This document shows, one piece after another, positions 1 through 64,000 of a DNA stretch of 64,000 nt. A program made the position numbers and the translations under genes. Positions within the stretch are counted from its first letter, which is position 1; every line of letters starts with the position of its first letter. The DNA comes from a virus. The notes beneath the pieces were generated by a model that was not told where the DNA came from, searched no databases, and was given only the letters and a program-made list of their open reading frames with translations. The DNA lies in IMG/VR virus record IMGVR_UViG_3300027763_000026. One strand, given 5' to 3'.

Positions 1-1
1 T

Positions 2-433
2 TTTGAAAAAAAATGGCAAAAGCATCCATTCCCATTTACTGGTGTTGAAAAACAAAATCCTCAAAATTGGACTACTGTAGAGAAGAGAACTCAAGGCTGG
101 CTTAACATTCCTCCGCTTGGAATTGCTGTTGAAAGATTATCTGACGCGGTTAAAAGATACAAAGATAAATTACATTTTGTTAATTTTGAAAACCTTACAG
201 AAAATCCAAAAGAAGCCATGGATGGAGTATGGGATTATTTAGAATTAAAAGCTCCAAAGCATGATTTTAATAACGTAGAACAGTACACAACAGAGCATGA
301 AGCTGGTTGGCCATATGGAGATCATACAATTCGCAATAAAGTAGAACCTCTAGAAAAAGATTGGAACAAAGTTCTAGGAAAAGAATTTTCAGAACAAATT
401 AGTCAAAGTTTCAAGTGGATTAATCAATTATAA
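2..433 (+). CDS. Sulfotransferase-family protein, C-terminal part (5' truncated by window)
   Basis: Frame is open from base 2 (FEKKWQKHPF...), upstream of the ATG at 218. HFVNFENLTENPKEAMDGVWDYL...HDFNNVEQ...GDHTIRNKV resembles the C-terminus of P-loop sulfotransferases (F/YEDLxxxP motif). Confidence 0.6.
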   Translation, partial: FEKKWQKHPFPFTGVEKQNPQNWTTVEKRTQGWLNIPPLGIAVERLSDAVKRYKDKLHFVNFENLTENPKEAMDGVWDYLELKAPKHDFNNVEQYTTEHEAGWPYGDHTIRNKVEPLEKDWNKVLGKEFSEQISQSFKWINQL

Positions 434-440
434 AGTGTAA
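434..440 (+). promoter_or_regulatory. AGTGTAA motif (candidate late promoter)
   Basis: AGTGTAA 8 nt upstream of ATG 449; same motif precedes many structural genes. Confidence 0.55.
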
Positions 441-448
441 TTACATTT

Positions 449-673
449 ATGGATCCAATTAACCTACAAAAAGTAGATCAAGCACCAACGCCAAATTCCT
501 TGGAAATGGCTCGTAGTAGAATCACCAACGAACAACTTCAAAACTTTATTACTCTTTTAAGTTCTGTTGATTTGAATTTACCAGAAGGCAAGCAAGTATC
601 AGATATCAGAGCATTCAATATAAGAGTTGCGCCAAATAATAATGGCGGAATGATTAACGTAGTTTTTAAATAG
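449..673 (+). CDS. Hypothetical protein, 74 aa
   Basis: ORF fills the gap after the sulfotransferase and is preceded by the AGTGTAA motif; no family recognised. Confidence 0.65.
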   Translation: MDPINLQKVDQAPTPNSLEMARSRITNEQLQNFITLLSSVDLNLPEGKQVSDIRAFNIRVAPNNNGGMINVVFK

Positions 674-685
674 AACCTTGGGCAA

Positions 686-716
686 AGAGTAGAGTACTTA
701 TTGTAAGCTCAACTCT
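686..716. terminator. Imperfect hairpin between convergent genes (possible bidirectional terminator)
   Basis: agagt-a-gag-ta-ctta-ttg-taag-ctc-a-actct pairs imperfectly; lies between stops at 673 (+) and 724 (-). Confidence 0.3.
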
Positions 717-723
717 ATAATTT

Positions 724-798
724 TTACTTAACTCTCTCTACTAAATAATATATATAAACCAACACAGCTAAACAAATTAAAGTAGTAGAAATGGTCAT
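724..798 (-). CDS. Small single-pass membrane peptide (24 aa), not in ORF track
   Basis: MTISTTLICLAVLVYIYYLVERVK*: hydrophobic stretch then charged tail. ATG is 8 nt after the GT11 stop, with GGGA upstream. Confidence 0.45.
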   Translation of the reverse strand: MTISTTLICLAVLVYIYYLVERVK

Positions 799-806
799 AA
801 TCCCAA

Positions 807-1763
807 CTACTCTTTAAAGACTATATCTTTACAATCATACATCCAATGGGGTTGATTGCCTTCAACAAAATCAACTTCAATTTCTTCTATAGCATCTACG
901 CCATAAATTATTTGCTTGTCTATTACTGGGCTGTAAATTTTTGCAACTGGAGATAAGCAAGCCGCCCACCAACTAAAAGATGAATTAGCGCGAAATATAC
1001 TTCTTGCAAAATATAATTTTAAGAAGTCGTCAAGCCAATCAAATCCTATTTTGTCTAAGAAATCAGATCCTTTTGGATAACTCCATCCAGCCCTTATAGC
1101 TTTTGGTCGATCTTTATGCCAAGTGCCAACATAATCATCAGAAACCCATTCAATTTTTTCTGGATCAAAATCAAACTTTTCGAAAGCCCTGGAATATGAA
1201 TCTTTTGAAACAACAGAATAACCTTGATGGTTCTTCTTATTATAAGCAGGGTTAGAGATATCATCCCTTCTCAAATGAGCAATGTCATAAGTTCCCTGCC
1301 GATCTTCATTTCTTTTATACACATCTAAAGATTTTATTTCGTCACTAAACTCAAATACATTTTTTATTTCTTTTAATGACATTGGGTAAAATATTTTTGG
1401 ATTGTAAGCGCAAACGTTATCAACAAACATATGGTCTGAAAGAACTTTATATGGCTCATCTTTAGGCTCTCTGTCATCGCTTTTTATTCTTTCCATTTTT
1501 GAAGAGAATTTTTTTAATGCATAAGTTCTAAAATGAATATTATCTAAAACTTTTTGAGTTTGATTTAATTCTAATCTTAAAAGATCGTCTTCTATTATTT
1601 TATGATATTGGTTTTTAAATAATTTAGTTCCTTCCCAATCGCTAGGCAAGTAAAACTCATGCCCATTTATTTTTTGGTAATAATAGCCATATATATATTG
1701 GTGGATTCTATTGCCAAATCTTCCATTCCAATGGCATAAAAGAAGGATCTTTTTATCGAGCAT
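807..1763 (-). CDS. GT11-like (alpha-1,2-fucosyltransferase family) glycosyltransferase
   Basis: GRFGNRIHQY (cf. GGLGNQMFQY), AHLRRDD (cf. HVRRGD), ANSSFSWWAA (cf. NSTFSWW). Confidence 0.8.
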   Translation of the reverse strand: MLDKKILLLCHWNGRFGNRIHQYIYGYYYQKINGHEFYLPSDWEGTKLFKNQYHKIIEDDLLRLELNQTQKVLDNIHFRTYALKKFSSKMERIKSDDREPKDEPYKVLSDHMFVDNVCAYNPKIFYPMSLKEIKNVFEFSDEIKSLDVYKRNEDRQGTYDIAHLRRDDISNPAYNKKNHQGYSVVSKDSYSRAFEKFDFDPEKIEWVSDDYVGTWHKDRPKAIRAGWSYPKGSDFLDKIGFDWLDDFLKLYFARSIFRANSSFSWWAACLSPVAKIYSPVIDKQIIYGVDAIEEIEVDFVEGNQPHWMYDCKDIVFKE

Positions 1764-1808
1764 TATAAATTATATTATATAAAAATGTAAATATCAATAA
1801 AAATTAAA

Positions 1809-3287
1809 TTACCAAGGATAAAAAGACGCAGACTCTCCAACAGTGCACCCGCCATTAGCTATTTTAAATCTATTAAAATCTAATGAATATTGAACTTGCC
1901 AAGGGCCAACATTTGGATAGATTAAAGGACCATTTGCTCCATTTTGCCCACCTTGACCTTCAAAGTTGGTATAAAAAGCAGTATCAGGGTCAAGTCCAAT
2001 ATCATACGTTGGGTAAATGCCATTGCAACTACCAGCTTCTCGAAGTCCGTCTCCAGCGGAGATCTTTAATCCTCCTGCAGGAGTAGACTGCCAAATGGTA
2101 TTTATATGCCAATTATTAAGTGGTGGCATGGTATTAAAAAACGAAGGGTCACACGGATAAAGTGGGTCGTTACCGAATCCAGCAGCTTTGCATCCTAGCC
2201 TAGGAAACGTATGAGGAGCTGGATAAGCTGCTGACCAAGCGTAATTGTTGACGGATCCCGCGATGTTAGAATTGCAAAAACCGAATGATGCTGTGGCAGA
2301 AAACAATAATTCATTTGGGCAACTTAAAGTACATTGAGTACCTCCCATTTTTACATTCATTTTATATGTTGATACTCCAGTTAGAGCCCCACTCCAAGGC
2401 ACATCAATTAATAAATTATTCACTCTAGCAACATTAGTTTCAGTATAGTCTTTATATATAGCAACAAAAGCGCCCACAAAAGCTTTGCCAAATGGATGTA
2501 CGGGATGAGAATATTTATTAATATGACATTGGGTTCCTATAATTCCAGCTGTTCCACCTGCACCAGGCCATTCAGGTAATAAAATTCCAGCTTGCTCTTC
2601 ATTAGGAGCATATGAGCTATTAAATCTTGGATCAAACATTAGAATGTCTAAGGATTGAATTCCTCCCAATATAGGAGGATTAGAAGCAGCTTCAGCAGAA
2701 GTACCCCTCGCTTGAGTGAGTGCATCTTTAAAATACTGAGGAAGCAAAGATAAAGTTTGCCCACCTAAGCAGCCACAGTTTGTATTTGTCGGATTCCACC
2801 ATTGAGACCAGTTGCTATATGTTTTAGCAATTCTATTTCCCATGTCTAGACTTAATCCTACAGCAAAATTCTCATTTTTCTTTGATTCTGGGGCAGCTTC
2901 TCTATTGAGACAAGATCTCGCCCAAGGACTGTCTATAATAATGACAGCGTGCTTGTCTTTATAAGGAGGGCAAATATTAGAACCTCGCGTCAAATTATAT
3001 AAAACGTTACTAAAAATTGTATCATTAGATGGAAATTGTAAAAAACTGTTACTAGATCCATCGAGAGTATTAGCCGTGCTAAATTTAGTTCGCTTGTTTG
3101 CAAATGTGTTGCCTATCACCCACCTATATTCGTTAGCGCTATAGCACTTATTAAAATCCATATCATATGGATAAGCAAACACCCAAAATAATAATGGTAT
3201 TCCATCTCCCCAATAAGTGACATAATTCCAATCAAAATTTATTAAATCTCCATTATTATTAAGGTCTTTAGGAAAAAAATTAGCCAT
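1809..3287 (-). CDS. Hypothetical Gly/Pro/Cys/Trp-rich protein, 492 aa
   Basis: Long uninterrupted ORF; no family recognised. Confidence 0.75.
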   Translation of the reverse strand: MANFFPKDLNNNGDLINFDWNYVTYWGDGIPLLFWVFAYPYDMDFNKCYSANEYRWVIGNTFANKRTKFSTANTLDGSSNSFLQFPSNDTIFSNVLYNLTRGSNICPPYKDKHAVIIIDSPWARSCLNREAAPESKKNENFAVGLSLDMGNRIAKTYSNWSQWWNPTNTNCGCLGGQTLSLLPQYFKDALTQARGTSAEAASNPPILGGIQSLDILMFDPRFNSSYAPNEEQAGILLPEWPGAGGTAGIIGTQCHINKYSHPVHPFGKAFVGAFVAIYKDYTETNVARVNNLLIDVPWSGALTGVSTYKMNVKMGGTQCTLSCPNELLFSATASFGFCNSNIAGSVNNYAWSAAYPAPHTFPRLGCKAAGFGNDPLYPCDPSFFNTMPPLNNWHINTIWQSTPAGGLKISAGDGLREAGSCNGIYPTYDIGLDPDTAFYTNFEGQGGQNGANGPLIYPNVGPWQVQYSLDFNRFKIANGGCTVGESASFYPW

Positions 3288-3313
3288 TATATATTATATA
3301 TTATTAGTTCCAT

Positions 3314-3340
3314 TAGTTATAATATAACTAGTGTTACACT
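3314..3340. promoter_or_regulatory. Two adjacent palindromes at the divergent junction
   Basis: TAGTTATA-A-TATAACTA (3314-3330) then AGTGT-T-ACACT (3330-3340). The second gives AGTGTAA on the minus strand. TATAAT at 3318-3323. Confidence 0.45.
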
Positions 3341-4068
3341 ATAAAATATCTTCATTTTGCTCGTTCTTTAAATCCGAAAAATATATAAAAGGATATATAG
3401 ACGACGTACTAAGTCAATCAATATTTAAAGATATTGAATTTATATTTTTAAATTGTAATTCTCCAGAAAATGAAGAGCAATATATATTACCTTTAACTAA
3501 AAAATTCAAGAATATTAAATACTATAAATTAGAGAAAGACCCAGGGTTATTCCAATGTTGGAATTATGCCATAAAAAATCTATGTTCAGCAAATTTAATA
3601 AGTAATTGGAATTCAGATGATAGGAAATCGAGCAATAGTTTTGAGATTCTATACAAAGAATTTGAAAGGAATCCAGATTTAGATGTGGTTTATGGTCAAA
3701 CTTATATTTCTAATATATTAAATGAAAAATATATAGACAACGACTTCAATCAAATTTATCCTTGCCTACCTCATTCTTTTGATAATTTAATTAAAAATAA
3801 TTCACCGCATTGTATGCCTCTTTGGAAAAAATCTTTGCACGATAAATTTGGTTATTTTGATGAAAAATATCCAGTCGCAGCAGATGGAGATATGTGGTTA
3901 AAAGCTTGCGTAGGGGGAGCAAAAATTAAAATGGTAAATCATCCAATCGGTTTATACTATATGAACCCAGAGGGAAATTCTACCAAACAAAATAAATTAA
4001 AAGAGGCAATAAATGAAGTTCACGAAATGAGACGAAAATATTTGATATATAAAGGATATATTAATTAA
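3331..4068 (+). CDS. GT2 family glycosyltransferase
   Basis: GT-A N-terminus (FKSEKYIKGYIDDVLSQ...IEFIFLNCNS), GLFQCWNYAIK, NSDD (DxD-like), FGYFDEKYPVAADGDMWLK. Confidence 0.85.
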   Translation: MLHYKISSFCSFFKSEKYIKGYIDDVLSQSIFKDIEFIFLNCNSPENEEQYILPLTKKFKNIKYYKLEKDPGLFQCWNYAIKNLCSANLISNWNSDDRKSSNSFEILYKEFERNPDLDVVYGQTYISNILNEKYIDNDFNQIYPCLPHSFDNLIKNNSPHCMPLWKKSLHDKFGYFDEKYPVAADGDMWLKACVGGAKIKMVNHPIGLYYMNPEGNSTKQNKLKEAINEVHEMRRKYLIYKGYIN

Positions 4069-4739
4069 TGAATATTATATCTTTTTCTCTTTGGGGGGAT
4101 GATCCGAAATACAATATAGGAGCAGTAAAAAATTGTCAACTCGCAGAAATATATTATCCAGATTGGATTTGTAGATTTTATATAGCAGAAAACACCCCTA
4201 AAGAAACTATAAATACATTAAAGTCCAAACAAAACGCAGAAGTTATAGAAACGAAAGATTTTGGTAATTGGAAATCTACGATAAAGCGCTTCTTTCCTTT
4301 TTCTGAAGAAAATGTTAATTTATTTATAAGTAGAGACTGTGATTCGAGAATCTCGTCAAGAGAAGCCGCAGCAGTAAATGCATGGATGAATTCTGATAAA
4401 AAATTTCATATTATGAAAGACCATCCATATCATGGTAGTTTTCCAATTTTAGCTGGGATGTTTGGGGCTAAAAAAGGAATTATAAATAATATAAATGAAT
4501 TAATAGATGAATACCAAAAAGCAAATTTAAATGAGCAATATCATTTTGATCAAATATTTCTTTTAAAATATATATGGCCAAAAATCAAGGATGACTCAAT
4601 TATTCATGATGAGTTTTTTAATAAAAAACCATTTCCTACGATGAGATTAAATAATCAATTTGTTGGTGCAATTTTTGATGAGAACGACAACCAAGACCCA
4701 GTAGGTAAACAAGCACTAATTGAGCATCTAAACAAATGA
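4068..4739 (+). CDS. Putative glycosyltransferase-like protein (IISFSLWG family)
   Basis: IISFSLWG start, SRDCDSR DxD motif, FHIMKDHPYH, DQIFL; sits in the glycan cluster. Confidence 0.6.
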   Translation: MNIISFSLWGDDPKYNIGAVKNCQLAEIYYPDWICRFYIAENTPKETINTLKSKQNAEVIETKDFGNWKSTIKRFFPFSEENVNLFISRDCDSRISSREAAAVNAWMNSDKKFHIMKDHPYHGSFPILAGMFGAKKGIINNINELIDEYQKANLNEQYHFDQIFLLKYIWPKIKDDSIIHDEFFNKKPFPTMRLNNQFVGAIFDENDNQDPVGKQALIEHLNK

Positions 4740-6286
4740 ACACTTACTTAACTCTTTTTTACACGTCTCAAGATAAAGATTATCAAAAGAACCTAAATAA
4801 ACATCTTAATAATTATAAAAACTTAGGCTTTAAAGATATTTTTCTGTATACAGAAGAGTGCATCCCCAAAGATTTTGAATGGTTATATAAAGACTTTTTT
4901 CAAAAACATAGAAGAGGGTATGGATATTGGGCATGGAAATCATTAGCTATATATGATGGTATGAAAAAAATTAATGACGGAGATATGATTTTATATCATG
5001 ACGTAGGAAGAAGTTGCTATCCATTTGAGATAAGATATGATATAAACGACTTAGCTAAATATGTTAAAGATAATCATGACGGGATAGGCGTTGCTGTTGG
5101 GGGATTTTTACATAAAAGATTTTGCAAAAGAGACGCGTTTCATTATATGAAATGTGATGAAGAAAAATGCTGGAATTCGAATCAATTAGGCGCAACATGG
5201 AGTTTGTGGGAAAAAGCTGAATTACCTAAAAGATTAATAATGGATTGGATAAAATGGTCTTTTCACGAAAAAGAAATAATTACAGATCTTCCAAATAAAT
5301 GTGGATTACCGAATTTTCCAGAATTCGAAGATCATCGACATGATCAAGCTTTATTAACAAATCTTATCTATTTATATGGGAAAGACAATCCTAAAATTAA
5401 GCCTCTAAGCGCAAATGCTTGGGAAAAAGACATCAATCATTTTATTAAAAAATATAGCTCTGAATTAAAACTTATAATTCCAGAACCAATTATAAATAAT
5501 AATAAACATTGCACTCGAAAAATCATAGAAAAACCCAAGTTTACTACTAAAATTAGAAATGATACGACTGTAGTAACTAGCCATTTTAGTGAAGATTTAA
5601 AATGGTTAGCAGATAAAAGCCATATGTTTAATATCGTTTTATGTGACAAAAAAGGCTCCAATCAAATTCCTGATGAAATCATATCTAAATTTGATTGTGA
5701 TTCTTGTCCAACCATGGAAAATAAAGGAAGCGAAGGTTTGGCTTATTTAAATTATATAATTAAGAATTACGAGAATCTATCAGAAAGAACAGCATTTATA
5801 CATGGGCATGACACTGCTTGGCATTATAAAAATCCTTTATCAACTGCAGAGGCTATACTAGTTGCAAGAACAGATAAATATGGATATATATCTTTAAATA
5901 TAAAGCATCATCCTGGAGAAGACTATTCATTAGATAGAAATTATCAAATAGAAAGAACAGCGGGTTGGATTAAAAAATATTGGCAAGAATACTTCTATCC
6001 ATATTTAGGAGAAATTCCACAAAAATTTTCGCATGATTGCTGCGCGCAATTCGTAGTAAGAAAAGACAGGATTTTAAAACATCCAAAAGAGGCATATCAA
6101 AAATGGGCTAATTTATATTATGTAGTAGAAAAAGAAATGATCGAACCTAATAGGGGAAATTATAAAGATAAACACTCTCCACTTAATTATTTATTTGAAT
6201 TTATTTGGCATATAATTTTTGGTGAACCTGCGGTTGTTCCAGAAAATCAGAGAGATTTAAGTTATTTTAAAGAAAGGTTTTTATGA
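4736..6286 (+). CDS. Fusion: GT-like domain (GYWAWK...HRHDQ) + DUF3431-like domain
   Basis: N-half RGYGYWAWK, ILYHDVG, DHRHDQALL. C-half VVTSHFSEDLKWL, NKGSEGLAYLNYII.NYENL...AFIHGH, CCAQFVVRKDRILKHP (DUF3431-like). Confidence 0.65.
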   Translation: MNTYLTLFYTSQDKDYQKNLNKHLNNYKNLGFKDIFLYTEECIPKDFEWLYKDFFQKHRRGYGYWAWKSLAIYDGMKKINDGDMILYHDVGRSCYPFEIRYDINDLAKYVKDNHDGIGVAVGGFLHKRFCKRDAFHYMKCDEEKCWNSNQLGATWSLWEKAELPKRLIMDWIKWSFHEKEIITDLPNKCGLPNFPEFEDHRHDQALLTNLIYLYGKDNPKIKPLSANAWEKDINHFIKKYSSELKLIIPEPIINNNKHCTRKIIEKPKFTTKIRNDTTVVTSHFSEDLKWLADKSHMFNIVLCDKKGSNQIPDEIISKFDCDSCPTMENKGSEGLAYLNYIIKNYENLSERTAFIHGHDTAWHYKNPLSTAEAILVARTDKYGYISLNIKHHPGEDYSLDRNYQIERTAGWIKKYWQEYFYPYLGEIPQKFSHDCCAQFVVRKDRILKHPKEAYQKWANLYYVVEKEMIEPNRGNYKDKHSPLNYLFEFIWHIIFGEPAVVPENQRDLSYFKERFL

Positions 6287-7851
6287 AATTAATATCTTAT
6301 AGAAAAAATATTTATAGTCAAAATGGAGAAGATGGCATCATAGAGGAAATATTAAATAGGTTAAATATAAAAGAAGGCTCATTTGTCGAGTTCGGTGCGT
6401 TGGACGGAGTTACCTTTAGCAATACATATAATTTATTAAAAAATAAAAACTGGCAAGGCTTTTATATAGAAAGCGACAAGAAGAATTATTTTCATTTAGA
6501 AAAGCTTAAAGAAATATACAAAGAAAAATTAATAATACTCAATGAAAAAGTCGAAGTCGAAGGAGAATCTAGCCTAGATAAGCTTATAAAAAAGCATACA
6601 AATTTTTCAAAACAATTTGATCTATTAAGTATAGATATAGATTCATTTGACTATCAAATTTTTGAAAGTCTTCAAGAATATGAACCCACTATTATAATAA
6701 TAGAAATTGAAAGTACAATTCATCCACCAAAAGAACAAATTCATGATGGAATAAAAAATTTTAGAACTAGCTTTAGCAGTATGGTTAAATTAGGTCAAAC
6801 TAAAGGATATACTGCGGTTTGCCACACTGGTAATATAATTTTTGTTAGAAATGATAAATGCAATCAAATAAAATTAGAAGAAGAATATATACAAAATCCT
6901 AGCAAACTATTTTTATCTAAAGGGTGGTATTTCCAAAATCCAGGGCTAGTTCAGACTATTTCTTGGAAAGAAGAATTCAAAAAAAGCGTCTTTTATTTTA
7001 ACATAGAAAATAATTTAGATTTTTATAAAAAAGAAAATTTTCAAAATCAATTATCAATATGTAAATTTTTTGATAATTATAAAAATAACGAGAAATTTAA
7101 TCTTCATTTTTATTGGCAAGATTATGGAACTCCATTTAATGAAAAACATGCATTATCTATCAAAAGCGCTATAGCTACTCAAAATTTAAATAATTGTAAA
7201 ATTATACTTTGGTCAAATAGGGATTTATCAGAAAACGAATACCTTAAACCTTTGTTGCCATTTATACAACATAAAATTTGGGACATGGAAAAACATTTAA
7301 AAGACTTTGGATTAGAAAAATTAATAGAACTATTAAAATCAGATAGAGGATATGTTACTGGGGATATATTTAGAATTTTATGCTTAGGACTATACGGAGG
7401 GATTTATTGTGATTTAGATATTATTTTATTAAAAGATCTTTCTCCACTTTTAAAATATGAATTTACATATTTCTGGCCATTAATAAACTCGCAAAACGGT
7501 TCAATCATGAGAATTGATTATCAAAGTGATTTTTTTAAAAATTTAATTAAAACAATCAAAAATACAGAAAAAATTAATCCTAATTCGTTTAATCTAGGAG
7601 AGGTGCTTTATAGAAAAACTAGAGAAAATTTTAAAAAATACTCTATTTTTCCTACAAGTTGGTTTGATGGAGACTGGTTGAATATAGATTTTAAAGATAA
7701 TTTTAAATCTAATAAAAAGCAATTATTTTATGATGACGCTTTCGCTTGGCATTGGCACAACCATTGGAATGAGCCAATAGAGAAAGATAGTAAATTTTAC
7801 ATATATAAAAATAAAATAAATAAAATATTATTAAATTTCAATATATATTAA
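6283..7851 (+). CDS. Fusion: FkbM-like methyltransferase + GT32 (DxD) glycosyltransferase
   Basis: YSQNGEDGII, FVEFGALDG, LLSIDIDSFDY (FkbM-like SAM MTase); GDIFRILCLGLYGGIYCDLD (GT32 signature). Confidence 0.75.
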   Translation: MKLISYRKNIYSQNGEDGIIEEILNRLNIKEGSFVEFGALDGVTFSNTYNLLKNKNWQGFYIESDKKNYFHLEKLKEIYKEKLIILNEKVEVEGESSLDKLIKKHTNFSKQFDLLSIDIDSFDYQIFESLQEYEPTIIIIEIESTIHPPKEQIHDGIKNFRTSFSSMVKLGQTKGYTAVCHTGNIIFVRNDKCNQIKLEEEYIQNPSKLFLSKGWYFQNPGLVQTISWKEEFKKSVFYFNIENNLDFYKKENFQNQLSICKFFDNYKNNEKFNLHFYWQDYGTPFNEKHALSIKSAIATQNLNNCKIILWSNRDLSENEYLKPLLPFIQHKIWDMEKHLKDFGLEKLIELLKSDRGYVTGDIFRILCLGLYGGIYCDLDIILLKDLSPLLKYEFTYFWPLINSQNGSIMRIDYQSDFFKNLIKTIKNTEKINPNSFNLGEVLYRKTRENFKKYSIFPTSWFDGDWLNIDFKDNFKSNKKQLFYDDAFAWHWHNHWNEPIEKDSKFYIYKNKINKILLNFNIY

Positions 7852-7862
7852 TATAATTCATT

Positions 7863-8852
7863 ATGAACATTAAAAAATTAGCTGTTGTTTGTGGTGCGGG
7901 TGGCTTTATTGGCTCTCATTTAGTTAAAAAATTAAAAAGCGAAGGGTTTTGGGTTAGAGGAGTAGATCTAAAATACCCTCAATATTCATCAACAGAAGCG
8001 GATGATTTTCTTGTTGGAGATTTAACTTGTCCAATTTTTGCTCATAGAGCAATACCAGATGATGTAGACGAATTATACCAATTAGCCGCAGATATGGGTG
8101 GCGCAGGATATATTTTTACAGGAGAAAATGATGCAAATGTAATGCATAATTCAGCGCTAATCAATCTTAATATAGCTCATATCGCAGTTTCAAAAAGAAC
8201 AAAAAATTTATTCTATAGTTCTTCTGCTTGTGTTTATCCAGAATATAATCAATTAGACCCAAATAATCCAAAATGCTCAGAAGAATCAGCTTATCCAGCT
8301 GCACCAGATAGCGAATATGGATGGGAAAAGCTCTTTAGCGAAAGGCTCTTTTTGGCTTATAAAAGAAACCATAAATTAAATGTCCATGTCGCAAGATATC
8401 ATAATATTTTTGGTCCAGAAGGCACATATAAAGGTGGAAAAGAAAAATCTCCAGCTGCACTTTGCAGAAAAGTAATAGAGGCTCCAGATGGTGGAGAAAT
8501 TGAAATTTGGGGTGATGGCCAACAAACTAGATCATTTTTATATATAGATGAATGCGTAGAAGGCACAATTAAATTAATGAGATCAGATTTCGAAGGGCCA
8601 TTTAATATAGGATCAGAAGAAATGATATCAATTAATGATTTTGCAAAAATGATCATTGAATTGAGTGGCAAAAAATTAAGCATCAAGAATATATCAGGGC
8701 CACTAGGCGTAAGGGGCAGAAAATCAGATAACAAACTAATAAGAGAAAAACTCTTTTGGGCCCCTTCTCAACATCTAAAAGATGGAATACAAAAAACATA
8801 TAATTGGATTAAGAGCCAAATAGAGGATAAACAAATTGAGCCAAAATCTTAA
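7863..8852 (+). CDS. GDP-mannose 3,5-epimerase-like NAD-dependent epimerase
   Basis: GAGGFIGSHL, LAADMGGAGYI, YSSSACVYPE, AYPAAPDSEYGWEKL, RYHNIFGPEGTY.GGKEKSPAALCRK, GVRGRKSDN: the GME-specific motif set. Confidence 0.9.
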   Translation: MNIKKLAVVCGAGGFIGSHLVKKLKSEGFWVRGVDLKYPQYSSTEADDFLVGDLTCPIFAHRAIPDDVDELYQLAADMGGAGYIFTGENDANVMHNSALINLNIAHIAVSKRTKNLFYSSSACVYPEYNQLDPNNPKCSEESAYPAAPDSEYGWEKLFSERLFLAYKRNHKLNVHVARYHNIFGPEGTYKGGKEKSPAALCRKVIEAPDGGEIEIWGDGQQTRSFLYIDECVEGTIKLMRSDFEGPFNIGSEEMISINDFAKMIIELSGKKLSIKNISGPLGVRGRKSDNKLIREKLFWAPSQHLKDGIQKTYNWIKSQIEDKQIEPKS

Positions 8853-9978
8853 AGATACATATCATGGCAAAAAAATTGATACAGCTAATATTTTAAATAT
8901 AGAAGATGCCGCTAGATTAATCAACGGAAGGAAAACCTGTATCGTAACTGGAGTCACGGGTCAAGACGGCAGTTTCATGGTTGAATATTTACTTAAAAAT
9001 ACAGATCTTTTAATTTTTGGCGGAGTAAGAAGGCTCAGTGTTTATAATCATGAAAATATTAAACAGATTAAAAGCGATAGATTTCATTTAATTAATTTTG
9101 ATTTAACTGACGCTCATTCAATTAGCAGGACAATAGAAAAATTAAAGCCAGATTATTTCATTAATTTTGCGGCGCAAAGCTTTGTAGCTAGTAGCTGGGA
9201 TTTTGCTCGCCAGACTTGGGAAACAAATTCTACTGCGATATTAGATATATTAGAAGCAATTAGACTCTATAACCCATCTTGCAGATTATATCAAGCAGGC
9301 TCTAGTGAAGAGTTTGGCAATATACTTTATAGTCCTCAAGATGAAAATCATCCACTTAGGCCAAGAAGCCCATATGGAGCCTCAAAATGCGCTTCTAGAC
9401 AACTTATAAAAGTCTATAGAGAGTCGTATAATCTTTACGCAGTTCAAGGATGGTTATTTAATCATGAAGGTACCAGGAGAGGGGAAGAGTTTGTCACAAG
9501 AAAAATTACAAAAAACGTAGCGAGAATTTACCATGCAATTAAGGTCAATCAAGAATTTGAAGCCCTAGAACTAGGAAATATCGAAGCACAAAGAGATTGG
9601 AGTGATGCAGAGGATTTTATAGAGGGTATTTGGATGATGCTGAATCAAGACAAGTATAATAAAAACTATAATGGATCTCCTATAGATTACGTACTTTCTT
9701 CTAACGAAACTCATACGATTAAAGAATTCGTAGAAAAAGCTTTTAATATAGTCGGAATAAAAGGAAACTGGATCGGCGAAGGAGAGCATACGATGTATAT
9801 TTCAGAAGATAAAAAAGTATTAATGCAAATAAATTCTAAATTCTACAGACCTGCAGAAGTAAGCCTTTTGCGTGGTAAATCTGATAAAGCAAGAAGCGAC
9901 CTGGGGTGGAAACCAAATACTTTATTTGATGATTTAATTAAAAAAATGGTTGAATTTGATGTTAATCATACACGGTAG
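8836..9978 (+). CDS. gmd: GDP-mannose 4,6-dehydratase
   Basis: GVTGQDGSF, AAQSFVASSW, YQAGSSEEFG, PRSPYGASK, LFNHEGTRRGEEFVTRKI, RDWSDAED, FYRPAEV. TTG start with a ~30 aa N-terminal extension. Confidence 0.95.
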   Translation: MSQNLKDTYHGKKIDTANILNIEDAARLINGRKTCIVTGVTGQDGSFMVEYLLKNTDLLIFGGVRRLSVYNHENIKQIKSDRFHLINFDLTDAHSISRTIEKLKPDYFINFAAQSFVASSWDFARQTWETNSTAILDILEAIRLYNPSCRLYQAGSSEEFGNILYSPQDENHPLRPRSPYGASKCASRQLIKVYRESYNLYAVQGWLFNHEGTRRGEEFVTRKITKNVARIYHAIKVNQEFEALELGNIEAQRDWSDAEDFIEGIWMMLNQDKYNKNYNGSPIDYVLSSNETHTIKEFVEKAFNIVGIKGNWIGEGEHTMYISEDKKVLMQINSKFYRPAEVSLLRGKSDKARSDLGWKPNTLFDDLIKKMVEFDVNHTR

Positions 9979-10019
9979 GAATTTTGATCTTAAAAGTATT
10001 ATAATCAATTATTTAAAAT

Positions 10020-10835
10020 ATGAAAATAAATAAGGTTTTATTCGTTAGCAATGATAATGAAAACTATATAAGTTTTTGGCCATCTATATCTAAACATTTT
10101 AAAAAATATTTAGGGTTAGATTGTAAATTATTCTTTATTGGTGATTACAATAAAGACAATTCAAAATACTTGACAGAAGATCATGGAGAAATACAATTTT
10201 TTAAACCTCTTAAAGAATATCCTTTAATTATCCAATGTTTATGGGGAAAATTTTGGTTCACTCAAACAGAATTAGATACAAACTGGTTAATAGGTGATAT
10301 AGATTTATATCCATTAAATAAAAAATATTATTTTGACGCTCTAAATAAAATACCACAAGACGGCTACGGGCATTTAAATGCGAACGGTTATAAATTTGGA
10401 AATTGGTACGATGTGCCTAAATTGGGATTGCCTGGTTATTATCATTGCGCAAAAGGATCGAAGTTTAAAGAATTTTTAAATCTCTCGTCTTCTTTTGAAG
10501 AAGACGTAAAATATATTTTTGAATCTAAAAAATATGGAGCAGCATTAAATGGTCTTTATCCAAATAAACAAGCCATACCCGATAGAGTAAAAAGAGCAAT
10601 TCCAGAGCACTATGAATATATTTGTTGCGAAGAAAACTTAAGCACAGAAAGATTAATGGATAAAAAAGATATAATACATTCATTTACATATCCTACAAAT
10701 CTAATTAGATTAGAGTCTTTAATGTTTTATAATAAAATGGATCATGACTTTTATATAGATATACATTGCCCTAGACCATATACAAAATATGGAGCAGATC
10801 TAGAAAAAATCTTAGAAAAATATGAAAACAATTAG
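10020..10835 (+). CDS. Hypothetical GT-A-like protein
   Basis: LIGDIDLYPL DxD motif; cluster context. Confidence 0.55.
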   Translation: MKINKVLFVSNDNENYISFWPSISKHFKKYLGLDCKLFFIGDYNKDNSKYLTEDHGEIQFFKPLKEYPLIIQCLWGKFWFTQTELDTNWLIGDIDLYPLNKKYYFDALNKIPQDGYGHLNANGYKFGNWYDVPKLGLPGYYHCAKGSKFKEFLNLSSSFEEDVKYIFESKKYGAALNGLYPNKQAIPDRVKRAIPEHYEYICCEENLSTERLMDKKDIIHSFTYPTNLIRLESLMFYNKMDHDFYIDIHCPRPYTKYGADLEKILEKYENN

Positions 10836-11625
10836 TCATTGGTGCGGAAGATTTGGTAATAATATACAACAATTAAGCAATGCGATATTATTTTGCGAAC
10901 AAAATAAAATGCATTTTAAAATGCCACACCATGATTTAATTAAAAATATTGATATAAAGTTTGGAGAAAAATTAACGTCTCCGAATCCATTCTTTTTTTA
11001 TAATGAAAGCATTACAAACCAAGGAGGACCTCATTTTCCAATCGACGTAAACTTCCTAAGAAAAGAAAGAAAAAAGATCTGTTTAAAATATATAAAACCA
11101 TTTTTAAATATAAAAGATGACTACCAATTGAATTCTAGTACATTAGTTATACATATAAGAAGTGGCGATATCTTTTCTAGAGAAAATTATTATTGTCCAG
11201 TTGTCTCTAGATATCTACAAGCACCAAAATTTTTTTATGAAAAAATAATTAAACAGTACACTAAAACAATTATAGTTACAGAAATAGATAAAAAAAATCC
11301 AGTTCTGGCAGAATTAGAAAAGTATAAAAACGTTCAAATCATGACTCCTTCATTGGAGCATTCAATAAAAATTATGCTGGGAGCAAAAAATCTAGCGACG
11401 TCAGGAGTATCGAGCTTTCCAATAGCATGTGGCCTACTTTCTTTAAATTTAGAAAAATTTTATAGCACAAATCTTTTTCTTGAAGAAATTATTAATTATA
11501 AAGATTTAGAAAAAACTGGCGCAGAAATATTTTTAGAAATGATAAATCTTGAAAAGTATATAAATTTCAATCAATGGTTAAATACGCCTTCTCAAAGAGA
11601 AATGATGCTAAAATATGAACAATAA
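10822..11625 (+). CDS. Second, divergent GT11-like glycosyltransferase
   Basis: GRFGNNIQQL and VIHIRSGDIF motifs; SGVSSF in the position of NSTFS. Confidence 0.65.
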   Translation: MKTISHWCGRFGNNIQQLSNAILFCEQNKMHFKMPHHDLIKNIDIKFGEKLTSPNPFFFYNESITNQGGPHFPIDVNFLRKERKKICLKYIKPFLNIKDDYQLNSSTLVIHIRSGDIFSRENYYCPVVSRYLQAPKFFYEKIIKQYTKTIIVTEIDKKNPVLAELEKYKNVQIMTPSLEHSIKIMLGAKNLATSGVSSFPIACGLLSLNLEKFYSTNLFLEEIINYKDLEKTGAEIFLEMINLEKYINFNQWLNTPSQREMMLKYEQ

Positions 11626-12397
11626 AATTATTTATTTATTAAGAAATTCTCCTAAAGACTTAATGCTTTTTAAAAAAAGTATAGAATTATTAAAATTAAA
11701 TTTTTTAGAAAATAATAATTACCCAATATATGTATTTAATGAAGACGTAGATGAATTTTTTTTTGAAAGATTAAATTTAGAATTTGCCTTAAAAATAACA
11801 AGTGTAAAAATAAAATTTAAACTTCCAGATTTTTTAAATAATAAATCAGTGCCAGAATTCATATTTGTGCAAGGCGTTCCATTTCCATTTACGTTAGGAT
11901 ATAGACACATGTGCAGATTTTATGCAGGAGAAATGTATAAGCATCAGATTTTACAAGACACAGACTATTATCTAAGATTAGATAATGATTCTTTTTTTAT
12001 CTCAAAAGTTAAATACGATATATTTAATCATATGAAAAATAATAATTTAATATACGGATATAATAAAATTACTACCGATAACCCAATAGTTGTAGAAAAC
12101 TTATGGGAAAGTGCTTTCGAATATAGTTCTAAAATAAAAACTATCAAAAAACCCATTATAGATATAAAACACCCATTAATATATTATACGAATTTTGAAA
12201 TAGCAAAAACTAAATGGTTTTTAGAAAAAGAATATAATGATTTTTACAATTTTATTGATAATCTTGGCGGAATATATCATAAAAGATGGGGAGATGCAGC
12301 GATAAAGTATTTGGGGATAGAAATGCTTTTAGAAGACAAATACAAATATAATTTCAATGATCTAAACTATCGTCACGGAAATATATTTAATTTTTAA
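11615..12397 (+). CDS. GT15-like (Kre2/Mnt1 alpha-1,2-mannosyltransferase family) protein
   Basis: GYRHMCRFYAG, DYYLRLDNDS, YYTNFEIA...WF, GGIYHKRWGDA match recalled GT15 motifs (SYRHMCRF, YYWRVEP, NFEI, RWGDA). Confidence 0.75.
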   Translation: MNNKIIYLLRNSPKDLMLFKKSIELLKLNFLENNNYPIYVFNEDVDEFFFERLNLEFALKITSVKIKFKLPDFLNNKSVPEFIFVQGVPFPFTLGYRHMCRFYAGEMYKHQILQDTDYYLRLDNDSFFISKVKYDIFNHMKNNNLIYGYNKITTDNPIVVENLWESAFEYSSKIKTIKKPIIDIKHPLIYYTNFEIAKTKWFLEKEYNDFYNFIDNLGGIYHKRWGDAAIKYLGIEMLLEDKYKYNFNDLNYRHGNIFNF

Positions 12398-13267
12398 ATG
12401 AATATAGTGCTTTTTAATTTTGGAGAGAATAAACCTTATTTTAAAGATTGCATTTCTCAAGCTAAAAAATATAATCAAAAAATAAATGTATTTTTCATAG
12501 GCAATGACAAAAAATACGTAGAAGAAGCAGAATTTTATGATCTAAAAGATCTAGAAAAATCAGAAAACATTAAAAAATTTAATGATTTAGATTTTTACTC
12601 TAAACATGAAAATCCATTGTGGACAACATCAATGATGAGATTTTTTTATATGGAAGATTTCATAAGAAAATTTAATTTAAAAAATATATTTCATTTTGAT
12701 AATGATGTATTAATATATGGCGATTTTAATAATGTATTAAGCAAAATAAATCTTGAAGAAGAAAATATATTTACGCCTACCAATAATTTTAATTTAACAT
12801 GCGGTTTATTTTATACTAAATCTTATAATTCAATTTTTAAATTAAATTCATTAATTTTAAATAAAATTTCTATCGAAACATCAATGCTAAACCAAAAGTA
12901 TTCGTCATCCCGAAGTCTACCAGAGGAACCCTTCATGGCCAATGAGATGACTATATTGAAAATTATACAAGATGAAAATATGGGGGTTATATCCCTTTTC
13001 CCTACGATGCCCAAAAGCGAAAATTATGAAAGATACAATATATGTTTTGATCCTTCTTCTTGGGGTCAATATATTGGTGGTACGCCAAATACTGGACCAG
13101 GATGGGCAGGGAGTCATCATAGAATAGGAAAAGAAATTTTAAACAATAAATATAAAGCTTATATGGACGCAGATAATAAACCGAAAATTCTTGATTTGAA
13201 ATCTAATAATAGTTACGAATTATTTAATCTTCATATTCATAGCAAAAACTTAAATAAATTTATATAA
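12398..13267 (+). CDS. Hypothetical GT-A-like protein
   Basis: MMRFFYMEDF...FHFDNDVLIY DxD motif; ends HIHSK; cluster context. Confidence 0.55.
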   Translation: MNIVLFNFGENKPYFKDCISQAKKYNQKINVFFIGNDKKYVEEAEFYDLKDLEKSENIKKFNDLDFYSKHENPLWTTSMMRFFYMEDFIRKFNLKNIFHFDNDVLIYGDFNNVLSKINLEEENIFTPTNNFNLTCGLFYTKSYNSIFKLNSLILNKISIETSMLNQKYSSSRSLPEEPFMANEMTILKIIQDENMGVISLFPTMPKSENYERYNICFDPSSWGQYIGGTPNTGPGWAGSHHRIGKEILNNKYKAYMDADNKPKILDLKSNNSYELFNLHIHSKNLNKFI

Positions 13268-13345
13268 AAATATATTTGATATATATCATACAATATACAT
13301 GCATAGCCAAAATATACAAATCATATATCATGAAAAAAAAAAAAC

Positions 13346-14019
13346 ATGAATATACTTTATGTCATATTGAGTTGCCAAAAATTTATTCCTACAAAATGTC
13401 AATGGATCAAAAAAACATGGGTCAAAAATTTAAATCAAAATGATGATTATGTAATTTTGGCTCAAAAGAAGATCTTTTGAATAAAACTGTAGGATACGAC
13501 ACTGGAGACGAATACAAGCATGCTGCCGATAAATATTCTGAATTTTTTAAAAATTACCAACCCGCTGCGGACATAGATTGGTTATTTTTTGTAGACGACG
13601 ATACATACGTGTACACAAGCAGATTAAAGTCTGCACTTAATAGTTACAGCGGAGACGAAGTCATTGGCAGAGAAATATGGGTAGGACCAGAAGTAGCATC
13701 CAGAGGAATTCACAAAGATAATGGTAGGGTTATCTTTCCTGTAAATTGCCCTTCGGGAGGATCAGGCTTTGCAATAAGTAAAAAAGTTTTTTATATCATA
13801 AAAAAATATGTAAACGACGATATTCACTGTAAAGTTCATAACAGTGATGTAACATTTGGTTTTTGGTCCAGAGAAAATAATATACCTATAATAAATAGAC
13901 CCGACCTTTTTAAGTCACAAAATCCAGATCATCCAGAAAATATAAACGTAAAAACCCCTGTAACTTGGCATTATTGCGAAGAAAAACATTTTATCGAAAG
14001 TTTTTTAAATGATTTATGA
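13346..14019 (+). pseudogene. GT31-like (Fringe/C1GalT galactosyltransferase family) gene interrupted by a 1-nt frameshift
   Basis: ATG 13346 reads MNILYVILSCQK...KKTWVKNLNQNDDYVIL and stops at 13478-13480. The -1 frame is open from 13447 and reads GSKEDLLNK...DWLFFVDDDTYV...SGGSGFAISK...SDVTFGFW...TWHY (GT31 motifs). Could be a sequencing error. Confidence 0.65.
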
Positions 14020-15106
14020 TTTTTTAATAGTAGGCGCTGGTCTTTTCGGCTCTACCTTTGCCCAAAAAGCAAAAGAATCTGGTAAAAAATGTTTGATGAT
14101 AGACTCAAGAAATCATATCGGTGGAAATGTTTATACAGAAAATAAAGAAGGAATAAATATACATAAATATGGTCCACATATATTTCATACCAATAATGAC
14201 GAAATATGGAATTATATAAATAAATTCGCAAGGTTCAACCATTTCGTTTGTAGACCTAAAGTTAATTTTAAAAATAAAATATTTTCTTTTCCTATAAATC
14301 TTTTTACCTTGTATCAACTTTGGGGAGTTAATACGCCAGAGTTAGCTAAAAGCAAGCTAGAAGAAGTTAAAGTTAAAATTCAAGAACCGAACAATCTAGA
14401 AGAATGGATTCTATCACAAGTCGGCGAAGAAATATATCATACTTTTATATATGGATATACAAAAAAACAATGGGGAAGAGAACCAAAAGAACTTCCTTCT
14501 TTTATTATAAAAAGATTACCAATAAGATTAAATTTTGATGATAATTATTTCTTCGATAAATATCAAGGAGTTCCTATAGATGGATATACAAAATTAATAG
14601 AAAATATGACAGAAGGAATAGATATCATATTAAATGAAAACTACTTTGATAGAAGAGATTATTGGAATAAAAAAGCTAAATCTATAGTTTATACTGGCAA
14701 AATAGATGAGTTTTTTGATTATAAATATGGTGAACTAGAATACAGAAGTCTAAGATTTGAAACAGAAAAACATTTAATAAAAGATTATCAAGGAAACGCT
14801 ATAATCAATTATACAGATTATAATATTCCATATACAAGAATAGTAGAACATAAACACTTTGAATTTGGAAATCAAGATTATACTTACATAACTAAAGAGT
14901 ATCCCGACTCTTGGAATAAAAATAAAGTTCCATATTATCCAATTAATAATGAACAAAATAACTATAAGTATAATAAATATAAAGACTTGAACGAAAAAAC
15001 AAATACTATATTTGGAGGAAGATTAGCCGAATACAAATACTACGATATGCATCAAATAATAGGATCTGCTTTACAAAAAATAAAAAAGATTGACAATAGT
15101 ATATAA
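14009..15106 (+). CDS. glf: UDP-galactopyranose mutase
   Basis: IVGAGLFG, RNHIGGNVY, HKYGPHIFHT, GYTKKQWG, LEYRSL, YTRIVEHKHF, PYYP, GRLAEYKYYDMHQII. Confidence 0.97.
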   Translation: MIYDFLIVGAGLFGSTFAQKAKESGKKCLMIDSRNHIGGNVYTENKEGINIHKYGPHIFHTNNDEIWNYINKFARFNHFVCRPKVNFKNKIFSFPINLFTLYQLWGVNTPELAKSKLEEVKVKIQEPNNLEEWILSQVGEEIYHTFIYGYTKKQWGREPKELPSFIIKRLPIRLNFDDNYFFDKYQGVPIDGYTKLIENMTEGIDIILNENYFDRRDYWNKKAKSIVYTGKIDEFFDYKYGELEYRSLRFETEKHLIKDYQGNAIINYTDYNIPYTRIVEHKHFEFGNQDYTYITKEYPDSWNKNKVPYYPINNEQNNYKYNKYKDLNEKTNTIFGGRLAEYKYYDMHQIIGSALQKIKKIDNSI

Positions 15107-15119
15107 TGCGTGTTAAATC
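15090..15119 (+). promoter_or_regulatory. Sigma70-like promoter (weak -10)
   Basis: TTGACA-18nt-TAAATC with TG upstream; GTG start 6 nt further on. Confidence 0.45.
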
Positions 15120-15125
15120 TAATAC

Positions 15126-15464
15126 GTGAGTAATCATAAACTTTGCCAATTTATAGTTAAAAAATATGTAAAAGGTACTATCAATTGGCCAAGGGAAATC
15201 AAAATTGCTCAAAGATTAATTAAAAAATTCAAATCTTTTGATTTTTGGGATAACTTACAAGAGCTAGGCTCACCTCCTCCTTCATTAGCTTGGTTCTTAA
15301 AATCAGAGGGCAAGGCTTTCTTACTAAAGGAATATGAATCTTTTAATATGAATTTAAATAAAAAAGAAATACCCCTTAGTCAAAATAGAACGGGAGAAGA
15401 TAAAAAAGTTTGCCAAAAACCTAAAACCCTGTTAGAATTTATAAGATATGGGAAGAAAACCTAA
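15126..15464 (+). CDS. Hypothetical protein, first gene of the replication block
   Basis: ORF (GTG) directly after a promoter, overlapping recA by 17 nt. Confidence 0.65.
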   Translation: MSNHKLCQFIVKKYVKGTINWPREIKIAQRLIKKFKSFDFWDNLQELGSPPPSLAWFLKSEGKAFLLKEYESFNMNLNKKEIPLSQNRTGEDKKVCQKPKTLLEFIRYGKKT

Positions 15465-16593
15465 AGAACAAGATCCAGTACAAGATACTGGGCCGAGCGC
15501 AAAAGACAGATTGTCTTCATTTTTAAAAGAAAATAAAGAAGACCATTATAATTATGAAGAAGAGGTTTATTACAAAGTCTCTACGGGAAGTCTGAATTTG
15601 GATATTGCGACGAGTGGAGGTTTATGTCCAGGATTACATAGATTTATTGGAATGAATGAAGGCGGTAAAACCTCAGAAGCACTAGAGGTAATGAAGAACT
15701 TCCTTAAAACCGTAAAAGATTCTAAAGCCCTACTATTTAAAGCTGAAGGAAGATTAAGTAAAGAAATTAAAGAAAGGTCGGGAATAAAGTTCGTAACTTC
15801 TGCTGAAGAATGGGAAGACGGAACATGCTTCGTTTTTGAATGTAATATTTTTGAAACAGTTTCTGAACTTATGAAAGACCTCATTCAAAATAATGATGAA
15901 GGCAAAAGATATATGTTCGTGTTGGACTCGGTTGACGGCTTAATGACTAAAGGGGATAGCCTTAAGAGTATGACAGAAGCAACAAAAGTCGCAGGAGGCG
16001 CGGTAATATCTTCCATGCTTATGAAAAAAATATCTTTAGCCCTTTCTAAGCGCGGACACATGGCCATATTTATTAGTCAGGTTCGTTCGGATATTAAACT
16101 CGATCCATATGCAGCTAATAAAGATATCCGCCAAACGACCGCAACTGGCGGAAACGCTCTTTTACATTTTGCTAACTGGATACTTGAATTTGAACCAAAA
16201 TTTGGAAAAGACCTTATATTAGAAAAACCAAACGAAAGATACGATCAAGTCAAGAATAAAATCATTGGTCATAATGTTAAAATCATCATTAAAAAATCCA
16301 CTAATGAAACTACAAATTCAAAAGTCCAATACCCGATTAAGTATGGCAGAAAAGATGGTTCTTCAGTATGGAGAGAATATGAGGTTATCGACCAAATTCT
16401 TTCTTGGGAGTTCGCATCTGCCAAAGGTGCATGGGTTACTTTTACAGATGAGATTATAGAAGAGCTTAAAAAAGAAAATTTAGAATTAAAAAAACAACAC
16501 CAAGGAGTAGACAATCTTAGGTCTTATCTAGAAGACAACAAGGCGGTTGTAGATTTCTTTTATAGTAAATTTATTAATACTTTAGCTTTATGA
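15448..16593 (+). CDS. recA: RecA/UvsX-like recombinase
   Basis: VSTGSLNLDIA..GGL, Walker A GMNEGGKT, Walker B FVLDSV, IFISQVR, TGGNALLHFA. Confidence 0.9.
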   Translation: MGRKPKEQDPVQDTGPSAKDRLSSFLKENKEDHYNYEEEVYYKVSTGSLNLDIATSGGLCPGLHRFIGMNEGGKTSEALEVMKNFLKTVKDSKALLFKAEGRLSKEIKERSGIKFVTSAEEWEDGTCFVFECNIFETVSELMKDLIQNNDEGKRYMFVLDSVDGLMTKGDSLKSMTEATKVAGGAVISSMLMKKISLALSKRGHMAIFISQVRSDIKLDPYAANKDIRQTTATGGNALLHFANWILEFEPKFGKDLILEKPNERYDQVKNKIIGHNVKIIIKKSTNETTNSKVQYPIKYGRKDGSSVWREYEVIDQILSWEFASAKGAWVTFTDEIIEELKKENLELKKQHQGVDNLRSYLEDNKAVVDFFYSKFINTLAL

Positions 16594-17009
16594 GGCTTTT
16601 AAATGTTAGCGGAAAGCTCGTTAACAAAAATGTCAGAAGATACCTAGTTAATTGGGAAGCGAAAAGTAGAAGCAAACTTCAATATAAGTTTAAAGAGTTT
16701 TTTTATCCTTATTGGAAAAATCATATAGTCTATGAGGAGTTCCCAGTTTATGGAAGCATGCTTAAAGTCGACTTATTAAATGCAACAAAAAAGATAGCCG
16801 TAGAGATACAAGGAGATCAACACGAATCCTTTAATAAATTTTTTCATGATAATTCAAGATTAAAATACCTTCAGAGCATTAAAAGAGATGTTAAAAAGGA
16901 GAAATGGATCGAATTAAATCAATTTAAATTCCTAGAACTCTACGAGAGCGACCTTAAAAATCTATCACCACAATATATAGAAGAAAAGTGCGGAGTACTC
17001 ATTATTTAA
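16590..17009 (+). CDS. PD-(D/E)xK endonuclease (DUF559/Vsr-like)
   Basis: EEFPV...KVDLLNATKKIAVEIQGDQH...RDVKK pattern. Confidence 0.7.
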   Translation: MRLLNVSGKLVNKNVRRYLVNWEAKSRSKLQYKFKEFFYPYWKNHIVYEEFPVYGSMLKVDLLNATKKIAVEIQGDQHESFNKFFHDNSRLKYLQSIKRDVKKEKWIELNQFKFLELYESDLKNLSPQYIEEKCGVLII

Positions 17010-17015
17010 GTGTAA
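17009..17015 (+). promoter_or_regulatory. AGTGTAA motif
   Basis: 9 nt upstream of GTG 17025. Confidence 0.45.
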
Positions 17016-17024
17016 AACTTTATA

Positions 17025-17300
17025 GTGACTAACAAGAAAAAATTTAATTTTCCAGAGTCTTTGTTAAAACAGATTGACGAGTGCAGTTATGGCGGATATA
17101 TTCTGTTTAATTTCTCCGCCAAAGGAGAACCTCAAGTATACACAAAATTCGATAATCAAATAAATGCTATGGCCCTTTTATATTATTTAAATACATGGGG
17201 GCAAAGTGTTGATCAATTAAATTTCGAAGCCACCACGGATTTAATAAGCAGAAATAATGAAAAAGAAGACGAACAAGACGAGAATGATGAGGATAGTTAA
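17025..17300 (+). CDS. Small acidic-tailed hypothetical protein
   Basis: ORF between the endonuclease and dnaB; C-terminus EKEDEQDENDEDS. Confidence 0.7.
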   Translation: MTNKKKFNFPESLLKQIDECSYGGYILFNFSAKGEPQVYTKFDNQINAMALLYYLNTWGQSVDQLNFEATTDLISRNNEKEDEQDENDEDS

Positions 17301-17303
17301 AAC

Positions 17304-17332
17304 TTGACTTTTAATTTTTAGTTTGGTATCAT
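17304..17332 (+). promoter_or_regulatory. Sigma70-like promoter
   Basis: TTGACT-17nt-TATCAT with TGn extension; ATG at 17342. Confidence 0.75.
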
Positions 17333-17341
17333 GTATATTGA

Positions 17342-18826
17342 ATGATTTACTCTCTACAAGTTGAACGGCATGTCCTTAGCGGTTTATTAAAATATCAAGA
17401 TCTTTTTGCTGATATTGATGTCTTTTTATCTGAAAATGACTTTTTTAATGACGTTCATTCTACTATTTATTCGGTGTTTAAGAATATCAAATATAAAGGT
17501 GAAATTGTAGATAAAGTCTTGCTAGCAGAAAAGATAAAGAATTTGGGCATATCTTTTAAAGATGAAATTAATATTTTTGACTACATAGACAACTTAACCT
17601 TTTCTCAGATTACAGAACAAGCGACCATGACAGCATGCAAAGAATTAATTAAATTTAGAATAAGGAGAGAGCTTTGTCAAACAGCAGACAATCTCAAAGA
17701 ATACGTTACTAAAAATACAGAAGACTCATTAGACGAAATTATTAGTAAAATAGACGGGATATATAATAAAAAAATTTCATCTTATTCAGAAAACGATACC
17801 CCAATTAATATTTTCGAAGGAGTAGAAGATCTTATCGAAGAAAGAGGAAACTCTCCTAAAGACGAAACTGGGTTGATCACACCTTACTCAGAATTTAATA
17901 GGATGTACGGTGGCTTAAAAAATGGTAATATTTATGCTATCGCCAGTAGACCTGGTCAAGGAAAATCGACTTGGCTTAATGATATTTGTTTTAAAACCGC
18001 TATGAATCCCAAGAATAAAACCAAGACTTTAATTCTAGACACCGAAATGCAAACAGTAGATATTCAATTAAGGATGGTTGCATCTTTAAGTGGCGTGCCA
18101 GTTTGGTATCTTGAAACTGGCAACTGGCGTAAAAATGAAGAAATGACAAGGAAAGTGAGAGAAGCTTGGGGCAAGGTAAAGAAATATGAATATTTTCATT
18201 ATCATGTCGGCAATAAAAACATTGATCAAATTTGTTCTATAATTCGTAGATGGTACCTTTCTAAAGTCGGCAGAGGAAATCAAGCTATGATTGCTTATGA
18301 TTATATAAAATTAACTGGAGAAAAAGTTGGCCAAAATTGGGCAGAGCATCAGGCTATTGGAGACAAAATCGATAAGCTCAAAAGAATATCAGAAGAAATT
18401 CAATGCCCAGTTATTACCGCAATGCAATTGAATAGAACTGGAGAAAGCTTTAATAGGAAAGGCACAGAGGTAGTTGACGATAGCTCAGTCATTTCTTTAT
18501 CCGATAGGCTTCAATGGTTTGCCTCCTTTGTCGCGATCTTTAGAAGAAAAACTTTAGATGAGCTTACTCTAGACGGCCAAACGTTTGGCACACATAAATT
18601 GATACCAACAAAAACTAGGTTTCAAGGTAAGGACGCAGCAGGTCACCAAGACTTGGTGAGGAGATTAGACTCCAAAGGAAAAGAGACATGGGCACAGAAT
18701 TACTTGAATTATCAGGTAGAAAATTTTAATATCGAAGAGCGTGGCTCTTTGACCGATGTCTCTACCTCCCAAAGAGAGCGTTACGAACTTAATGATTCTA
18801 ATCAAAACGACGGAGAAATATTATGA
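17342..18826 (+). CDS. dnaB: Replicative DNA helicase (DnaB family)
   Basis: N-terminal ERHVLSGLL domain, Walker A SRPGQGKS, LDTEM, Walker B YDYIKL, AMQLNR, KTRF. Confidence 0.92.
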   Translation: MIYSLQVERHVLSGLLKYQDLFADIDVFLSENDFFNDVHSTIYSVFKNIKYKGEIVDKVLLAEKIKNLGISFKDEINIFDYIDNLTFSQITEQATMTACKELIKFRIRRELCQTADNLKEYVTKNTEDSLDEIISKIDGIYNKKISSYSENDTPINIFEGVEDLIEERGNSPKDETGLITPYSEFNRMYGGLKNGNIYAIASRPGQGKSTWLNDICFKTAMNPKNKTKTLILDTEMQTVDIQLRMVASLSGVPVWYLETGNWRKNEEMTRKVREAWGKVKKYEYFHYHVGNKNIDQICSIIRRWYLSKVGRGNQAMIAYDYIKLTGEKVGQNWAEHQAIGDKIDKLKRISEEIQCPVITAMQLNRTGESFNRKGTEVVDDSSVISLSDRLQWFASFVAIFRRKTLDELTLDGQTFGTHKLIPTKTRFQGKDAAGHQDLVRRLDSKGKETWAQNYLNYQVENFNIEERGSLTDVSTSQRERYELNDSNQNDGEIL

Positions 18827-19479
18827 GCGTAATTTTAGTGTCAGTAACAAAACCAGAGATTAAACAAATTAAAAATGCAGAAGATTTAGTTGCATTTTGC
18901 GCTAGAGTTAGCAATCCGTCTAATCAAATGAATACTGAGAGCGCCCCAAAACTATTAAAATTTTTAATTAAACACAAGCATTGGAGTCCATTTGAACTTG
19001 TCGATATGTGTGTTGAAATTAAAACTAGTCGTGGAATCGCTGCTCAAATTTTAAGGCATAGATCATTTAGCTTTCAGGAATTTTCGCAAAGATATAGCGA
19101 AGCTACCGATTATGAAGATGTAGAATTAAGGCTTCAAGGAAGTAAGAATAGGCAAGTCGGAGAAGATCTTTTACCAAAAAATCATCCAGAATTTAATAAT
19201 TTAAATGCGCTTTTAGCAGAATCTCTTTCTTTGTCTGAGCATTGTTATCGAACAATGGTAGACAATGGCATAGCTAAAGAAGTAGCAAGAATGGTTTTAC
19301 CCTTGACAACGCAAACTACAATGTATATGAAAGGGTCTTTAAGAAGCTGGATTCATTACATTGACTTGAGAACTCAAGACAATACCCAAAAAGAACACAG
19401 ATTGATTGCTGATCAATGCAAAAAAATATTCATAGACAACTTTCCAGTAATATCAGAGGCATTAGAATGGAAGAATTAA
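18823..19479 (+). CDS. thyX: FAD-dependent thymidylate synthase
   Basis: RHRSFSFQEFSQRY signature, KEVARMVLP, RSWIHYIDLR. Confidence 0.97.
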   Translation: MSVILVSVTKPEIKQIKNAEDLVAFCARVSNPSNQMNTESAPKLLKFLIKHKHWSPFELVDMCVEIKTSRGIAAQILRHRSFSFQEFSQRYSEATDYEDVELRLQGSKNRQVGEDLLPKNHPEFNNLNALLAESLSLSEHCYRTMVDNGIAKEVARMVLPLTTQTTMYMKGSLRSWIHYIDLRTQDNTQKEHRLIADQCKKIFIDNFPVISEALEWKN

Positions 19480-20372
19480 ACGTCTTTCAAGTCCTTACGG
19501 ATTTAGGATATAAATTGAAAGACCATGGTAAAGAATATCGCGCAAGACCTTTATATAGAGATAGCGACAACGACACAGTATTAAAAATAGAAAAAAATAG
19601 CGGTAACTGGTTCGATTTTAAACAGAACATAAGTGGCGATTTAAATTCATTAGTTAAAATAACTTTAAAATTAGATGACGTTGATGAAGCTAAACAATGG
19701 CTTAAGAATAAAAATTTCATATCTCAAGTCGCTTCCGATTTAGAAAAGCCTTTAATTAAATCTTCGAAAAGTTTTGATATAAATATTTTAGATAGACTAG
19801 AGAATCGACACGACTATTGGATCAATAGAAATATAGATCAAGAAACTATATCTCAATTTAAAGGTGGCGTAGCGCACGCTGGCAAAATGAAGAATAGGTA
19901 TGTTTTTCCTATTTTCAATTTAAAAAATAATATCATAGGGTTCTCTGGCAGAGACGTTACAAACATGTCTAAGATAAAATGGAAACATCTTGGGGAAAAA
20001 AGCGATTTTTTATATCCATTATTTTTAAATCATTCTATATTAGAGCAACAAAGGGAAATTATACTGGTAGAGAGTGTAGGAGATATGCTAAATCTATGGC
20101 AAAATGATATTAAAAATGTTTTAGTTACTTTCGGCACGAGCCTTAGCTTGCCCATACTAAATCATATGCTTAAATTAGATATTAAAAAAATATATATCAG
20201 CTTGAATAATGATTCAAATAAAAATATGGCAGGGAATATTGGTGCAGAGAAAATCCATTCTAGGCTCAAAAGATATTTTGATCAACGACAATTTAAAATT
20301 GCACTACCTATTAAAAAAGATTTTGGAGAGATGACAAGGGAGGAGATACTTCAATGGAAAAAAACTCTTTAA
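19467..20372 (+). CDS. dnaG: DNA primase (DnaG-like TOPRIM)
   Basis: Likely start is ATG 19467 (MEELNV). RYVFPIFN...IIGFSGR, KWKH, ILVESVGD, FGTSLS, KDFGEM. Confidence 0.85.
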   Translation: MEELNVFQVLTDLGYKLKDHGKEYRARPLYRDSDNDTVLKIEKNSGNWFDFKQNISGDLNSLVKITLKLDDVDEAKQWLKNKNFISQVASDLEKPLIKSSKSFDINILDRLENRHDYWINRNIDQETISQFKGGVAHAGKMKNRYVFPIFNLKNNIIGFSGRDVTNMSKIKWKHLGEKSDFLYPLFLNHSILEQQREIILVESVGDMLNLWQNDIKNVLVTFGTSLSLPILNHMLKLDIKKIYISLNNDSNKNMAGNIGAEKIHSRLKRYFDQRQFKIALPIKKDFGEMTREEILQWKKTL

Positions 20373-21304
20373 AAGCATTGTCAGCATCTAGAATTAAAAC
20401 TCTTGAAACCTGTTCTTGGGTTTACTGGAACAATTATCACGCTAAAGTTCCTCAAACTCAGAATGAAGGAGCTTTGAGAGGTACAATTTGTCACACAGTT
20501 TTTGAATTACTATTAAGGGAAAGGCACAAAAGACATTATGATATTATAATTAAAAATAATTCGATAAACGGTAGTAAAAGTATATCCAGATTAGTTAAAA
20601 AATTGTCATTGAAGGTCGGCCTTGCATACTCTAATTACGAGTTATTGGATCAAATGATATTAGTCGGACTCAAAGAGGATTTCTTTGGAGAAAATGGTAA
20701 AATAGTAAAACCAGAATATTCTTTTGATATTCAAAACGATCACCCTAAATATCATATTCGTGGGTTTATGGACAAGCCCATTAAAATCAAAAAAGAAATG
20801 CATATAATCGACTACAAGAGCTCTAAATATAAATTCAGAGGAGATGAGCTTGAGGCCAATATACAAGCGATGATGTATAGTCTAGCTAGTAAAAAACTTT
20901 GGCCTAAATTAAAACCTATAATCAAATTTCTTTTTCTTAGATTCCCTAAAAAGCCTACTCAGGAACTTTCATTTAATGACGAGCAAATCAAAGGGTTTGA
21001 ATATTACTTAGAGCATATTAACGAATATATAAATAATTTTGATGAAAATAGCGCAAAGGCTAATTTCGCAGTAGATAGCCAAAAGAATAAATGGATGTGC
21101 GGTATAGGGTCTTGGGTGTGTCCATATAAAGCTTCTTATGATTATTATGTCAAAATAAATGAGGGCGGAGAAATTGTAGAAACCAGCCTAAAGAATGATT
21201 TTAAAAATATTGACGGTTTTAAAATAGAAGCAAGAAAATATGAAGGATGCCCAAAATTTAATAATGCAGAAGAGGCTTCAGAAAAAGATAATTTTTTAGA
21301 TTGA
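20354..21304 (+). CDS. PD-(D/E)xK exonuclease (RecB/Cas4-like superfamily)
   Basis: LSASRIKTLETC, GTICH, IRGFMD...IIDYKSS, QAMMYSL; C-terminal cysteines. Confidence 0.8.
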   Translation: MEKNSLKALSASRIKTLETCSWVYWNNYHAKVPQTQNEGALRGTICHTVFELLLRERHKRHYDIIIKNNSINGSKSISRLVKKLSLKVGLAYSNYELLDQMILVGLKEDFFGENGKIVKPEYSFDIQNDHPKYHIRGFMDKPIKIKKEMHIIDYKSSKYKFRGDELEANIQAMMYSLASKKLWPKLKPIIKFLFLRFPKKPTQELSFNDEQIKGFEYYLEHINEYINNFDENSAKANFAVDSQKNKWMCGIGSWVCPYKASYDYYVKINEGGEIVETSLKNDFKNIDGFKIEARKYEGCPKFNNAEEASEKDNFLD

Positions 21305-21329
21305 TTTTTTATAAAATTGTTGTTAAACT
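21301..21329 (+). promoter_or_regulatory. Sigma70-like promoter
   Basis: TTGATT-17nt-TAAACT with TGn; ATG 7 nt downstream. Confidence 0.65.
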
Positions 21330-21336
21330 AGTATAA

Positions 21337-22083
21337 ATGATACCTCTGTTTAAATCTCACTATTCTTTGGGTAGATCTATCTTGACGCTTGAAGACAAAG
21401 ATAAAAAAGATGATTATCCAGATTCTATTATCCAAATCTGCAAAGAAAACAAAATGAAAGAGCTTTATCTAGTAGAAGATAATATGTCTTCATTTCTTGA
21501 GGCTTACTCAAATTGTCGCAAAAATAATATTAAATTAAATTATGGATTAAGAATATCCGTTACTGACTCAATGAGCGATAAATCTGAAGAGTCAAGGACC
21601 AAGTCTTCGAAGATAATTTTATTTTTTAAAAATAAAAAAGGGTATCAGAGCTTAACAAAACTTTATAGTATCGCAGCAAAAGAAGGATTTTATTACGAAC
21701 CAAGATTAGATTACGAAACAATTTCCAAAAATTGGACGGATGATTTGATTCTATGCATACCCTTTTACGATTCTTTTATATTCAATAATACTCTTAAAAA
21801 TGGCCTCTGTATTCCGCAGTTTGATTTCACAAAACCCATCTTCTTTATAGAAGACAATGACCTACCATTCGATTCGCTAGTCAAGCGAAAAGCTTTATCT
21901 TTTGCAGAGAAGAATAATCTTAAGGTCTATGAAGCGCAAAGTATTTTTTACAAAGAAAGAAAAGACTTTAAAGCTTACCTAACTTTTAGGTGCATTAACA
22001 ATAGAAGCGTCTTAAATAAGCCTAATTTAGACCATATGTCAAGTGACGAATTTTGCTTTGAAAAGCTTTATAAAAGGAACTAA
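21337..22083 (+). CDS. Stand-alone PHP domain of DNA polymerase III alpha (metal ligands lost)
   Basis: SHYSLGRS, NIKLNYG, IILFFKNKKGYQSLTKLYSIAAKEGFYYEPRLD match the DnaE N-terminal PHP domain. Confidence 0.85.
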   Translation: MIPLFKSHYSLGRSILTLEDKDKKDDYPDSIIQICKENKMKELYLVEDNMSSFLEAYSNCRKNNIKLNYGLRISVTDSMSDKSEESRTKSSKIILFFKNKKGYQSLTKLYSIAAKEGFYYEPRLDYETISKNWTDDLILCIPFYDSFIFNNTLKNGLCIPQFDFTKPIFFIEDNDLPFDSLVKRKALSFAEKNNLKVYEAQSIFYKERKDFKAYLTFRCINNRSVLNKPNLDHMSSDEFCFEKLYKRN

Positions 22084-22721
22084 TGGACGAACATCTTTTA
22101 AGATACGACAAAGATAAGACTATAGTTTTTATAGATTGCGAGACCCTTAATCTTTGTCTTAATTTTTGTCATAATATTCCTTGGCAGATAGCGATGATAA
22201 AAGTCAAAGGGGACAAAAAAATAGATCAGAAAAATTTTTATTTAAAATGGGACACAGATTTAAAGATAAGTCAAGAGGCGGCGATAGTCACAAGATATGA
22301 TCATAGAAAAGTTCAAAAAGAAGGCTTTGATCCCAAAGAGGTTTTTCCTACCATAAAAGATTGGCTAGATAACGCAGATTATATCATCGGACATAATATT
22401 TTAGGGTTTGACATTTATCTCATAAAAGAATATTATAAAACTATGGAATCAAATTGGAAAGGTTTAATGGATAAAATCATAGATACTAATGCCATGGCAA
22501 GAGGTATTAAGTATAATTCTATTTACACTCCTAAAGATGACCTACTTGAATATCAATATAAAATTCTTAACACCAGAAAGAGAAACGTTAAAAGCTCTTT
22601 GACTTTTCTCGGCAAAGAGAACGGCATAGAACATGATTATGAAAATCTTCACGATGCGATAAATGATCTTGATTTAAATTTAAAAGTGTGGAACAAATTA
22701 AAATGGCAGATAGAGGTATAA
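22083..22721 (+). CDS. DEDDh 3'-5' exonuclease (DnaQ-like proofreading subunit)
   Basis: IDCETL, GHNILGFD, HDAINDL. Confidence 0.85.
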   Translation: MDEHLLRYDKDKTIVFIDCETLNLCLNFCHNIPWQIAMIKVKGDKKIDQKNFYLKWDTDLKISQEAAIVTRYDHRKVQKEGFDPKEVFPTIKDWLDNADYIIGHNILGFDIYLIKEYYKTMESNWKGLMDKIIDTNAMARGIKYNSIYTPKDDLLEYQYKILNTRKRNVKSSLTFLGKENGIEHDYENLHDAINDLDLNLKVWNKLKWQIEV

Positions 22722-22722
22722 A

Positions 22723-22953
22723 ATGGGTTCATTAGATAACGTTTATGACACTATACAAAAATTAGAAGATTACGGAGTGGAATATCTTCTTATAACTATA
22801 GAAAAAGGAAAGAAGAAAGGTAAAGCCGATGTATTCTATAGCTTAAAAGATAAAGCCTCTATGAAAATCTTATCAAGAGGGCTAGAAATCTTTAATGAAG
22901 AAATAGATAAAATTGAAAAAGAGCAAGAGGAAAACGAAAATGAAGACGAATAA
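22723..22953 (+). CDS. Small acidic-tailed hypothetical protein
   Basis: ORF between dnaQ and dnaE; tail EKEQEENENEDE. Confidence 0.7.
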   Translation: MGSLDNVYDTIQKLEDYGVEYLLITIEKGKKKGKADVFYSLKDKASMKILSRGLEIFNEEIDKIEKEQEENENEDE

Positions 22954-25528
22954 TTATTCTAATATTAAAGATTTTTCTGCTCAATTCGAGAATACAGATC
23001 TAGATATTCATGGAGTTAGATTACCTGAGTTTAAAATTGATCTTGCTTCTAAAAGACATTTAGCTATTAGCGAGGACTCATCAAATTATGATTTTTTAAG
23101 AGCTTTAGCGCTTAATGGTTTTAAAACTTTAAATATCAATAAAACCAATAAAGATTATAAGAAATATGTTGATAGAGCAAAGTATGAGTTAGATACCTTA
23201 AAAGAGTTAGGGTTCATTGATTACGTATTATTAGTCTGGGACGTTATCCATTTTTGTAAAACTAGCGATATCCCAGTAGGCTTAGGCAGAGGTTCAGCAG
23301 CTGGGTCCTTGATATTGTACTTGGTGGGGGTTACCAGAATTGATCCAGTTAAATATGACCTCTATTTTGAAAGATTTATATCTAAGATTCGTGCTAAAAA
23401 GCAGGTTATTGATGGGGTAACATATCTGGATGGCAGTTTGATGTGCGACGTAGATTTAGATATTTGTTATTATAACCGTCAAAAAGTATTACAATATCTA
23501 GAAACTAAATTCAAAGGTAAAACTAGCAAAATATTAACCTTTAATAGTTTAAGCGGTAAATTACTTATTAAAGAGTGTGGTAAAATTATCGCTGAAAAAC
23601 CCGAGCAAGAAATGACTATGATCTCTTCTTTAATTCCTAAAACCTATGGTCAAGTCAAAGATATTTCAGAAGCTTATCAAGAAGTTGAGCAGTTTAAAGA
23701 TTGGTGCGACCAAAATAAAGAAGCGTATCAAATAGCCCTGAGATTGCGAGATTTAATCAAAAATAAAGGAGTACACCCTTCTGGAGTGCTACTTTCTTAT
23801 TACGATTTAGAAACTATATGCCCAACAGAATTTTCTTCGGATAAAGAAGTCGTGTCTAGTTTTGATATGAACTGGGCAAGTGTTTTTAATATAAAGTTAG
23901 ATATTCTTGGCTTAAGAAGCGTTTCTGTCGTAGATAATGTTTGCAAGAGTATTAATATAAAAATAGAAGACATAAATTTAAATCATGAGTCTATTTATAG
24001 GAATTTACAAGATTTAAAATCCCCACATGGTTTATTTCAAATCGAAGCAGAAACTAATTTTAGAGTATGCCAAAAAGTTAAACCGAAAAGTTTAGAAGAG
24101 CTTAGCGGTGTTCTTGCCTTGGCTAGACCTGGAGCCCTTCAATTCGTAGATAAATACGCAGCCCATACAAATTATCAGCAATCAGAAAGTATTCATCCGT
24201 TCTTTGATGAGATTTTAAAAGAAACTGGCGGAGTTGCTTTATACCAAGAGCAATTAATGAAAATGGCCCATAAGATTGGTTTTACTTTGGACGAAGCAGA
24301 AATCTTAAGAAGAATCGTGGGTAAAAAGAAAACCGAAGAGATTAAAGCTTGGAAAGATAAGATCGAGAAAAAATGCGAACAAAATAAACTCCCTATGGAG
24401 ATTAGCGAAATTCTTTGGAAAATTTTAGAAGATTCTGCAAATTATAGCTTCAATAAATCACATTCTATTTCTTACGCAGGATTAGCCGCAATTACTGTTT
24501 ATCTTAAATTTAATTATCCTCAACAATTCTTTTTGTCATTATTAAAAATGACTAGGAATGAGCCAGACCCAATTGGAGAAATATCTAAGATTCAAAAAGA
24601 AATGCATAACTTTGGAATCAGGCTTCTCCCTCCTCATATCATTAAATCAGAAATGGACTTCTCGACTGAGAACAACGATATTAGATTTGGTCTATTATCA
24701 ATCAAAGGGATTAGCGATAAGTCAATAGAAAAATTAAATAGTTTTAGAAATAAATATTCAAATAAATTTGAGATATTTGAAGCCGCAGAAGAAGCTGGAT
24801 TAAATATTGGGGCGCTATCTGCATTAATTCAAGCTGGGGCACTTAGCGGGTTTAATCAATCAAGAAGTAAAATAGTGTTAGAGGTCCAATTATGGAACAT
24901 GCTTACCTCTAAGGAGAAAAAGTACGCTATATCATTTGCGGATAAATTTGATTATGATTTAATTAAAATCATTAAACATCTGAATAAGTTCACTGATGAG
25001 AAAAATAAAGTAGTTATCAAAGACAATAGATTAAAAACTATTAAAGAAAAATATACTCCATATCTAAGTATATATGAACAAAATAATAAAAGTGAAAGTT
25101 TTGCTAACTGGTATTACGAAAAGAAGCTCTTAGGGTATACTTACAATAAAGATCTAAAAGATATCTTTGCAGAAAAAAGAGAAAATCTCAAATACGTATC
25201 TGATGTATTAGATGAACCAGTCAATGCTAAAGTAGCTTTAGTTGGACAGATAGAAGAAATATTTTCTGGTATAGCTAAAAATGCTAAAAAGACAAAGTAT
25301 GTTAGGCTAAAGATATCAGACGAAACAAGCACAGTTAGCGTATTAATATTCAACGATAATATCGAGACAAACAAATTACTCAATGATAGGAGTTTTGAAG
25401 AGGGAAATATTGTTATAGTTAAAGGCTCGAAAAGAGATGATTGTATATTTGGCGATTTAATAGCGATCCAAGATCATGAGATTTATATGAAATTAAATGA
25501 TTTGAAAAAGATTGAGAAAAACAATTGA
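22940..25528 (+). CDS. dnaE: DNA polymerase III alpha catalytic core lacking the PHP domain
   Basis: Likely start ATG 22940. GRGSAAGSL, ITRIDP-like VTRIDP, LYFERF, DVDLD, HPSGV, KLDILGL, ALARPG, YQEQLM, FNKSHSISY, FGLLSIKG; C-terminal OB fold. Confidence 0.95.
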   Translation: MKTNNYSNIKDFSAQFENTDLDIHGVRLPEFKIDLASKRHLAISEDSSNYDFLRALALNGFKTLNINKTNKDYKKYVDRAKYELDTLKELGFIDYVLLVWDVIHFCKTSDIPVGLGRGSAAGSLILYLVGVTRIDPVKYDLYFERFISKIRAKKQVIDGVTYLDGSLMCDVDLDICYYNRQKVLQYLETKFKGKTSKILTFNSLSGKLLIKECGKIIAEKPEQEMTMISSLIPKTYGQVKDISEAYQEVEQFKDWCDQNKEAYQIALRLRDLIKNKGVHPSGVLLSYYDLETICPTEFSSDKEVVSSFDMNWASVFNIKLDILGLRSVSVVDNVCKSINIKIEDINLNHESIYRNLQDLKSPHGLFQIEAETNFRVCQKVKPKSLEELSGVLALARPGALQFVDKYAAHTNYQQSESIHPFFDEILKETGGVALYQEQLMKMAHKIGFTLDEAEILRRIVGKKKTEEIKAWKDKIEKKCEQNKLPMEISEILWKILEDSANYSFNKSHSISYAGLAAITVYLKFNYPQQFFLSLLKMTRNEPDPIGEISKIQKEMHNFGIRLLPPHIIKSEMDFSTENNDIRFGLLSIKGISDKSIEKLNSFRNKYSNKFEIFEAAEEAGLNIGALSALIQAGALSGFNQSRSKIVLEVQLWNMLTSKEKKYAISFADKFDYDLIKIIKHLNKFTDEKNKVVIKDNRLKTIKEKYTPYLSIYEQNNKSESFANWYYEKKLLGYTYNKDLKDIFAEKRENLKYVSDVLDEPVNAKVALVGQIEEIFSGIAKNAKKTKYVRLKISDETSTVSVLIFNDNIETNKLLNDRSFEEGNIVIVKGSKRDDCIFGDLIAIQDHEIYMKLNDLKKIEKNN

Positions 25529-25553
25529 CATTACTTTATATTTAAGATAATAT
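25525..25553 (+). promoter_or_regulatory. Sigma70-like promoter
   Basis: TTGACA-17nt-TAATAT; ATG 6 nt downstream. Confidence 0.7.
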
Positions 25554-25559
25554 ATTAAT

Positions 25560-26102
25560 ATGATATCATTCTACAAACCTAATAGTAAAAATAGTGGAAC
25601 TGCTTGCAGTTTCACAGTAAACGCAAAAGACGCTTCGATTTGGGGCTCATTAATTAAACAGTCCTCTTGGAATGAGGCTAAGAAAATTGGTTCGTTCTCC
25701 GAAAATCAAAATAACCCGAATAAAAGCGTTAAAGTTAAATTTTCATTAACAGAGGCTGCTGGTATTTTAGACGCTATTGAAAGAAATACAGAATTTTCAG
25801 CATATCATACTTCAGAGAAACAGACCACGCGAATTAAATTATGTCCATATATCAGGGACGAAAAACAAGTTGGATTCTCTTATGCGGTGAATAAAGAGGA
25901 CAAACAAAATAGCGAAAATAAACAATCGTATTTGATTGGCTTTTATTTTAATGAGGCTAGATTATTGAAACAATTCTTATCCTACGCTTTAGATTCAGTT
26001 TTTGAATCCCAAAGAATTGAAATGATTAAAAAATTAAAAAATAACCCCAAAGAAACCAAAGAAAAAGAAACAACTACAGAAGAAGATAGCGAGCTCTGGT
26101 AG
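25560..26102 (+). CDS. Putative single-stranded DNA-binding protein, Whirly/PC4-like fold
   Basis: Two predicted beta4-alpha repeats (…VKFSLTEAAGIL…AYH; …GFSYAV…YLIGFYFNEARLL) resembling plant Whirly, plus acidic tail EEDSELW; directly after dnaE. Confidence 0.55.
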   Translation: MISFYKPNSKNSGTACSFTVNAKDASIWGSLIKQSSWNEAKKIGSFSENQNNPNKSVKVKFSLTEAAGILDAIERNTEFSAYHTSEKQTTRIKLCPYIRDEKQVGFSYAVNKEDKQNSENKQSYLIGFYFNEARLLKQFLSYALDSVFESQRIEMIKKLKNNPKETKEKETTTEEDSELW

Positions 26103-26106
26103 TTGA

Positions 26107-28017
26107 ATGAAGAAAAAAAAGATACTATATCAATCTGATTTTGCTTTAGCGAAAACTGGATTCGCTAAAATTGCTAAAAATTTATTAACGTATTTGTATA
26201 ATACTGGCAAATATGAAGTTGTACAATATTGCTGTGGTTTACAGTACTCTAATCCAGAACTCAAGAGGACTCCCTGGAAATCAATCGGGGCTCTTCCAGA
26301 TAGTTCGCAAGAAATGCAAGAGTTAAATAAAGACCCTAATAACGCTAGATTAGCTAGTTATGGAGCTTATCTTTTGGACAGGGTCATTAACGAAGAAAAA
26401 CCAGATGTATATATCGCTGCGCAAGATATTTGGGGAATAGATTTTGCAATAGAGAAAAAATGGTTTGATAAAATCGGTTCGATTTTATGGACCACTTTAG
26501 ATTCCTTACCGATTCTACCTACCGCGCTTCAAAAAGCTCCGAAGATTAAAAACTATTGGATATGGAGTGATTTTGCTACAAAAGAATTAAATAGATTAGG
26601 GCATCCACATGTAAAGACTGTGCATGGGCCACTTGATACAAGTCATTTTTTTAAACTAGAAGACTGTAAAAGAAAAGCGCTTAGGAAAAAATTCAATATA
26701 GAAGAAGACGCATTTATAGTTGGATTTGTATTTAGAAATCAATTGAGGAAAAGTGTTCCGAATTTGTTAGAAGGTTACGCTTTATGGAAAAAAGAAAATC
26801 CGCAGGTGAAAAGTTATTTACTTTTGCACACTCATTGGGGTGAAGGATGGAATATTCATAAATTGGCAGATGAGTATGGAATAGACAAAAGAGAAATTTT
26901 AACAACATATATTTGTAAAAAATGCTCACAATACGAAGTAAAACCTTTCTACGGCCATGACTTGAATTGCAGATTTTGTGGTTCAGAGAAGTCTCAAGTG
27001 ACTTCAAATGTATCAATTGGTGTTGATGAAAGTCAACTAAATGAAATATATAATTTAATGGACGTGTACTGCCATCCATTTACTAGCGGGGGACAAGAGA
27101 TACCAATTCAAGAGGCTAAATTAGCAGAACTAATTACATTAGTAACGAATTATAGCTGTGGAGAAGATCTGTGCGTGGATGATGCAGGGACGCTCTCATT
27201 GGAGTGGTTTGAATATAGAGAGCATGGAACAGAATTTAAAAAAGCTTCAACTGATCCAATTTCAATTGCAAAAAACTTAAATAAAGCTTTTAAAATGACT
27301 CCTGAAGAAAGAGCTCTACTTGGTAAAAAAGCTAGAGAATGGACCATTGAAAATTATTCCATAGAAAAGATAGGTAAAATTTTTGAATCATTTATAGACA
27401 ATACCCCAGAAGCAGATTTTGGTTCAATAGAAAAAGAAGAACTTAGAGACCCATTTTGTCAGATACCAACAATTGAGGATAATTCCGAGTGGTTAGTTTT
27501 TATGTATCATAATATTTTGAAAATGAAAAATGTTGATGCAAAAGACAGTGGTCATCAATATTGGATGCAAGAATTAGAAAAAGGTACAAAAAGGCAAGAC
27601 ATAGAAAATTATTTTAGGCAGGTGGCCACGAAAGAGAACCAGCAAATGAAAAAAGTTGACTTTCAAGAGCTTTTAGATAAAGATGACGAAGGCAAAAGAA
27701 TGGTTTACGTAATTCCAGAATCAGCAGAAGATGTTTTCTTGTCCACCAGTCTTTTTAAAAATCTTAAAAAACAATATCCGAATTATAAGTTGTATGTAGC
27801 GACGAAAGAAGAGTACTTTTCTATATTAAAGGGTAATAAATATGTTGATAAAATCATACAATATTTTCCTCAGATGGATCAATTATTTTGGTTAGAAGGT
27901 ATTGGAGAACATAAAGGCTTTTTTGAAATAGCATTTTTACCTTACTTAGGAACGCAAAGAATAATGGACTATAGCCATAACGGTAAAACAAAAATAGAAT
28001 TCGCACTAAATAATTAG
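26107..28017 (+). CDS. Multidomain glycosyltransferase: GT4 (GT-B) with CxxC...CxxC insert, DUF4214-like helical domain and GT9-like N-half
   Basis: KTGFAK, FIVGFVFRNQLRKSVP, IYNLMDVYCHPFTSGGQEIPIQEAKL (GT4); CKKC/CRFC; YHNIL...SGHQYWMQEL; EDVFLSTSLFKNLKKQYPNYKLYVAT...GNKYVDKI. Confidence 0.75.
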   Translation: MKKKKILYQSDFALAKTGFAKIAKNLLTYLYNTGKYEVVQYCCGLQYSNPELKRTPWKSIGALPDSSQEMQELNKDPNNARLASYGAYLLDRVINEEKPDVYIAAQDIWGIDFAIEKKWFDKIGSILWTTLDSLPILPTALQKAPKIKNYWIWSDFATKELNRLGHPHVKTVHGPLDTSHFFKLEDCKRKALRKKFNIEEDAFIVGFVFRNQLRKSVPNLLEGYALWKKENPQVKSYLLLHTHWGEGWNIHKLADEYGIDKREILTTYICKKCSQYEVKPFYGHDLNCRFCGSEKSQVTSNVSIGVDESQLNEIYNLMDVYCHPFTSGGQEIPIQEAKLAELITLVTNYSCGEDLCVDDAGTLSLEWFEYREHGTEFKKASTDPISIAKNLNKAFKMTPEERALLGKKAREWTIENYSIEKIGKIFESFIDNTPEADFGSIEKEELRDPFCQIPTIEDNSEWLVFMYHNILKMKNVDAKDSGHQYWMQELEKGTKRQDIENYFRQVATKENQQMKKVDFQELLDKDDEGKRMVYVIPESAEDVFLSTSLFKNLKKQYPNYKLYVATKEEYFSILKGNKYVDKIIQYFPQMDQLFWLEGIGEHKGFFEIAFLPYLGTQRIMDYSHNGKTKIEFALNN

Positions 28018-28028
28018 TAAGATTAATT

Positions 28029-29183
28029 ATGCATTTAATAGAAAGATACGCTACTTCGTGCGGAATAAAAATAAATAAACCAGACATTTATCAAAAATAC
28101 CTGCCAATTCCTTACGAGAAATATATAGTATTTTATCCACAAAATATAAAAAATGCAGCCGAATACGCTCATTGGCAAATAGTTATTGATACCGTTTCTC
28201 AGTTTTTAACTCCTCAAAAGATTTACATACTCCAAATTGGAAATAAAGATTCCAAGAAATACACTAACTGCGCTTTTTTAGACGAAGCATCGGTTGATTT
28301 CCAAAACATGGCTTATATCATTAAAAATTCCGAACTGGTCTTAGGCGTAGATTCTATTAATAATCATATAGCCTCATCTTTTAATAAAAAAATAGTTGCG
28401 CTTTATTATAATATTAATTTGCAAAACGTTAAACCATATTGGGGAGATGAATCCAACCAGAAGATACTGTACCCTAAAGTTTCAACAAAACCATTTTATG
28501 GGTCAAATAACATTCATAAATCTATTAATCTTATAAATCCAGAGGAAATATGCAAATCTATTCTGGCGCTATTGAATATAAAGTATAATCAAATGATTAA
28601 TACTCTTTTCATTGGTGAAAATTTCAATAATAGAACATTAGACGTAGTCCCAGATGGACCTATGGAGATACAGACGTTAAATATTCAAAATTTAATAGTA
28701 AGGATGGATTTAAAATTTGATGAGGATATATTAAATAATCTTTTAACTCATAAAAAATGCATTATAATAACTAAAAAACAAATCAGTATAGACTTAATAA
28801 ATCGACACAAACAAAACATATTGCAAATTGTCTATATATTAGACAAAGATAACGATTTTGAATTTGTAAGGTTTATTAAAGCAGCCAATATCCAGTACGT
28901 GTTACTGTCCGAAGAATCAGATGAGACGATTAATAATTTTAAATTAAAATATATGGACTACGGTTTAATACATAAAAAAAATAAAAATGTAAAGAATTTC
29001 ACGCTTCCGAAAGATAAAAAAGCATTCTTTAGGTGCTCTAAACTTTATTTTTCATCCAAAGGAGTATTTAATGGTAAATATGCATGGCTGAATGATATAA
29101 AAAATTCACAAGATGTAACTGATGATAAAGTATTTTGGGAGGATATGCAGGATTTTCATATTTTCACTATTGACAATTTATAA
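28029..29183 (+). CDS. GT9-like (heptosyltransferase) C-half plus unknown C-terminal domain
   Basis: YIVFYP...YAHWQIVI...ILQIG...MAYIIKNSELVLGVDSINNHIASSFNKKIVALY. Confidence 0.65.
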   Translation: MHLIERYATSCGIKINKPDIYQKYLPIPYEKYIVFYPQNIKNAAEYAHWQIVIDTVSQFLTPQKIYILQIGNKDSKKYTNCAFLDEASVDFQNMAYIIKNSELVLGVDSINNHIASSFNKKIVALYYNINLQNVKPYWGDESNQKILYPKVSTKPFYGSNNIHKSINLINPEEICKSILALLNIKYNQMINTLFIGENFNNRTLDVVPDGPMEIQTLNIQNLIVRMDLKFDEDILNNLLTHKKCIIITKKQISIDLINRHKQNILQIVYILDKDNDFEFVRFIKAANIQYVLLSEESDETINNFKLKYMDYGLIHKKNKNVKNFTLPKDKKAFFRCSKLYFSSKGVFNGKYAWLNDIKNSQDVTDDKVFWEDMQDFHIFTIDNL

Positions 29184-29198
29184 TATAGCTGGTACACT
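29170..29198 (+). promoter_or_regulatory. Sigma70-like promoter
   Basis: TTGACA-17nt-TACACT with TGn; ATG 6 nt downstream. Confidence 0.75.
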
Positions 29199-29204
29199 TA
29201 TAGG

Positions 29205-30002
29205 ATGAGTCAAAAAATCAAAGACAACGAAGAAACTGTTTCAATTGGTAGTCAAACCCTTAAGGATGTTAATTTTAAATTAAATTCAATTATACCTAAA
29301 GTAGTACCTCCAAATATTATTACTAGGAACCAATACGGTCTTGTAGATGACTCTAATTTAAATTACGTCTTTAACGAGGACGGCTCAATCAACTGGCGTA
29401 AAATGGTAAAGATAGAGTACCTTGTGCCAAATCGTCAGAAAACACAAGAAACAGATGTATCAAAAATGGAAGATAAAGATCTTCTTATACTTTTAGGCGG
29501 AATTAAGGAACTGGCCCAAATTCGTGGGTATACAAAAGTAGAGTATAATGTTATTTCCGCTAGCGAAACATACTTTGCGACAAGCTGCCGTATAACGTGG
29601 ATTCCAAATTATGAAACAGATGGTAGAGAAATCGTATTCGAAGCTCTCGCTGATGCAACATATAATAATACAAAATCTTTTGCTAGATTTTTTCTAGCTG
29701 CAATCGCAGAAAATAGAGCCTTTGTGCGGTGCGTTCGCAATTTTCTTAAAATTAATATTGTGAGCCAAGAAGAGCTCGGAGATACTAAGCTTCTTAATGA
29801 GGCAATTAGCGTCAATGAGAGTCAAACTTCACCATATATTGTTTTAGAAAAAGTTATGAAGGATAAAGGCGTAACATTTGAAATCTTAAAAAATAAGTTG
29901 ATAAAAGAAAAGTTCGATAAGGCTGAGAGTTTAAACTCTGTTAATGATATTCCTAAAGTAAAAATATTTGAGCTTATAGAAAGAATTAAAAAATCTAAAT
30001 AA
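29205..30002 (+). CDS. Putative single-strand annealing protein (Rad52/Sak-like superfamily)
   Basis: LLGGIKELAQ...FEALADAT..N...AIAENRAFVRCVRNFL resembles recalled phage annealases (GDA.P.N...MAETRAKARALR); small helical C-terminal domain. Confidence 0.5.
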   Translation: MSQKIKDNEETVSIGSQTLKDVNFKLNSIIPKVVPPNIITRNQYGLVDDSNLNYVFNEDGSINWRKMVKIEYLVPNRQKTQETDVSKMEDKDLLILLGGIKELAQIRGYTKVEYNVISASETYFATSCRITWIPNYETDGREIVFEALADATYNNTKSFARFFLAAIAENRAFVRCVRNFLKINIVSQEELGDTKLLNEAISVNESQTSPYIVLEKVMKDKGVTFEILKNKLIKEKFDKAESLNSVNDIPKVKIFELIERIKKSK

Positions 30003-31427
30003 TTAACCCGCTGGGCCAGATACATCAGACCCAACAACAGGATTGTTAGTAGTGTCATTTTTGTTATAAGGATTCAAAAATCCACTTATACCATGAATTC
30101 TCATTCTTGCTCGATATCCATAAGTAACATCACCAAAGAAAAGATATTTAGCTGCACCCTCTAAATAACCTAGTGGGCCAGGAGAACCTTGATTTAAAAC
30201 TGGGTCATTTCCCAAAATAATTCCTATTAGACCGTTTTGGCCAACCCCTCCTGGGTTAATTGATGCTGATGGAGGGGTGCCTTGATCTCCAACCTGGCCC
30301 TGAAAACCAATAGCGTTTGGATATGGACCTGGATTCTGAATCCCTTGTGATCCTATAGACCCTCGTTGAGAAGCTGAATCGGGTGCAGTAGCTCCTTTTG
30401 CCCCAACAGGTCCTGCTATGAGATTTATGTTTATACTTGAAGATGGGCCTTGATCTCCCGCACTACCATTTGCAAAAGATGCTTGCCCGCCCAATCCAAT
30501 AGTTCCAGCTGCTCCTGGAGAAGTTGATTCTAAACCATTAGAACCATTATCTCCTCGTACACTTTCACCTTCTAAGCCTACAGATGCAATTGCTGTAGAA
30601 GGATTTCCTTGTAGTCCGATTTGACCAAAAGAACCTCCTTCGCTAGAACCATCCCCATTGACCCCTTGAGAACCTTTCACAGCTGCACCTTCTAAACCTT
30701 TAAATCCGCCATCTCCTCGTACACTTTCACCTTCTAAGCCTACGGGCCCAGAGCCAATATATCTAATTCCATCTAGACCTATACTTCCATTTCCGCCTAT
30801 TACGCTTGTTCCTCCTAAACCTATTGAACCACCTCCACCGCCTACACCGCCTACACCACCTCCACCGCCTGCACCACCTCCACCACCCTCACCAAATTCC
30901 CCAGAACCACAACATTTTAATAATATTTCTTTTGTTGATAGAATTTTTATACAAGTTTGTTCTGTTTCATTTGGATTAAATTTTATGCATCTAAATTTTG
31001 CTTCTTTACCATTTGGTATGTCTGATGTATTTATTAATATATCTTTTGTATTAGAATTTAATAAATTTATATTGCTTCTACTAAAGTCTGTGTGTAGATT
31101 AATTTCATTAAATATTCCATTGTTAGCATTTAATAAATTTAAATCTAAATATTGATTAGAAGAGTTAAGTTCAATAGAGAATTCATTTCCTGGAGTTGTA
31201 GTTTTTTGAGCAAAATAATTGTTATTATAATCTGTAAATATTTTTGTATTATTGAAAGACCCATTTATTCCAGTATCTATTGGCAAATTAGAATTAAAAT
31301 TTATTTGATTTACGGCACATTGATCTAGTTTACTATTGATATATAAACTGTGAAGATTAGAGCCAGTTATATATCTATCCCAGCATATCCCCCCAAGATC
31401 TTGGATTTGTTTTAAAACATTTGGCAT
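30003..31427 (-). CDS. Gly-rich/collagen-like virion fibre protein
   Basis: Likely start 31427 (MPNVLKQ). N-domain paralogous to the next gene; polyGly then Gly-X-Y-like repeats. Confidence 0.7.
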   Translation of the reverse strand: MPNVLKQIQDLGGICWDRYITGSNLHSLYINSKLDQCAVNQINFNSNLPIDTGINGSFNNTKIFTDYNNNYFAQKTTTPGNEFSIELNSSNQYLDLNLLNANNGIFNEINLHTDFSRSNINLLNSNTKDILINTSDIPNGKEAKFRCIKFNPNETEQTCIKILSTKEILLKCCGSGEFGEGGGGGAGGGGGVGGVGGGGGSIGLGGTSVIGGNGSIGLDGIRYIGSGPVGLEGESVRGDGGFKGLEGAAVKGSQGVNGDGSSEGGSFGQIGLQGNPSTAIASVGLEGESVRGDNGSNGLESTSPGAAGTIGLGGQASFANGSAGDQGPSSSININLIAGPVGAKGATAPDSASQRGSIGSQGIQNPGPYPNAIGFQGQVGDQGTPPSASINPGGVGQNGLIGIILGNDPVLNQGSPGPLGYLEGAAKYLFFGDVTYGYRARMRIHGISGFLNPYNKNDTTNNPVVGSDVSGPAG

Positions 31428-31429
31428 GA

Positions 31430-37589
<6,160 letters not shown>

Positions 37590-37590
37590 A

Positions 37591-40251
37591 TTAACCTATA
37601 AAAACCGTAAAATTGTTTGGAAAATTTGCATTTATTCCAGTAGATATTACAGGTATTTTAACTCCAGTAACTAAATTATTAATTAAATTCTTCCCAGTTA
37701 TATAAAGATTACCAGACATAGCATAGTTATCATAAAAATTTGTTTTTTCTATTGATATGTTTATTTGATTTATATTTGATGGTACATTAGATCCAGAAGC
37801 GTATTTACCATTAGTTGTATAACTACCACTTCTAAAATTTATGTTTCCAGTAGGAATTAAATTGCCAGAAGAGTCTAAATAGCAATATCCAGTAATAATA
37901 TTAAATGTTCCAGTAAATGTTTTTTGGTAAGTTATATCTGTTGTGCCAGTTAATAATAAATTATAATTTCCGCTGCCTATTCCTGTTGCAATTACTGAAC
38001 TGACATAACCCGTATGAATATAACCATTGATATTTTGAGTGATATAGTCTTCATAAGGCAATAGGCCATTCTCTACAAATCCAGAAACTTGACCAGTTAT
38101 AGTTTTATAAGATATATCATCTAAAATCATAGAGACTTTATTAACATCTGGTGATGAAATTATATATCTATTTCCATTTCTATTAAATGAACAATAACCA
38201 TTTGACATCGCTTCACTATTTTCAGTTCCGCTAAATTCTAAAATTTTTTTCCAATTATTACCATATCCAGTATAAATCCAAGCTTTACCAGAATTATTAT
38301 TTGTATTGTTACTTGTTAATAAAATTTTATTTCCGATTGAATTTATTGCAAGCCCGCCACCTACCCCATATCCTTCACCAGTAAATGTATTTGCTAAATT
38401 CCAATCTTGACTATTTCCTGTAAATAAATAAGTATGTCCGAGGCTACCATCACCATAAGAAGAAGCTAAAATTATAGAATTTCCATCTCCATTTATACCA
38501 ATTCTTGAAGGGAATTGTTTATTACTTCCAACTGGATAAATTTTTTTACATAAGTTCCAATTATTTCCATTACCAGTAAATATATATGCTAATCCAGAAC
38601 CATAAAGCCTTTCACCAATTACAATTACATTACCAGATTCATTTATAGCTACACCTTGACCAAAATAACCATTTGTATTGTCCCCAGTTAATTTTTGTTT
38701 TAATGCATAATTTAAATTATTTCCAGTAAATATCCACGCTGCTCCTTTACTGTTGCTATCAAGCGCTGCACCAACTAAAGCTATATTTCCAGATTTATTT
38801 AAAGCAACGCTAGTACCAAAATATGAACCACTTGCTCCAGTTAGTTTTTGGTAATTCCAATTATTTCCAAATCCAGTATAAATATATGCTGCGCCACTAC
38901 CATTACCAGCATTTTGAGCGCCAATTATAATTCTATTACCAATATCATTTAATGATAGTGATCTGCCAAAATTACTATTATTGTAAAAACTAGGAGATAT
39001 TGATCCAATTTGATTCCAAGTATTATTGAATCCACTAAAAATATAAACCTTATCTTGTTCATAACCTTGCCCACCAATAGCAGCAATATTACCTTCGCTA
39101 TTTAATTCGGGAGAAAAACCAAAACTAAAAGGGCCAGGTTTTAATACTTGTAATGAATATCCTTCTCCAGAGCCAATCATCGCGATTTGATTAGTTAAAA
39201 AACCATTCAAGTAAATAAATTGGGTTACATCAGAATATATTTCTCCAGTTACGATACTGTTATTTAATAAATTTATACCACTTCCTGTTGCAAAAAATGA
39301 TTTAGATAAATATCCAGATCCACTTATAAACCCTGTTAAAGTAGCATTAACTCCAGTACGAATATTTATTTCTTGTGAAACGAGGCCAGTGTATCCAGAA
39401 GCATATTCAAAAATAAATGATAAGTCTTTGCTGATAGCATTTGCGCCAGTTTCATTTCCTAAAGCAAAATCAATGCTCAAAACATAAGAATCAATATTTA
39501 TTTCCGCAGGTTGAGTAAAAAATGTTTCTGAAGTCTTATTTACATTAAAATAATTTACATAACCAGTCGTAAGATATTGGCTATTTAATTGAAATGCCCC
39601 AGATATTTTACCAAAATTAGTATATAATCCGAAAATAAAATCGCCAGTTTTATCTAAGTATAACTGTTTTGTTGTCTCAAAATCTGGAGTCACTATAATA
39701 TTATATTTTTGGCCAGAGATATTCTGATTAAAAGAAGGAATTGTATTTATACTAAAGCTAGAATTAGCTGGAGAGATTATTTCACCACTATAAATTTTAA
39801 AATTTAAATTTTGATCGCCACTAATAGACCCAGTTATATTTTCTCTTACATAATAAAAATTATTAAAATTTAGTTTATAATTTGGTCTATCTCCATTTAT
39901 ATAAATCTCTGTTGACCCCGTGCATCCAGAAGTATTCAAATAAAATTTGTTAAATTTTCCATAACTTTTTGAGCTTATATTAGATAAATAATAATCGTTA
40001 ATATAGTAATCATACCCACTAGAATTTATATTTCCAGACAGCTTTATATTTTGATTTGGGTTGTAAGTATAAATTAATTTGTTTTCTGGATCAAATATTT
40101 TGCCATTTGTAAATTTGAAATTAACATTTTCATTAACGCCAGTAAAACCTAAATTGCATAAACCATTAATATTATCTAAAGAGATATCAACAAGAAAAGA
40201 AGCATCGGTTTGTTGGCTAATTGATAAAGTATTATTTCCAGAAAATTTCAT
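37591..40251 (-). CDS. Tail/baseplate-associated protein with 7 FG-GAP-like blades
   Basis: Seven diverged FGxSxxLNxxGNxxxIGA...AYIFTG.GNNW repeats (about 38120-39130) inside an [S/T]G-rich scaffold. Confidence 0.7.
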
Positions 40252-40253
40252 AG

Positions 40254-42476
40254 TTAATTTCTTATACTGACTTTATTTGGCCTTACTCTTTGCATAACTA
40301 GCTCTTGACTAGGAAGTTCTGGAGCTCTGCTTCTGTAACTTACATCTGCAAACGATCCATTTTCGTCAATATACATTGATAATGAGCTTAAGCCTTGACC
40401 TGGAGTTAATGGAAAATTATTCATATTTTTGATACCAATTATTTTTATATTTATGGTTTTTTGGGGATCAAGAACTACTTGCTTGATTGCTGCATTAATT
40501 TTTCCTCCAGAATTATCTTGAGCGTTCAAATTAGCTTTCATTGGTATTATGGATTGATCCCCTTCCATCGCGCCATTAAAATTGAATTCACTTTGGAAAG
40601 GTATACTGATTTCTGTATTTTTGGTTTCTATTCCATAAAAATATTCTCTTACGGGTAGCACTATTTTAACGCTGGAATCGATATATGATATAGTTATAGA
40701 GTTTGCATCTGCGGTTTTATGTCCAGGATTCGGAACTATAGTTGCTCCAGCGCCGCAACTAGTTTCATTTTTGCAAATTTCTTCTTCAGCCGAAGAGCTA
40801 CAAGGCCCATTACATGGATCTTGACTTGAATCTTCTGAAGTATTTCTATTTATATATAAGCCTTCTGAAATCCTAGGCTCGCAACCATTTTGAGAGTCCG
40901 TTAACCTTCCAAATTTTACGTCTAGAGGTATAGAATTAGGATTAGGAATCAGAGCTAAAAGAAGTCTGCCTTGCGCATAAAAAGACTCAATCTGTTGGCC
41001 TGCGCTTTCGCTTAAAGCGTTCAAAAGAGATAGTCTTACTTGCCCAGCATAATCCATATATACTGGAAAAAATATATCTAAATCGCCATAAAAAGATAAT
41101 TGATCTAAGCTCGGGCAATAAGTCGGTTCTTTTTCAATATAGTATGTTTTATTTCCATAGTAATTAAGATCTGGATCATACGTTGAATTAACTTTTATTT
41201 TTGATCCATCTTTAAAGCATTGATCAATATTCACTGGATTAGGCTCTCTGCTATAAAAATATCTTCCAAAATTGTTAAAAAAAGCTTCTTCTTGAGACTG
41301 CCAATAAGTTTCTAATTTTGAATCTTCTAAAAAAAATTGAAACACTGGTTTGGTTCCATACTCTTTAAATTTATTATGAAAGTCTACGTAGGTTTTTACA
41401 TCAAAACCTTGTGCAAAAACAGTGGTTGGATCTATTGAATAATTAAAATTAATTAAACCTATCCTTTCCCATAATCCTTTTTTCATAAAATAAAGTTTTC
41501 TAGCATTCGAATCAATTTTTCCTAAAATTGCACCAATCAATAATTGAGCTTGTGCGGCACTAAGGTCTGGGGGCGTTAAAGATCCTATTGTCGAAGTAAA
41601 TTTTAAAGAATTAGAGAAACTATAATTTGAATTTGTAAGCCCTCCTGGAGTAAAAGAGAACTCAGTAGAATAAGTTTCATAAGTGTTTTCTATCGTCTGC
41701 GACTCTGAATACGAAGCCAAGTATGGATTATTTTTTGATATGCTTGGCACGTCAATACCTTTTTGTAAATCATAAACTACTAGAGTATTCCTTGTCCAAT
41801 CAAAATAAAAATCCGCAGCAATATCTCTACAAATATTTGATAAAACTTCTCTTGCGGTCCCAGTATAATTAATCTTATAAGCAATATAAGGAGAGCTAAA
41901 TTCAATTCCAAATCCTGTTCTTTCTTTTAACGCACTTATAAAATTTCCGACAGTATACATAACCTCTGGAACATCACAACCATTTCCAGAAGGCTCTTCA
42001 CCACCCATGCATAATAAATTATTGCTAACTACATAACCATCGAATAATCCATCTCTAAATACAGTTCCTCTAACTTCCTTTACCTCTCCATTACATGGAC
42101 ATTTTGCATCTACGTCTATTAAGCGCCCAGTGGAAACAAAACCTTTAGTAGAGCAATGCCTTCTTATTAATCCTACGAATATTTTATCTAATAAATAAGA
42201 CTTATTAGTAAAAGAAAAATTATAAATATTTTGTCCTGGAGAAAAATTTTTTTCAGAACTAATTAAATAACAATCTAGAAAAGTCGTATTACCAATTTTT
42301 ATGCCACCAACTTTATCGCCAAGAGGCATGTCTGTTCCATCAACGACGCTTAAAGTTATTTTATCTAAATTTTGAGAATATCCAATATCAAATTTTATGT
42401 TATAAATGTACCCACCAGCAAATTTTCCTGGAAGATTACTACCAACGGTTACTTGTTCTATACTTTGCCTAGGCAT
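40254..42476 (-). CDS. Putative tail hub/baseplate protein
   Basis: Position in the tail module; two-beta-barrel-like start and YTGTAREVLSNICRDIAADFYFD segment typical of hub proteins. Confidence 0.5.
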   Translation of the reverse strand: MPRQSIEQVTVGSNLPGKFAGGYIYNIKFDIGYSQNLDKITLSVVDGTDMPLGDKVGGIKIGNTTFLDCYLISSEKNFSPGQNIYNFSFTNKSYLLDKIFVGLIRRHCSTKGFVSTGRLIDVDAKCPCNGEVKEVRGTVFRDGLFDGYVVSNNLLCMGGEEPSGNGCDVPEVMYTVGNFISALKERTGFGIEFSSPYIAYKINYTGTAREVLSNICRDIAADFYFDWTRNTLVVYDLQKGIDVPSISKNNPYLASYSESQTIENTYETYSTEFSFTPGGLTNSNYSFSNSLKFTSTIGSLTPPDLSAAQAQLLIGAILGKIDSNARKLYFMKKGLWERIGLINFNYSIDPTTVFAQGFDVKTYVDFHNKFKEYGTKPVFQFFLEDSKLETYWQSQEEAFFNNFGRYFYSREPNPVNIDQCFKDGSKIKVNSTYDPDLNYYGNKTYYIEKEPTYCPSLDQLSFYGDLDIFFPVYMDYAGQVRLSLLNALSESAGQQIESFYAQGRLLLALIPNPNSIPLDVKFGRLTDSQNGCEPRISEGLYINRNTSEDSSQDPCNGPCSSSAEEEICKNETSCGAGATIVPNPGHKTADANSITISYIDSSVKIVLPVREYFYGIETKNTEISIPFQSEFNFNGAMEGDQSIIPMKANLNAQDNSGGKINAAIKQVVLDPQKTINIKIIGIKNMNNFPLTPGQGLSSLSMYIDENGSFADVSYRSRAPELPSQELVMQRVRPNKVSIRN

Positions 42477-42495
42477 ACCTTATTCCTTCGTTAAT

Positions 42496-42502
42496 TTACA
42501 CT
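42496..42502 (-). promoter_or_regulatory. AGTGTAA motif
   Basis: 19 nt upstream of ATG 42476, with AAGGA between. Confidence 0.55.
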
Positions 42503-42506
42503 AAAA

Positions 42507-44648
42507 TCATGTGATATTAAATCTATAAGCTTGAGAGGCGTAAATTGGCTGGTTTTTAATAGGCTTTTGCTCGTAATCTTGTATGGTGTTATTGTTGCAA
42601 GACAATAATACGTAATCATCGAATTGTCTTTGCAAAATTCCATTAAGCCACATCATATCTGATCCATAATTAGGCTTTAAATCAAAAAACCCAGTATTTG
42701 ATCCAGTTGTATATTTTATAGCGTTATCTTCTGATATATACATTTCGCCACTAGTTAATATAGTGTCATTATTTAATCTGATAAAATATCTTAAATATTC
42801 GATTGTCGAGTCAATCGTATCATTTGTAGAACAACTTATATCTTCTCCAATATAGCTTATATTGCCGTCATTGAATAATAAATCTATGAAAGGAATTATA
42901 TTATAATTATAATTATTAATTAGCTTTTGGCCGTTCAGGAAAACGTTAACACCAACGGAGTGAATAGTAGTTCCAGCAATATGATTTTGACCAGAATAAT
43001 CGAATATCTTATCGAAAGTGTTTAATGGAAACTGCTTATAAGACACATGGTCTTTGTCATCTTTTTTGTAAGGATCAATAATTAATTTTTTGATATTGCT
43101 TATCTGATAATACCCAGACATGATGTCTATACCATTAAAAAAGATATGATTTTTATTACTATTTAAAGAGTTTTCAGAAGTATAGACATCTCCCCCCAAA
43201 CTATAGGTTGTATTTCTTAAATTATCAAAAAGTTCGTAGCTCTGGACCTCTATAAAATCTTTATTGTCTATAGGTTTATAGATGATGAGATAATTTTTAG
43301 TAAAAGAATTAGCGTTACCAGAATCATAATCTTCTATAGTAATTCCAGATTGAGCATAAGAGCTTGAGGCAGATTGAACTAATTGATATTTAATAATTTC
43401 GCCAGTTAAAAGCCCCGTGAGCCCAGATTTAATATAAAAAACACAGTCATCAGTGCAGGCAGACACTTGTTCTGTTTGGACGAGTTCATATCCAGTTATT
43501 CCTGAGCCGATATAGCCAGTGCTTAAATATCCGCTAGATAAAAGATTATAGTTTGTTTCTATTGTACTTTCTACAGAGATATGCTCCCCAGTTTTAATAA
43601 AAAGTTTAGATAAAGAAAGTTGAGTATCTTGATTTAAAAATCCAGTAAATAATAAAACGTTGCTCAATAAACCTCTATAGCCTGTATAATATATGCCATT
43701 ATATTCGTTTGCGTTATTTCCAATATATATATCTTTTTCTTGATTTAAAAAATTAAAAGTCGTATTTATTGATTCGCAATGATTTCTATTTGCCAAAAAG
43801 TCATGATAACAAACCGAGATGTCATCTTTAGAACCGTTCAGAGATATAATGTTTTGATTAGATAATTCACCAGTACAAATTTTATTAAATATAATAGATT
43901 CACCGCTATGTGATCCAGAAAATTCAAACATAAGTTTATGATTATTACTAATAGCAACTTTTAAATCAAATGGTTGGCTTGAATTATTTTTTGATCTTAC
44001 GTTTATCAATGACTGAGCTTTGCCCAATAAAAATTCAGATGGAAATGATATAGTTTTTTCAATAGAGGCAAGCTTTTTTGGTAATTTGCTTGCAATTCCT
44101 TCTGTTATTAATGTGTTTACTGCACCGAGAGAAGTTCCTGAAGAATAATACCAATCACCATAATCTCCAAATTGGCCGTTTCTATTAAAAATTATAGAGT
44201 TTGTTAATCTTCTAAATCTAATTCCATCAGGATAGGGTGTTCTTAAATAAAATTCATTATCTAAAAAAATGCCGCTAGGTCTATTCAAATTTTCAATATC
44301 AACGTCTATATAATCTGGATTACATCCGTAGCTTTTCATATTCAACATTAAATTAAAATTTTCAGAAGATAAGCTTTTAGAAACTTTTAAAGTGTCATTT
44401 CCTTCAAAATAAGCCATACCAGTGGATCGATAGTTTTTGTCATAACAATTTGTAAAAAATCCTGGACGATAATCTTGTATGAGATATTTTTCTCCAGCAT
44501 CTTCTCCATATTGATCTGCTTCAAGATTTATTAAATTCTTAACAAAACGCCCAGATACATTTTCATTTTTAAAGTTATAAAATATACAATTTATATTTTT
44601 ATCAATATTATAGTGATCTAAAAATTTATTTAAAAAATTTATTTTCAT
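42507..44648 (-). CDS. Tail protein with LamG/ConA-like domain
   Basis: DIYIGN...YTGYRGLLSNVLLFTGFL pattern; C-terminal VFLNGQKL / WLNGILQ repeats. Confidence 0.6.
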   Translation of the reverse strand: MKINFLNKFLDHYNIDKNINCIFYNFKNENVSGRFVKNLINLEADQYGEDAGEKYLIQDYRPGFFTNCYDKNYRSTGMAYFEGNDTLKVSKSLSSENFNLMLNMKSYGCNPDYIDVDIENLNRPSGIFLDNEFYLRTPYPDGIRFRRLTNSIIFNRNGQFGDYGDWYYSSGTSLGAVNTLITEGIASKLPKKLASIEKTISFPSEFLLGKAQSLINVRSKNNSSQPFDLKVAISNNHKLMFEFSGSHSGESIIFNKICTGELSNQNIISLNGSKDDISVCYHDFLANRNHCESINTTFNFLNQEKDIYIGNNANEYNGIYYTGYRGLLSNVLLFTGFLNQDTQLSLSKLFIKTGEHISVESTIETNYNLLSSGYLSTGYIGSGITGYELVQTEQVSACTDDCVFYIKSGLTGLLTGEIIKYQLVQSASSSYAQSGITIEDYDSGNANSFTKNYLIIYKPIDNKDFIEVQSYELFDNLRNTTYSLGGDVYTSENSLNSNKNHIFFNGIDIMSGYYQISNIKKLIIDPYKKDDKDHVSYKQFPLNTFDKIFDYSGQNHIAGTTIHSVGVNVFLNGQKLINNYNYNIIPFIDLLFNDGNISYIGEDISCSTNDTIDSTIEYLRYFIRLNNDTILTSGEMYISEDNAIKYTTGSNTGFFDLKPNYGSDMMWLNGILQRQFDDYVLLSCNNNTIQDYEQKPIKNQPIYASQAYRFNIT

Positions 44649-44650
44649 TT

Positions 44651-47600
44651 TTATATTGTCTTTGGAAATTCTGCGTCGGGTTGAGTAGATATAATTTCTG
44701 TTGAAATTTTCATATTCCGTGTTCTTGATTCAAGATCATATTTAATATTTTTTACTTCTTCTTTTACGCCAGATTGAATTCCAGTAGGCATGATTTCTGA
44801 CCCAATATAAATCATTTTTTCTGAAGGCACAGACTTAGAAACTTTTGCATTTACATTAAAATTAGATCTTAAAGGCGTGTGGATATCAAAGTCTTGGAAT
44901 ATATAATTATTCCTTAGTAGCGTAGGGCTAGTGCTAAAATACCAAATAGGCAACTCTTTACTTACAGAATAATCTATTTCTGCAGAGTAAACGCCAGACC
45001 AGATTTGCTCTGAAATACCGCTAACGCCCGTTTTCCAAATTCCAGTCGGAACTTCTTTATCATCAAAATTTGCAGAAATAGATATCTTACCTTGGGTTGG
45101 ACTTTCTATTCTGTTTGATCTAATTTTTCTAATACGATAATTAATACCAGAAAAACCAGAATTAAATCCTAAAAAATTAATATATGCATTCTCAGCAACC
45201 CCGCTCATACCATATTCAGCAAGATTTGCATTTTGATTAACTAAATTATATCTATTAGATAGAGTACCTCCGCGGGCGATAATATCCACATTTACATTTA
45301 TAGAAACAATTTGAGAGATTTCATCCCTAGAGACGTTAGTCAGATAATTAAAATAAGGATTTGGTAAATTTAAATTATCATATTCATATGAAAAATCAAT
45401 TGTATTAGCCCCAGAGTTTTCATTAATTGATTTAGACAACACGATTGGACTTATGTAATCGGTATAAAATGATTGTACGTCTGCCACGACTCTACTATAC
45501 ATACCGTTCTCAATTGAATTAAAATTACTTTTCAGATTAGCAAAATTCTTATTTATCGCTGAATCACTATAAGACCCCTTAACCGTAAAAGAAACGGTTT
45601 CTTGCTCTGCGCCAGAGTTATAATCAATAGTGTATCTTAATATACCATTTTGTGTAGATCCATCAGCTAAATCTTTTGTATAGGTTTCTTGCACGGAATA
45701 GATAGAATCGATCCGATTAATTGACTCTTTTTGTTCTAATAATATATAATTACTATTATTATTTATTTGAATATTAAAACTTGGAACCCAATTTGATGTA
45801 GGGATCTCGTTTGGGTTAGCGCTTGGATTTTCTGAGATCGTTTCATTTCCATCATCATAAAAAGTCCAATATAGTTCAGAAAAATTACTAGGAGCCTCTA
45901 TAATATAATTACTATTTGATTCATTTATCCAAAGAGTTCTTTCCCCAAATGAAGCTTTATTATAAATTCCATCATAATTATCAGTATCTGATACGGTTAT
46001 TGATTCTGGACTGCCAATATTTTTTTCTATATAAAGATTAGGAACCCCATTCAATCCAGTGAATTGATTAACAAAACTTATAGCATTATCTAAAGAGTTT
46101 GAATAATTGGTAGATGAAGTATTAATTCCCTGAGCGGAAACATTATGATTTAAAGTTAATGTATTATTTTGTTTATTGATGACGAACTGATTAACAGGAT
46201 TTTGTATGTTATAATTAAAATCTTTAGCGGTCAAATCTATTTCGTAATTTAAAATACCATTATAAACTCCTTCACTAAAATTTATAGAATTAACTAATAC
46301 TCCGCTTTTTTTATAAAGTATATTTTCATAAACTGGCTGTATATTTACTGGATTACAATTTAACCCACCAAAACATTGACTCCAAGAAGCTTTCCAAGGA
46401 TATATAGATTGAGAGCCTAAACCAAAAGCGCATGAATATTGACCTAATTCGGTCGCTCCATAATACCAATTATTACCGCTATTTTTAATATAAATATTTC
46501 CACAATTTCTTGAAATATCAAAAATATAAGCAGAACCTGCATCGCTTAATCCGTTTGGATCTTCGGTATATGCCCCTATTAGAGCGACATTTCCAGCAGA
46601 ATTAAGAGATACGCTATATCCAAAAAGATCAAATGCTCCTGCATCATTTCCTGTAATCTTAGCAGTCTGTACCCAAGAGTTTCCACTGCCAGTAAAGAGG
46701 TATACACAACCTGCGTTAGTTACTCCGTTTGGATCTTTATTTATGGCTCCAACCAGCGCAACATTTCCAAGAGAGTTAAGAGATACCCTGGTTGCAAAAA
46801 AATCATTAGCTGCTGCATCATTTCCTGTAATCTTAGCAGTCTGTACCCAAGAGTTTCCGCTACCAGTAAAAATGTAAGCTGAACCAGCAGCATTTATTCC
46901 ATTTGGATCTGCATTATACGCTCCAATTAATGCAACATTTCCAAGAGAGTTAATTGATACGCTCGTTCCAAAATTATCACTAATTTGCGCATCGTTGCCT
47001 GTAATCTTAGCAGTCTGTACCCAAGAGTTTCCACTGCCAGTAAAGATGTAAGCTGATCCAGCGGAAGTTACTCCATTTGGGTCTTCGCCATATGCTCCTA
47101 CTAACGCAACATTTCCAGCAGAATTAAGAGCCACACTGATTCCAAAAAAATCACCAGCCTGTGCATCGTTCCCTGTTATCTTGGCAGTTTGAATCCAAGA
47201 ATTTCCGCTACCAGTAAAGATGTAAGCTGAACCTGCGTTACCTAATCCGTTTGGGTCTTCAAGAATCGCTCCAATAAGCGCAATATTCCCAGCAGAATTA
47301 AGATGTACGCTATTACCAAAACTGTCACCAGCTTGTGCATCATTTCCTGTAATCTTCGCGACTTGAATCCAAGAGTTTCCACTCCCTGTAAAGATGTAAG
47401 CTGAACCTGCGTTAACTATTCCGTTTGGGTCTTCATTAAGGGCCCCAATAAGCGCAATATTCCCAGCAGAGTTCAAGGACACATTCCATCCAAAATTATC
47501 ACTAATTTGCGCATCGTTGCCTGTAATCTTAGCAGTCTGTACCCAAGAGTTTCCGCTACCAGTAAAAATGTAAGCTGAACCAGCATTACTTACTCCGTTT

Positions 47601-48055
47601 GGGTCCTCCTGATGTGCTCCTATTAGAGCAACATTTCCAATGGAGTTAAGAGATACGCTAAATCCAAAATTATTATTAGCTCCTGCGTCGTTTCCTGTAA
47701 TTTTTATATTTTGATTAATTTTTAGGCATATCTCTTTGTCGATTTTCTCATTTGATTGATAGTAAAAATCATTTATTTTTGAAAGAAATATATTTGCATC
47801 GCATTCAGATTGTAAATTAATTCCGCTAATACCCTCTAATATTTCAAAAGTTTTAAAGTCTTGATTAAAATTATTTATAAGCCCCTGTTGGTATCCAGTA
47901 AGATCAGAATATTTACCAGTGAGTTGGCCAATTAGTTTAATTTTATCTACATTACCTAATTTTTGACCATTAAAAACATGACTTCTTTCTAGTGTCACAA
48001 ACGGAGTTGGTGAGCCTATTTCTATGCCATTATATTTTATAATATTAACGCTCAT
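44651..48055 (-). CDS. Tail protein with inserted 7-bladed FG-GAP beta-propeller
   Basis: Seven near-identical 58-aa repeats KITGNDA..D.FG.SV.LNS.GN.ALIGA...DPNG..NAGSAYIFTGSGNSW.Q.A. Confidence 0.8.
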   Translation of the reverse strand: MSVNIIKYNGIEIGSPTPFVTLERSHVFNGQKLGNVDKIKLIGQLTGKYSDLTGYQQGLINNFNQDFKTFEILEGISGINLQSECDANIFLSKINDFYYQSNEKIDKEICLKINQNIKITGNDAGANNNFGFSVSLNSIGNVALIGAHQEDPNGVSNAGSAYIFTGSGNSWVQTAKITGNDAQISDNFGWNVSLNSAGNIALIGALNEDPNGIVNAGSAYIFTGSGNSWIQVAKITGNDAQAGDSFGNSVHLNSAGNIALIGAILEDPNGLGNAGSAYIFTGSGNSWIQTAKITGNDAQAGDFFGISVALNSAGNVALVGAYGEDPNGVTSAGSAYIFTGSGNSWVQTAKITGNDAQISDNFGTSVSINSLGNVALIGAYNADPNGINAAGSAYIFTGSGNSWVQTAKITGNDAAANDFFATRVSLNSLGNVALVGAINKDPNGVTNAGCVYLFTGSGNSWVQTAKITGNDAGAFDLFGYSVSLNSAGNVALIGAYTEDPNGLSDAGSAYIFDISRNCGNIYIKNSGNNWYYGATELGQYSCAFGLGSQSIYPWKASWSQCFGGLNCNPVNIQPVYENILYKKSGVLVNSINFSEGVYNGILNYEIDLTAKDFNYNIQNPVNQFVINKQNNTLTLNHNVSAQGINTSSTNYSNSLDNAISFVNQFTGLNGVPNLYIEKNIGSPESITVSDTDNYDGIYNKASFGERTLWINESNSNYIIEAPSNFSELYWTFYDDGNETISENPSANPNEIPTSNWVPSFNIQINNNSNYILLEQKESINRIDSIYSVQETYTKDLADGSTQNGILRYTIDYNSGAEQETVSFTVKGSYSDSAINKNFANLKSNFNSIENGMYSRVVADVQSFYTDYISPIVLSKSINENSGANTIDFSYEYDNLNLPNPYFNYLTNVSRDEISQIVSINVNVDIIARGGTLSNRYNLVNQNANLAEYGMSGVAENAYINFLGFNSGFSGINYRIRKIRSNRIESPTQGKISISANFDDKEVPTGIWKTGVSGISEQIWSGVYSAEIDYSVSKELPIWYFSTSPTLLRNNYIFQDFDIHTPLRSNFNVNAKVSKSVPSEKMIYIGSEIMPTGIQSGVKEEVKNIKYDLESRTRNMKISTEIISTQPDAEFPKTI
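46530..47705 (-). repeat. 7 x 174-bp coding tandem repeat
   Basis: cctgt(a/t)at anchor at 46650, 46824, 46998, 47172, 47346, 47520, 47694. Confidence 0.95.
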
Positions 48056-49695
48056 TTTGGTTTTACCGAAAGTATATTTAAATCTAATCCATAGCTTAAA
48101 TTAGAATCATAAGTTAAAGAAGCGCTGCTAATTATATAATCTTCTCCAATCCCTTCTACTTTACTTAAGGCTCTATTTTTTAATTGAGGCAAATATCCAT
48201 CTATAAATTTATTGTTCCAAATATTAGTGCCACGCCCAGTGGGTCTTAATAAACTGCCCCTTATAGAAACTGAATCTGTAGCTAATTGAGATTGTTCAAC
48301 ACCAGACCCTAAGCTGAAATAAAAATTTTTATCATCCTTATTTGGGAGTATATATTCTTTAGTCATTAATGATAAATTATCATCTCTCTGCGTGAATTCA
48401 ATTGTTTTAAGCTTCTGGTCATTTTTTAAAATAGAAGGATCAGAGGTTTTTTTTATATTATATTTAAAATTTTTACCTAAAGATAGTTCGCTGGCGCCGT
48501 CAGAAAGATAGTTGAAATCTATTGAAGAGTTGATTAAATTATAGTCTGGATACAGCTCTAATTGCTCATTATAAATTTTTCTAAAATTTGCAAAACCAGA
48601 AGAGGTTCCAGTATAAATTTGCCCTATGGATTCACTAGTGAGCCTAATTGATCCATTTATATCATAAGTAAAAATATTATCGCTTCCACTGTCTAATTGA
48701 GATTCATAAGAATGGACTAATCCTCCGCTTTGATAATTTAAATTGTCAGTATAAGTGACATTATAGCTAGCAAAATTATTAAATTTTTCAAATGCAACCC
48801 CTAAAACAGTTGGAGTTTTTTTTAAAATAGTGCCTCGGGCAATACTATTACATCTATTATATGAGCCAGAAATTTCATCATTTAAATAGTTTTGAACCGT
48901 AAAATTATTAACGCTCTCTAGACCTTTGATTCTACCATTCTCGGTGACGGTCGTAATGCCATTGTCATCTAATATATAAGAATTTTTTAGCTCTAATGAA
49001 TATTCGTTTTTGTAATTTTCATCAATTTCTATAGACTTTTGGAACGATACAGATTGATTAATTAAATCGTAATTTTCTTGAATAACATTTTGCTTAAATA
49101 GTAAATTGTTATAAAATCCAGAATATTTACCAAATAAGCCTAAATAAACTTCAGAATCATTGAATATTTCGGAGGCCAAGTCTTTGGATTTAGAAATTAT
49201 ATCGGAATCGTCATTATAATATTGGATAGTAATATTATGGTCATATGAATACTTTCCATTTTGAAGATAATTAAAATTTAAATCTTCTGAAATATTTAAA
49301 AGCTTATCGTCGATTAAGCGAAGTCTAGATCCATATTTTCTATCAGAAGGTAAAGCTTTAAAATTCCCCGTGTCTACTATCTCGATAGTATAAATATAAT
49401 TTTCAACAAATATAGGGTTTTGTGTTGGAAAAGAAATATTGACTATTCTGCCAAGGCCTAAATGATAATTATTTATTATAATTTCTTCGTATTGGCCAGT
49501 ATTATTATTTAATATATTTAAAATACCGCTATAGGTTTCTTTAACCCCTTTACCGTCTGAGTTTGTATACCTATTATAAAGAACTCCATTTAATTTTAAA
49601 TTCTTTGTAGCGTTTATTAATAAATTTTCGCCACGAGAATAATTTTTATTTAAATCGTAGGTTAATAAAGTCGCATTTTCAAATATATAGCTCAT
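48052..49695 (-). CDS. Tail protein immediately downstream of the tape measure (distal-tail/hub-like)
   Basis: Position; beta-rich repeats resembling the scaffold of 44651-48055. Confidence 0.55.
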   Translation of the reverse strand: MSYIFENATLLTYDLNKNYSRGENLLINATKNLKLNGVLYNRYTNSDGKGVKETYSGILNILNNNTGQYEEIIINNYHLGLGRIVNISFPTQNPIFVENYIYTIEIVDTGNFKALPSDRKYGSRLRLIDDKLLNISEDLNFNYLQNGKYSYDHNITIQYYNDDSDIISKSKDLASEIFNDSEVYLGLFGKYSGFYNNLLFKQNVIQENYDLINQSVSFQKSIEIDENYKNEYSLELKNSYILDDNGITTVTENGRIKGLESVNNFTVQNYLNDEISGSYNRCNSIARGTILKKTPTVLGVAFEKFNNFASYNVTYTDNLNYQSGGLVHSYESQLDSGSDNIFTYDINGSIRLTSESIGQIYTGTSSGFANFRKIYNEQLELYPDYNLINSSIDFNYLSDGASELSLGKNFKYNIKKTSDPSILKNDQKLKTIEFTQRDDNLSLMTKEYILPNKDDKNFYFSLGSGVEQSQLATDSVSIRGSLLRPTGRGTNIWNNKFIDGYLPQLKNRALSKVEGIGEDYIISSASLTYDSNLSYGLDLNILSVKPK

Positions 49696-49698
49696 ATG

Positions 49699-52600
49699 TT
49701 ATTTCTTAGTTGGCGGTAGTCTTTGACCTCCTACGCTAACTATTCTTTCATTGAAGCTATTTGTTAGATTTTTTATTTGATTTTCTAAATCTGTTCTTAA
49801 TGTAGTTAATGCCCCTTCGATTTGAGTTGTTATATCTCCTTTAATATTTTCTATAGAATCAGTATTTATAGTAAATTCAATTCCGCCTTTTGGTTGTTTA
49901 ATATCTACCCCAATATTACCTTTAAGAGATAAATCGGTATTTTTAATTTCTATTTGAGATATCCCTGCGGTTAAATTATTCACAGCTTGAGATGTGCTTT
50001 TTAAGTTTGCGCCTGGTTGATTTGGCGCGCCAGAAGTTTGATTTGGTTTCGCAAATGTATCTGTAAAAGTTTTTAAATTGGTACTAATTGAGGCTACGTT
50101 TTTATCGATGCCTAACATTGCCCTCTGGCTTTGGATAGCCTCTTCTACTTGAGTTCTGGCGATTTCTGTTGATCTTCCTCCAATTTTTGTATATTCTCCA
50201 GCTAAACCAAATTCGCCTTTAGATCTTAAAAGTTTAGATATCGCTGAGGTTTGAAATTCTATGTCTTTGGCTCTTCCAGAAATAGCTCTTTCTTTTAAAC
50301 TTCCTAAATTCATCCCTTCTAAACTTCCACCAAACATTTTTACTGTATCTAATAATGTACCCGCAGAGGCTCTACCTCCTACAGGAGTTCCTAAGCCTTG
50401 TATATTGGTAACTAAAGAATCTATAGTACTATTAGATTGAGGATTTACATAAGATTCCAAACCACCAAAAGATTTGACATCTCTCTGTTTTTGTATGGTT
50501 GCGGCTTGAATTTGATTATTAATTTTAGTTAATTCTGTTTGTTTTATTTGTTGAGCATTTAAATCTAGCAGTGCTCTTTGATTATCACTTAGAATATTAT
50601 TAGTTTGAGTTTGAAGGTCTATGGCTTTGTTTCCATAATCAGTTCCTCCAAAAAATTCATTAAATGAATTTATAATTTCTTGGTTAATGTCCTCTGCAGA
50701 TTTGCCACTTGTTGCTAATTGTCCTAAAACTCCTTGAAAAGTATTTAATTTTTCTACATCGACTTTTGGAGTTTGTCCTGCTACGTTTTCTTTTTTAAGC
50801 TCTAGAAATGTTTTGTAGCCTTCTTGCAAAACGTCTGAACGGCCTTTTGCCTCTTGATCTTTATATTTTTTAACAAAGTCTAATTGCTGTTTAGCAGTTT
50901 CGATTAAATTCTGATATTCTCTAGAGGTTTGTGGACCCATAGAACTACGATTATATTCTAACATTCCACTGGCTCTTTGGAGTTGGACATCTTGAGTATC
51001 AAAAGCTAATTTGTCTTTGTACTCTTGTTGGACATCCCCAATTTGTATTAATCTTTGATAAAAATTATCTAAAGCGTCTTGGTTAGATTTCTCTAAATCA
51101 ATTGATCTTTGCTTTGCTGCATTATTTTTATTTATTATCTCTGCTTCTTTATTTCTTTGTTCTGATAATTTTTTAGCTTCTTCTCCTCCGATTACTTCCT
51201 CTAATAATTTAGTTAAAATATTTTGAACTAATGTTTGGGCTGCCATTTTACCTTCTCCTCCTCTACCGCCTTGTTGATCTAATCTACCGATAGATTCAAT
51301 TGCATCCTTTCTCAAGCCCAATTCTTCTAATTTTTTAGGATCAGACGTTGCGCTACCAGCAGTTTTAAATATATCTAATTCTCCACTAGCTAACATTCGT
51401 TTTAAATTCTCTCTAGCTTGATTATTTTCAAATCCTTTTGAAGAAATGTTGCCCGCAGCTTTTTCCATTTCTGATCCAGTTAATCCATATCCAATTGATT
51501 CTCTTTGATTTAATAATGGTTTAAAAGAAAGAGCTTCTATATACTGCGCAAACTTAGTACCAGTTCTTTTATTCAATACTTCTTCAAATCCAGATGCACC
51601 TTTATAATATGATTCTTCATTTGCTAGCTCAGATTGTACTTTAGACATTTGATCCAGTAGATCTGTATAATTAGTAATTGAAACAAGCTGCTTTCTATAA
51701 GCGTCTGGAATTTGTCCTGCGGCTTTTACTAAATCTTCATTTAATTTTCCTATTGTTTGTGATGATGTTTTTGGATCTTTTTGTGCGTCTTGTAATTTTT
51801 GTAAAACATCTGCATATTTTTGAGAGCCATTAGAAAAATCAGTTAATGTTTGGCTTGATTGTTCAGCCTTATCTGCTAATTTTGTAGACTTTTCTTTTAA
51901 TAAATTAGCTATTGTTCCAAAAGTTCCAGTGAAAGCAAGAAGGGCAGCGCCAGCAACTCCAAATTTCCCAGGAATTATTTGAGCTGCAGTACCAGCTAAA
52001 CTTAAAGTAGAACTAAATCCTTCTACTGCTTGGGATAATTTTGGGGAGCCTTTAGTTGCCTCTTGTAATAACCCACTAGCTAAAGAAAGTCCAATAGAAG
52101 CTTGTATTAAATTGCCTTTATATTTTTGAATTGATTCTGGAAGGGCGCGATCATCAAAATATACTTTAACTTTAGAAACAGAAGCGCCCAGTCCTTTCAT
52201 TTTTTCTTTTAAAGACTTAGCTTCTTCAAATGACACATATTTTATTGCCGTTGGCGCGTCTGCGGTTGCTAATGCAAAATTTGGTACATAACCTCCATAT
52301 GCTCCAGCTTTCTTTGCTGCAGATTTAGATCTATATCTATCGACCCCTTGACTTAATCCTCTCGGTTCATCTTTTGTATTGTAAACTCCAAGGCCTAATG
52401 GATTATTATTTGAGGATAAAGATGATGAAGCTCCAACCCTAATTGAGGACGCTGGCACGCCAGCTGAAATTTCTCTTCCAATCGCTTCTTTTAATCCAGC
52501 AAAATTAGGAATAAATCCTCCGCTGGCTAGATCTTCTTGTGCAAAAGGTATTGGTTTTGATGATCCAGCAGATTTAATAACTCCAAAAGGTAAATTAACA

Positions 52601-55104
52601 TTTGGAGCACCAGATTTAAAACCCTGAACCAAAGCCTGTTTTAAGTCTGGGGTTCTTTTTATTTTCCCTTTGATACTGGCCCCAGCTGTGTCAGCATTTA
52701 ATTTAGCATCAAGGTAAGGAAGAGCTCTCATAGCCGCTAATTGACCGCCAAATAAAGATTGATTAACTTTATCATTAGTAAAATTACCGCCAATATAATC
52801 CCAAGTTCCACTTCCACCACCTCGTTTTTTACTTAAATCTAAATTTATTGCTGCATTAATAGAAGATTCAAATAGTCTTCCCAAGATTTGAGGATAAGCA
52901 GACGTGTCTGCCTGTAACTGTTCAATGATTTGATCTGAAGAAGGCAATTTTTTTGTATTTGGTTTGATTAGTTTGATAGCAATGCTTTGAATAGCTTTTG
53001 ATAATTCTTTACCTGCTATTTGATCGAAATCACTATTAGCCAAATTTAATATAGAAAAATCTTGACCTGTTGCATATATTTTTTTTGCTGCTGCTTTTCT
53101 TGATGGCCCTAATTCTTTTTCTACTTCTGCTTTAGTAAAACGACTAGATAAAGCTGAACGATTAAATCTCTTAGAATCTATTGCTTGCCTTAAATTCATT
53201 CCTTCTGGAATTTGAGCAAAATTTGGAACATAACCACTCCATGCGTAAGGATTAAATCCATGAGATTTCTCAAAATTTTGTTTATAATTTTTTCCAGCTT
53301 TACTACCTTGTGGAGGCATAATTGCTGGTTGATCAAATCCACTAAATTTTTTTACTTTTTCTGCGCTATTATAAGTTACCATTCCATAATTTGGAATAAA
53401 GGTTTGTTTAATTTTTCCTGGCATATACCCACCAGCTAAAGCTCCTGCGACCTCTTTATCGGCGCTAAAATTAGGAATAAATCCAGCAGATTTAGTTGGA
53501 ACACCTCTCATTGGCCCAGTTTGAGCGACTCTAACTCCAGAAGATATTAAAGTTTTTGATAAAGTATTCGCTACGGCCACTTGCCTTTGCATGGCTATAG
53601 TCTCTTGTTCAATTAAAGCTAAAATTTGTTTATGTAAACTCGCTGTATTTATATTTCCACTATTAATTTGTTCTATAATCTGGGGATTTTTACCAATTAA
53701 ATTTAATATTTGACCTTGTAAAGCTTGTTGCTCTGCGCTCTTAGCGTTAAGACCAGTTAGACTTTTAAATGCGTCGGCTGAAAACGTAACTAATCTTTCG
53801 AAAATTTTAAATAAAGCTGCTGCTGCCAGTAAGACTCCAGGGCCACCTAAAAAATTTCCTATTCCCTTCAAAAGTCCTTGTCCAATTTTCGATCCAACGT
53901 CTTCGCTTTCTGGCGCGAAGTTTTCTAAAGCGCTATTTAATCCACCTAACAAATTTTTTAATGTTGGGGCGATTGCTATATTACCCGCTTGTGATCCTAA
54001 TTTTTGTAGATTAGCTAAAGTTTTATTAATGGTTGCACTCAGCGTTTGATTTAATTCTTCATTCCTAGCATTAGCTTCATCCGTTGCGCCGCTTGATGTC
54101 ATTAAAGCTCTAGAATATATCGAATACTCATTTCCTAAATCTGCCAAGGAAGCTTTCAATACGTTAATTTGAAATACGCCTCCAACCAACTCGGCTACTT
54201 GGGCTCTTTGAACTCCAGATAATTTACTATATGTACCAGATAAAGTATTTAAAATAGTTATAAGTGGTAAAATATTGCCTTCTTGGTCTTTTGTTGCAAC
54301 CCCTATCGCTTCTAACGCATCCAAGGTGTCAGTTCTTTGGAGTCTTGTAAAAATAGTCTTGAATGAGTTACCGATTACCGCGCCACCTCTAGCCGTGGTT
54401 TGTTGAGCGGAAGTAACTAATCCAATAAGTTGATCTAAGCTTACCCCTGCATCTTGAGCAGAACTACCTACTCTTCTTATAGCTTCCGCTAAATCATTGG
54501 AACTTACGGCAAAAGATGCGTCAACCGCTGCTAATTTATTAATTAATTCATTTGAGCTTATGCTAGTTTTATTAAATGAATTTAAAGCTGCAGTAATAGA
54601 CTCTACGCTGCCTACTACGCCCATACCAGTTAGCCTAGTTAAAATTAACGCATCACTAGTTCTTTTTAAAGTGTCCTCTATGCCTAAACCTTGCCTAGAA
54701 AATTCTGTAGCAGCAGAAGCAACTTCAGCAAAACTTTGACCCGTGCTTTTGGCTATATCAAATAAACTATTACCAAAAGAAGCTAAATTTTTTGTACTAG
54801 CATTTAAAATTACATTAATGTCAGTAAGAGATTTTTCAACATCAATAACGCTTTTAATTGTCTCTGAAAAAGCTTTCTGTACAGCAAAAATAGCACCTGC
54901 AGAAGCACCGAAAGCAATAACTCGCGCATTAGATGCGGCCAGTGATTTTTCAAATTCGCCTAATTGACCATTGATTTTGCCCAACGGTTGAGAAAATCCT
55001 TTGCTATTCAGAACTAAAGCCGTATTAGCGACTTTTTCGATCTGTCTTTCTAGGGGTCTAGTATTCCCCAGTACATCAATAATGATATTATCGCCTTGTG
55101 CCAT
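49699..55104 (-). CDS. Tail tape measure protein (TP901-type N-domain) with inserted cassettes
   Basis: IDVEKSLTDIN...FDIAKSTGQSFAEVASAATEFSRQG...DKLAAV-type TMP core, GNSFKTIFTRL, hydrophobic segments, long helical Ala/Gln-rich body. Confidence 0.92.
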   Translation of the reverse strand: MAQGDNIIIDVLGNTRPLERQIEKVANTALVLNSKGFSQPLGKINGQLGEFEKSLAASNARVIAFGASAGAIFAVQKAFSETIKSVIDVEKSLTDINVILNASTKNLASFGNSLFDIAKSTGQSFAEVASAATEFSRQGLGIEDTLKRTSDALILTRLTGMGVVGSVESITAALNSFNKTSISSNELINKLAAVDASFAVSSNDLAEAIRRVGSSAQDAGVSLDQLIGLVTSAQQTTARGGAVIGNSFKTIFTRLQRTDTLDALEAIGVATKDQEGNILPLITILNTLSGTYSKLSGVQRAQVAELVGGVFQINVLKASLADLGNEYSIYSRALMTSSGATDEANARNEELNQTLSATINKTLANLQKLGSQAGNIAIAPTLKNLLGGLNSALENFAPESEDVGSKIGQGLLKGIGNFLGGPGVLLAAAALFKIFERLVTFSADAFKSLTGLNAKSAEQQALQGQILNLIGKNPQIIEQINSGNINTASLHKQILALIEQETIAMQRQVAVANTLSKTLISSGVRVAQTGPMRGVPTKSAGFIPNFSADKEVAGALAGGYMPGKIKQTFIPNYGMVTYNSAEKVKKFSGFDQPAIMPPQGSKAGKNYKQNFEKSHGFNPYAWSGYVPNFAQIPEGMNLRQAIDSKRFNRSALSSRFTKAEVEKELGPSRKAAAKKIYATGQDFSILNLANSDFDQIAGKELSKAIQSIAIKLIKPNTKKLPSSDQIIEQLQADTSAYPQILGRLFESSINAAINLDLSKKRGGGSGTWDYIGGNFTNDKVNQSLFGGQLAAMRALPYLDAKLNADTAGASIKGKIKRTPDLKQALVQGFKSGAPNVNLPFGVIKSAGSSKPIPFAQEDLASGGFIPNFAGLKEAIGREISAGVPASSIRVGASSSLSSNNNPLGLGVYNTKDEPRGLSQGVDRYRSKSAAKKAGAYGGYVPNFALATADAPTAIKYVSFEEAKSLKEKMKGLGASVSKVKVYFDDRALPESIQKYKGNLIQASIGLSLASGLLQEATKGSPKLSQAVEGFSSTLSLAGTAAQIIPGKFGVAGAALLAFTGTFGTIANLLKEKSTKLADKAEQSSQTLTDFSNGSQKYADVLQKLQDAQKDPKTSSQTIGKLNEDLVKAAGQIPDAYRKQLVSITNYTDLLDQMSKVQSELANEESYYKGASGFEEVLNKRTGTKFAQYIEALSFKPLLNQRESIGYGLTGSEMEKAAGNISSKGFENNQARENLKRMLASGELDIFKTAGSATSDPKKLEELGLRKDAIESIGRLDQQGGRGGEGKMAAQTLVQNILTKLLEEVIGGEEAKKLSEQRNKEAEIINKNNAAKQRSIDLEKSNQDALDNFYQRLIQIGDVQQEYKDKLAFDTQDVQLQRASGMLEYNRSSMGPQTSREYQNLIETAKQQLDFVKKYKDQEAKGRSDVLQEGYKTFLELKKENVAGQTPKVDVEKLNTFQGVLGQLATSGKSAEDINQEIINSFNEFFGGTDYGNKAIDLQTQTNNILSDNQRALLDLNAQQIKQTELTKINNQIQAATIQKQRDVKSFGGLESYVNPQSNSTIDSLVTNIQGLGTPVGGRASAGTLLDTVKMFGGSLEGMNLGSLKERAISGRAKDIEFQTSAISKLLRSKGEFGLAGEYTKIGGRSTEIARTQVEEAIQSQRAMLGIDKNVASISTNLKTFTDTFAKPNQTSGAPNQPGANLKSTSQAVNNLTAGISQIEIKNTDLSLKGNIGVDIKQPKGGIEFTINTDSIENIKGDITTQIEGALTTLRTDLENQIKNLTNSFNERIVSVGGQRLPPTKK

Positions 55105-55122
55105 GGTAATCCTCTCACAGAA

Positions 55123-55129
55123 TTACACT
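55123..55129 (-). promoter_or_regulatory. AGTGTAA motif
   Basis: 18 nt upstream of the TMP ATG, with GAGGA between. Confidence 0.55.
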
Positions 55130-55146
55130 TAAATTTTAATAATATA

Positions 55147-56151
55147 TTATTTAACGCCGTGTATTTTTAATATTTCTTCAAAGGATAGATTTCCACCTTT
55201 TTTATCAGCTTCTTTAACTAAATCTATGACTTCGTCCTTAGAATCTAGCATACCCCTTAGTTCTTTTTTAGTGGCACCAATATAAGTTTTACCTGAAAAT
55301 TCTTTATTAGAGTCCTTCTCTTTTTCTTTTGTGGCTAAAGACCTACTCTCGTACCATTCAACTAGCTCGTCTAGGGAATTGATAAAAGATGGAGGAATAT
55401 CGCCAGTCCGTTCCAGATTATATTTATATCCTCTAGCTAACGTAAATAAATTAATTTGGTTATACGTTAATTTACATAAAGGTTTACCAAAAAATGCATA
55501 AGGATCATTCTCTGATAAAAAAAACATATTCATAAAAAAACTAGAAACAGCAGTCTTTTTAAGGTTTTTAATAGAAAATAAATTATTAAAATTTTGATAT
55601 AAACCAGCATATTTAATTAAGTCTTCTATTTCTAAGTTAAAAAAGTCTTCTTCTGAATCAAAGAATTTATCTAAATTTTCATTTTTACAAAATGTTAAAT
55701 ATATGAGATATTCGTTTGATTTTCTTGTTGAATATTCTTCTGCGGTCATACCCAATAATTCAACTCTATGTTGCTCTATAGAAAATAGCTCCTCTTCTAA
55801 AGCTTTTATTTTATTATCTATTTCTTTTTGTTGGGATGAAATGATTAATTTTTTTTTCGTATCTATATTTAAATTAATTTCATTTCTGATATTAACTCTT
55901 CTCTCTTCTTTCTCTTTTGGCCAAATATTTTTCTCATGTAATAAATTTAATTTATCTTTTTCTTCTAAAACTCCCATGCTTTTAGATTTATCAAAAAACT
56001 CAATATATTTTTCGTAAACGCTAGCAAGATCAATTTCGGTTACATGTTTTAAATAAAGGACCCCATCACCTAATTTAGATACAGAATATTCGTTGATTAT
56101 GTCTTTATAAATCTTTTTAACAAAATTGACGTCTTTAAGTATTTCATTCAC
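55147..56151 (-). CDS. Putative tail assembly chaperone (G-T-like)
   Basis: Directly upstream of the TMP; coiled-coil; resembles the preceding gene plus a C-terminal extension. Confidence 0.55.
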   Translation of the reverse strand: MNEILKDVNFVKKIYKDIINEYSVSKLGDGVLYLKHVTEIDLASVYEKYIEFFDKSKSMGVLEEKDKLNLLHEKNIWPKEKEERRVNIRNEINLNIDTKKKLIISSQQKEIDNKIKALEEELFSIEQHRVELLGMTAEEYSTRKSNEYLIYLTFCKNENLDKFFDSEEDFFNLEIEDLIKYAGLYQNFNNLFSIKNLKKTAVSSFFMNMFFLSENDPYAFFGKPLCKLTYNQINLFTLARGYKYNLERTGDIPPSFINSLDELVEWYESRSLATKEKEKDSNKEFSGKTYIGATKKELRGMLDSKDEVIDLVKEADKKGGNLSFEEILKIHGVK

Positions 56152-56153
56152 TT

Positions 56154-56906
56154 TTATGAATCAAAAAACTCTTCTAGAGACTTAAACTCTTCCTCTGTTG
56201 AAGCTTTGCCCATGTACCATAAGCTAATAAGATAAGCTAGTTTTCTAATTCCAGTACTTAGTAGAATGTCTTCCTGATCTTCTATTAAATCATAAGCCGT
56301 TAATTTATTTTCAAATGTTAACCCTTTGAATACTGGGGAGAAAGTTACTTTTTCATCGTAAGAAACATATGATAAGTTAAGAACCCACCATAATATAACT
56401 TGATTTCTTGCTCTATTTTCTGCAGTTTGATCAAAAACGCTTGATTGTTGCGATTCTAAATTTGCTAAATCTTTTTTTATGTTAAGAATCTCGTTTAATA
56501 AGTCTTTTATTTTGGCTTCTTGATCTTCTTCGCTTACTTTAGTTAAATTTGCTTGAACTTTTTCTAATTCAGTTTGTTTTATATACAATGTGACATATAA
56601 CGTCGCATACCTTTGTTTTTCCGATTCACTTAAAGCACCACCATCGTCTTGATATCTTTTTGCTATTAAAGATTTAGTCATTAACCCAAGCCTAATTCCT
56701 TCTGAGACTTTTACTCCATAAAACAGCTCTGCCTCTTCAAAAGTCCTTCTATCTGGCCGAATAATTCTAAAGTAGACTGGAGATTTTTCTTTAATTTTTT
56801 TAAGGATTTTTATCTCTTCGCCCCTCTCATTTTTTGAGTTTTCTTGCGTTTCTTTTTCTATTTCATTCTCTATCAAGAATTCATAAATATATTTATCTGT
56901 TTTCAT
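56154..56906 (-). CDS. Putative tail assembly chaperone (G-like)
   Basis: Between tail tube and TMP; acidic, coiled-coil. Confidence 0.55.
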   Translation of the reverse strand: MKTDKYIYEFLIENEIEKETQENSKNERGEEIKILKKIKEKSPVYFRIIRPDRRTFEEAELFYGVKVSEGIRLGLMTKSLIAKRYQDDGGALSESEKQRYATLYVTLYIKQTELEKVQANLTKVSEEDQEAKIKDLLNEILNIKKDLANLESQQSSVFDQTAENRARNQVILWWVLNLSYVSYDEKVTFSPVFKGLTFENKLTAYDLIEDQEDILLSTGIRKLAYLISLWYMGKASTEEEFKSLEEFFDS

Positions 56907-57162
56907 TTGGTACTCCTATTTTAGATTCAATAAAACCTTTGGTTCTTTTAAAATTAGCTTTTCCGCCAATCTTTATAATAAAATTATTTCTTTTTTCTTC
57001 ATCCCAACTCATATATTTATTAAAAAGTTTTGGGCTGGAAATATCTTCAACTTTAAAAGAGTTAAATCCAAAATTAAACCTTAACTCTCTTTGGGTGGTT
57101 TGTAGGTCGAGGTTAGCCGAAATGATAGCTTCTGGACTAAAATTAAAATATTTTGGTTTCAT
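56893..57162 (-). CDS. Hypothetical protein, 89 aa
   Basis: Overlapping start/stop coupling with both neighbours. Confidence 0.65.
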   Translation of the reverse strand: MKPKYFNFSPEAIISANLDLQTTQRELRFNFGFNSFKVEDISSPKLFNKYMSWDEEKRNNFIIKIGGKANFKRTKGFIESKIGVPNENR

Positions 57163-57446
57163 TTTTTTATTTCTATGTTAAGAAAATCGAAATTCTTTTC
57201 AATCTCGCGAATAGTTTCATTCCCAAGATCAAGTATCCTCTTTCTTAAATAATTATATTTATTATCATCAAAATAATCAACACTTTTTAATATCTCTAAG
57301 CTAACATCTTTGTTTAATTTATTTAACATATTAGTGTGATCTTCTTGTACGTCTTCTATTAAATTAAGATATCTTTTATATAAATTAACGACATTTCGAT
57401 GTATTTGGAACATCAAATACTCTTTGAGATTTGCTTTATCTTGCAT
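57159..57446 (-). CDS. Hypothetical protein, 95 aa
   Basis: AAGGA SD-like sequence upstream; coupled to the next gene. Confidence 0.7.
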   Translation of the reverse strand: MQDKANLKEYLMFQIHRNVVNLYKRYLNLIEDVQEDHTNMLNKLNKDVSLEILKSVDYFDDNKYNYLRKRILDLGNETIREIEKNFDFLNIEIKK

Positions 57447-57485
57447 AAACCTTTATCCTTTGTTAAACCTTGTGCCTATATACCT

Positions 57486-57492
57486 TTACACT
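57486..57492 (-). promoter_or_regulatory. AGTGTAA motif
   Basis: Immediately follows the terminator U-tract; 39 nt upstream of ATG 57446. Confidence 0.5.
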
Positions 57493-57516
57493 AAAAAACC
57501 CGCCGAAGCGGGTTTT
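57493..57516 (-). terminator. Rho-independent terminator after the tail tube gene
   Basis: Minus strand AAAACCCGC-TTCG-GCGGGTTTTTT: GC stem, C(UUCG)G loop, U6 tract. Confidence 0.92.
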
Positions 57517-57541
57517 CTAGATTCATTATATTTTTTAAATA

Positions 57542-58591
57542 TTAACTATTAGCGAAAATAAACAATCCGCCGACTTGATCGTTTGGACCGCCGATTTGAG
57601 CGCTCCAATTCATTGTTACGGATTTGTTATCGCCAACGCTGCTCGAGAAGTCTTGCGAGTCTAGTTTAGCTCCTCTAAGAACATAACTTATAGCTTCTGT
57701 ATCAGTATTTGGTTTATTAATTTTAATTTGTAGATTATGTTTTGCAGAATCATTATTAATGATATCCGCTAGATTTGCAGCTTCAACGTCACCCATGATC
57801 GCATCAACACTCATTGTCACGGTAACTGGAAATTTGATTTCTCTCGTAAAGGCAAATCTGCTTCCAAGTTTTTGAATTGGATCTCTACCAAGATCAAATT
57901 TGACTGAAGCTTTTTGGATCTTCAAATCAGAAGATACAACGCCAGTTGCCCCAGCGATTGTTAGATCTACATCTCCTGGTCGGAGAGCTGAATATCCCGC
58001 ACCAGTAACTGGATTTGGAATTGTAAATATGCCAGCTACAGAAGAACCGTCCTCTGGATTAATTGTTGGAAGAGTTCCCGAGATATCTGCATAAAATCTC
58101 ATATTCATTCCTTCGCCATTGATTGAAACTGTTGGAATATTTCCTACGGAAGCTTCCATGCTATAAGATGATAAGAATCCATTTCCAATACCGATAGTTT
58201 TTCCACCAGTTTTACCATCAATATTTGCATCTTTACCTTCGCCAACCGTTAGAATATAATAGTTATTTGTATCTTTATTAGCTGTTAAAATTCCCGATAA
58301 AGCTGGTGTTCCTGCTGTTGCAATGGTGCCAACTCCAGTTGCTACTGAAAGTCCTAAATTTGCTTCGTTTTCTCCAGAATTTAAATAGTAAGAAAAATCA
58401 AAATTAACTGTTGGTTGCTCGAGAATGATACGATCAATTGAGGCTAATTGGCCGTATTGATTAATGTCTTGTCTTGTTACTTCGAAACTATAGTTTGCAC
58501 TTTGAACACGGTTTAATTGCTTTGGTGAAGCATCTCCAGTTGCACCTACGAAAAGCGCTTCGCTTTGATAAATTACTCTTTTTCTTGCCAT
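57542..58591 (-). CDS. Major tail tube protein
   Basis: LNRVQSANYSFEVTRQDINQYG...IILEQPTVNFDFSY; two beta-sandwich halves; strong AGGAG SD and its own terminator; upstream of chaperones and TMP. Confidence 0.8.
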   Translation of the reverse strand: MARKRVIYQSEALFVGATGDASPKQLNRVQSANYSFEVTRQDINQYGQLASIDRIILEQPTVNFDFSYYLNSGENEANLGLSVATGVGTIATAGTPALSGILTANKDTNNYYILTVGEGKDANIDGKTGGKTIGIGNGFLSSYSMEASVGNIPTVSINGEGMNMRFYADISGTLPTINPEDGSSVAGIFTIPNPVTGAGYSALRPGDVDLTIAGATGVVSSDLKIQKASVKFDLGRDPIQKLGSRFAFTREIKFPVTVTMSVDAIMGDVEAANLADIINNDSAKHNLQIKINKPNTDTEAISYVLRGAKLDSQDFSSSVGDNKSVTMNWSAQIGGPNDQVGGLFIFANS

Positions 58592-58625
58592 ATTATTATT
58601 CTCCTATTTAAATCTGTAACTATTA

Positions 58626-58632
58626 TTACAGT
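58626..58632 (-). promoter_or_regulatory. ACTGTAA (variant of the AGTGTAA motif)
   Basis: 34 nt upstream of the tail tube ATG. Confidence 0.4.
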
Positions 58633-58658
58633 AATAAAAAAAGAATGAGAAACTAATT

Positions 58659-59495
58659 TTATCCTCTGGGATATCTAATATTATTCAGAGTAAAGTCAAT
58701 AAAAGCTGGGAATACTTGATTATTTTTTGTATTTAAATTAGCAAATATTTTGCTTACATTTACTTCTGAAATATAGAATCCATTAACTCCAACATCAATA
58801 TTTTGAGTTAAACTATCATAGTTATAGTGCCCATTATTTAATCCACCAAAATTATTAAATGGGCTATTGATTAATGGTACATAGTCTCTAGCTGTGTCTT
58901 TTAATATACTGCAAAGTGCATCTAAATTAAACATATTATCAGCCATAACTACTGCTCGGACTGATATTTGAGTATTATCTTCTCCACCAAAAGCGAATGG
59001 TTGATTAATACCACCGTTATTTTTAAGGAATACGCATGGATAAGTTATTGCTTCTATGGCTAAACCAGTTGGGGTTTGACTAGTTTTAGGTCTGGCTTGA
59101 TATTGGCTTTCAAACAAAATCTCTTCTTCTGGCTGATTCGTTAGATATAAATTGAAGTCTTTAACTGCATAATTCCCGCTAATAGTATTTGTCCCTTGCC
59201 CAGATACGAAATAAACTTGACCATTCTGAGGACTTATACCAGTTAAATTATTTTGACCAATAGCTTGAAAATTATTATTAACATAAACTCCAGAAAGTAT
59301 ATTAGCTCCACTTATAGAACTATCGCAAACAACTTGTTTAAAAGGCAGACCATAACTATAAAATCCATTATAAATATTTGTAATTGGATAAAATTGACTA
59401 GAGAAATTTTTATACGCTTCTCCTTTTTTTAAGATCACATGATCCATCCACATAAGCATACTTGACATCAAAAGGTTATCTAGTTGGATTTTCAT
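58659..59495 (-). CDS. Putative tail terminator/neck protein
   Basis: ITYPCVFL, ISVRAVVMADNMFNLDALCSIL resemble tail-completion proteins; position just upstream of the tube. Confidence 0.55.
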   Translation of the reverse strand: MKIQLDNLLMSSMLMWMDHVILKKGEAYKNFSSQFYPITNIYNGFYSYGLPFKQVVCDSSISGANILSGVYVNNNFQAIGQNNLTGISPQNGQVYFVSGQGTNTISGNYAVKDFNLYLTNQPEEEILFESQYQARPKTSQTPTGLAIEAITYPCVFLKNNGGINQPFAFGGEDNTQISVRAVVMADNMFNLDALCSILKDTARDYVPLINSPFNNFGGLNNGHYNYDSLTQNIDVGVNGFYISEVNVSKIFANLNTKNNQVFPAFIDFTLNNIRYPRG

Positions 59496-60064
59496 TTGAT
59501 TTTCTCTATATTTTTAACAAAATTATTTATCATGCCAGAAATATACCTTGTTGTTCTGAACGTGCCACTTCTAATTTTATTTTTGTTCTGTAAGCCTTCT
59601 TTTGATCTTCCTTCAATAAACTTTTTATACATATAGCTGCTAAACCCAGAGATGCCCTTTTCAATTCCCACAGCCCAACTATTTCCATTTTCCCAAGGCA
59701 TGCGAGTTACATTTTTTATTTTATTTAAATTTGGATATTCAATTTCGAAACGTATAGAGTTTGCGCTTTTTTTCCTGGACATTCTGAAGCTATTTTTGAT
59801 TAAACTTCTTAATTCTTCTACGGGATTATCTGAACTATTAAAGCCAATGAAACTAAATAAATTCCCTATTCCTCCTAATGTATTTGAAACATTTTGGGCG
59901 GTAGGGCCAGCTTCAATTTCCTGTGTTACTGGGCTAGAGTCGAATTCATTTAAAAATATTTCTTGAGCATTATTAAACTTTTCATTGACAACATTAACTG
60001 CATTTTTTTCAAATTTCTTATTATTCGCCAAAGCCTTATCAAAATCTATATTGACCCTTTTCAT
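59492..60064 (-). CDS. Putative neck/tail-completion protein (HK97 gp10-like position)
   Basis: Basic protein, WAVGIEKG, RTTRYISGMINNF; position in the neck module. Confidence 0.5.
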   Translation of the reverse strand: MKRVNIDFDKALANNKKFEKNAVNVVNEKFNNAQEIFLNEFDSSPVTQEIEAGPTAQNVSNTLGGIGNLFSFIGFNSSDNPVEELRSLIKNSFRMSRKKSANSIRFEIEYPNLNKIKNVTRMPWENGNSWAVGIEKGISGFSSYMYKKFIEGRSKEGLQNKNKIRSGTFRTTRYISGMINNFVKNIEKIK

Positions 60065-60507
60065 TAAAATGTCTCTTTTAGATAAAAAACGTAGTATATT
60101 AAACCTTGATAATTTTTTATAACATCTGTGCTTATAAGGTTAAATGTTTTATTATCGAATGTAATTTTTTCTGTTATATCTTGATTAATATAATTTTTTG
60201 CACCTTCTTTAACTTTAATTTCTACTATTTGGTTTGGAAATTTTAATTTTATTTCATTATCAATTTGTAAATTTTCTTTAGCCAAATTATAATTTATAAT
60301 TGCATCAAAAGTTTGATTTCTAGGAGTATACGTATAATCGACTACATTAGAATTTTCTTCATATCCTAGTAATTGGTTAGTCGTATTTTGCAATATATTT
60401 TTAATTGGTTGTTTATGAACAGTAATTGACCTTTTAAACGTATCAAAGTGATCATTTATTGCTTGTTTGTAGGCAGCTATTTCTGAACTAAGTATCAGGG
60501 ACGCCAT
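60064..60507 (-). CDS. Putative head-closure/stopper protein
   Basis: Size, beta-rich content and gene order. Confidence 0.45.
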   Translation of the reverse strand: MASLILSSEIAAYKQAINDHFDTFKRSITVHKQPIKNILQNTTNQLLGYEENSNVVDYTYTPRNQTFDAIINYNLAKENLQIDNEIKLKFPNQIVEIKVKEGAKNYINQDITEKITFDNKTFNLISTDVIKNYQGLIYYVFYLKETF

Positions 60508-60508
60508 A

Positions 60509-61150
60509 TTATAAATTTTCTATATTTCTTATAGAGTAATTGTAGGAATAAGATCTATCTGTGCCTGGAATAGTGTCATCTCCTGCAATCTGCAATGGAT
60601 TGATTTCGTTTAAATTATAACTTTGAGTTAGCATTTTTAATTCTTCGGCTTCTTGTTTTTTTAATTCTACGAAATTTAAACCTAACTGCCTTACAAATTG
60701 GGTATTTGCTTTAATTGCGTCTGTTGCTCTTTTATAAATTTGACTTGTGCTTTCGCTATTTGTTTTCTTATATGAGAATCCATTTTCTGAAATTTCTAAA
60801 CTATCAGAATTAGCTGATCCAGTTGTAGCGTTTTCTCCACTGGAAGAAGTATCTTGATTTATTAAATTTAAATTATTAGATTTTCCTATCAATTTTATAA
60901 TCTGTCTATCATAATAATGTATATTATACATTTTCTTAAAGATTGATTTTTCTATTATTGTGAACGTTTCTGGACTGATAGCATCTACTTCTAGGTCTAG
61001 AGTATTTATGGTGTATTTTTTGTTAATTAAAATATTTAATTTACCCAAATTCGTTCTTAGCCAAAAAGCTATACTAGGGATACTAATATCACTTGGCTCG
61101 CCTAATTCGCGATAAATTTCGTCTGATATATCTACAATTTTATTGGTCAT
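60509..61150 (-). CDS. Putative head-tail adaptor protein
   Basis: Helical N-part, LEISENGFSYKK beta segment, gene order. Confidence 0.45.
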   Translation of the reverse strand: MTNKIVDISDEIYRELGEPSDISIPSIAFWLRTNLGKLNILINKKYTINTLDLEVDAISPETFTIIEKSIFKKMYNIHYYDRQIIKLIGKSNNLNLINQDTSSSGENATTGSANSDSLEISENGFSYKKTNSESTSQIYKRATDAIKANTQFVRQLGLNFVELKKQEAEELKMLTQSYNLNEINPLQIAGDDTIPGTDRSYSYNYSIRNIENL

Positions 61151-61160
61151 ATAATAGATA

Positions 61161-61167
61161 TTACACT
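61161..61167 (-). promoter_or_regulatory. AGTGTAA motif
   Basis: 10 nt upstream of ATG 61150; part of a 25-bp sequence duplicated at 62428-62452. Confidence 0.6.
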
Positions 61168-61209
61168 ATATAATATTAAAAATTACCAATAACCTAAAGC
61201 TAATTTAGA

Positions 61210-62430
61210 TTAAAAACCATAAGTGGCAGGATTATAGTAATAATATCCTAAACCCTGTGTTGTTTTTGCTATAGTTGGTGCTGAAAAACTAAATGATAGT
61301 TCATCCCCCTCTTCGTTTTCTCCAAATTGAATTCTTATTGGATAATAAACTCCAGCAGTTAAACTTATTGGTGAAGATGCGACTTCACTAGGCCCATGTA
61401 ATCCACCATTATTTACATTAGCATTAGCTGTTGTAAAGCCAGCAAGAGCATTAGAGCCAATCCAAAGATAACTTGCATCATCTGAACTTGTGTAAAAAGT
61501 ATAATTTTCAGTTGAACTTGCTTTAAAGTATCCAAGCCATTGCCAGCTATAATAATCATCGTAACTAGTAAATCCATTTATTTCAGTTAATTGATTAACA
61601 TCTCCATGAAGAGTTGCTGTATTAAACCAATTTACGTCATCATCAAAATATGAAAGGTATCTTTTACCATATAATCCATTAGAATAATTAATAGATGTAT
61701 TAATTTTATTAATTTTAAATTTTTTGCCAATACTATTATACGTAGACACAGATGTAGCATTAACTACAAAAGTTTTTAGAGCATCAAATAAAGTAGCACT
61801 ACCAATTTGAACTGCTGGATAATTACTTATTAGGAGATAAAAAGCAGTAACAGATTGACCATTTAAATTTGAAACATCTATTGTTTCATTTCCATTCTCA
61901 TCGCCACTTTCAGTATAAGTAAAATTGATAGTTGGCTTGCTATTTGGATAATATACAATAAAACATTCTACTATAGATGGGTCGTTCTGATTGTTATCTA
62001 TGCTTTCACTAATATAAATAGAAAATTTTCTGCCTTGATAATCAAAGTCTTGTTGATATTGATATTTAGTTTCACTTCCGTCACTTCCATAATTGCCCTG
62101 AACACTTAAAGTAAAATTTGAAGTTTGTGTGGTTTTATATATAAAAGGATATGATGTATAACAAAAGGTATTTGCAGATTCAGTATCATATATTTGCGGC
62201 GCTCCATTCAAATAGACTGTATTTCCACCATCATACATATCACCTCCACCATCACCAATATCATAGCTACCACCATCATATTCATAATTATAAAAATTAG
62301 TTATGCTTGATCTTAATATAGGCAAAACAGTGTTTCTTATGTATGTTGAATCTCTTATAAATGTTTGCGCATTAATTATTTGTAATTTTTTATTATTTGA
62401 TGAATTTTTAGTGATTAGTAATTTAGGCAT
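61210..62430 (-). CDS. PA14-domain (carbohydrate-binding) virion/accessory protein
   Basis: YSWQWLGYFKA...YTFYTSSDDASYLWIG...NNGGLHG...LTAGVYYPIRIQFGENEEG. Confidence 0.85.
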   Translation of the reverse strand: MPKLLITKNSSNNKKLQIINAQTFIRDSTYIRNTVLPILRSSITNFYNYEYDGGSYDIGDGGGDMYDGGNTVYLNGAPQIYDTESANTFCYTSYPFIYKTTQTSNFTLSVQGNYGSDGSETKYQYQQDFDYQGRKFSIYISESIDNNQNDPSIVECFIVYYPNSKPTINFTYTESGDENGNETIDVSNLNGQSVTAFYLLISNYPAVQIGSATLFDALKTFVVNATSVSTYNSIGKKFKINKINTSINYSNGLYGKRYLSYFDDDVNWFNTATLHGDVNQLTEINGFTSYDDYYSWQWLGYFKASSTENYTFYTSSDDASYLWIGSNALAGFTTANANVNNGGLHGPSEVASSPISLTAGVYYPIRIQFGENEEGDELSFSFSAPTIAKTTQGLGYYYYNPATYGF

Positions 62431-62440
62431 ATAATAGATA

Positions 62441-62447
62441 TTACACT
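62441..62447 (-). promoter_or_regulatory. AGTGTAA motif
   Basis: 10 nt upstream of ATG 62430. Confidence 0.6.
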
Positions 62448-62493
62448 ATATATATTTAATTAAAAATAAAGTGTTTAAATTAAAAATAATATG

Positions 62494-62790
62494 CTACTCG
62501 TAACGAATAGCATCAATCTCTTCATTTGTTGTGCAATTTAATGCGGCTGCTTTGCATGCTAAATATTTGTTTCTGCACTCATTAATCCAGTTAAGAATCT
62601 GCGCTTTCTTTTCACCATCATAGATTCCATTCGCACAATTACGTTCATCTGTTTCTGTGACTTTTGTGCGTATTAGTCTAGTAGTTTGTTCTGCCCACAC
62701 CTCTTTTCGCTCTTCAATAGCTTCGGTTAATGTTCTGGTATCCTCGACTCTTACGAGTTCACCATTTTGATAATATTCTTGGCGTGGCAT
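62494..62790 (-). CDS. Tail fibre assembly/DUF4376-like small protein
   Basis: C-terminus CKAAALNCTTNEEIDAIRY resembles the 'A.t.eev.aI.w' end of fibre chaperones. Confidence 0.5.
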   Translation of the reverse strand: MPRQEYYQNGELVRVEDTRTLTEAIEERKEVWAEQTTRLIRTKVTETDERNCANGIYDGEKKAQILNWINECRNKYLACKAAALNCTTNEEIDAIRYE

Positions 62791-62791
62791 A

Positions 62792-63436
62792 TTATTTTAA
62801 GAATACTCCAACGTATGAAGCAGCCGTATTACCGCCACCGACACCCGCATAGTCTATGGTTGTTGAAGTATAGTCAGCAGATAAATCTACATTATTACCA
62901 ATATATAAATATGGAATTCCAGCATTATTATATTGAGTTGTTGGAGTTGTTCCATCAAATCCTGCTCCAATAGATCCTAATAATCCGCCTTCTCGCCCAA
63001 CCCCATCCCAACCTCTAACATAGCAAGTATTATTGTCTGCAGTCCCTTTATTATTCATACCAAGGAAACTTATTCCTTTAGGGAGAACCCAAGTAGGAGA
63101 AAATGTTATAGTTTTTACACCTGTGGTAGTGCCGTCTATTCCTTGTGTTAAAGTGTTTGCTATTCGAGTGCTTGGGGCAAGTTGATTTGGTCTACAATTA
63201 TATATTGCAAGTTGAATTAATGGGGTTCCTGTACTTGTTGCTGCAGTTGTTACTTCAATTTTAAGAGTTGTTATTACTCTTGCGGTGTTTGTGTAAATTG
63301 GTGTGAAAGAGACATAAGTACTAACGAGAAATAATCCATTTGCATTAGATCCATACGCGGCCATAGGGCCGACACATCTAGTTGAAGGAACTGTTAGATC
63401 GCCAAAAAGTTTATCTTTAGCTTGGAAAAGTGCCAT
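62792..63436 (-). CDS. Hypothetical beta-rich virion protein
   Basis: Thr/Gly-rich, in the structural block. Confidence 0.6.
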   Translation of the reverse strand: MALFQAKDKLFGDLTVPSTRCVGPMAAYGSNANGLFLVSTYVSFTPIYTNTARVITTLKIEVTTAATSTGTPLIQLAIYNCRPNQLAPSTRIANTLTQGIDGTTTGVKTITFSPTWVLPKGISFLGMNNKGTADNNTCYVRGWDGVGREGGLLGSIGAGFDGTTPTTQYNNAGIPYLYIGNNVDLSADYTSTTIDYAGVGGGNTAASYVGVFLK

Positions 63437-63445
63437 GGCGTTATC

Positions 63446-63757
63446 CTAGTTTACTTCAGTCACTCTAGCTGTACCAGCTACTGCAAATATGGCCGTATGA
63501 ATAAGAGTAGTTTGATTTACTGGACATTCCCAGTAGTCCCCTGCTGATAAGCGTACCTGATAAACCCCTGTGGTGCATGTTCCTCCAGCTGAAATATGTA
63601 AATTTCCAGCCCCTTCATTGAATACTGTTAAAACTTCTCTATTTAAGTCAGCTGCAACAAGGGTAGCAGAACCTGTATTAGTGAAATTACTAGATATGAC
63701 TCTTGATCCTTGAACAGCAAAAGCGTTAACTGTGGAGACTGGATTGTTTGATATCAT
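63446..63757 (-). CDS. Small beta-sandwich hypothetical virion protein
   Basis: LVAADLNREVLTVFNEGAGNLHI...YQVRLSAGDYWE; preceded by AGTGTAA. Confidence 0.6.
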   Translation of the reverse strand: MISNNPVSTVNAFAVQGSRVISSNFTNTGSATLVAADLNREVLTVFNEGAGNLHISAGGTCTTGVYQVRLSAGDYWECPVNQTTLIHTAIFAVAGTARVTEVN

Positions 63758-63768
63758 ATATATTTTTA

Positions 63769-63775
63769 TTACACT
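63769..63775 (-). promoter_or_regulatory. AGTGTAA motif
   Basis: 11 nt upstream of ATG 63757. Confidence 0.55.
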
Positions 63776-63781
63776 TTTTTA

Positions 63782-64000
63782 TTATGGTAATCCCAAACCT
63801 TCGCCCAGTGTAGATTTATAGAGATTCTGTATTTGTAATAATTGAGATTGAGTTAATGGTATTCCAGAAAACCATGCTTGAAATGAAGCGATTTCATTTC
63901 TTATTGAACCTTGAAAACCAAACAACCAATAAAGATTTGAACCAAAAGTATAAGGCAAAGTGCCAGAACCAGAAGAAGTTGTATTTCTTGTGAAATTAAG
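63782..64000 (-). CDS. C-terminal fragment of a LamG/ConA-like structural protein (5' truncated)
   Basis: Open frame from the window edge: ...WLFGFQGSIRNEIASFQAWFSGIPLTQSQLLQIQNLYKSTLGEGLGLP*. Confidence 0.55.
   Translation of the reverse strand, partial: LNFTRNTTSSGSGTLPYTFGSNLYWLFGFQGSIRNEIASFQAWFSGIPLTQSQLLQIQNLYKSTLGEGLGLP

What the first reader, a model, noticed from the sequence alone, without database searches (positions are those of the whole stretch)
2..15106. Phage glycan factory built largely from GT families best known in eukaryotes: candidate virion O-glycosylation system
Seen: about 15 contiguous genes encode nucleotide-sugar enzymes (GME-like, Gmd, Glf), GT11 x2, GT2, GT32, GT15-like, GT31-like, several orphan DxD proteins, a methyltransferase fusion and a sulfotransferase. 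No Wzx/Wzy/ABC exporter or lipid-carrier initiating transferase was recognised. Known: GT15 (Kre2/Mnt1) extends fungal O-mannose; GT31 includes C1GalT1 and Fringe; GT11 includes H-antigen fucosyltransferases; GT32 includes Och1. Inference: the island decorates phage proteins rather than a host O-antigen. The same genome encodes mucin-like Thr/Pro tracts and Thr-collagen, which would be acceptors for a methylated/sulfated glycan shield.
Basis: partly seen in the sequence, partly recalled or inferred. Interest (0 to 1): 0.8.

Follow-up and report, generated by a model that had tools for sequence, protein, structure and literature searches.

The report
Hypervariable sugar-coat gene island of lake phage
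A large uncultured lake phage carries a real 15-kb block of about sixteen soluble sugar-making and sugar-transferring enzyme genes that differs even between near-identical phages; it probably builds a strain-specific glycan inside the infected cell, but whether on the phage's own proteins or on the host surface is still unproven.

Summary
Window 2-15106 is a tightly packed island. It encodes three nucleotide-sugar enzymes (plant-type GDP-mannose 3,5-epimerase, GMD, Glf) and ten glycosyltransferase-like proteins. These are GT2, a true GT15 catalytic domain, GT31/Fringe-like, an FkbM-GT32 fusion, two remote GT11-like proteins, three orphan GT-A proteins and an orphan-plus-DUF3431 fusion. There is also a probable sulfotransferase and one fast-evolving orphan. 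No protein in the 64-kb window has a transmembrane helix. Five island-bearing viral relatives, one of them complete, encode no priming transferase, Wzx or Wzy.

New here: the island sits at a fixed site upstream of GMD-RecA-DnaB. Its content is swapped between phages whose replication proteins are 88-97% identical. The GT31 "truncation" is an assembly frameshift. Two orphan GT-A families are virus-only and shared with giant viruses.

The virion-glycosylation reading is plausible (about 0.4) but unproven. Relatives with islands lack Pro-Thr or collagen acceptors. The island is co-oriented with replication genes. Published cyanophage islands of the same kind (S-SCSM1, S-SRM01, P-SSM2) are read as host-surface modification.

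This scan has already noted GT15-containing phage islands in at least seven other genomes. Verdict: a new variant of a known, functionally unresolved kind.

The parts
2..433 (+). C-terminal 143 aa of a probable sulfotransferase, cut by the window edge
   Evidence: Pfam Sulfotransfer_1 E 9e-4, below cut-off. phrog_27463 E 4e-11. The 56%-identical full-length homologue in G003 has PAPS-loop-like motifs GLPRACSTL and VRDVRGIICS.
807..1763 (-). Remote GT11-like (alpha-1,2-fucosyltransferase superfamily) transferase
   Evidence: Motifs GRFGN, HLRRDD and NSSFSWWAA. hhalign against a Pfam-verified GT11 cluster gives 99.0%, E 3e-18. phrog_2644 glycosyltransferase E 1e-5. Closest cellular homologue is 42% identical, in a Verrucomicrobiales MAG.
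1809..3287 (-). Conserved orphan protein (492 aa), the fastest-evolving gene of the island; function unknown
   Evidence: No Pfam, PHROG, NCBIfam, PDB or Atlas hit. 18 metagenomic relatives. None found in 185k species genomes. 53-54% identity in L179-L182, where neighbouring genes are 82-94% identical.
3331..4068 (+). GT2 family glycosyltransferase
   Evidence: PF00535 E 2.4e-11.
4068..4739 (+). Orphan GT-A fold glycosyltransferase (retaining GT6/GT8-like shape) of a virus-rich family
   Evidence: AF2 model pLDDT 82. Foldseek PDB hits: 4ayl E 3e-6, glycogenin, PBCV-1 A64R 2p6w. BFVD best hits are giant-virus proteins at 26-34% identity, E 1e-13 to 1e-18. Conserved RDCDSR motif.
4736..6286 (+). 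Two-domain protein: orphan N-terminal domain (res 1-230, widespread in GT15 cassettes) plus C-terminal DUF3431
   Evidence: PF11913 E 1.6e-32 at residues 279-503. The N-terminal domain has more than 30 homologues next to GT15 genes but no Pfam or PDB relative.
6283..7851 (+). FkbM-type methyltransferase fused to a GT32 (DXD sugar-binding) domain
   Evidence: PF04488 E 1.6e-6, above cut-off. PF05050 E 8e-4, below cut-off.
7863..8852 (+). GDP-mannose 3,5-epimerase (predicted product GDP-L-galactose / GDP-L-gulose)
   Evidence: Arabidopsis GME 2c59 E 3e-93 over the full length. 59-62% identical genes in 37 cyanomyovirus records.
8836..9978 (+). GDP-mannose 4,6-dehydratase
   Evidence: PF16363 E 1.8e-99. 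Conserved at the right end of the island in all relatives.
10020..10835 (+). Orphan GT-A-like transferase of virus-only clusters
   Evidence: ESM Atlas nearest clusters are 100% viral. Structural TM 0.63 to GT2 and 0.77 to a giant-virus FkbM fusion. GDIDLYP motif.
10822..11625 (+). Second, more divergent GT11-like transferase
   Evidence: Motifs GRFGN and HIRSGD. hhalign against the GT11 cluster gives 95.4%, E 1.7e-8.
11615..12397 (+). GT15 (Kre2/Ktr-type alpha-1,2-mannosyltransferase) catalytic domain without membrane anchor or stem
   Evidence: PF01793 E 3.6e-33. Family profile against Ktr4 7boo E 1.5e-47 and Kre2 1s4n E 3.3e-47, covering the whole catalytic domain. YRHMCRF, RWGD and C-terminal His conserved.
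12398..13267 (+). Orphan GT-A fold glycosyltransferase
   Evidence: AF2 model pLDDT 85. Foldseek hits: 4ayl E 1.6e-7, XXYLT1 4wlm, LH3 GT domain, LARGE1.
13346..14019 (+). GT31/Fringe-like transferase; frameshifted in the window assembly, intact in source-run contigs
   Evidence: PF02434 E 6e-9 on 13477-14019. An extra A behind 13459 is present in Logan contigs of X1 (depth 149) and X2. With it the gene is a 224-aa ORF collinear with L001 and L008.
14009..15106 (+). UDP-galactopyranose mutase (makes UDP-galactofuranose)
   Evidence: PF03275 E 2e-76 and PF13450 E 1e-19.
26107..30002 (+). Outside the finding: GT4 (with DUF4214), GT9-like and an unknown gene. A lineage-conserved unit beside the fibre genes and a possible partner of the island
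   Evidence: PF00534 E 5e-7 and PF01075 E 2e-5. Conserved with the replication module in G003 (51/31/42% identity) and beside a GT15 island in L031. Found in only 2 of 10 other GT15-bearing records.
31430..32785 (-). Candidate acceptor: (Gly-Ala-Thr / Gly-Pro-Thr)n collagen-like fibre protein, 17% Thr
   Evidence: Translation. Tail-fibre and collagen PHROGs.
32796..37589 (-). Candidate acceptor: 1597-aa modular adhesin with five Pro-Thr / TPTSSP linkers
   Evidence: Translation. P-domain hit.

Best explanation
The island is an accessory, hypervariable glycan-assembly module of a roughly 190-kb freshwater tailed phage.

Shown:
- It encodes enzymes that would convert host GDP-mannose and UDP-galactose into GDP-L-galactose (GME), GDP-4-keto-6-deoxymannose (GMD) and UDP-galactofuranose (Glf).
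- It encodes about ten soluble transferases of different families, plus methyl- and probably sulfo-transferases.
- It has no membrane component.
- Its gene content is exchanged between otherwise near-identical phages at one fixed genomic site.

Inferred:
- The enzymes work in the cytoplasm of the infected cell. They build a short, branched, capped (methylated or sulfated) hetero-oligosaccharide step by step on a soluble acceptor.
- The most likely acceptors are the phage's own surface proteins, such as fibres, adhesins or capsid decoration. This would give each phage strain its own glycan coat, as chloroviruses, mimiviruses and some mycobacteriophages do.
- In this lineage the conserved GT4/GT9-like pair next to the fibre genes may add the first sugar, with the variable island extending it.
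For: Gene content and families.

All proteins soluble: no transmembrane segment in any ORF of the 64-kb window.

No lipid-linked machinery in relatives: no PF02397, PF00953, PF01943 or PF04932 in five island-bearing viral records, including the 100%-complete relative G003. G003 has no multi-pass membrane protein of flippase or polymerase type.

Hypervariability at a fixed site:
- L013 shares RecA 93%, DnaB 96% and ThyX 91%, yet its GT15 is only 40% identical and its island holds a different GT set.
- L003, L004, L054 and G003 have the same layout of island, GMD, RecA.

Virus-specific transferases shared with giant viruses. There is also fold similarity to the PBCV-1 capsid-glycosylating A64R.

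The GT15 clade is far commoner on viral and metagenomic contigs (at least 495 metagenome and 108 IMG/VR relatives) than in 185,579 species genomes (16).

Thr-rich collagen and Pro-Thr linkers lie in virion-type proteins 15-22 kb away.

Precedent: mycobacteriophage virion O-glycosylation (Freeman 2023, as cited in PMC12619734).
Against: - No experiment or expression data exist.
- The proposed acceptors do not co-occur with islands in relatives.
- Ordinary O-antigen and capsule transferases are also soluble, and the host could supply the primer, flippase and ligase.
- The island is co-oriented and contiguous with the replication genes, not with the structural operon.
- The nearest published islands, in cultured cyanomyoviruses, are interpreted as host cell-wall modification.
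- Untested earlier notes place a PEP-CTERM/prepilin host-surface cassette just upstream and a BY-kinase-like gene elsewhere in this genome.
- The rest of the genome could not be searched.
Confidence: 0.42

Rival explanations
1. Host-envelope remodelling. The phage transferases extend or replace a host undecaprenyl-phosphate-linked glycan (O-antigen, capsule, S-layer or PEP-CTERM-protein glycan). The host's own primer, flippase and ligase export it. The infected cell's surface changes, which could block superinfection, stop progeny adsorbing to debris or alter grazer recognition.
For: - Same-kind islands in P-SSM2, S-SCSM1, S-SCSM2R and S-SRM01 are annotated and discussed this way.
- O-antigen transferases are typically soluble (background knowledge).
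- The island is transcribed in the same direction as the replication genes.
- Island content varies like an O-antigen locus.
- Homologues of GT15 and the GT11-like 807-1763 sit in Verrucomicrobiales chromosomes.
- Untested notes report a PEP-CTERM surface cassette just upstream and a BY-kinase-like gene.
Against: - No phage-encoded membrane step exists in the window or in five relatives.
- A newly built ten-step glycan would have to be accepted by host flippase and ligase within one lytic cycle.
- The Verrucomicrobiales homologues are not in Wzx/Wzy loci. They sit in small cassettes between housekeeping genes or transposases.
- Several transferase families are virus-only and shared with giant viruses, which have no bacterial envelope to modify.
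Confidence: 0.3
2. Glycosylation of phage-encoded proteins that are not part of the virion, for example the PEP-CTERM or prepilin-like surface proteins encoded just upstream. The island would then be part of a larger 'infected-cell surface' module.
For: By earlier untested notes, the two cassettes lie next to each other in the same variable zone between nrdAB and RecA. PEP-CTERM proteins are linked to exopolysaccharide systems (Haft 2006, as cited in those notes).
Against: - The close relative L013 has the island directly next to nrdA with no such cassette. Adjacency may therefore only reflect a shared insertion hotspot.
- Sec-exported proteins are normally not glycosylated in the cytoplasm first.
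- The upstream region could not be read here.
Confidence: 0.08
3. DNA hypermodification. Some of the transferases glycosylate modified bases in phage DNA to evade restriction, as in T4 and other phages with glycosylated hydroxymethyl-pyrimidines.
For: Transferase genes lie in and next to the replication module. The GT4/GT9-like pair follows the polymerase and SSB genes. The literature shows diverse DNA glycans made by phage transferases (Pyle 2024, cited in PMC12619734).
Against: - No hydroxymethylase or other base-modifying enzyme is in the window. The replication ORFs are primase, PD-(D/E)XK nuclease, PHP, exonuclease, DnaE and ThyX.
- Ten transferases plus GDP-L-Gal, 6-deoxyhexose and Galf supply far exceed any known DNA glycan.
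- GT15, GT11, GT31 and GT32 act on glycan or protein acceptors in all characterised members (background knowledge).
Confidence: 0.05

Closest known systems
'LPS / cell-wall modification' gene clusters of large T4-like cyanophages (P-SSM2, S-SCSM1, S-SCSM2R, S-SSM7, S-SRM01; PMC12801897, PMC9602691; GenBank MW015081)
   Same: - Both are 10-15-kb islands in large aquatic phages combining GMD, GME or Fcl, several GT11-type fucosyltransferases, GT2, GT25, FkbM methyltransferase and unnamed transferases.
- The GME here is 59-62% identical to theirs.
- S-SRM01 has a homologue of 4068-4739 inside its island.
- No exporter genes are present, and function is untested.
   Different: - This phage is a different lineage: DnaE-type polymerase and a RecA-like, DnaB, ThyX module.
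- Its island adds GT15, which has no match in 50,697 phage records, together with GT31/Fringe, DUF3431, Glf and a sulfotransferase.
- Near-identical relatives show that the island is swapped at a fixed site.
Mycobacteriophage virion O-glycosylation (Che8, Corndog, Myrna; Freeman et al. 2023, PMC10527164, cited)
   Same: Phage-encoded soluble transferases modify Ser/Thr-rich parts of structural proteins in the cytoplasm. This is the only experimentally shown case of the mechanism proposed here.
   Different: - Those systems have 2-4 transferases next to the capsid and tail genes, and they modify C-terminal tails of capsid and tail-tube subunits.
- Here there are about ten transferases plus sugar-nucleotide synthesis, placed beside replication genes, and no modification has been shown.
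Giant-virus autonomous glycosylation (chlorovirus PBCV-1 A64R and related enzymes; mimivirus fibril glycosylation clusters) - from background knowledge and PDB titles 2p6w/2p72
   Same: - Both use cytoplasmic, membrane-independent, virus-encoded glycan synthesis with their own GMD, multi-domain transferase-methyltransferase fusions and strain-specific clusters.
- 4068-4739 and 10020-10835 belong to families shared with Nucleocytoviricota.
- There is GT-A fold similarity to A64R.
   Different: - Those are eukaryotic viruses with N-linked or fibril glycans.
- Sequence identity is only 18-34%.
- No common ancestry of whole clusters was shown.
Cytoplasmic O-glycosylation of bacterial repeat proteins: Bacillus BclA GXT collagen and streptococcal serine-rich-repeat adhesins (GtfA/B and later transferases) - background knowledge
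   Same: Thr/Ser-dense repeat fibres are glycosylated stepwise by soluble transferases. A GT4 enzyme primes and others extend. The (GAT/GPT)n protein here resembles the BclA acceptor.
   Different: No homology of the priming enzymes was tested or found. The acceptor link is an analogy only, and island-bearing relatives lack such repeats.

Membership tests
CAZy GT15 / Pfam PF01793 (Kre2/Ktr alpha-1,2-mannosyltransferases) | Full-length sequence match to the catalytic domain of solved members | tested here: met
   PF01793 E 3.6e-33 covering profile positions 58-323 of 325. Family profile against 7boo E 1.5e-47 and 1s4n E 3.3e-47.
CAZy GT15 / Pfam PF01793 | Conserved active-site motifs (YRHMCRF Tyr, metal-binding acidic residue, RWGD, C-terminal His) | tested here: met
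   Invariant Y96, R97, C100, D123/D125, R224-W-G-D227 and H254 in 28 sequences. These align with the Ktr4 equivalents. The fungal EP(D/K) metal site reads D-x-D here. Roles of the residues are from background knowledge.
CAZy GT15 / Pfam PF01793 | Type II membrane anchor and stem (Golgi localisation) of the eukaryotic enzymes | tested here: not met
   The 260-aa protein starts at the catalytic domain (aligned to Ktr4 from residue 69) and has no hydrophobic segment. It is therefore a soluble catalytic-domain-only form.
CAZy GT15 / Pfam PF01793 | GDP-mannose-dependent alpha-1,2-mannosyl transfer | not testable with these tools
   Needs an enzyme assay.
CAZy GT11 / Pfam PF01531 (alpha-1,2-fucosyltransferases) | Significant match to the family model | tested here: inconclusive
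   No direct Pfam hit at E up to 10 for 807-1763 or 10822-11625. hhalign against a cluster whose members hit PF01531 (E 1e-18 and 1e-26) gives 99.0% and 95.4%.
CAZy GT11 / Pfam PF01531 | Conserved motifs G-x-L/F-G-N-Q, H-x-R-R-G-D and S-x-F-S-W-W | tested here: met
   807-1763 has GRFGN, HLRRDD and NSSFSWWAA. 10822-11625 has GRFGN and HIRSGD, but the third motif is degenerate (GVSSFPIA). Both are best called GT11-like within the GT11/23/65 superfamily.
GDP-mannose 3,5-epimerase (GME) | Full-length similarity to characterised GME that clearly exceeds similarity to other SDR epimerases | tested here: met
   2c59 E 3e-93. The next family, UDP-glucuronate decarboxylase, scores E 1e-27 and Fcl E 6e-19.
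GT31 / Fringe (PF02434) | Match to the family model over an intact domain including the DDD motif | tested here: met
   PF02434 E 6e-9. FFVDDDTYV is present. The ORF is intact at 224 aa once the extra A seen in source-run contigs is included.
GT32 (PF04488) fused to FkbM methyltransferase (PF05050) | Both domains above the family thresholds | tested here: inconclusive
   PF04488 scores 29.1 bits against a cut-off of 23, so it is met. PF05050 scores 19.9 bits against a cut-off of 22.7, so it is not met. The N-terminal SQNGEDG motif is FkbM-like (background knowledge).
Sulfotransferase (PF00685/PF13469) | PAPS-binding 5'-PSB and 3'-PB motifs and a family-model match | tested here: inconclusive
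   Only the C-terminal 143 aa are in the window. Pfam E 9e-4 is below cut-off and there is no PDB hit. The motifs are seen only in the 56%-identical full-length homologue of G003.
Wzx/Wzy- or ABC-dependent surface-polysaccharide pathway | Priming phosphoglycosyltransferase, flippase or ABC transporter, and polymerase or ligase encoded with the transferases | tested here: not met
   No transmembrane protein in the window. PF02397, PF00953, PF01943 and PF04932 are absent from five island-bearing viral records. The rest of this genome is not held, and host-supplied parts are not excluded.
Phage virion O-glycosylation system (mycobacteriophage type) | Glycan demonstrated on structural proteins and dependent on phage transferases | not testable with these tools
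   Needs virion mass spectrometry and transferase knock-outs.
Phage virion O-glycosylation system (mycobacteriophage type) | Transferase genes linked to structural genes or to Ser/Thr-rich acceptors across relatives | tested here: not met
   The island is beside replication genes. Collagen is found in 1 of 5 island-bearing records and (TP)4 tracts in 0 of 5. Only 2 of 1304 neighbouring ORFs are repeat-rich.

The most novel reading that the evidence does not exclude
Tailed phages of several aquatic lineages and giant viruses share a virus-specific toolkit of soluble transferases: a membrane-anchor-less GT15, GT11-like enzymes, and the orphan GT-A families of 4068-4739 and 10020-10835. In the cytoplasm this toolkit builds a strain-specific, capped glycan coat on virion proteins. 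The coat would be a viral counterpart of the bacterial O-antigen, diversified by cassette exchange at a fixed genomic hotspot. In this lineage a conserved GT4/GT9-like pair would serve as primer.
Probability: 0.3. Interest if true: 0.8.

Novelty: new variant of a known kind. Interest (0 to 1): 0.5.

Why it matters
Large glycosylation gene clusters have been annotated in big aquatic phages since the first cyanomyovirus genomes. They are routinely labelled 'LPS genes', yet their target has never been tested.

This locus sharpens the question in three ways:
- The machinery is entirely soluble.
- It is swapped between phages that are otherwise almost identical.
- It draws on transferase families that are mainly viral, some of them shared with giant viruses.

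If the product coats the virion, phage particles in lakes and oceans would carry strain-specific glycans. That would bear on host recognition, defence evasion, grazing and particle stickiness. The prokaryotic GT15 clade would also be a new source of soluble mannosyltransferases. If the product instead remodels the host surface, this would be an unusually elaborate case of lytic-phage host reprogramming.

Tried and rejected
Identifying the phage and its genome:
- A megablast of the island against 50,697 phage records found nothing.
The remaining roughly 125 kb could therefore not be searched for exporters or acceptors.
- The single-protein GT15 search and a search with the PA14/GLEYA structural-region protein (61210-62430) in IMG/VR found nothing. 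The alignment query did work.
- The genome search could not reach the JGI metagenome contigs of L003 and L013. Their IMG/VR copies were used instead.

Annotating the orphan proteins:
- Sequence searches of six orphans against Pfam at E up to 10, PHROGs, NCBIfam and PDB gave essentially nothing.
- 1809-3287 stayed unassignable.
- The N-terminal domain of 4736-6286 showed no profile relation to the other orphan GT-A families.
- I first took the widespread cassette member to be DUF3431. BLAST coordinates showed that it matches the N-terminal domain instead.

Testing the target:
- The co-occurrence test of islands with Pro-Thr or collagen proteins came out negative.
- The idea that the GT4/GT9-like unit generally accompanies GT15 islands was rejected: it occurs in 2 of 10 records.
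- An AGTGTAA motif before structural genes also lies 47 nt before 1809-3287. That copy overlaps the GT2 start region, and in G003 the motif also precedes non-structural genes. It gives no timing evidence.
- DNA hypermodification: no base-modifying enzyme was found in the window.
- Runs with small word shares were not used to infer habitat beyond 'freshwater'.

Full report
**What the window is**

The 64-kb window is phage DNA of about 30% G+C.
- The + strand from 15.4 to 30 kb carries a replication module. It comprises a RecA-like protein, DnaB, ThyX, primase, PD-(D/E)XK nuclease, PHP, an exonuclease, a DnaE-type polymerase and an SSB slot.
- The - strand from 30 to 64 kb carries fibre, baseplate and tape-measure genes.
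- The DNA occurs in freshwater metagenomes. Two runs hold it almost completely, and a run of a third study holds 95-99% identical pieces.
- Earlier notes of this scan describe the genome as a roughly 190-kb lake phage with a probable Verrucomicrobia-type host. I could not read beyond the window because the genome is not held.

**The observation**

ORFs fill 2-15106 with overlaps or gaps of a few bases. Most lie on the + strand, with a divergent pair on the - strand (807-1763 and 1809-3287).

- GME: 2c59, E 3e-93, full length.
- GMD, Glf, GT2, GT15, GT32 with a weak FkbM hit, DUF3431 and Fringe/GT31.
- The GT15 call is robust. A profile of 28 relatives matches the fungal Ktr4 and Kre2 structures at E 1e-47 over the whole catalytic domain, with the signature motifs invariant. 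The phage protein begins where the Golgi enzymes' stem ends.
- The two 'GT11' genes are not seen by Pfam. They carry the GRFGN and HxRxGD motifs, and one also carries SFSWW. They match a Pfam-verified GT11 cluster from related loci at 99.0% and 95.4% hhalign probability.
- Two orphan 'DxD' proteins gave confident AlphaFold models (pLDDT 82 and 85) with a GT-A fold. The closest shapes are retaining GT6/GT8-type enzymes and the PBCV-1 A64R domain.
- A third orphan falls in virus-only GT-A-like clusters of the ESM Atlas.

Corrections:
- The GT31 gene looks truncated only because the window has a one-base frameshift. Contigs of the two source runs carry an extra A behind 13459, which restores a 224-aa ORF collinear with homologues.
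- The sulfotransferase is cut by the window edge and is weakly supported here. A full-length 56%-identical homologue in a relative has PAPS-loop-type motifs.
- 4736-6286 is a fusion. The orphan N-terminal domain is the widespread one, and the DUF3431 domain is C-terminal.
- 1809-3287 remains without any assignment.

**No membrane machinery**

No ORF in the 64 kb has a transmembrane segment.

I searched five IMG/VR records that carry a related island, one of them a 100%-complete 140-kb relative with the same replication module. None has a match to the families of priming phosphoglycosyltransferases, WecA/MraY-type transferases, Wzx or Wzy/ligase. Control genomes did ring for each family. The complete relative has no multi-pass membrane protein of that kind.

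It could not be run on this genome's remaining DNA.

**New: a hypervariable island at a fixed site**

Relatives were recovered by searching metagenome and viral contigs with the GT15 alignment.
- L013/L101 shares RecA (93%), DnaB (96%), ThyX (91%) and primase (92%). Its island, between nrdA and GMD, is only 8 kb and contains a different set: GT2, GT11, a GT7C-like protein, GT2, a 40%-identical GT15, DUF6445 and a 2OG oxygenase.
- L003/L097 (RecA 89%), L004, L054 and the complete G003 all have the order island, GMD, small ORF, RecA, each with its own transferase set.
- Sub-blocks move as units. GT2, 4068, 10020, 10822, GT15 and 12398 are collinear in L002, L004, L005 and L009. In the window that block is split by an insertion of 4736-9978.
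- The left half (807, 1809 | GT2, 4068, 4736 ... GME, GMD) recurs in four other viral contigs at 82-94% identity. The exception is the orphan 1809-3287, at 53-54%.
- A different, commoner cassette accompanies GT15 in some 20-35 other loci: GT11 x2, the orphan domain, GT2, DUF5672, a 4068-like gene, GT15 and GT25. In some of them it is followed by an SLH-OprB porin typical of cyanobacteria.

**Distribution of the GT15 clade**

- At least 495 metagenome contigs and 108 IMG/VR contigs encode relatives. The IMG/VR set includes three giant-virus bins at 25-30% identity.
- Only 16 of 185,579 species genomes do, mostly archaea, CPR bacteria and two Verrucomicrobiales.
- No GenBank phage record has one.
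- In the Verrucomicrobiales chromosomes the gene sits in small cassettes, not in Wzx/Wzy loci. One cassette is GT15, JmjC-type oxygenase, sulfotransferase, an unknown gene and a 42% homologue of 807-1763. The other is a GT15-methyltransferase fusion, GT15 and a FUT8-like gene between transposases.

**What is already known**

Cultured T4-like cyanophages carry the same kind of island.
- S-SCSM1 is annotated with GME, an O-fucosyltransferase-like gene, an alpha-1,2-fucosyltransferase, NodZ and five further transferases.
- S-SCSM2R has 13 transferases.
- S-SRM01 has a 13-kb run of GT25, GT11 x2, GT2 x2, FkbM, NodZ, Fcl and GMD that includes a homologue of 4068-4739.
- The GME is 59-62% identical in 37 cyanomyovirus records.
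- These papers interpret the genes as host cell-wall or LPS modification, or as DNA glucosylation, without experiments.
- Virion O-glycosylation by phage transferases has been shown only for mycobacteriophages (Freeman 2023, cited).
- This scan has noted GT15-containing phage islands in at least seven other genomes. One follow-up reached a similar 'probably virion, unproven' verdict.

**Mechanism**

Shown: the enzyme inventory, its solubility, the sugar-nucleotide steps implied by homology, and cassette exchange at a fixed site.

Inferred:
- Host GDP-mannose is converted to GDP-L-galactose or GDP-L-gulose (GME) and to GDP-4-keto-6-deoxymannose (GMD). No Fcl is present in the window, so the final 6-deoxyhexose is unknown.
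- UDP-galactose is converted to UDP-galactofuranose (Glf).
- About ten transferases then add mannose (GT15, GT32), L-galactose or fucose (the GT11-like pair), galactofuranose or hexoses (GT2, GT31 and the GT-A orphans). Methyl and sulfate groups act as caps.

For the acceptor I favour phage proteins (0.42), for four reasons:
- A purely soluble pathway needs nothing else.
- Complete relatives encode no membrane step.
- Several transferases are virus-specific and shared with giant viruses, which are known to glycosylate their own particles.
- Thr-collagen and Pro-Thr linkers are present here.

Against this reading:
- Island-bearing relatives lack such repeats.
- The island lies with the replication genes.
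- The host-supplied lipid pathway cannot be excluded, which gives the host-remodelling rival 0.30.
- The GT4/GT9-like pair beside the fibre genes is conserved in this lineage but not among GT15 islands generally. Its role as primer is a lineage-level guess.
- DNA glycosylation is unlikely for the island (0.05), because no base-modification genes are present.

**Verdict**

The locus is a new variant of a known but functionally unresolved kind of phage island. Three things are notable: its demonstrable hypervariability at a fixed site, its soluble GT15, and its virus-specific transferases shared with giant viruses.

Noticed in passing
window 13346-14019 (break near 13459): The GT31/Fringe-like gene is split by a one-base frameshift in the window. 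Logan contigs of both probable source runs (depth 149 and 4.8) carry an extra A behind 13459 that restores a 224-aa ORF. This is likely an assembly error or a minor variant in the window sequence.
   Followed up: yes
window 434-440, 17009-17015 (+); 42496, 55123, 61161, 62441, 63769 (-); also G003: AGTGTAA lies 7-20 nt before start codons. In the window 7 of 11 copies fall in the 3.8% of DNA that is intergenic, mostly before tail and baseplate genes. In the complete relative G003, 8 of 21 copies are intergenic and lie 7-14 nt before starts. This is probably a promoter or initiation signal of one gene class.
   Followed up: partly
window 1809-3287 (-): This Cys/Trp/Pro-rich orphan protein is conserved in 18 metagenomic relatives but has no detectable family. 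It diverges much faster than its neighbours: 53-54% identity against 82-94% in L179-L182. It may be under diversifying selection or may have been replaced by recombination.
   Followed up: partly
window 26107-30002 (+); G003 44184-48085; L031 1-3752: A GT4 (with DUF4214), a GT9-like gene and an unknown gene travel with the replication module in this phage lineage. In L031 the unit lies next to a GT15 island. It is absent from 8 of 10 other GT15-bearing large viral records.
   Followed up: partly
L090 9713-14151 (Verrucomicrobiales MAG contig): A chromosomal mini-cassette sits between housekeeping genes and away from any Wzx/Wzy genes. It comprises GT15, a JmjC/Cupin_8 oxygenase, a sulfotransferase, an unknown gene and a GT11-like gene 42% identical to window 807-1763. 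It hints at a protein-directed modification unit in the probable host phylum.
   Followed up: partly
L087 9992-13140 (Verrucomicrobiales MAG contig): A GT15-methyltransferase fusion, a second GT15 and a FUT8-like fucosyltransferase are flanked by two transposases, so the cassette appears mobile.
   Followed up: no
L052 11679-13148 and about 9 similar loci: An SLH-domain OprB-type porin gene lies 1.6-2.4 kb downstream of the GT15/GT25 cassette in one group of metagenomic loci. This suggests that these are cyanophages carrying a host-type outer-membrane porin.
   Followed up: no
window 61210-62430 (-), 37591-40251 (-), 44651-48055 (-): Three structural-region proteins carry recognisable domains. 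One has a PA14/GLEYA lectin-type domain (E 2e-19) and two have FG-GAP repeats (up to E 3e-89). The particle may itself bind carbohydrates.
   Followed up: no
window 449-673 (+): A small ORF of about 74 aa lies between the sulfotransferase and 807-1763 and is preceded by an AGTGTAA motif. No annotation was attempted.
   Followed up: no
L013 11524-12249 and 14332-15027: The sister phage's island contains DUF6445 and a 2OG-Fe(II) oxygenase that the window lacks. Oxygenases may belong to some versions of the pathway.
   Followed up: no

Follow-up and report, generated by a model that had tools for sequence, protein, structure and literature searches.

Plant organellar Whirly proteins (StWhy1, which is PBF-2 p24, StWhy2 and AtWHY1/2/3; Pfam PF08536; PDB 1l3a, 3n1h, 4kop, 4koo and 4koq) bind ssDNA without sequence specificity, and the solved Whirly-DNA complexes are with ssDNA (PMC7549692). 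Plant Whirly proteins stimulate RecA strand exchange in vitro (bioRxiv 10.64898/2026.10.24.761589). The Whirly fold also serves RNA binding, in the guide-RNA-binding proteins MRP1/MRP2 of trypanosomes (PDB 2gia, 2gid and 2gje) and in ChmC (PhiPA3 gp61, PhiKZ gp67) of the Chimalliviridae, a homotetramer that prefers RNA and has a disordered, partly acidic C-terminus. Single-repeat proteins of the wider PC4-like fold class, including a PC4-like protein of phage T5 and the bacterial proteins YdbC and SP_0782, are also non-OB ssDNA binders (PMC7549692). By contrast, replication-fork SSBs are almost always OB-fold proteins; in bacterial SSB (E. coli type, PF00436) and in the tailed phage SSBs (T7 gp2.5, T4 gp32 and the DUF669/N4 type), the DNA-binding core is followed by a disordered linker and an acidic tip with a terminal hydrophobic or aromatic residue. 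Here, we describe a phage gene that encodes a predicted Whirly-fold protein with an SSB-type tip, located immediately after dnaE.

We analyzed a 64,000-nucleotide stretch of viral DNA (IMG/VR record IMGVR_UViG_3300027763_000026), referred to here as the window. The gene of interest is the last gene of a replication and recombination block that includes a UvsX/RecA-like recombinase, DnaB (17342-18826), ThyX, a DnaG-type primase (19416-20372), a PD-(D/E)XK exonuclease, a separate PHP-domain gene, an RNase T/DnaQ-type exonuclease and the DnaE core. The features relevant to this study are as follows:

15448-16593 (+), UvsX/RecA-like recombinase, an inferred partner (PF00154 at 8.6e-11; phrog_97, UvsX-like recombinase, at 2.8e-32)
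20354-21304 (+), PD-(D/E)XK exonuclease, a possible partner of the candidate annealase (PF12705 at 2.2e-16; phrog_69, exonuclease, at 2.8e-20)
22913-25528 (+), DnaE (Pol III alpha core), an inferred partner
25525-25553 (+), sigma70-type promoter-like element, TTGACA-17-TAATAT
25560-26102 (+), gene for the Whirly-like protein, inferred to bind ssDNA (180 aa plus stop; ATG start)
25560-26033 (+), predicted Whirly core, residues 1-158, beta4-alpha-beta4-long alpha
26034-26078 (+), low-complexity linker, residues 159-173, predicted to be disordered
26079-26099 (+), acidic tip EEDSELW, residues 174-180, an SSB-type C-terminal docking motif
29205-30002 (+), candidate Red-beta/Rad52-type single-strand annealing protein with a possible Red-beta-like C-terminal three-helix domain, the inferred client of the acidic tip

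The Whirly-like gene starts 31 nt after the DnaE gene, which matches phage DnaE-like polymerases and whose orthologs match PF07733. A 76-aa ORF at 22723-22953, with a strongly acidic end (…EKEQEENENEDE), overlaps the TTG start called for the DnaE core gene and is conserved in 81 of the loci we retrieved. A basic 139-aa ORF at 16590-17009, with a VEIQGDQH motif, directly follows the UvsX-like recombinase both here and in a distant lineage, and is found in 96 retrieved loci; it has no acidic tail and gave only a weak PHROG match to an HNH endonuclease, and looks nuclease-like rather than like a UvsY mediator or an SSB. Beyond the block, nine large structural-type proteins scanned at 30003-62430 (- strand) gave no PHROG match except a weak baseplate-hub match at 40254-42476, indicating that the virion module belongs to a poorly charted tailed-phage lineage.

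A preliminary description, made from the sequence alone, had proposed that the gene has its own promoter. The promoter-like element matches the consensus at 10 of 12 positions and ends 6 nt before the ATG. Such sites are no more frequent in this AT-rich region than in shuffled sequence (40 found, 42.5 expected). However, TTGAC[AG], a 17-nt spacer and TAnnnT ending 6-9 nt before the ATG are present in 64 of 66 distinct upstream sequences of related loci, while the sequence of the spacer varies. Hence, conservation supports the existence of a promoter specific to this gene, with an mRNA that is probably leaderless or near-leaderless.

We next determined the extent of the protein family. The single protein sequence matched nothing in Pfam (even at E<=10), PHROGs or PDB sequences, apart from a chance head-tail adaptor match at E 0.15. 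By contrast, a word-indexed search found 251 clusters of related proteins, and 524 representatives at 50% identity have E<=0.001, 298 of them with E<=1e-10. All are unnamed, and they are found on contigs of up to about 230 kb; records rated complete by CheckV measure 172, 178 and 203 kb. tblastn of three family members against 50,697 phage records found no match at E<=0.01. Among genome contigs of about 185,000 species, the only match was on a 19.6-kb contig (positions 2364-2798) binned in an "uncultured Pseudomonadales" MAG, which is either a hint of the host or a mis-binned phage contig. Pattern scans of viral contigs with two very distant members found nothing, and alignment-based pattern scans failed for lack of a conserved stretch.

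To test the proposed relationship to Whirly, we built a profile from 117 diverse family members. The four best PDB matches of this profile are PBF-2 p24, StWhy2 (two sequences) and AtWHY2, at E 0.0036-0.011 and covering profile positions 52-169; MRP1 follows at E 0.35. The alignments to p24 and StWhy2 pair the same segments that the preliminary description had named as parallels (KxxFSLTE...FSAYH with FSLSVTE...EFFH; GFS...IGFxFxEAxLL with GHFFNLS...IPVTKAEFAVL), and H83, E65, G105 and E132 of the phage family are matched by identical residues in p24. Sixteen of the 117 members match PF08536 on their own at E<0.1, the best at 1.7e-5. Two relatives that we inspected scored 19.7 and 15.9 bits over PF08536 positions 44-135 of 136, below the curated cut-off of 23 bits. 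PF08536 run directly over 11 related records found nothing, and a profile search of 5.8 billion proteins listed only close relatives, and so gave no bridge to named Whirly proteins. An AlphaFold model built on the family profile is very confident (pLDDT 93.7, pTM 0.84) and has the two beta4-alpha repeats that had been proposed, superposable on solved Whirly structures, with a long C-terminal helix (residues 130-161) and a low-confidence tail in which pLDDT falls to 71 and then 55. The top Foldseek matches of the model are WHY1/2/3, StWhy2, PBF-2 and MRP1/2. Consistent with these data, the ESM Atlas places the protein next to a cluster of viral proteins automatically named "Whirly transcription factor domain-containing protein", 13% of whose members carry PF08536. 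The sequence similarity is marginal in size but specific, and is confined to the second repeat; a profile of the N-terminal 60 residues found no Whirly chain. We conclude that the protein is a true but divergent relative of Whirly, belonging to a sister family rather than being a member by the Pfam threshold.

The protein ends in ETTTEEDSELW, as noted in the preliminary description, and this type of ending is conserved across the family. Among 117 proteins that are only 30-50% identical, 49 end in W and 36 end in F (85 in total; 73%), and the last 12 residues contain on average 4.1 acidic and 0.4 basic residues. The tip consensus is [DE]x4-D-[I/L/P]-[W/F]. The tail after the core varies from 6 to 97 residues (median 33) and is rich in E, P, K, A, S and Q. 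The mean net charge is +5.7 for the core and -5.2 for the tail. Using the criterion of at least three acidic and no basic residues in the last eight, and an aromatic last residue, this protein is the only one of 64 ORFs of 70 aa or more in the window, and its ortholog the only one of 211 in a complete relative. One lineage (L134:10001-10462, L136:10001-10462 and L140:6533-7003, three retrieved loci) has a tailless Whirly protein of 153-156 aa, ending …TYKTNNK.

The preliminary description had also proposed that no OB-fold SSB is present in the block. Consistent with this, Pfam or PHROG scans of the block and of the other small and medium ORFs tested in the window gave no SSB family. We extended this search to the whole records of relatives rather than to the window's own genome. 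PF00436, gp32 (PF08804) and the gp2.5-type family (PF10991) are absent at E<=1 from 11 related records, including four rated 100% (172 kb), 100% (178 kb), 100% (203 kb, with terminal repeats) and 91% complete; PF16773 and DUF669 are absent from the five closest records. As a positive control, DnaE was found exactly once in 11 of 11 records, as was the Whirly family profile, although OB folds are hard to detect from sequence and a cryptic OB-fold SSB among the roughly 200 genes is not excluded. The DnaE and Whirly genes lie within about 1 kb of each other in 10 of the 11 records. In one 158-kb record the Whirly gene (140201-140758) lies 16 kb from DnaE, and the open frame around the match is 275 aa. 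The gene order DnaB-primase-nuclease-PHP-x-exonuclease-x-DnaE-target recurs around a member at 32% identity, and another lineage places the gene after DnaB, a primase and a RecA-like gene. By contrast, in two lineages the gene is located at a divergent junction with giant structural-type genes and is followed by the glycosyltransferase pair.

Two glycosyltransferase-like genes, GT1/DUF4214-like (636 aa) and GT9-like (384 aa), follow the Whirly gene in the window (26107-29183), and after them comes the 265-aa candidate annealase. The start of this gene lies 3.6-4.3 kb after the start of the Whirly gene in 43 of 44 diverse loci, indicating that the glycosyltransferase pair is a conserved part of the replication and recombination block; DNA glycosylation is one possibility. 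The 265-aa protein has no sequence match, but its predicted fold appears to resemble that of Red-beta/Rad52 annealases, and its end domain may resemble the Red-beta domain that binds the SSB tail. In the lineage with the tailless Whirly protein, the annealase-like protein has the most divergent C-terminal helix; however, this is a single event and is only anecdotal.

Based on these observations, the most likely interpretation, to which we assign a probability of about 0.62, is that the gene encodes the phage's own SSB for replication and recombination, built on a Whirly fold instead of an OB fold. The proposal in the preliminary description that the protein occupies the SSB position of the replisome is thus supported, albeit indirectly, by the family-wide tip, the single-copy co-occurrence with DnaE, the lack of a known SSB family in near-complete relatives and the nearby annealase-like gene. 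The same logic, an acidic tail together with the absence of another SSB, was used to call DUF669 proteins SSBs (PMC4889955). We infer that, like plant Whirly, the protein forms a homotetramer that wraps ssDNA on its beta-sheet surfaces and coats lagging-strand and resected DNA, and that its tip docks phage proteins onto the coated DNA. The best candidate partner is the Red-beta-like annealase, followed by the UvsX-like recombinase, DnaE, DnaB, the primase or the exonuclease. The conserved promoter fits the high expression that a stoichiometric ssDNA coat requires.

A less likely alternative is that the protein is an accessory ssDNA-binding factor for recombination and repair, with replication-fork ssDNA coated by the host SSB or by an undetected phage SSB, and the tail serving only the annealase and recombinase pathway. 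Plant organelles keep OB-fold SSBs alongside Whirly proteins, which act as accessory factors for RecA (bioRxiv 10.64898/2026.10.24.761589), and the block contains a UvsX-like recombinase, an exonuclease and an annealase-like gene. However, no known SSB family was found in the 11 records of this clade, four of them near-complete, the gene is close to DnaE in 10 of them, and a phage that brings its own DnaB, primase, DnaE and proofreading exonuclease would be expected to bring an SSB as well. We consider it improbable that the protein binds RNA and handles phage transcripts, as for ChmC or MRP1/2, with a different role for the acidic tail. The disordered, partly acidic C-terminus of ChmC, the gene's own promoter and the separation from replication genes in some lineages are compatible with this possibility, but the sequence signals point to plant Whirly (E 0.004) rather than MRP1 (E 0.35), there is no relation to any protein of sequenced phages that tblastn of three family members could detect, the tip matches the SSB docking motif rather than the N/G-rich condensate-forming region of ChmC, and the link to DnaE is conserved. 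Least likely is a dsDNA transcription regulator or nucleoid-type architectural protein. PBF-2 p24 was first described as a promoter-binding factor, and viral relatives are automatically named "Whirly transcription factor", but an SSB-type tip and a replisome position are not expected of a regulator, and the model contains no helix-turn-helix or other dsDNA-reading element.

Whirly folds in phages are already on record, ChmC being one example. Leaving aside papers on Shedu and Menshen that surfaced in the Whirly searches, we found no paper describing a Whirly-type SSB in a phage replisome, and the global survey of viral replication proteins, which raised non-orthologous displacement of OB-fold SSBs as a possibility, never mentions Whirly (PMC4889955). 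Here, a different ssDNA-binding fold appears to have taken over the SSB role in a whole clade of large phages with Pol III-type replisomes, while keeping or re-inventing the linker and tip, providing a natural experiment on which parts of an SSB are essential: the docking tip and the coating ability, not the OB fold. A matched SSB-annealase pair could also be useful for recombineering. Plant reviews still call Whirly plant-specific, whereas the proteins described here form a large viral sister family, making the origin of Whirly and its mechanism of ssDNA handling testable in a simple 180-residue protein. The preliminary description suggested relevance to the origin of organellar Whirly. Without a phylogeny that includes eukaryotic sequences, it is a speculative and rather unlikely possibility that the phage family is the ancestral pool from which organellar Whirly proteins were acquired, as happened with the phage-type RNA polymerase and the Twinkle primase-helicase of organelles, with plant Whirly proteins being domesticated phage SSBs that lost the docking tail.

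Compared with plant Whirly proteins, the phage protein has about 13% identity, lacks an organelle-targeting peptide, since it starts at strand 1, and is encoded next to a Pol III-type polymerase. The KGKAAL ssDNA-binding and assembly motif of higher-plant Whirly is absent: the N-terminal strand reads MISFYKPNSKNSG, and the family consensus is FYKPNxxNTG. Judging from the aligned ranges (model residue 1 to StWhy2 residue 60), only Y-K could correspond, and we could not show at the sequence level that Y5-K6 corresponds to the YK of YKGKAAL. Algal Whirly-like proteins also lack the motif (PMC9070903). The linker and SSB-type acidic tip do not appear to be a feature of plant Whirly. Compared with bacterial SSB, the phage protein has the same order of core, disordered linker and acidic tip, and the same genomic role is expected beside the helicase, primase and polymerase, but there is no match to PF00436 and the predicted core is a Whirly fold rather than an OB fold. 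Several family members end in EEDEIPF, DDDTPF or DDDDIF, close to what is likely the E. coli ending, DDDIPF; however, the terminal residue is more often W than F, which is probably unusual for bacterial SSBs and suggests tuning to phage-encoded partners. ChmC shows that the Whirly fold is used by phages, but it has beta3-alpha repeats, forms condensates, belongs to nucleus-forming jumbo phages and has no reported SSB-type tip or DnaE context, and no sequence relation to it was detectable by tblastn. MRP1/MRP2 form an RNA-binding heterotetramer in kinetoplastid mitochondria, and their sequence similarity to the phage family is weaker than that of p24. The PC4-like proteins of phage T5 and bacteria are single-repeat proteins that dimerise (type II) and do not appear among the listed structural matches, whereas the present protein has a predicted two-repeat, Whirly-type (type I) domain.
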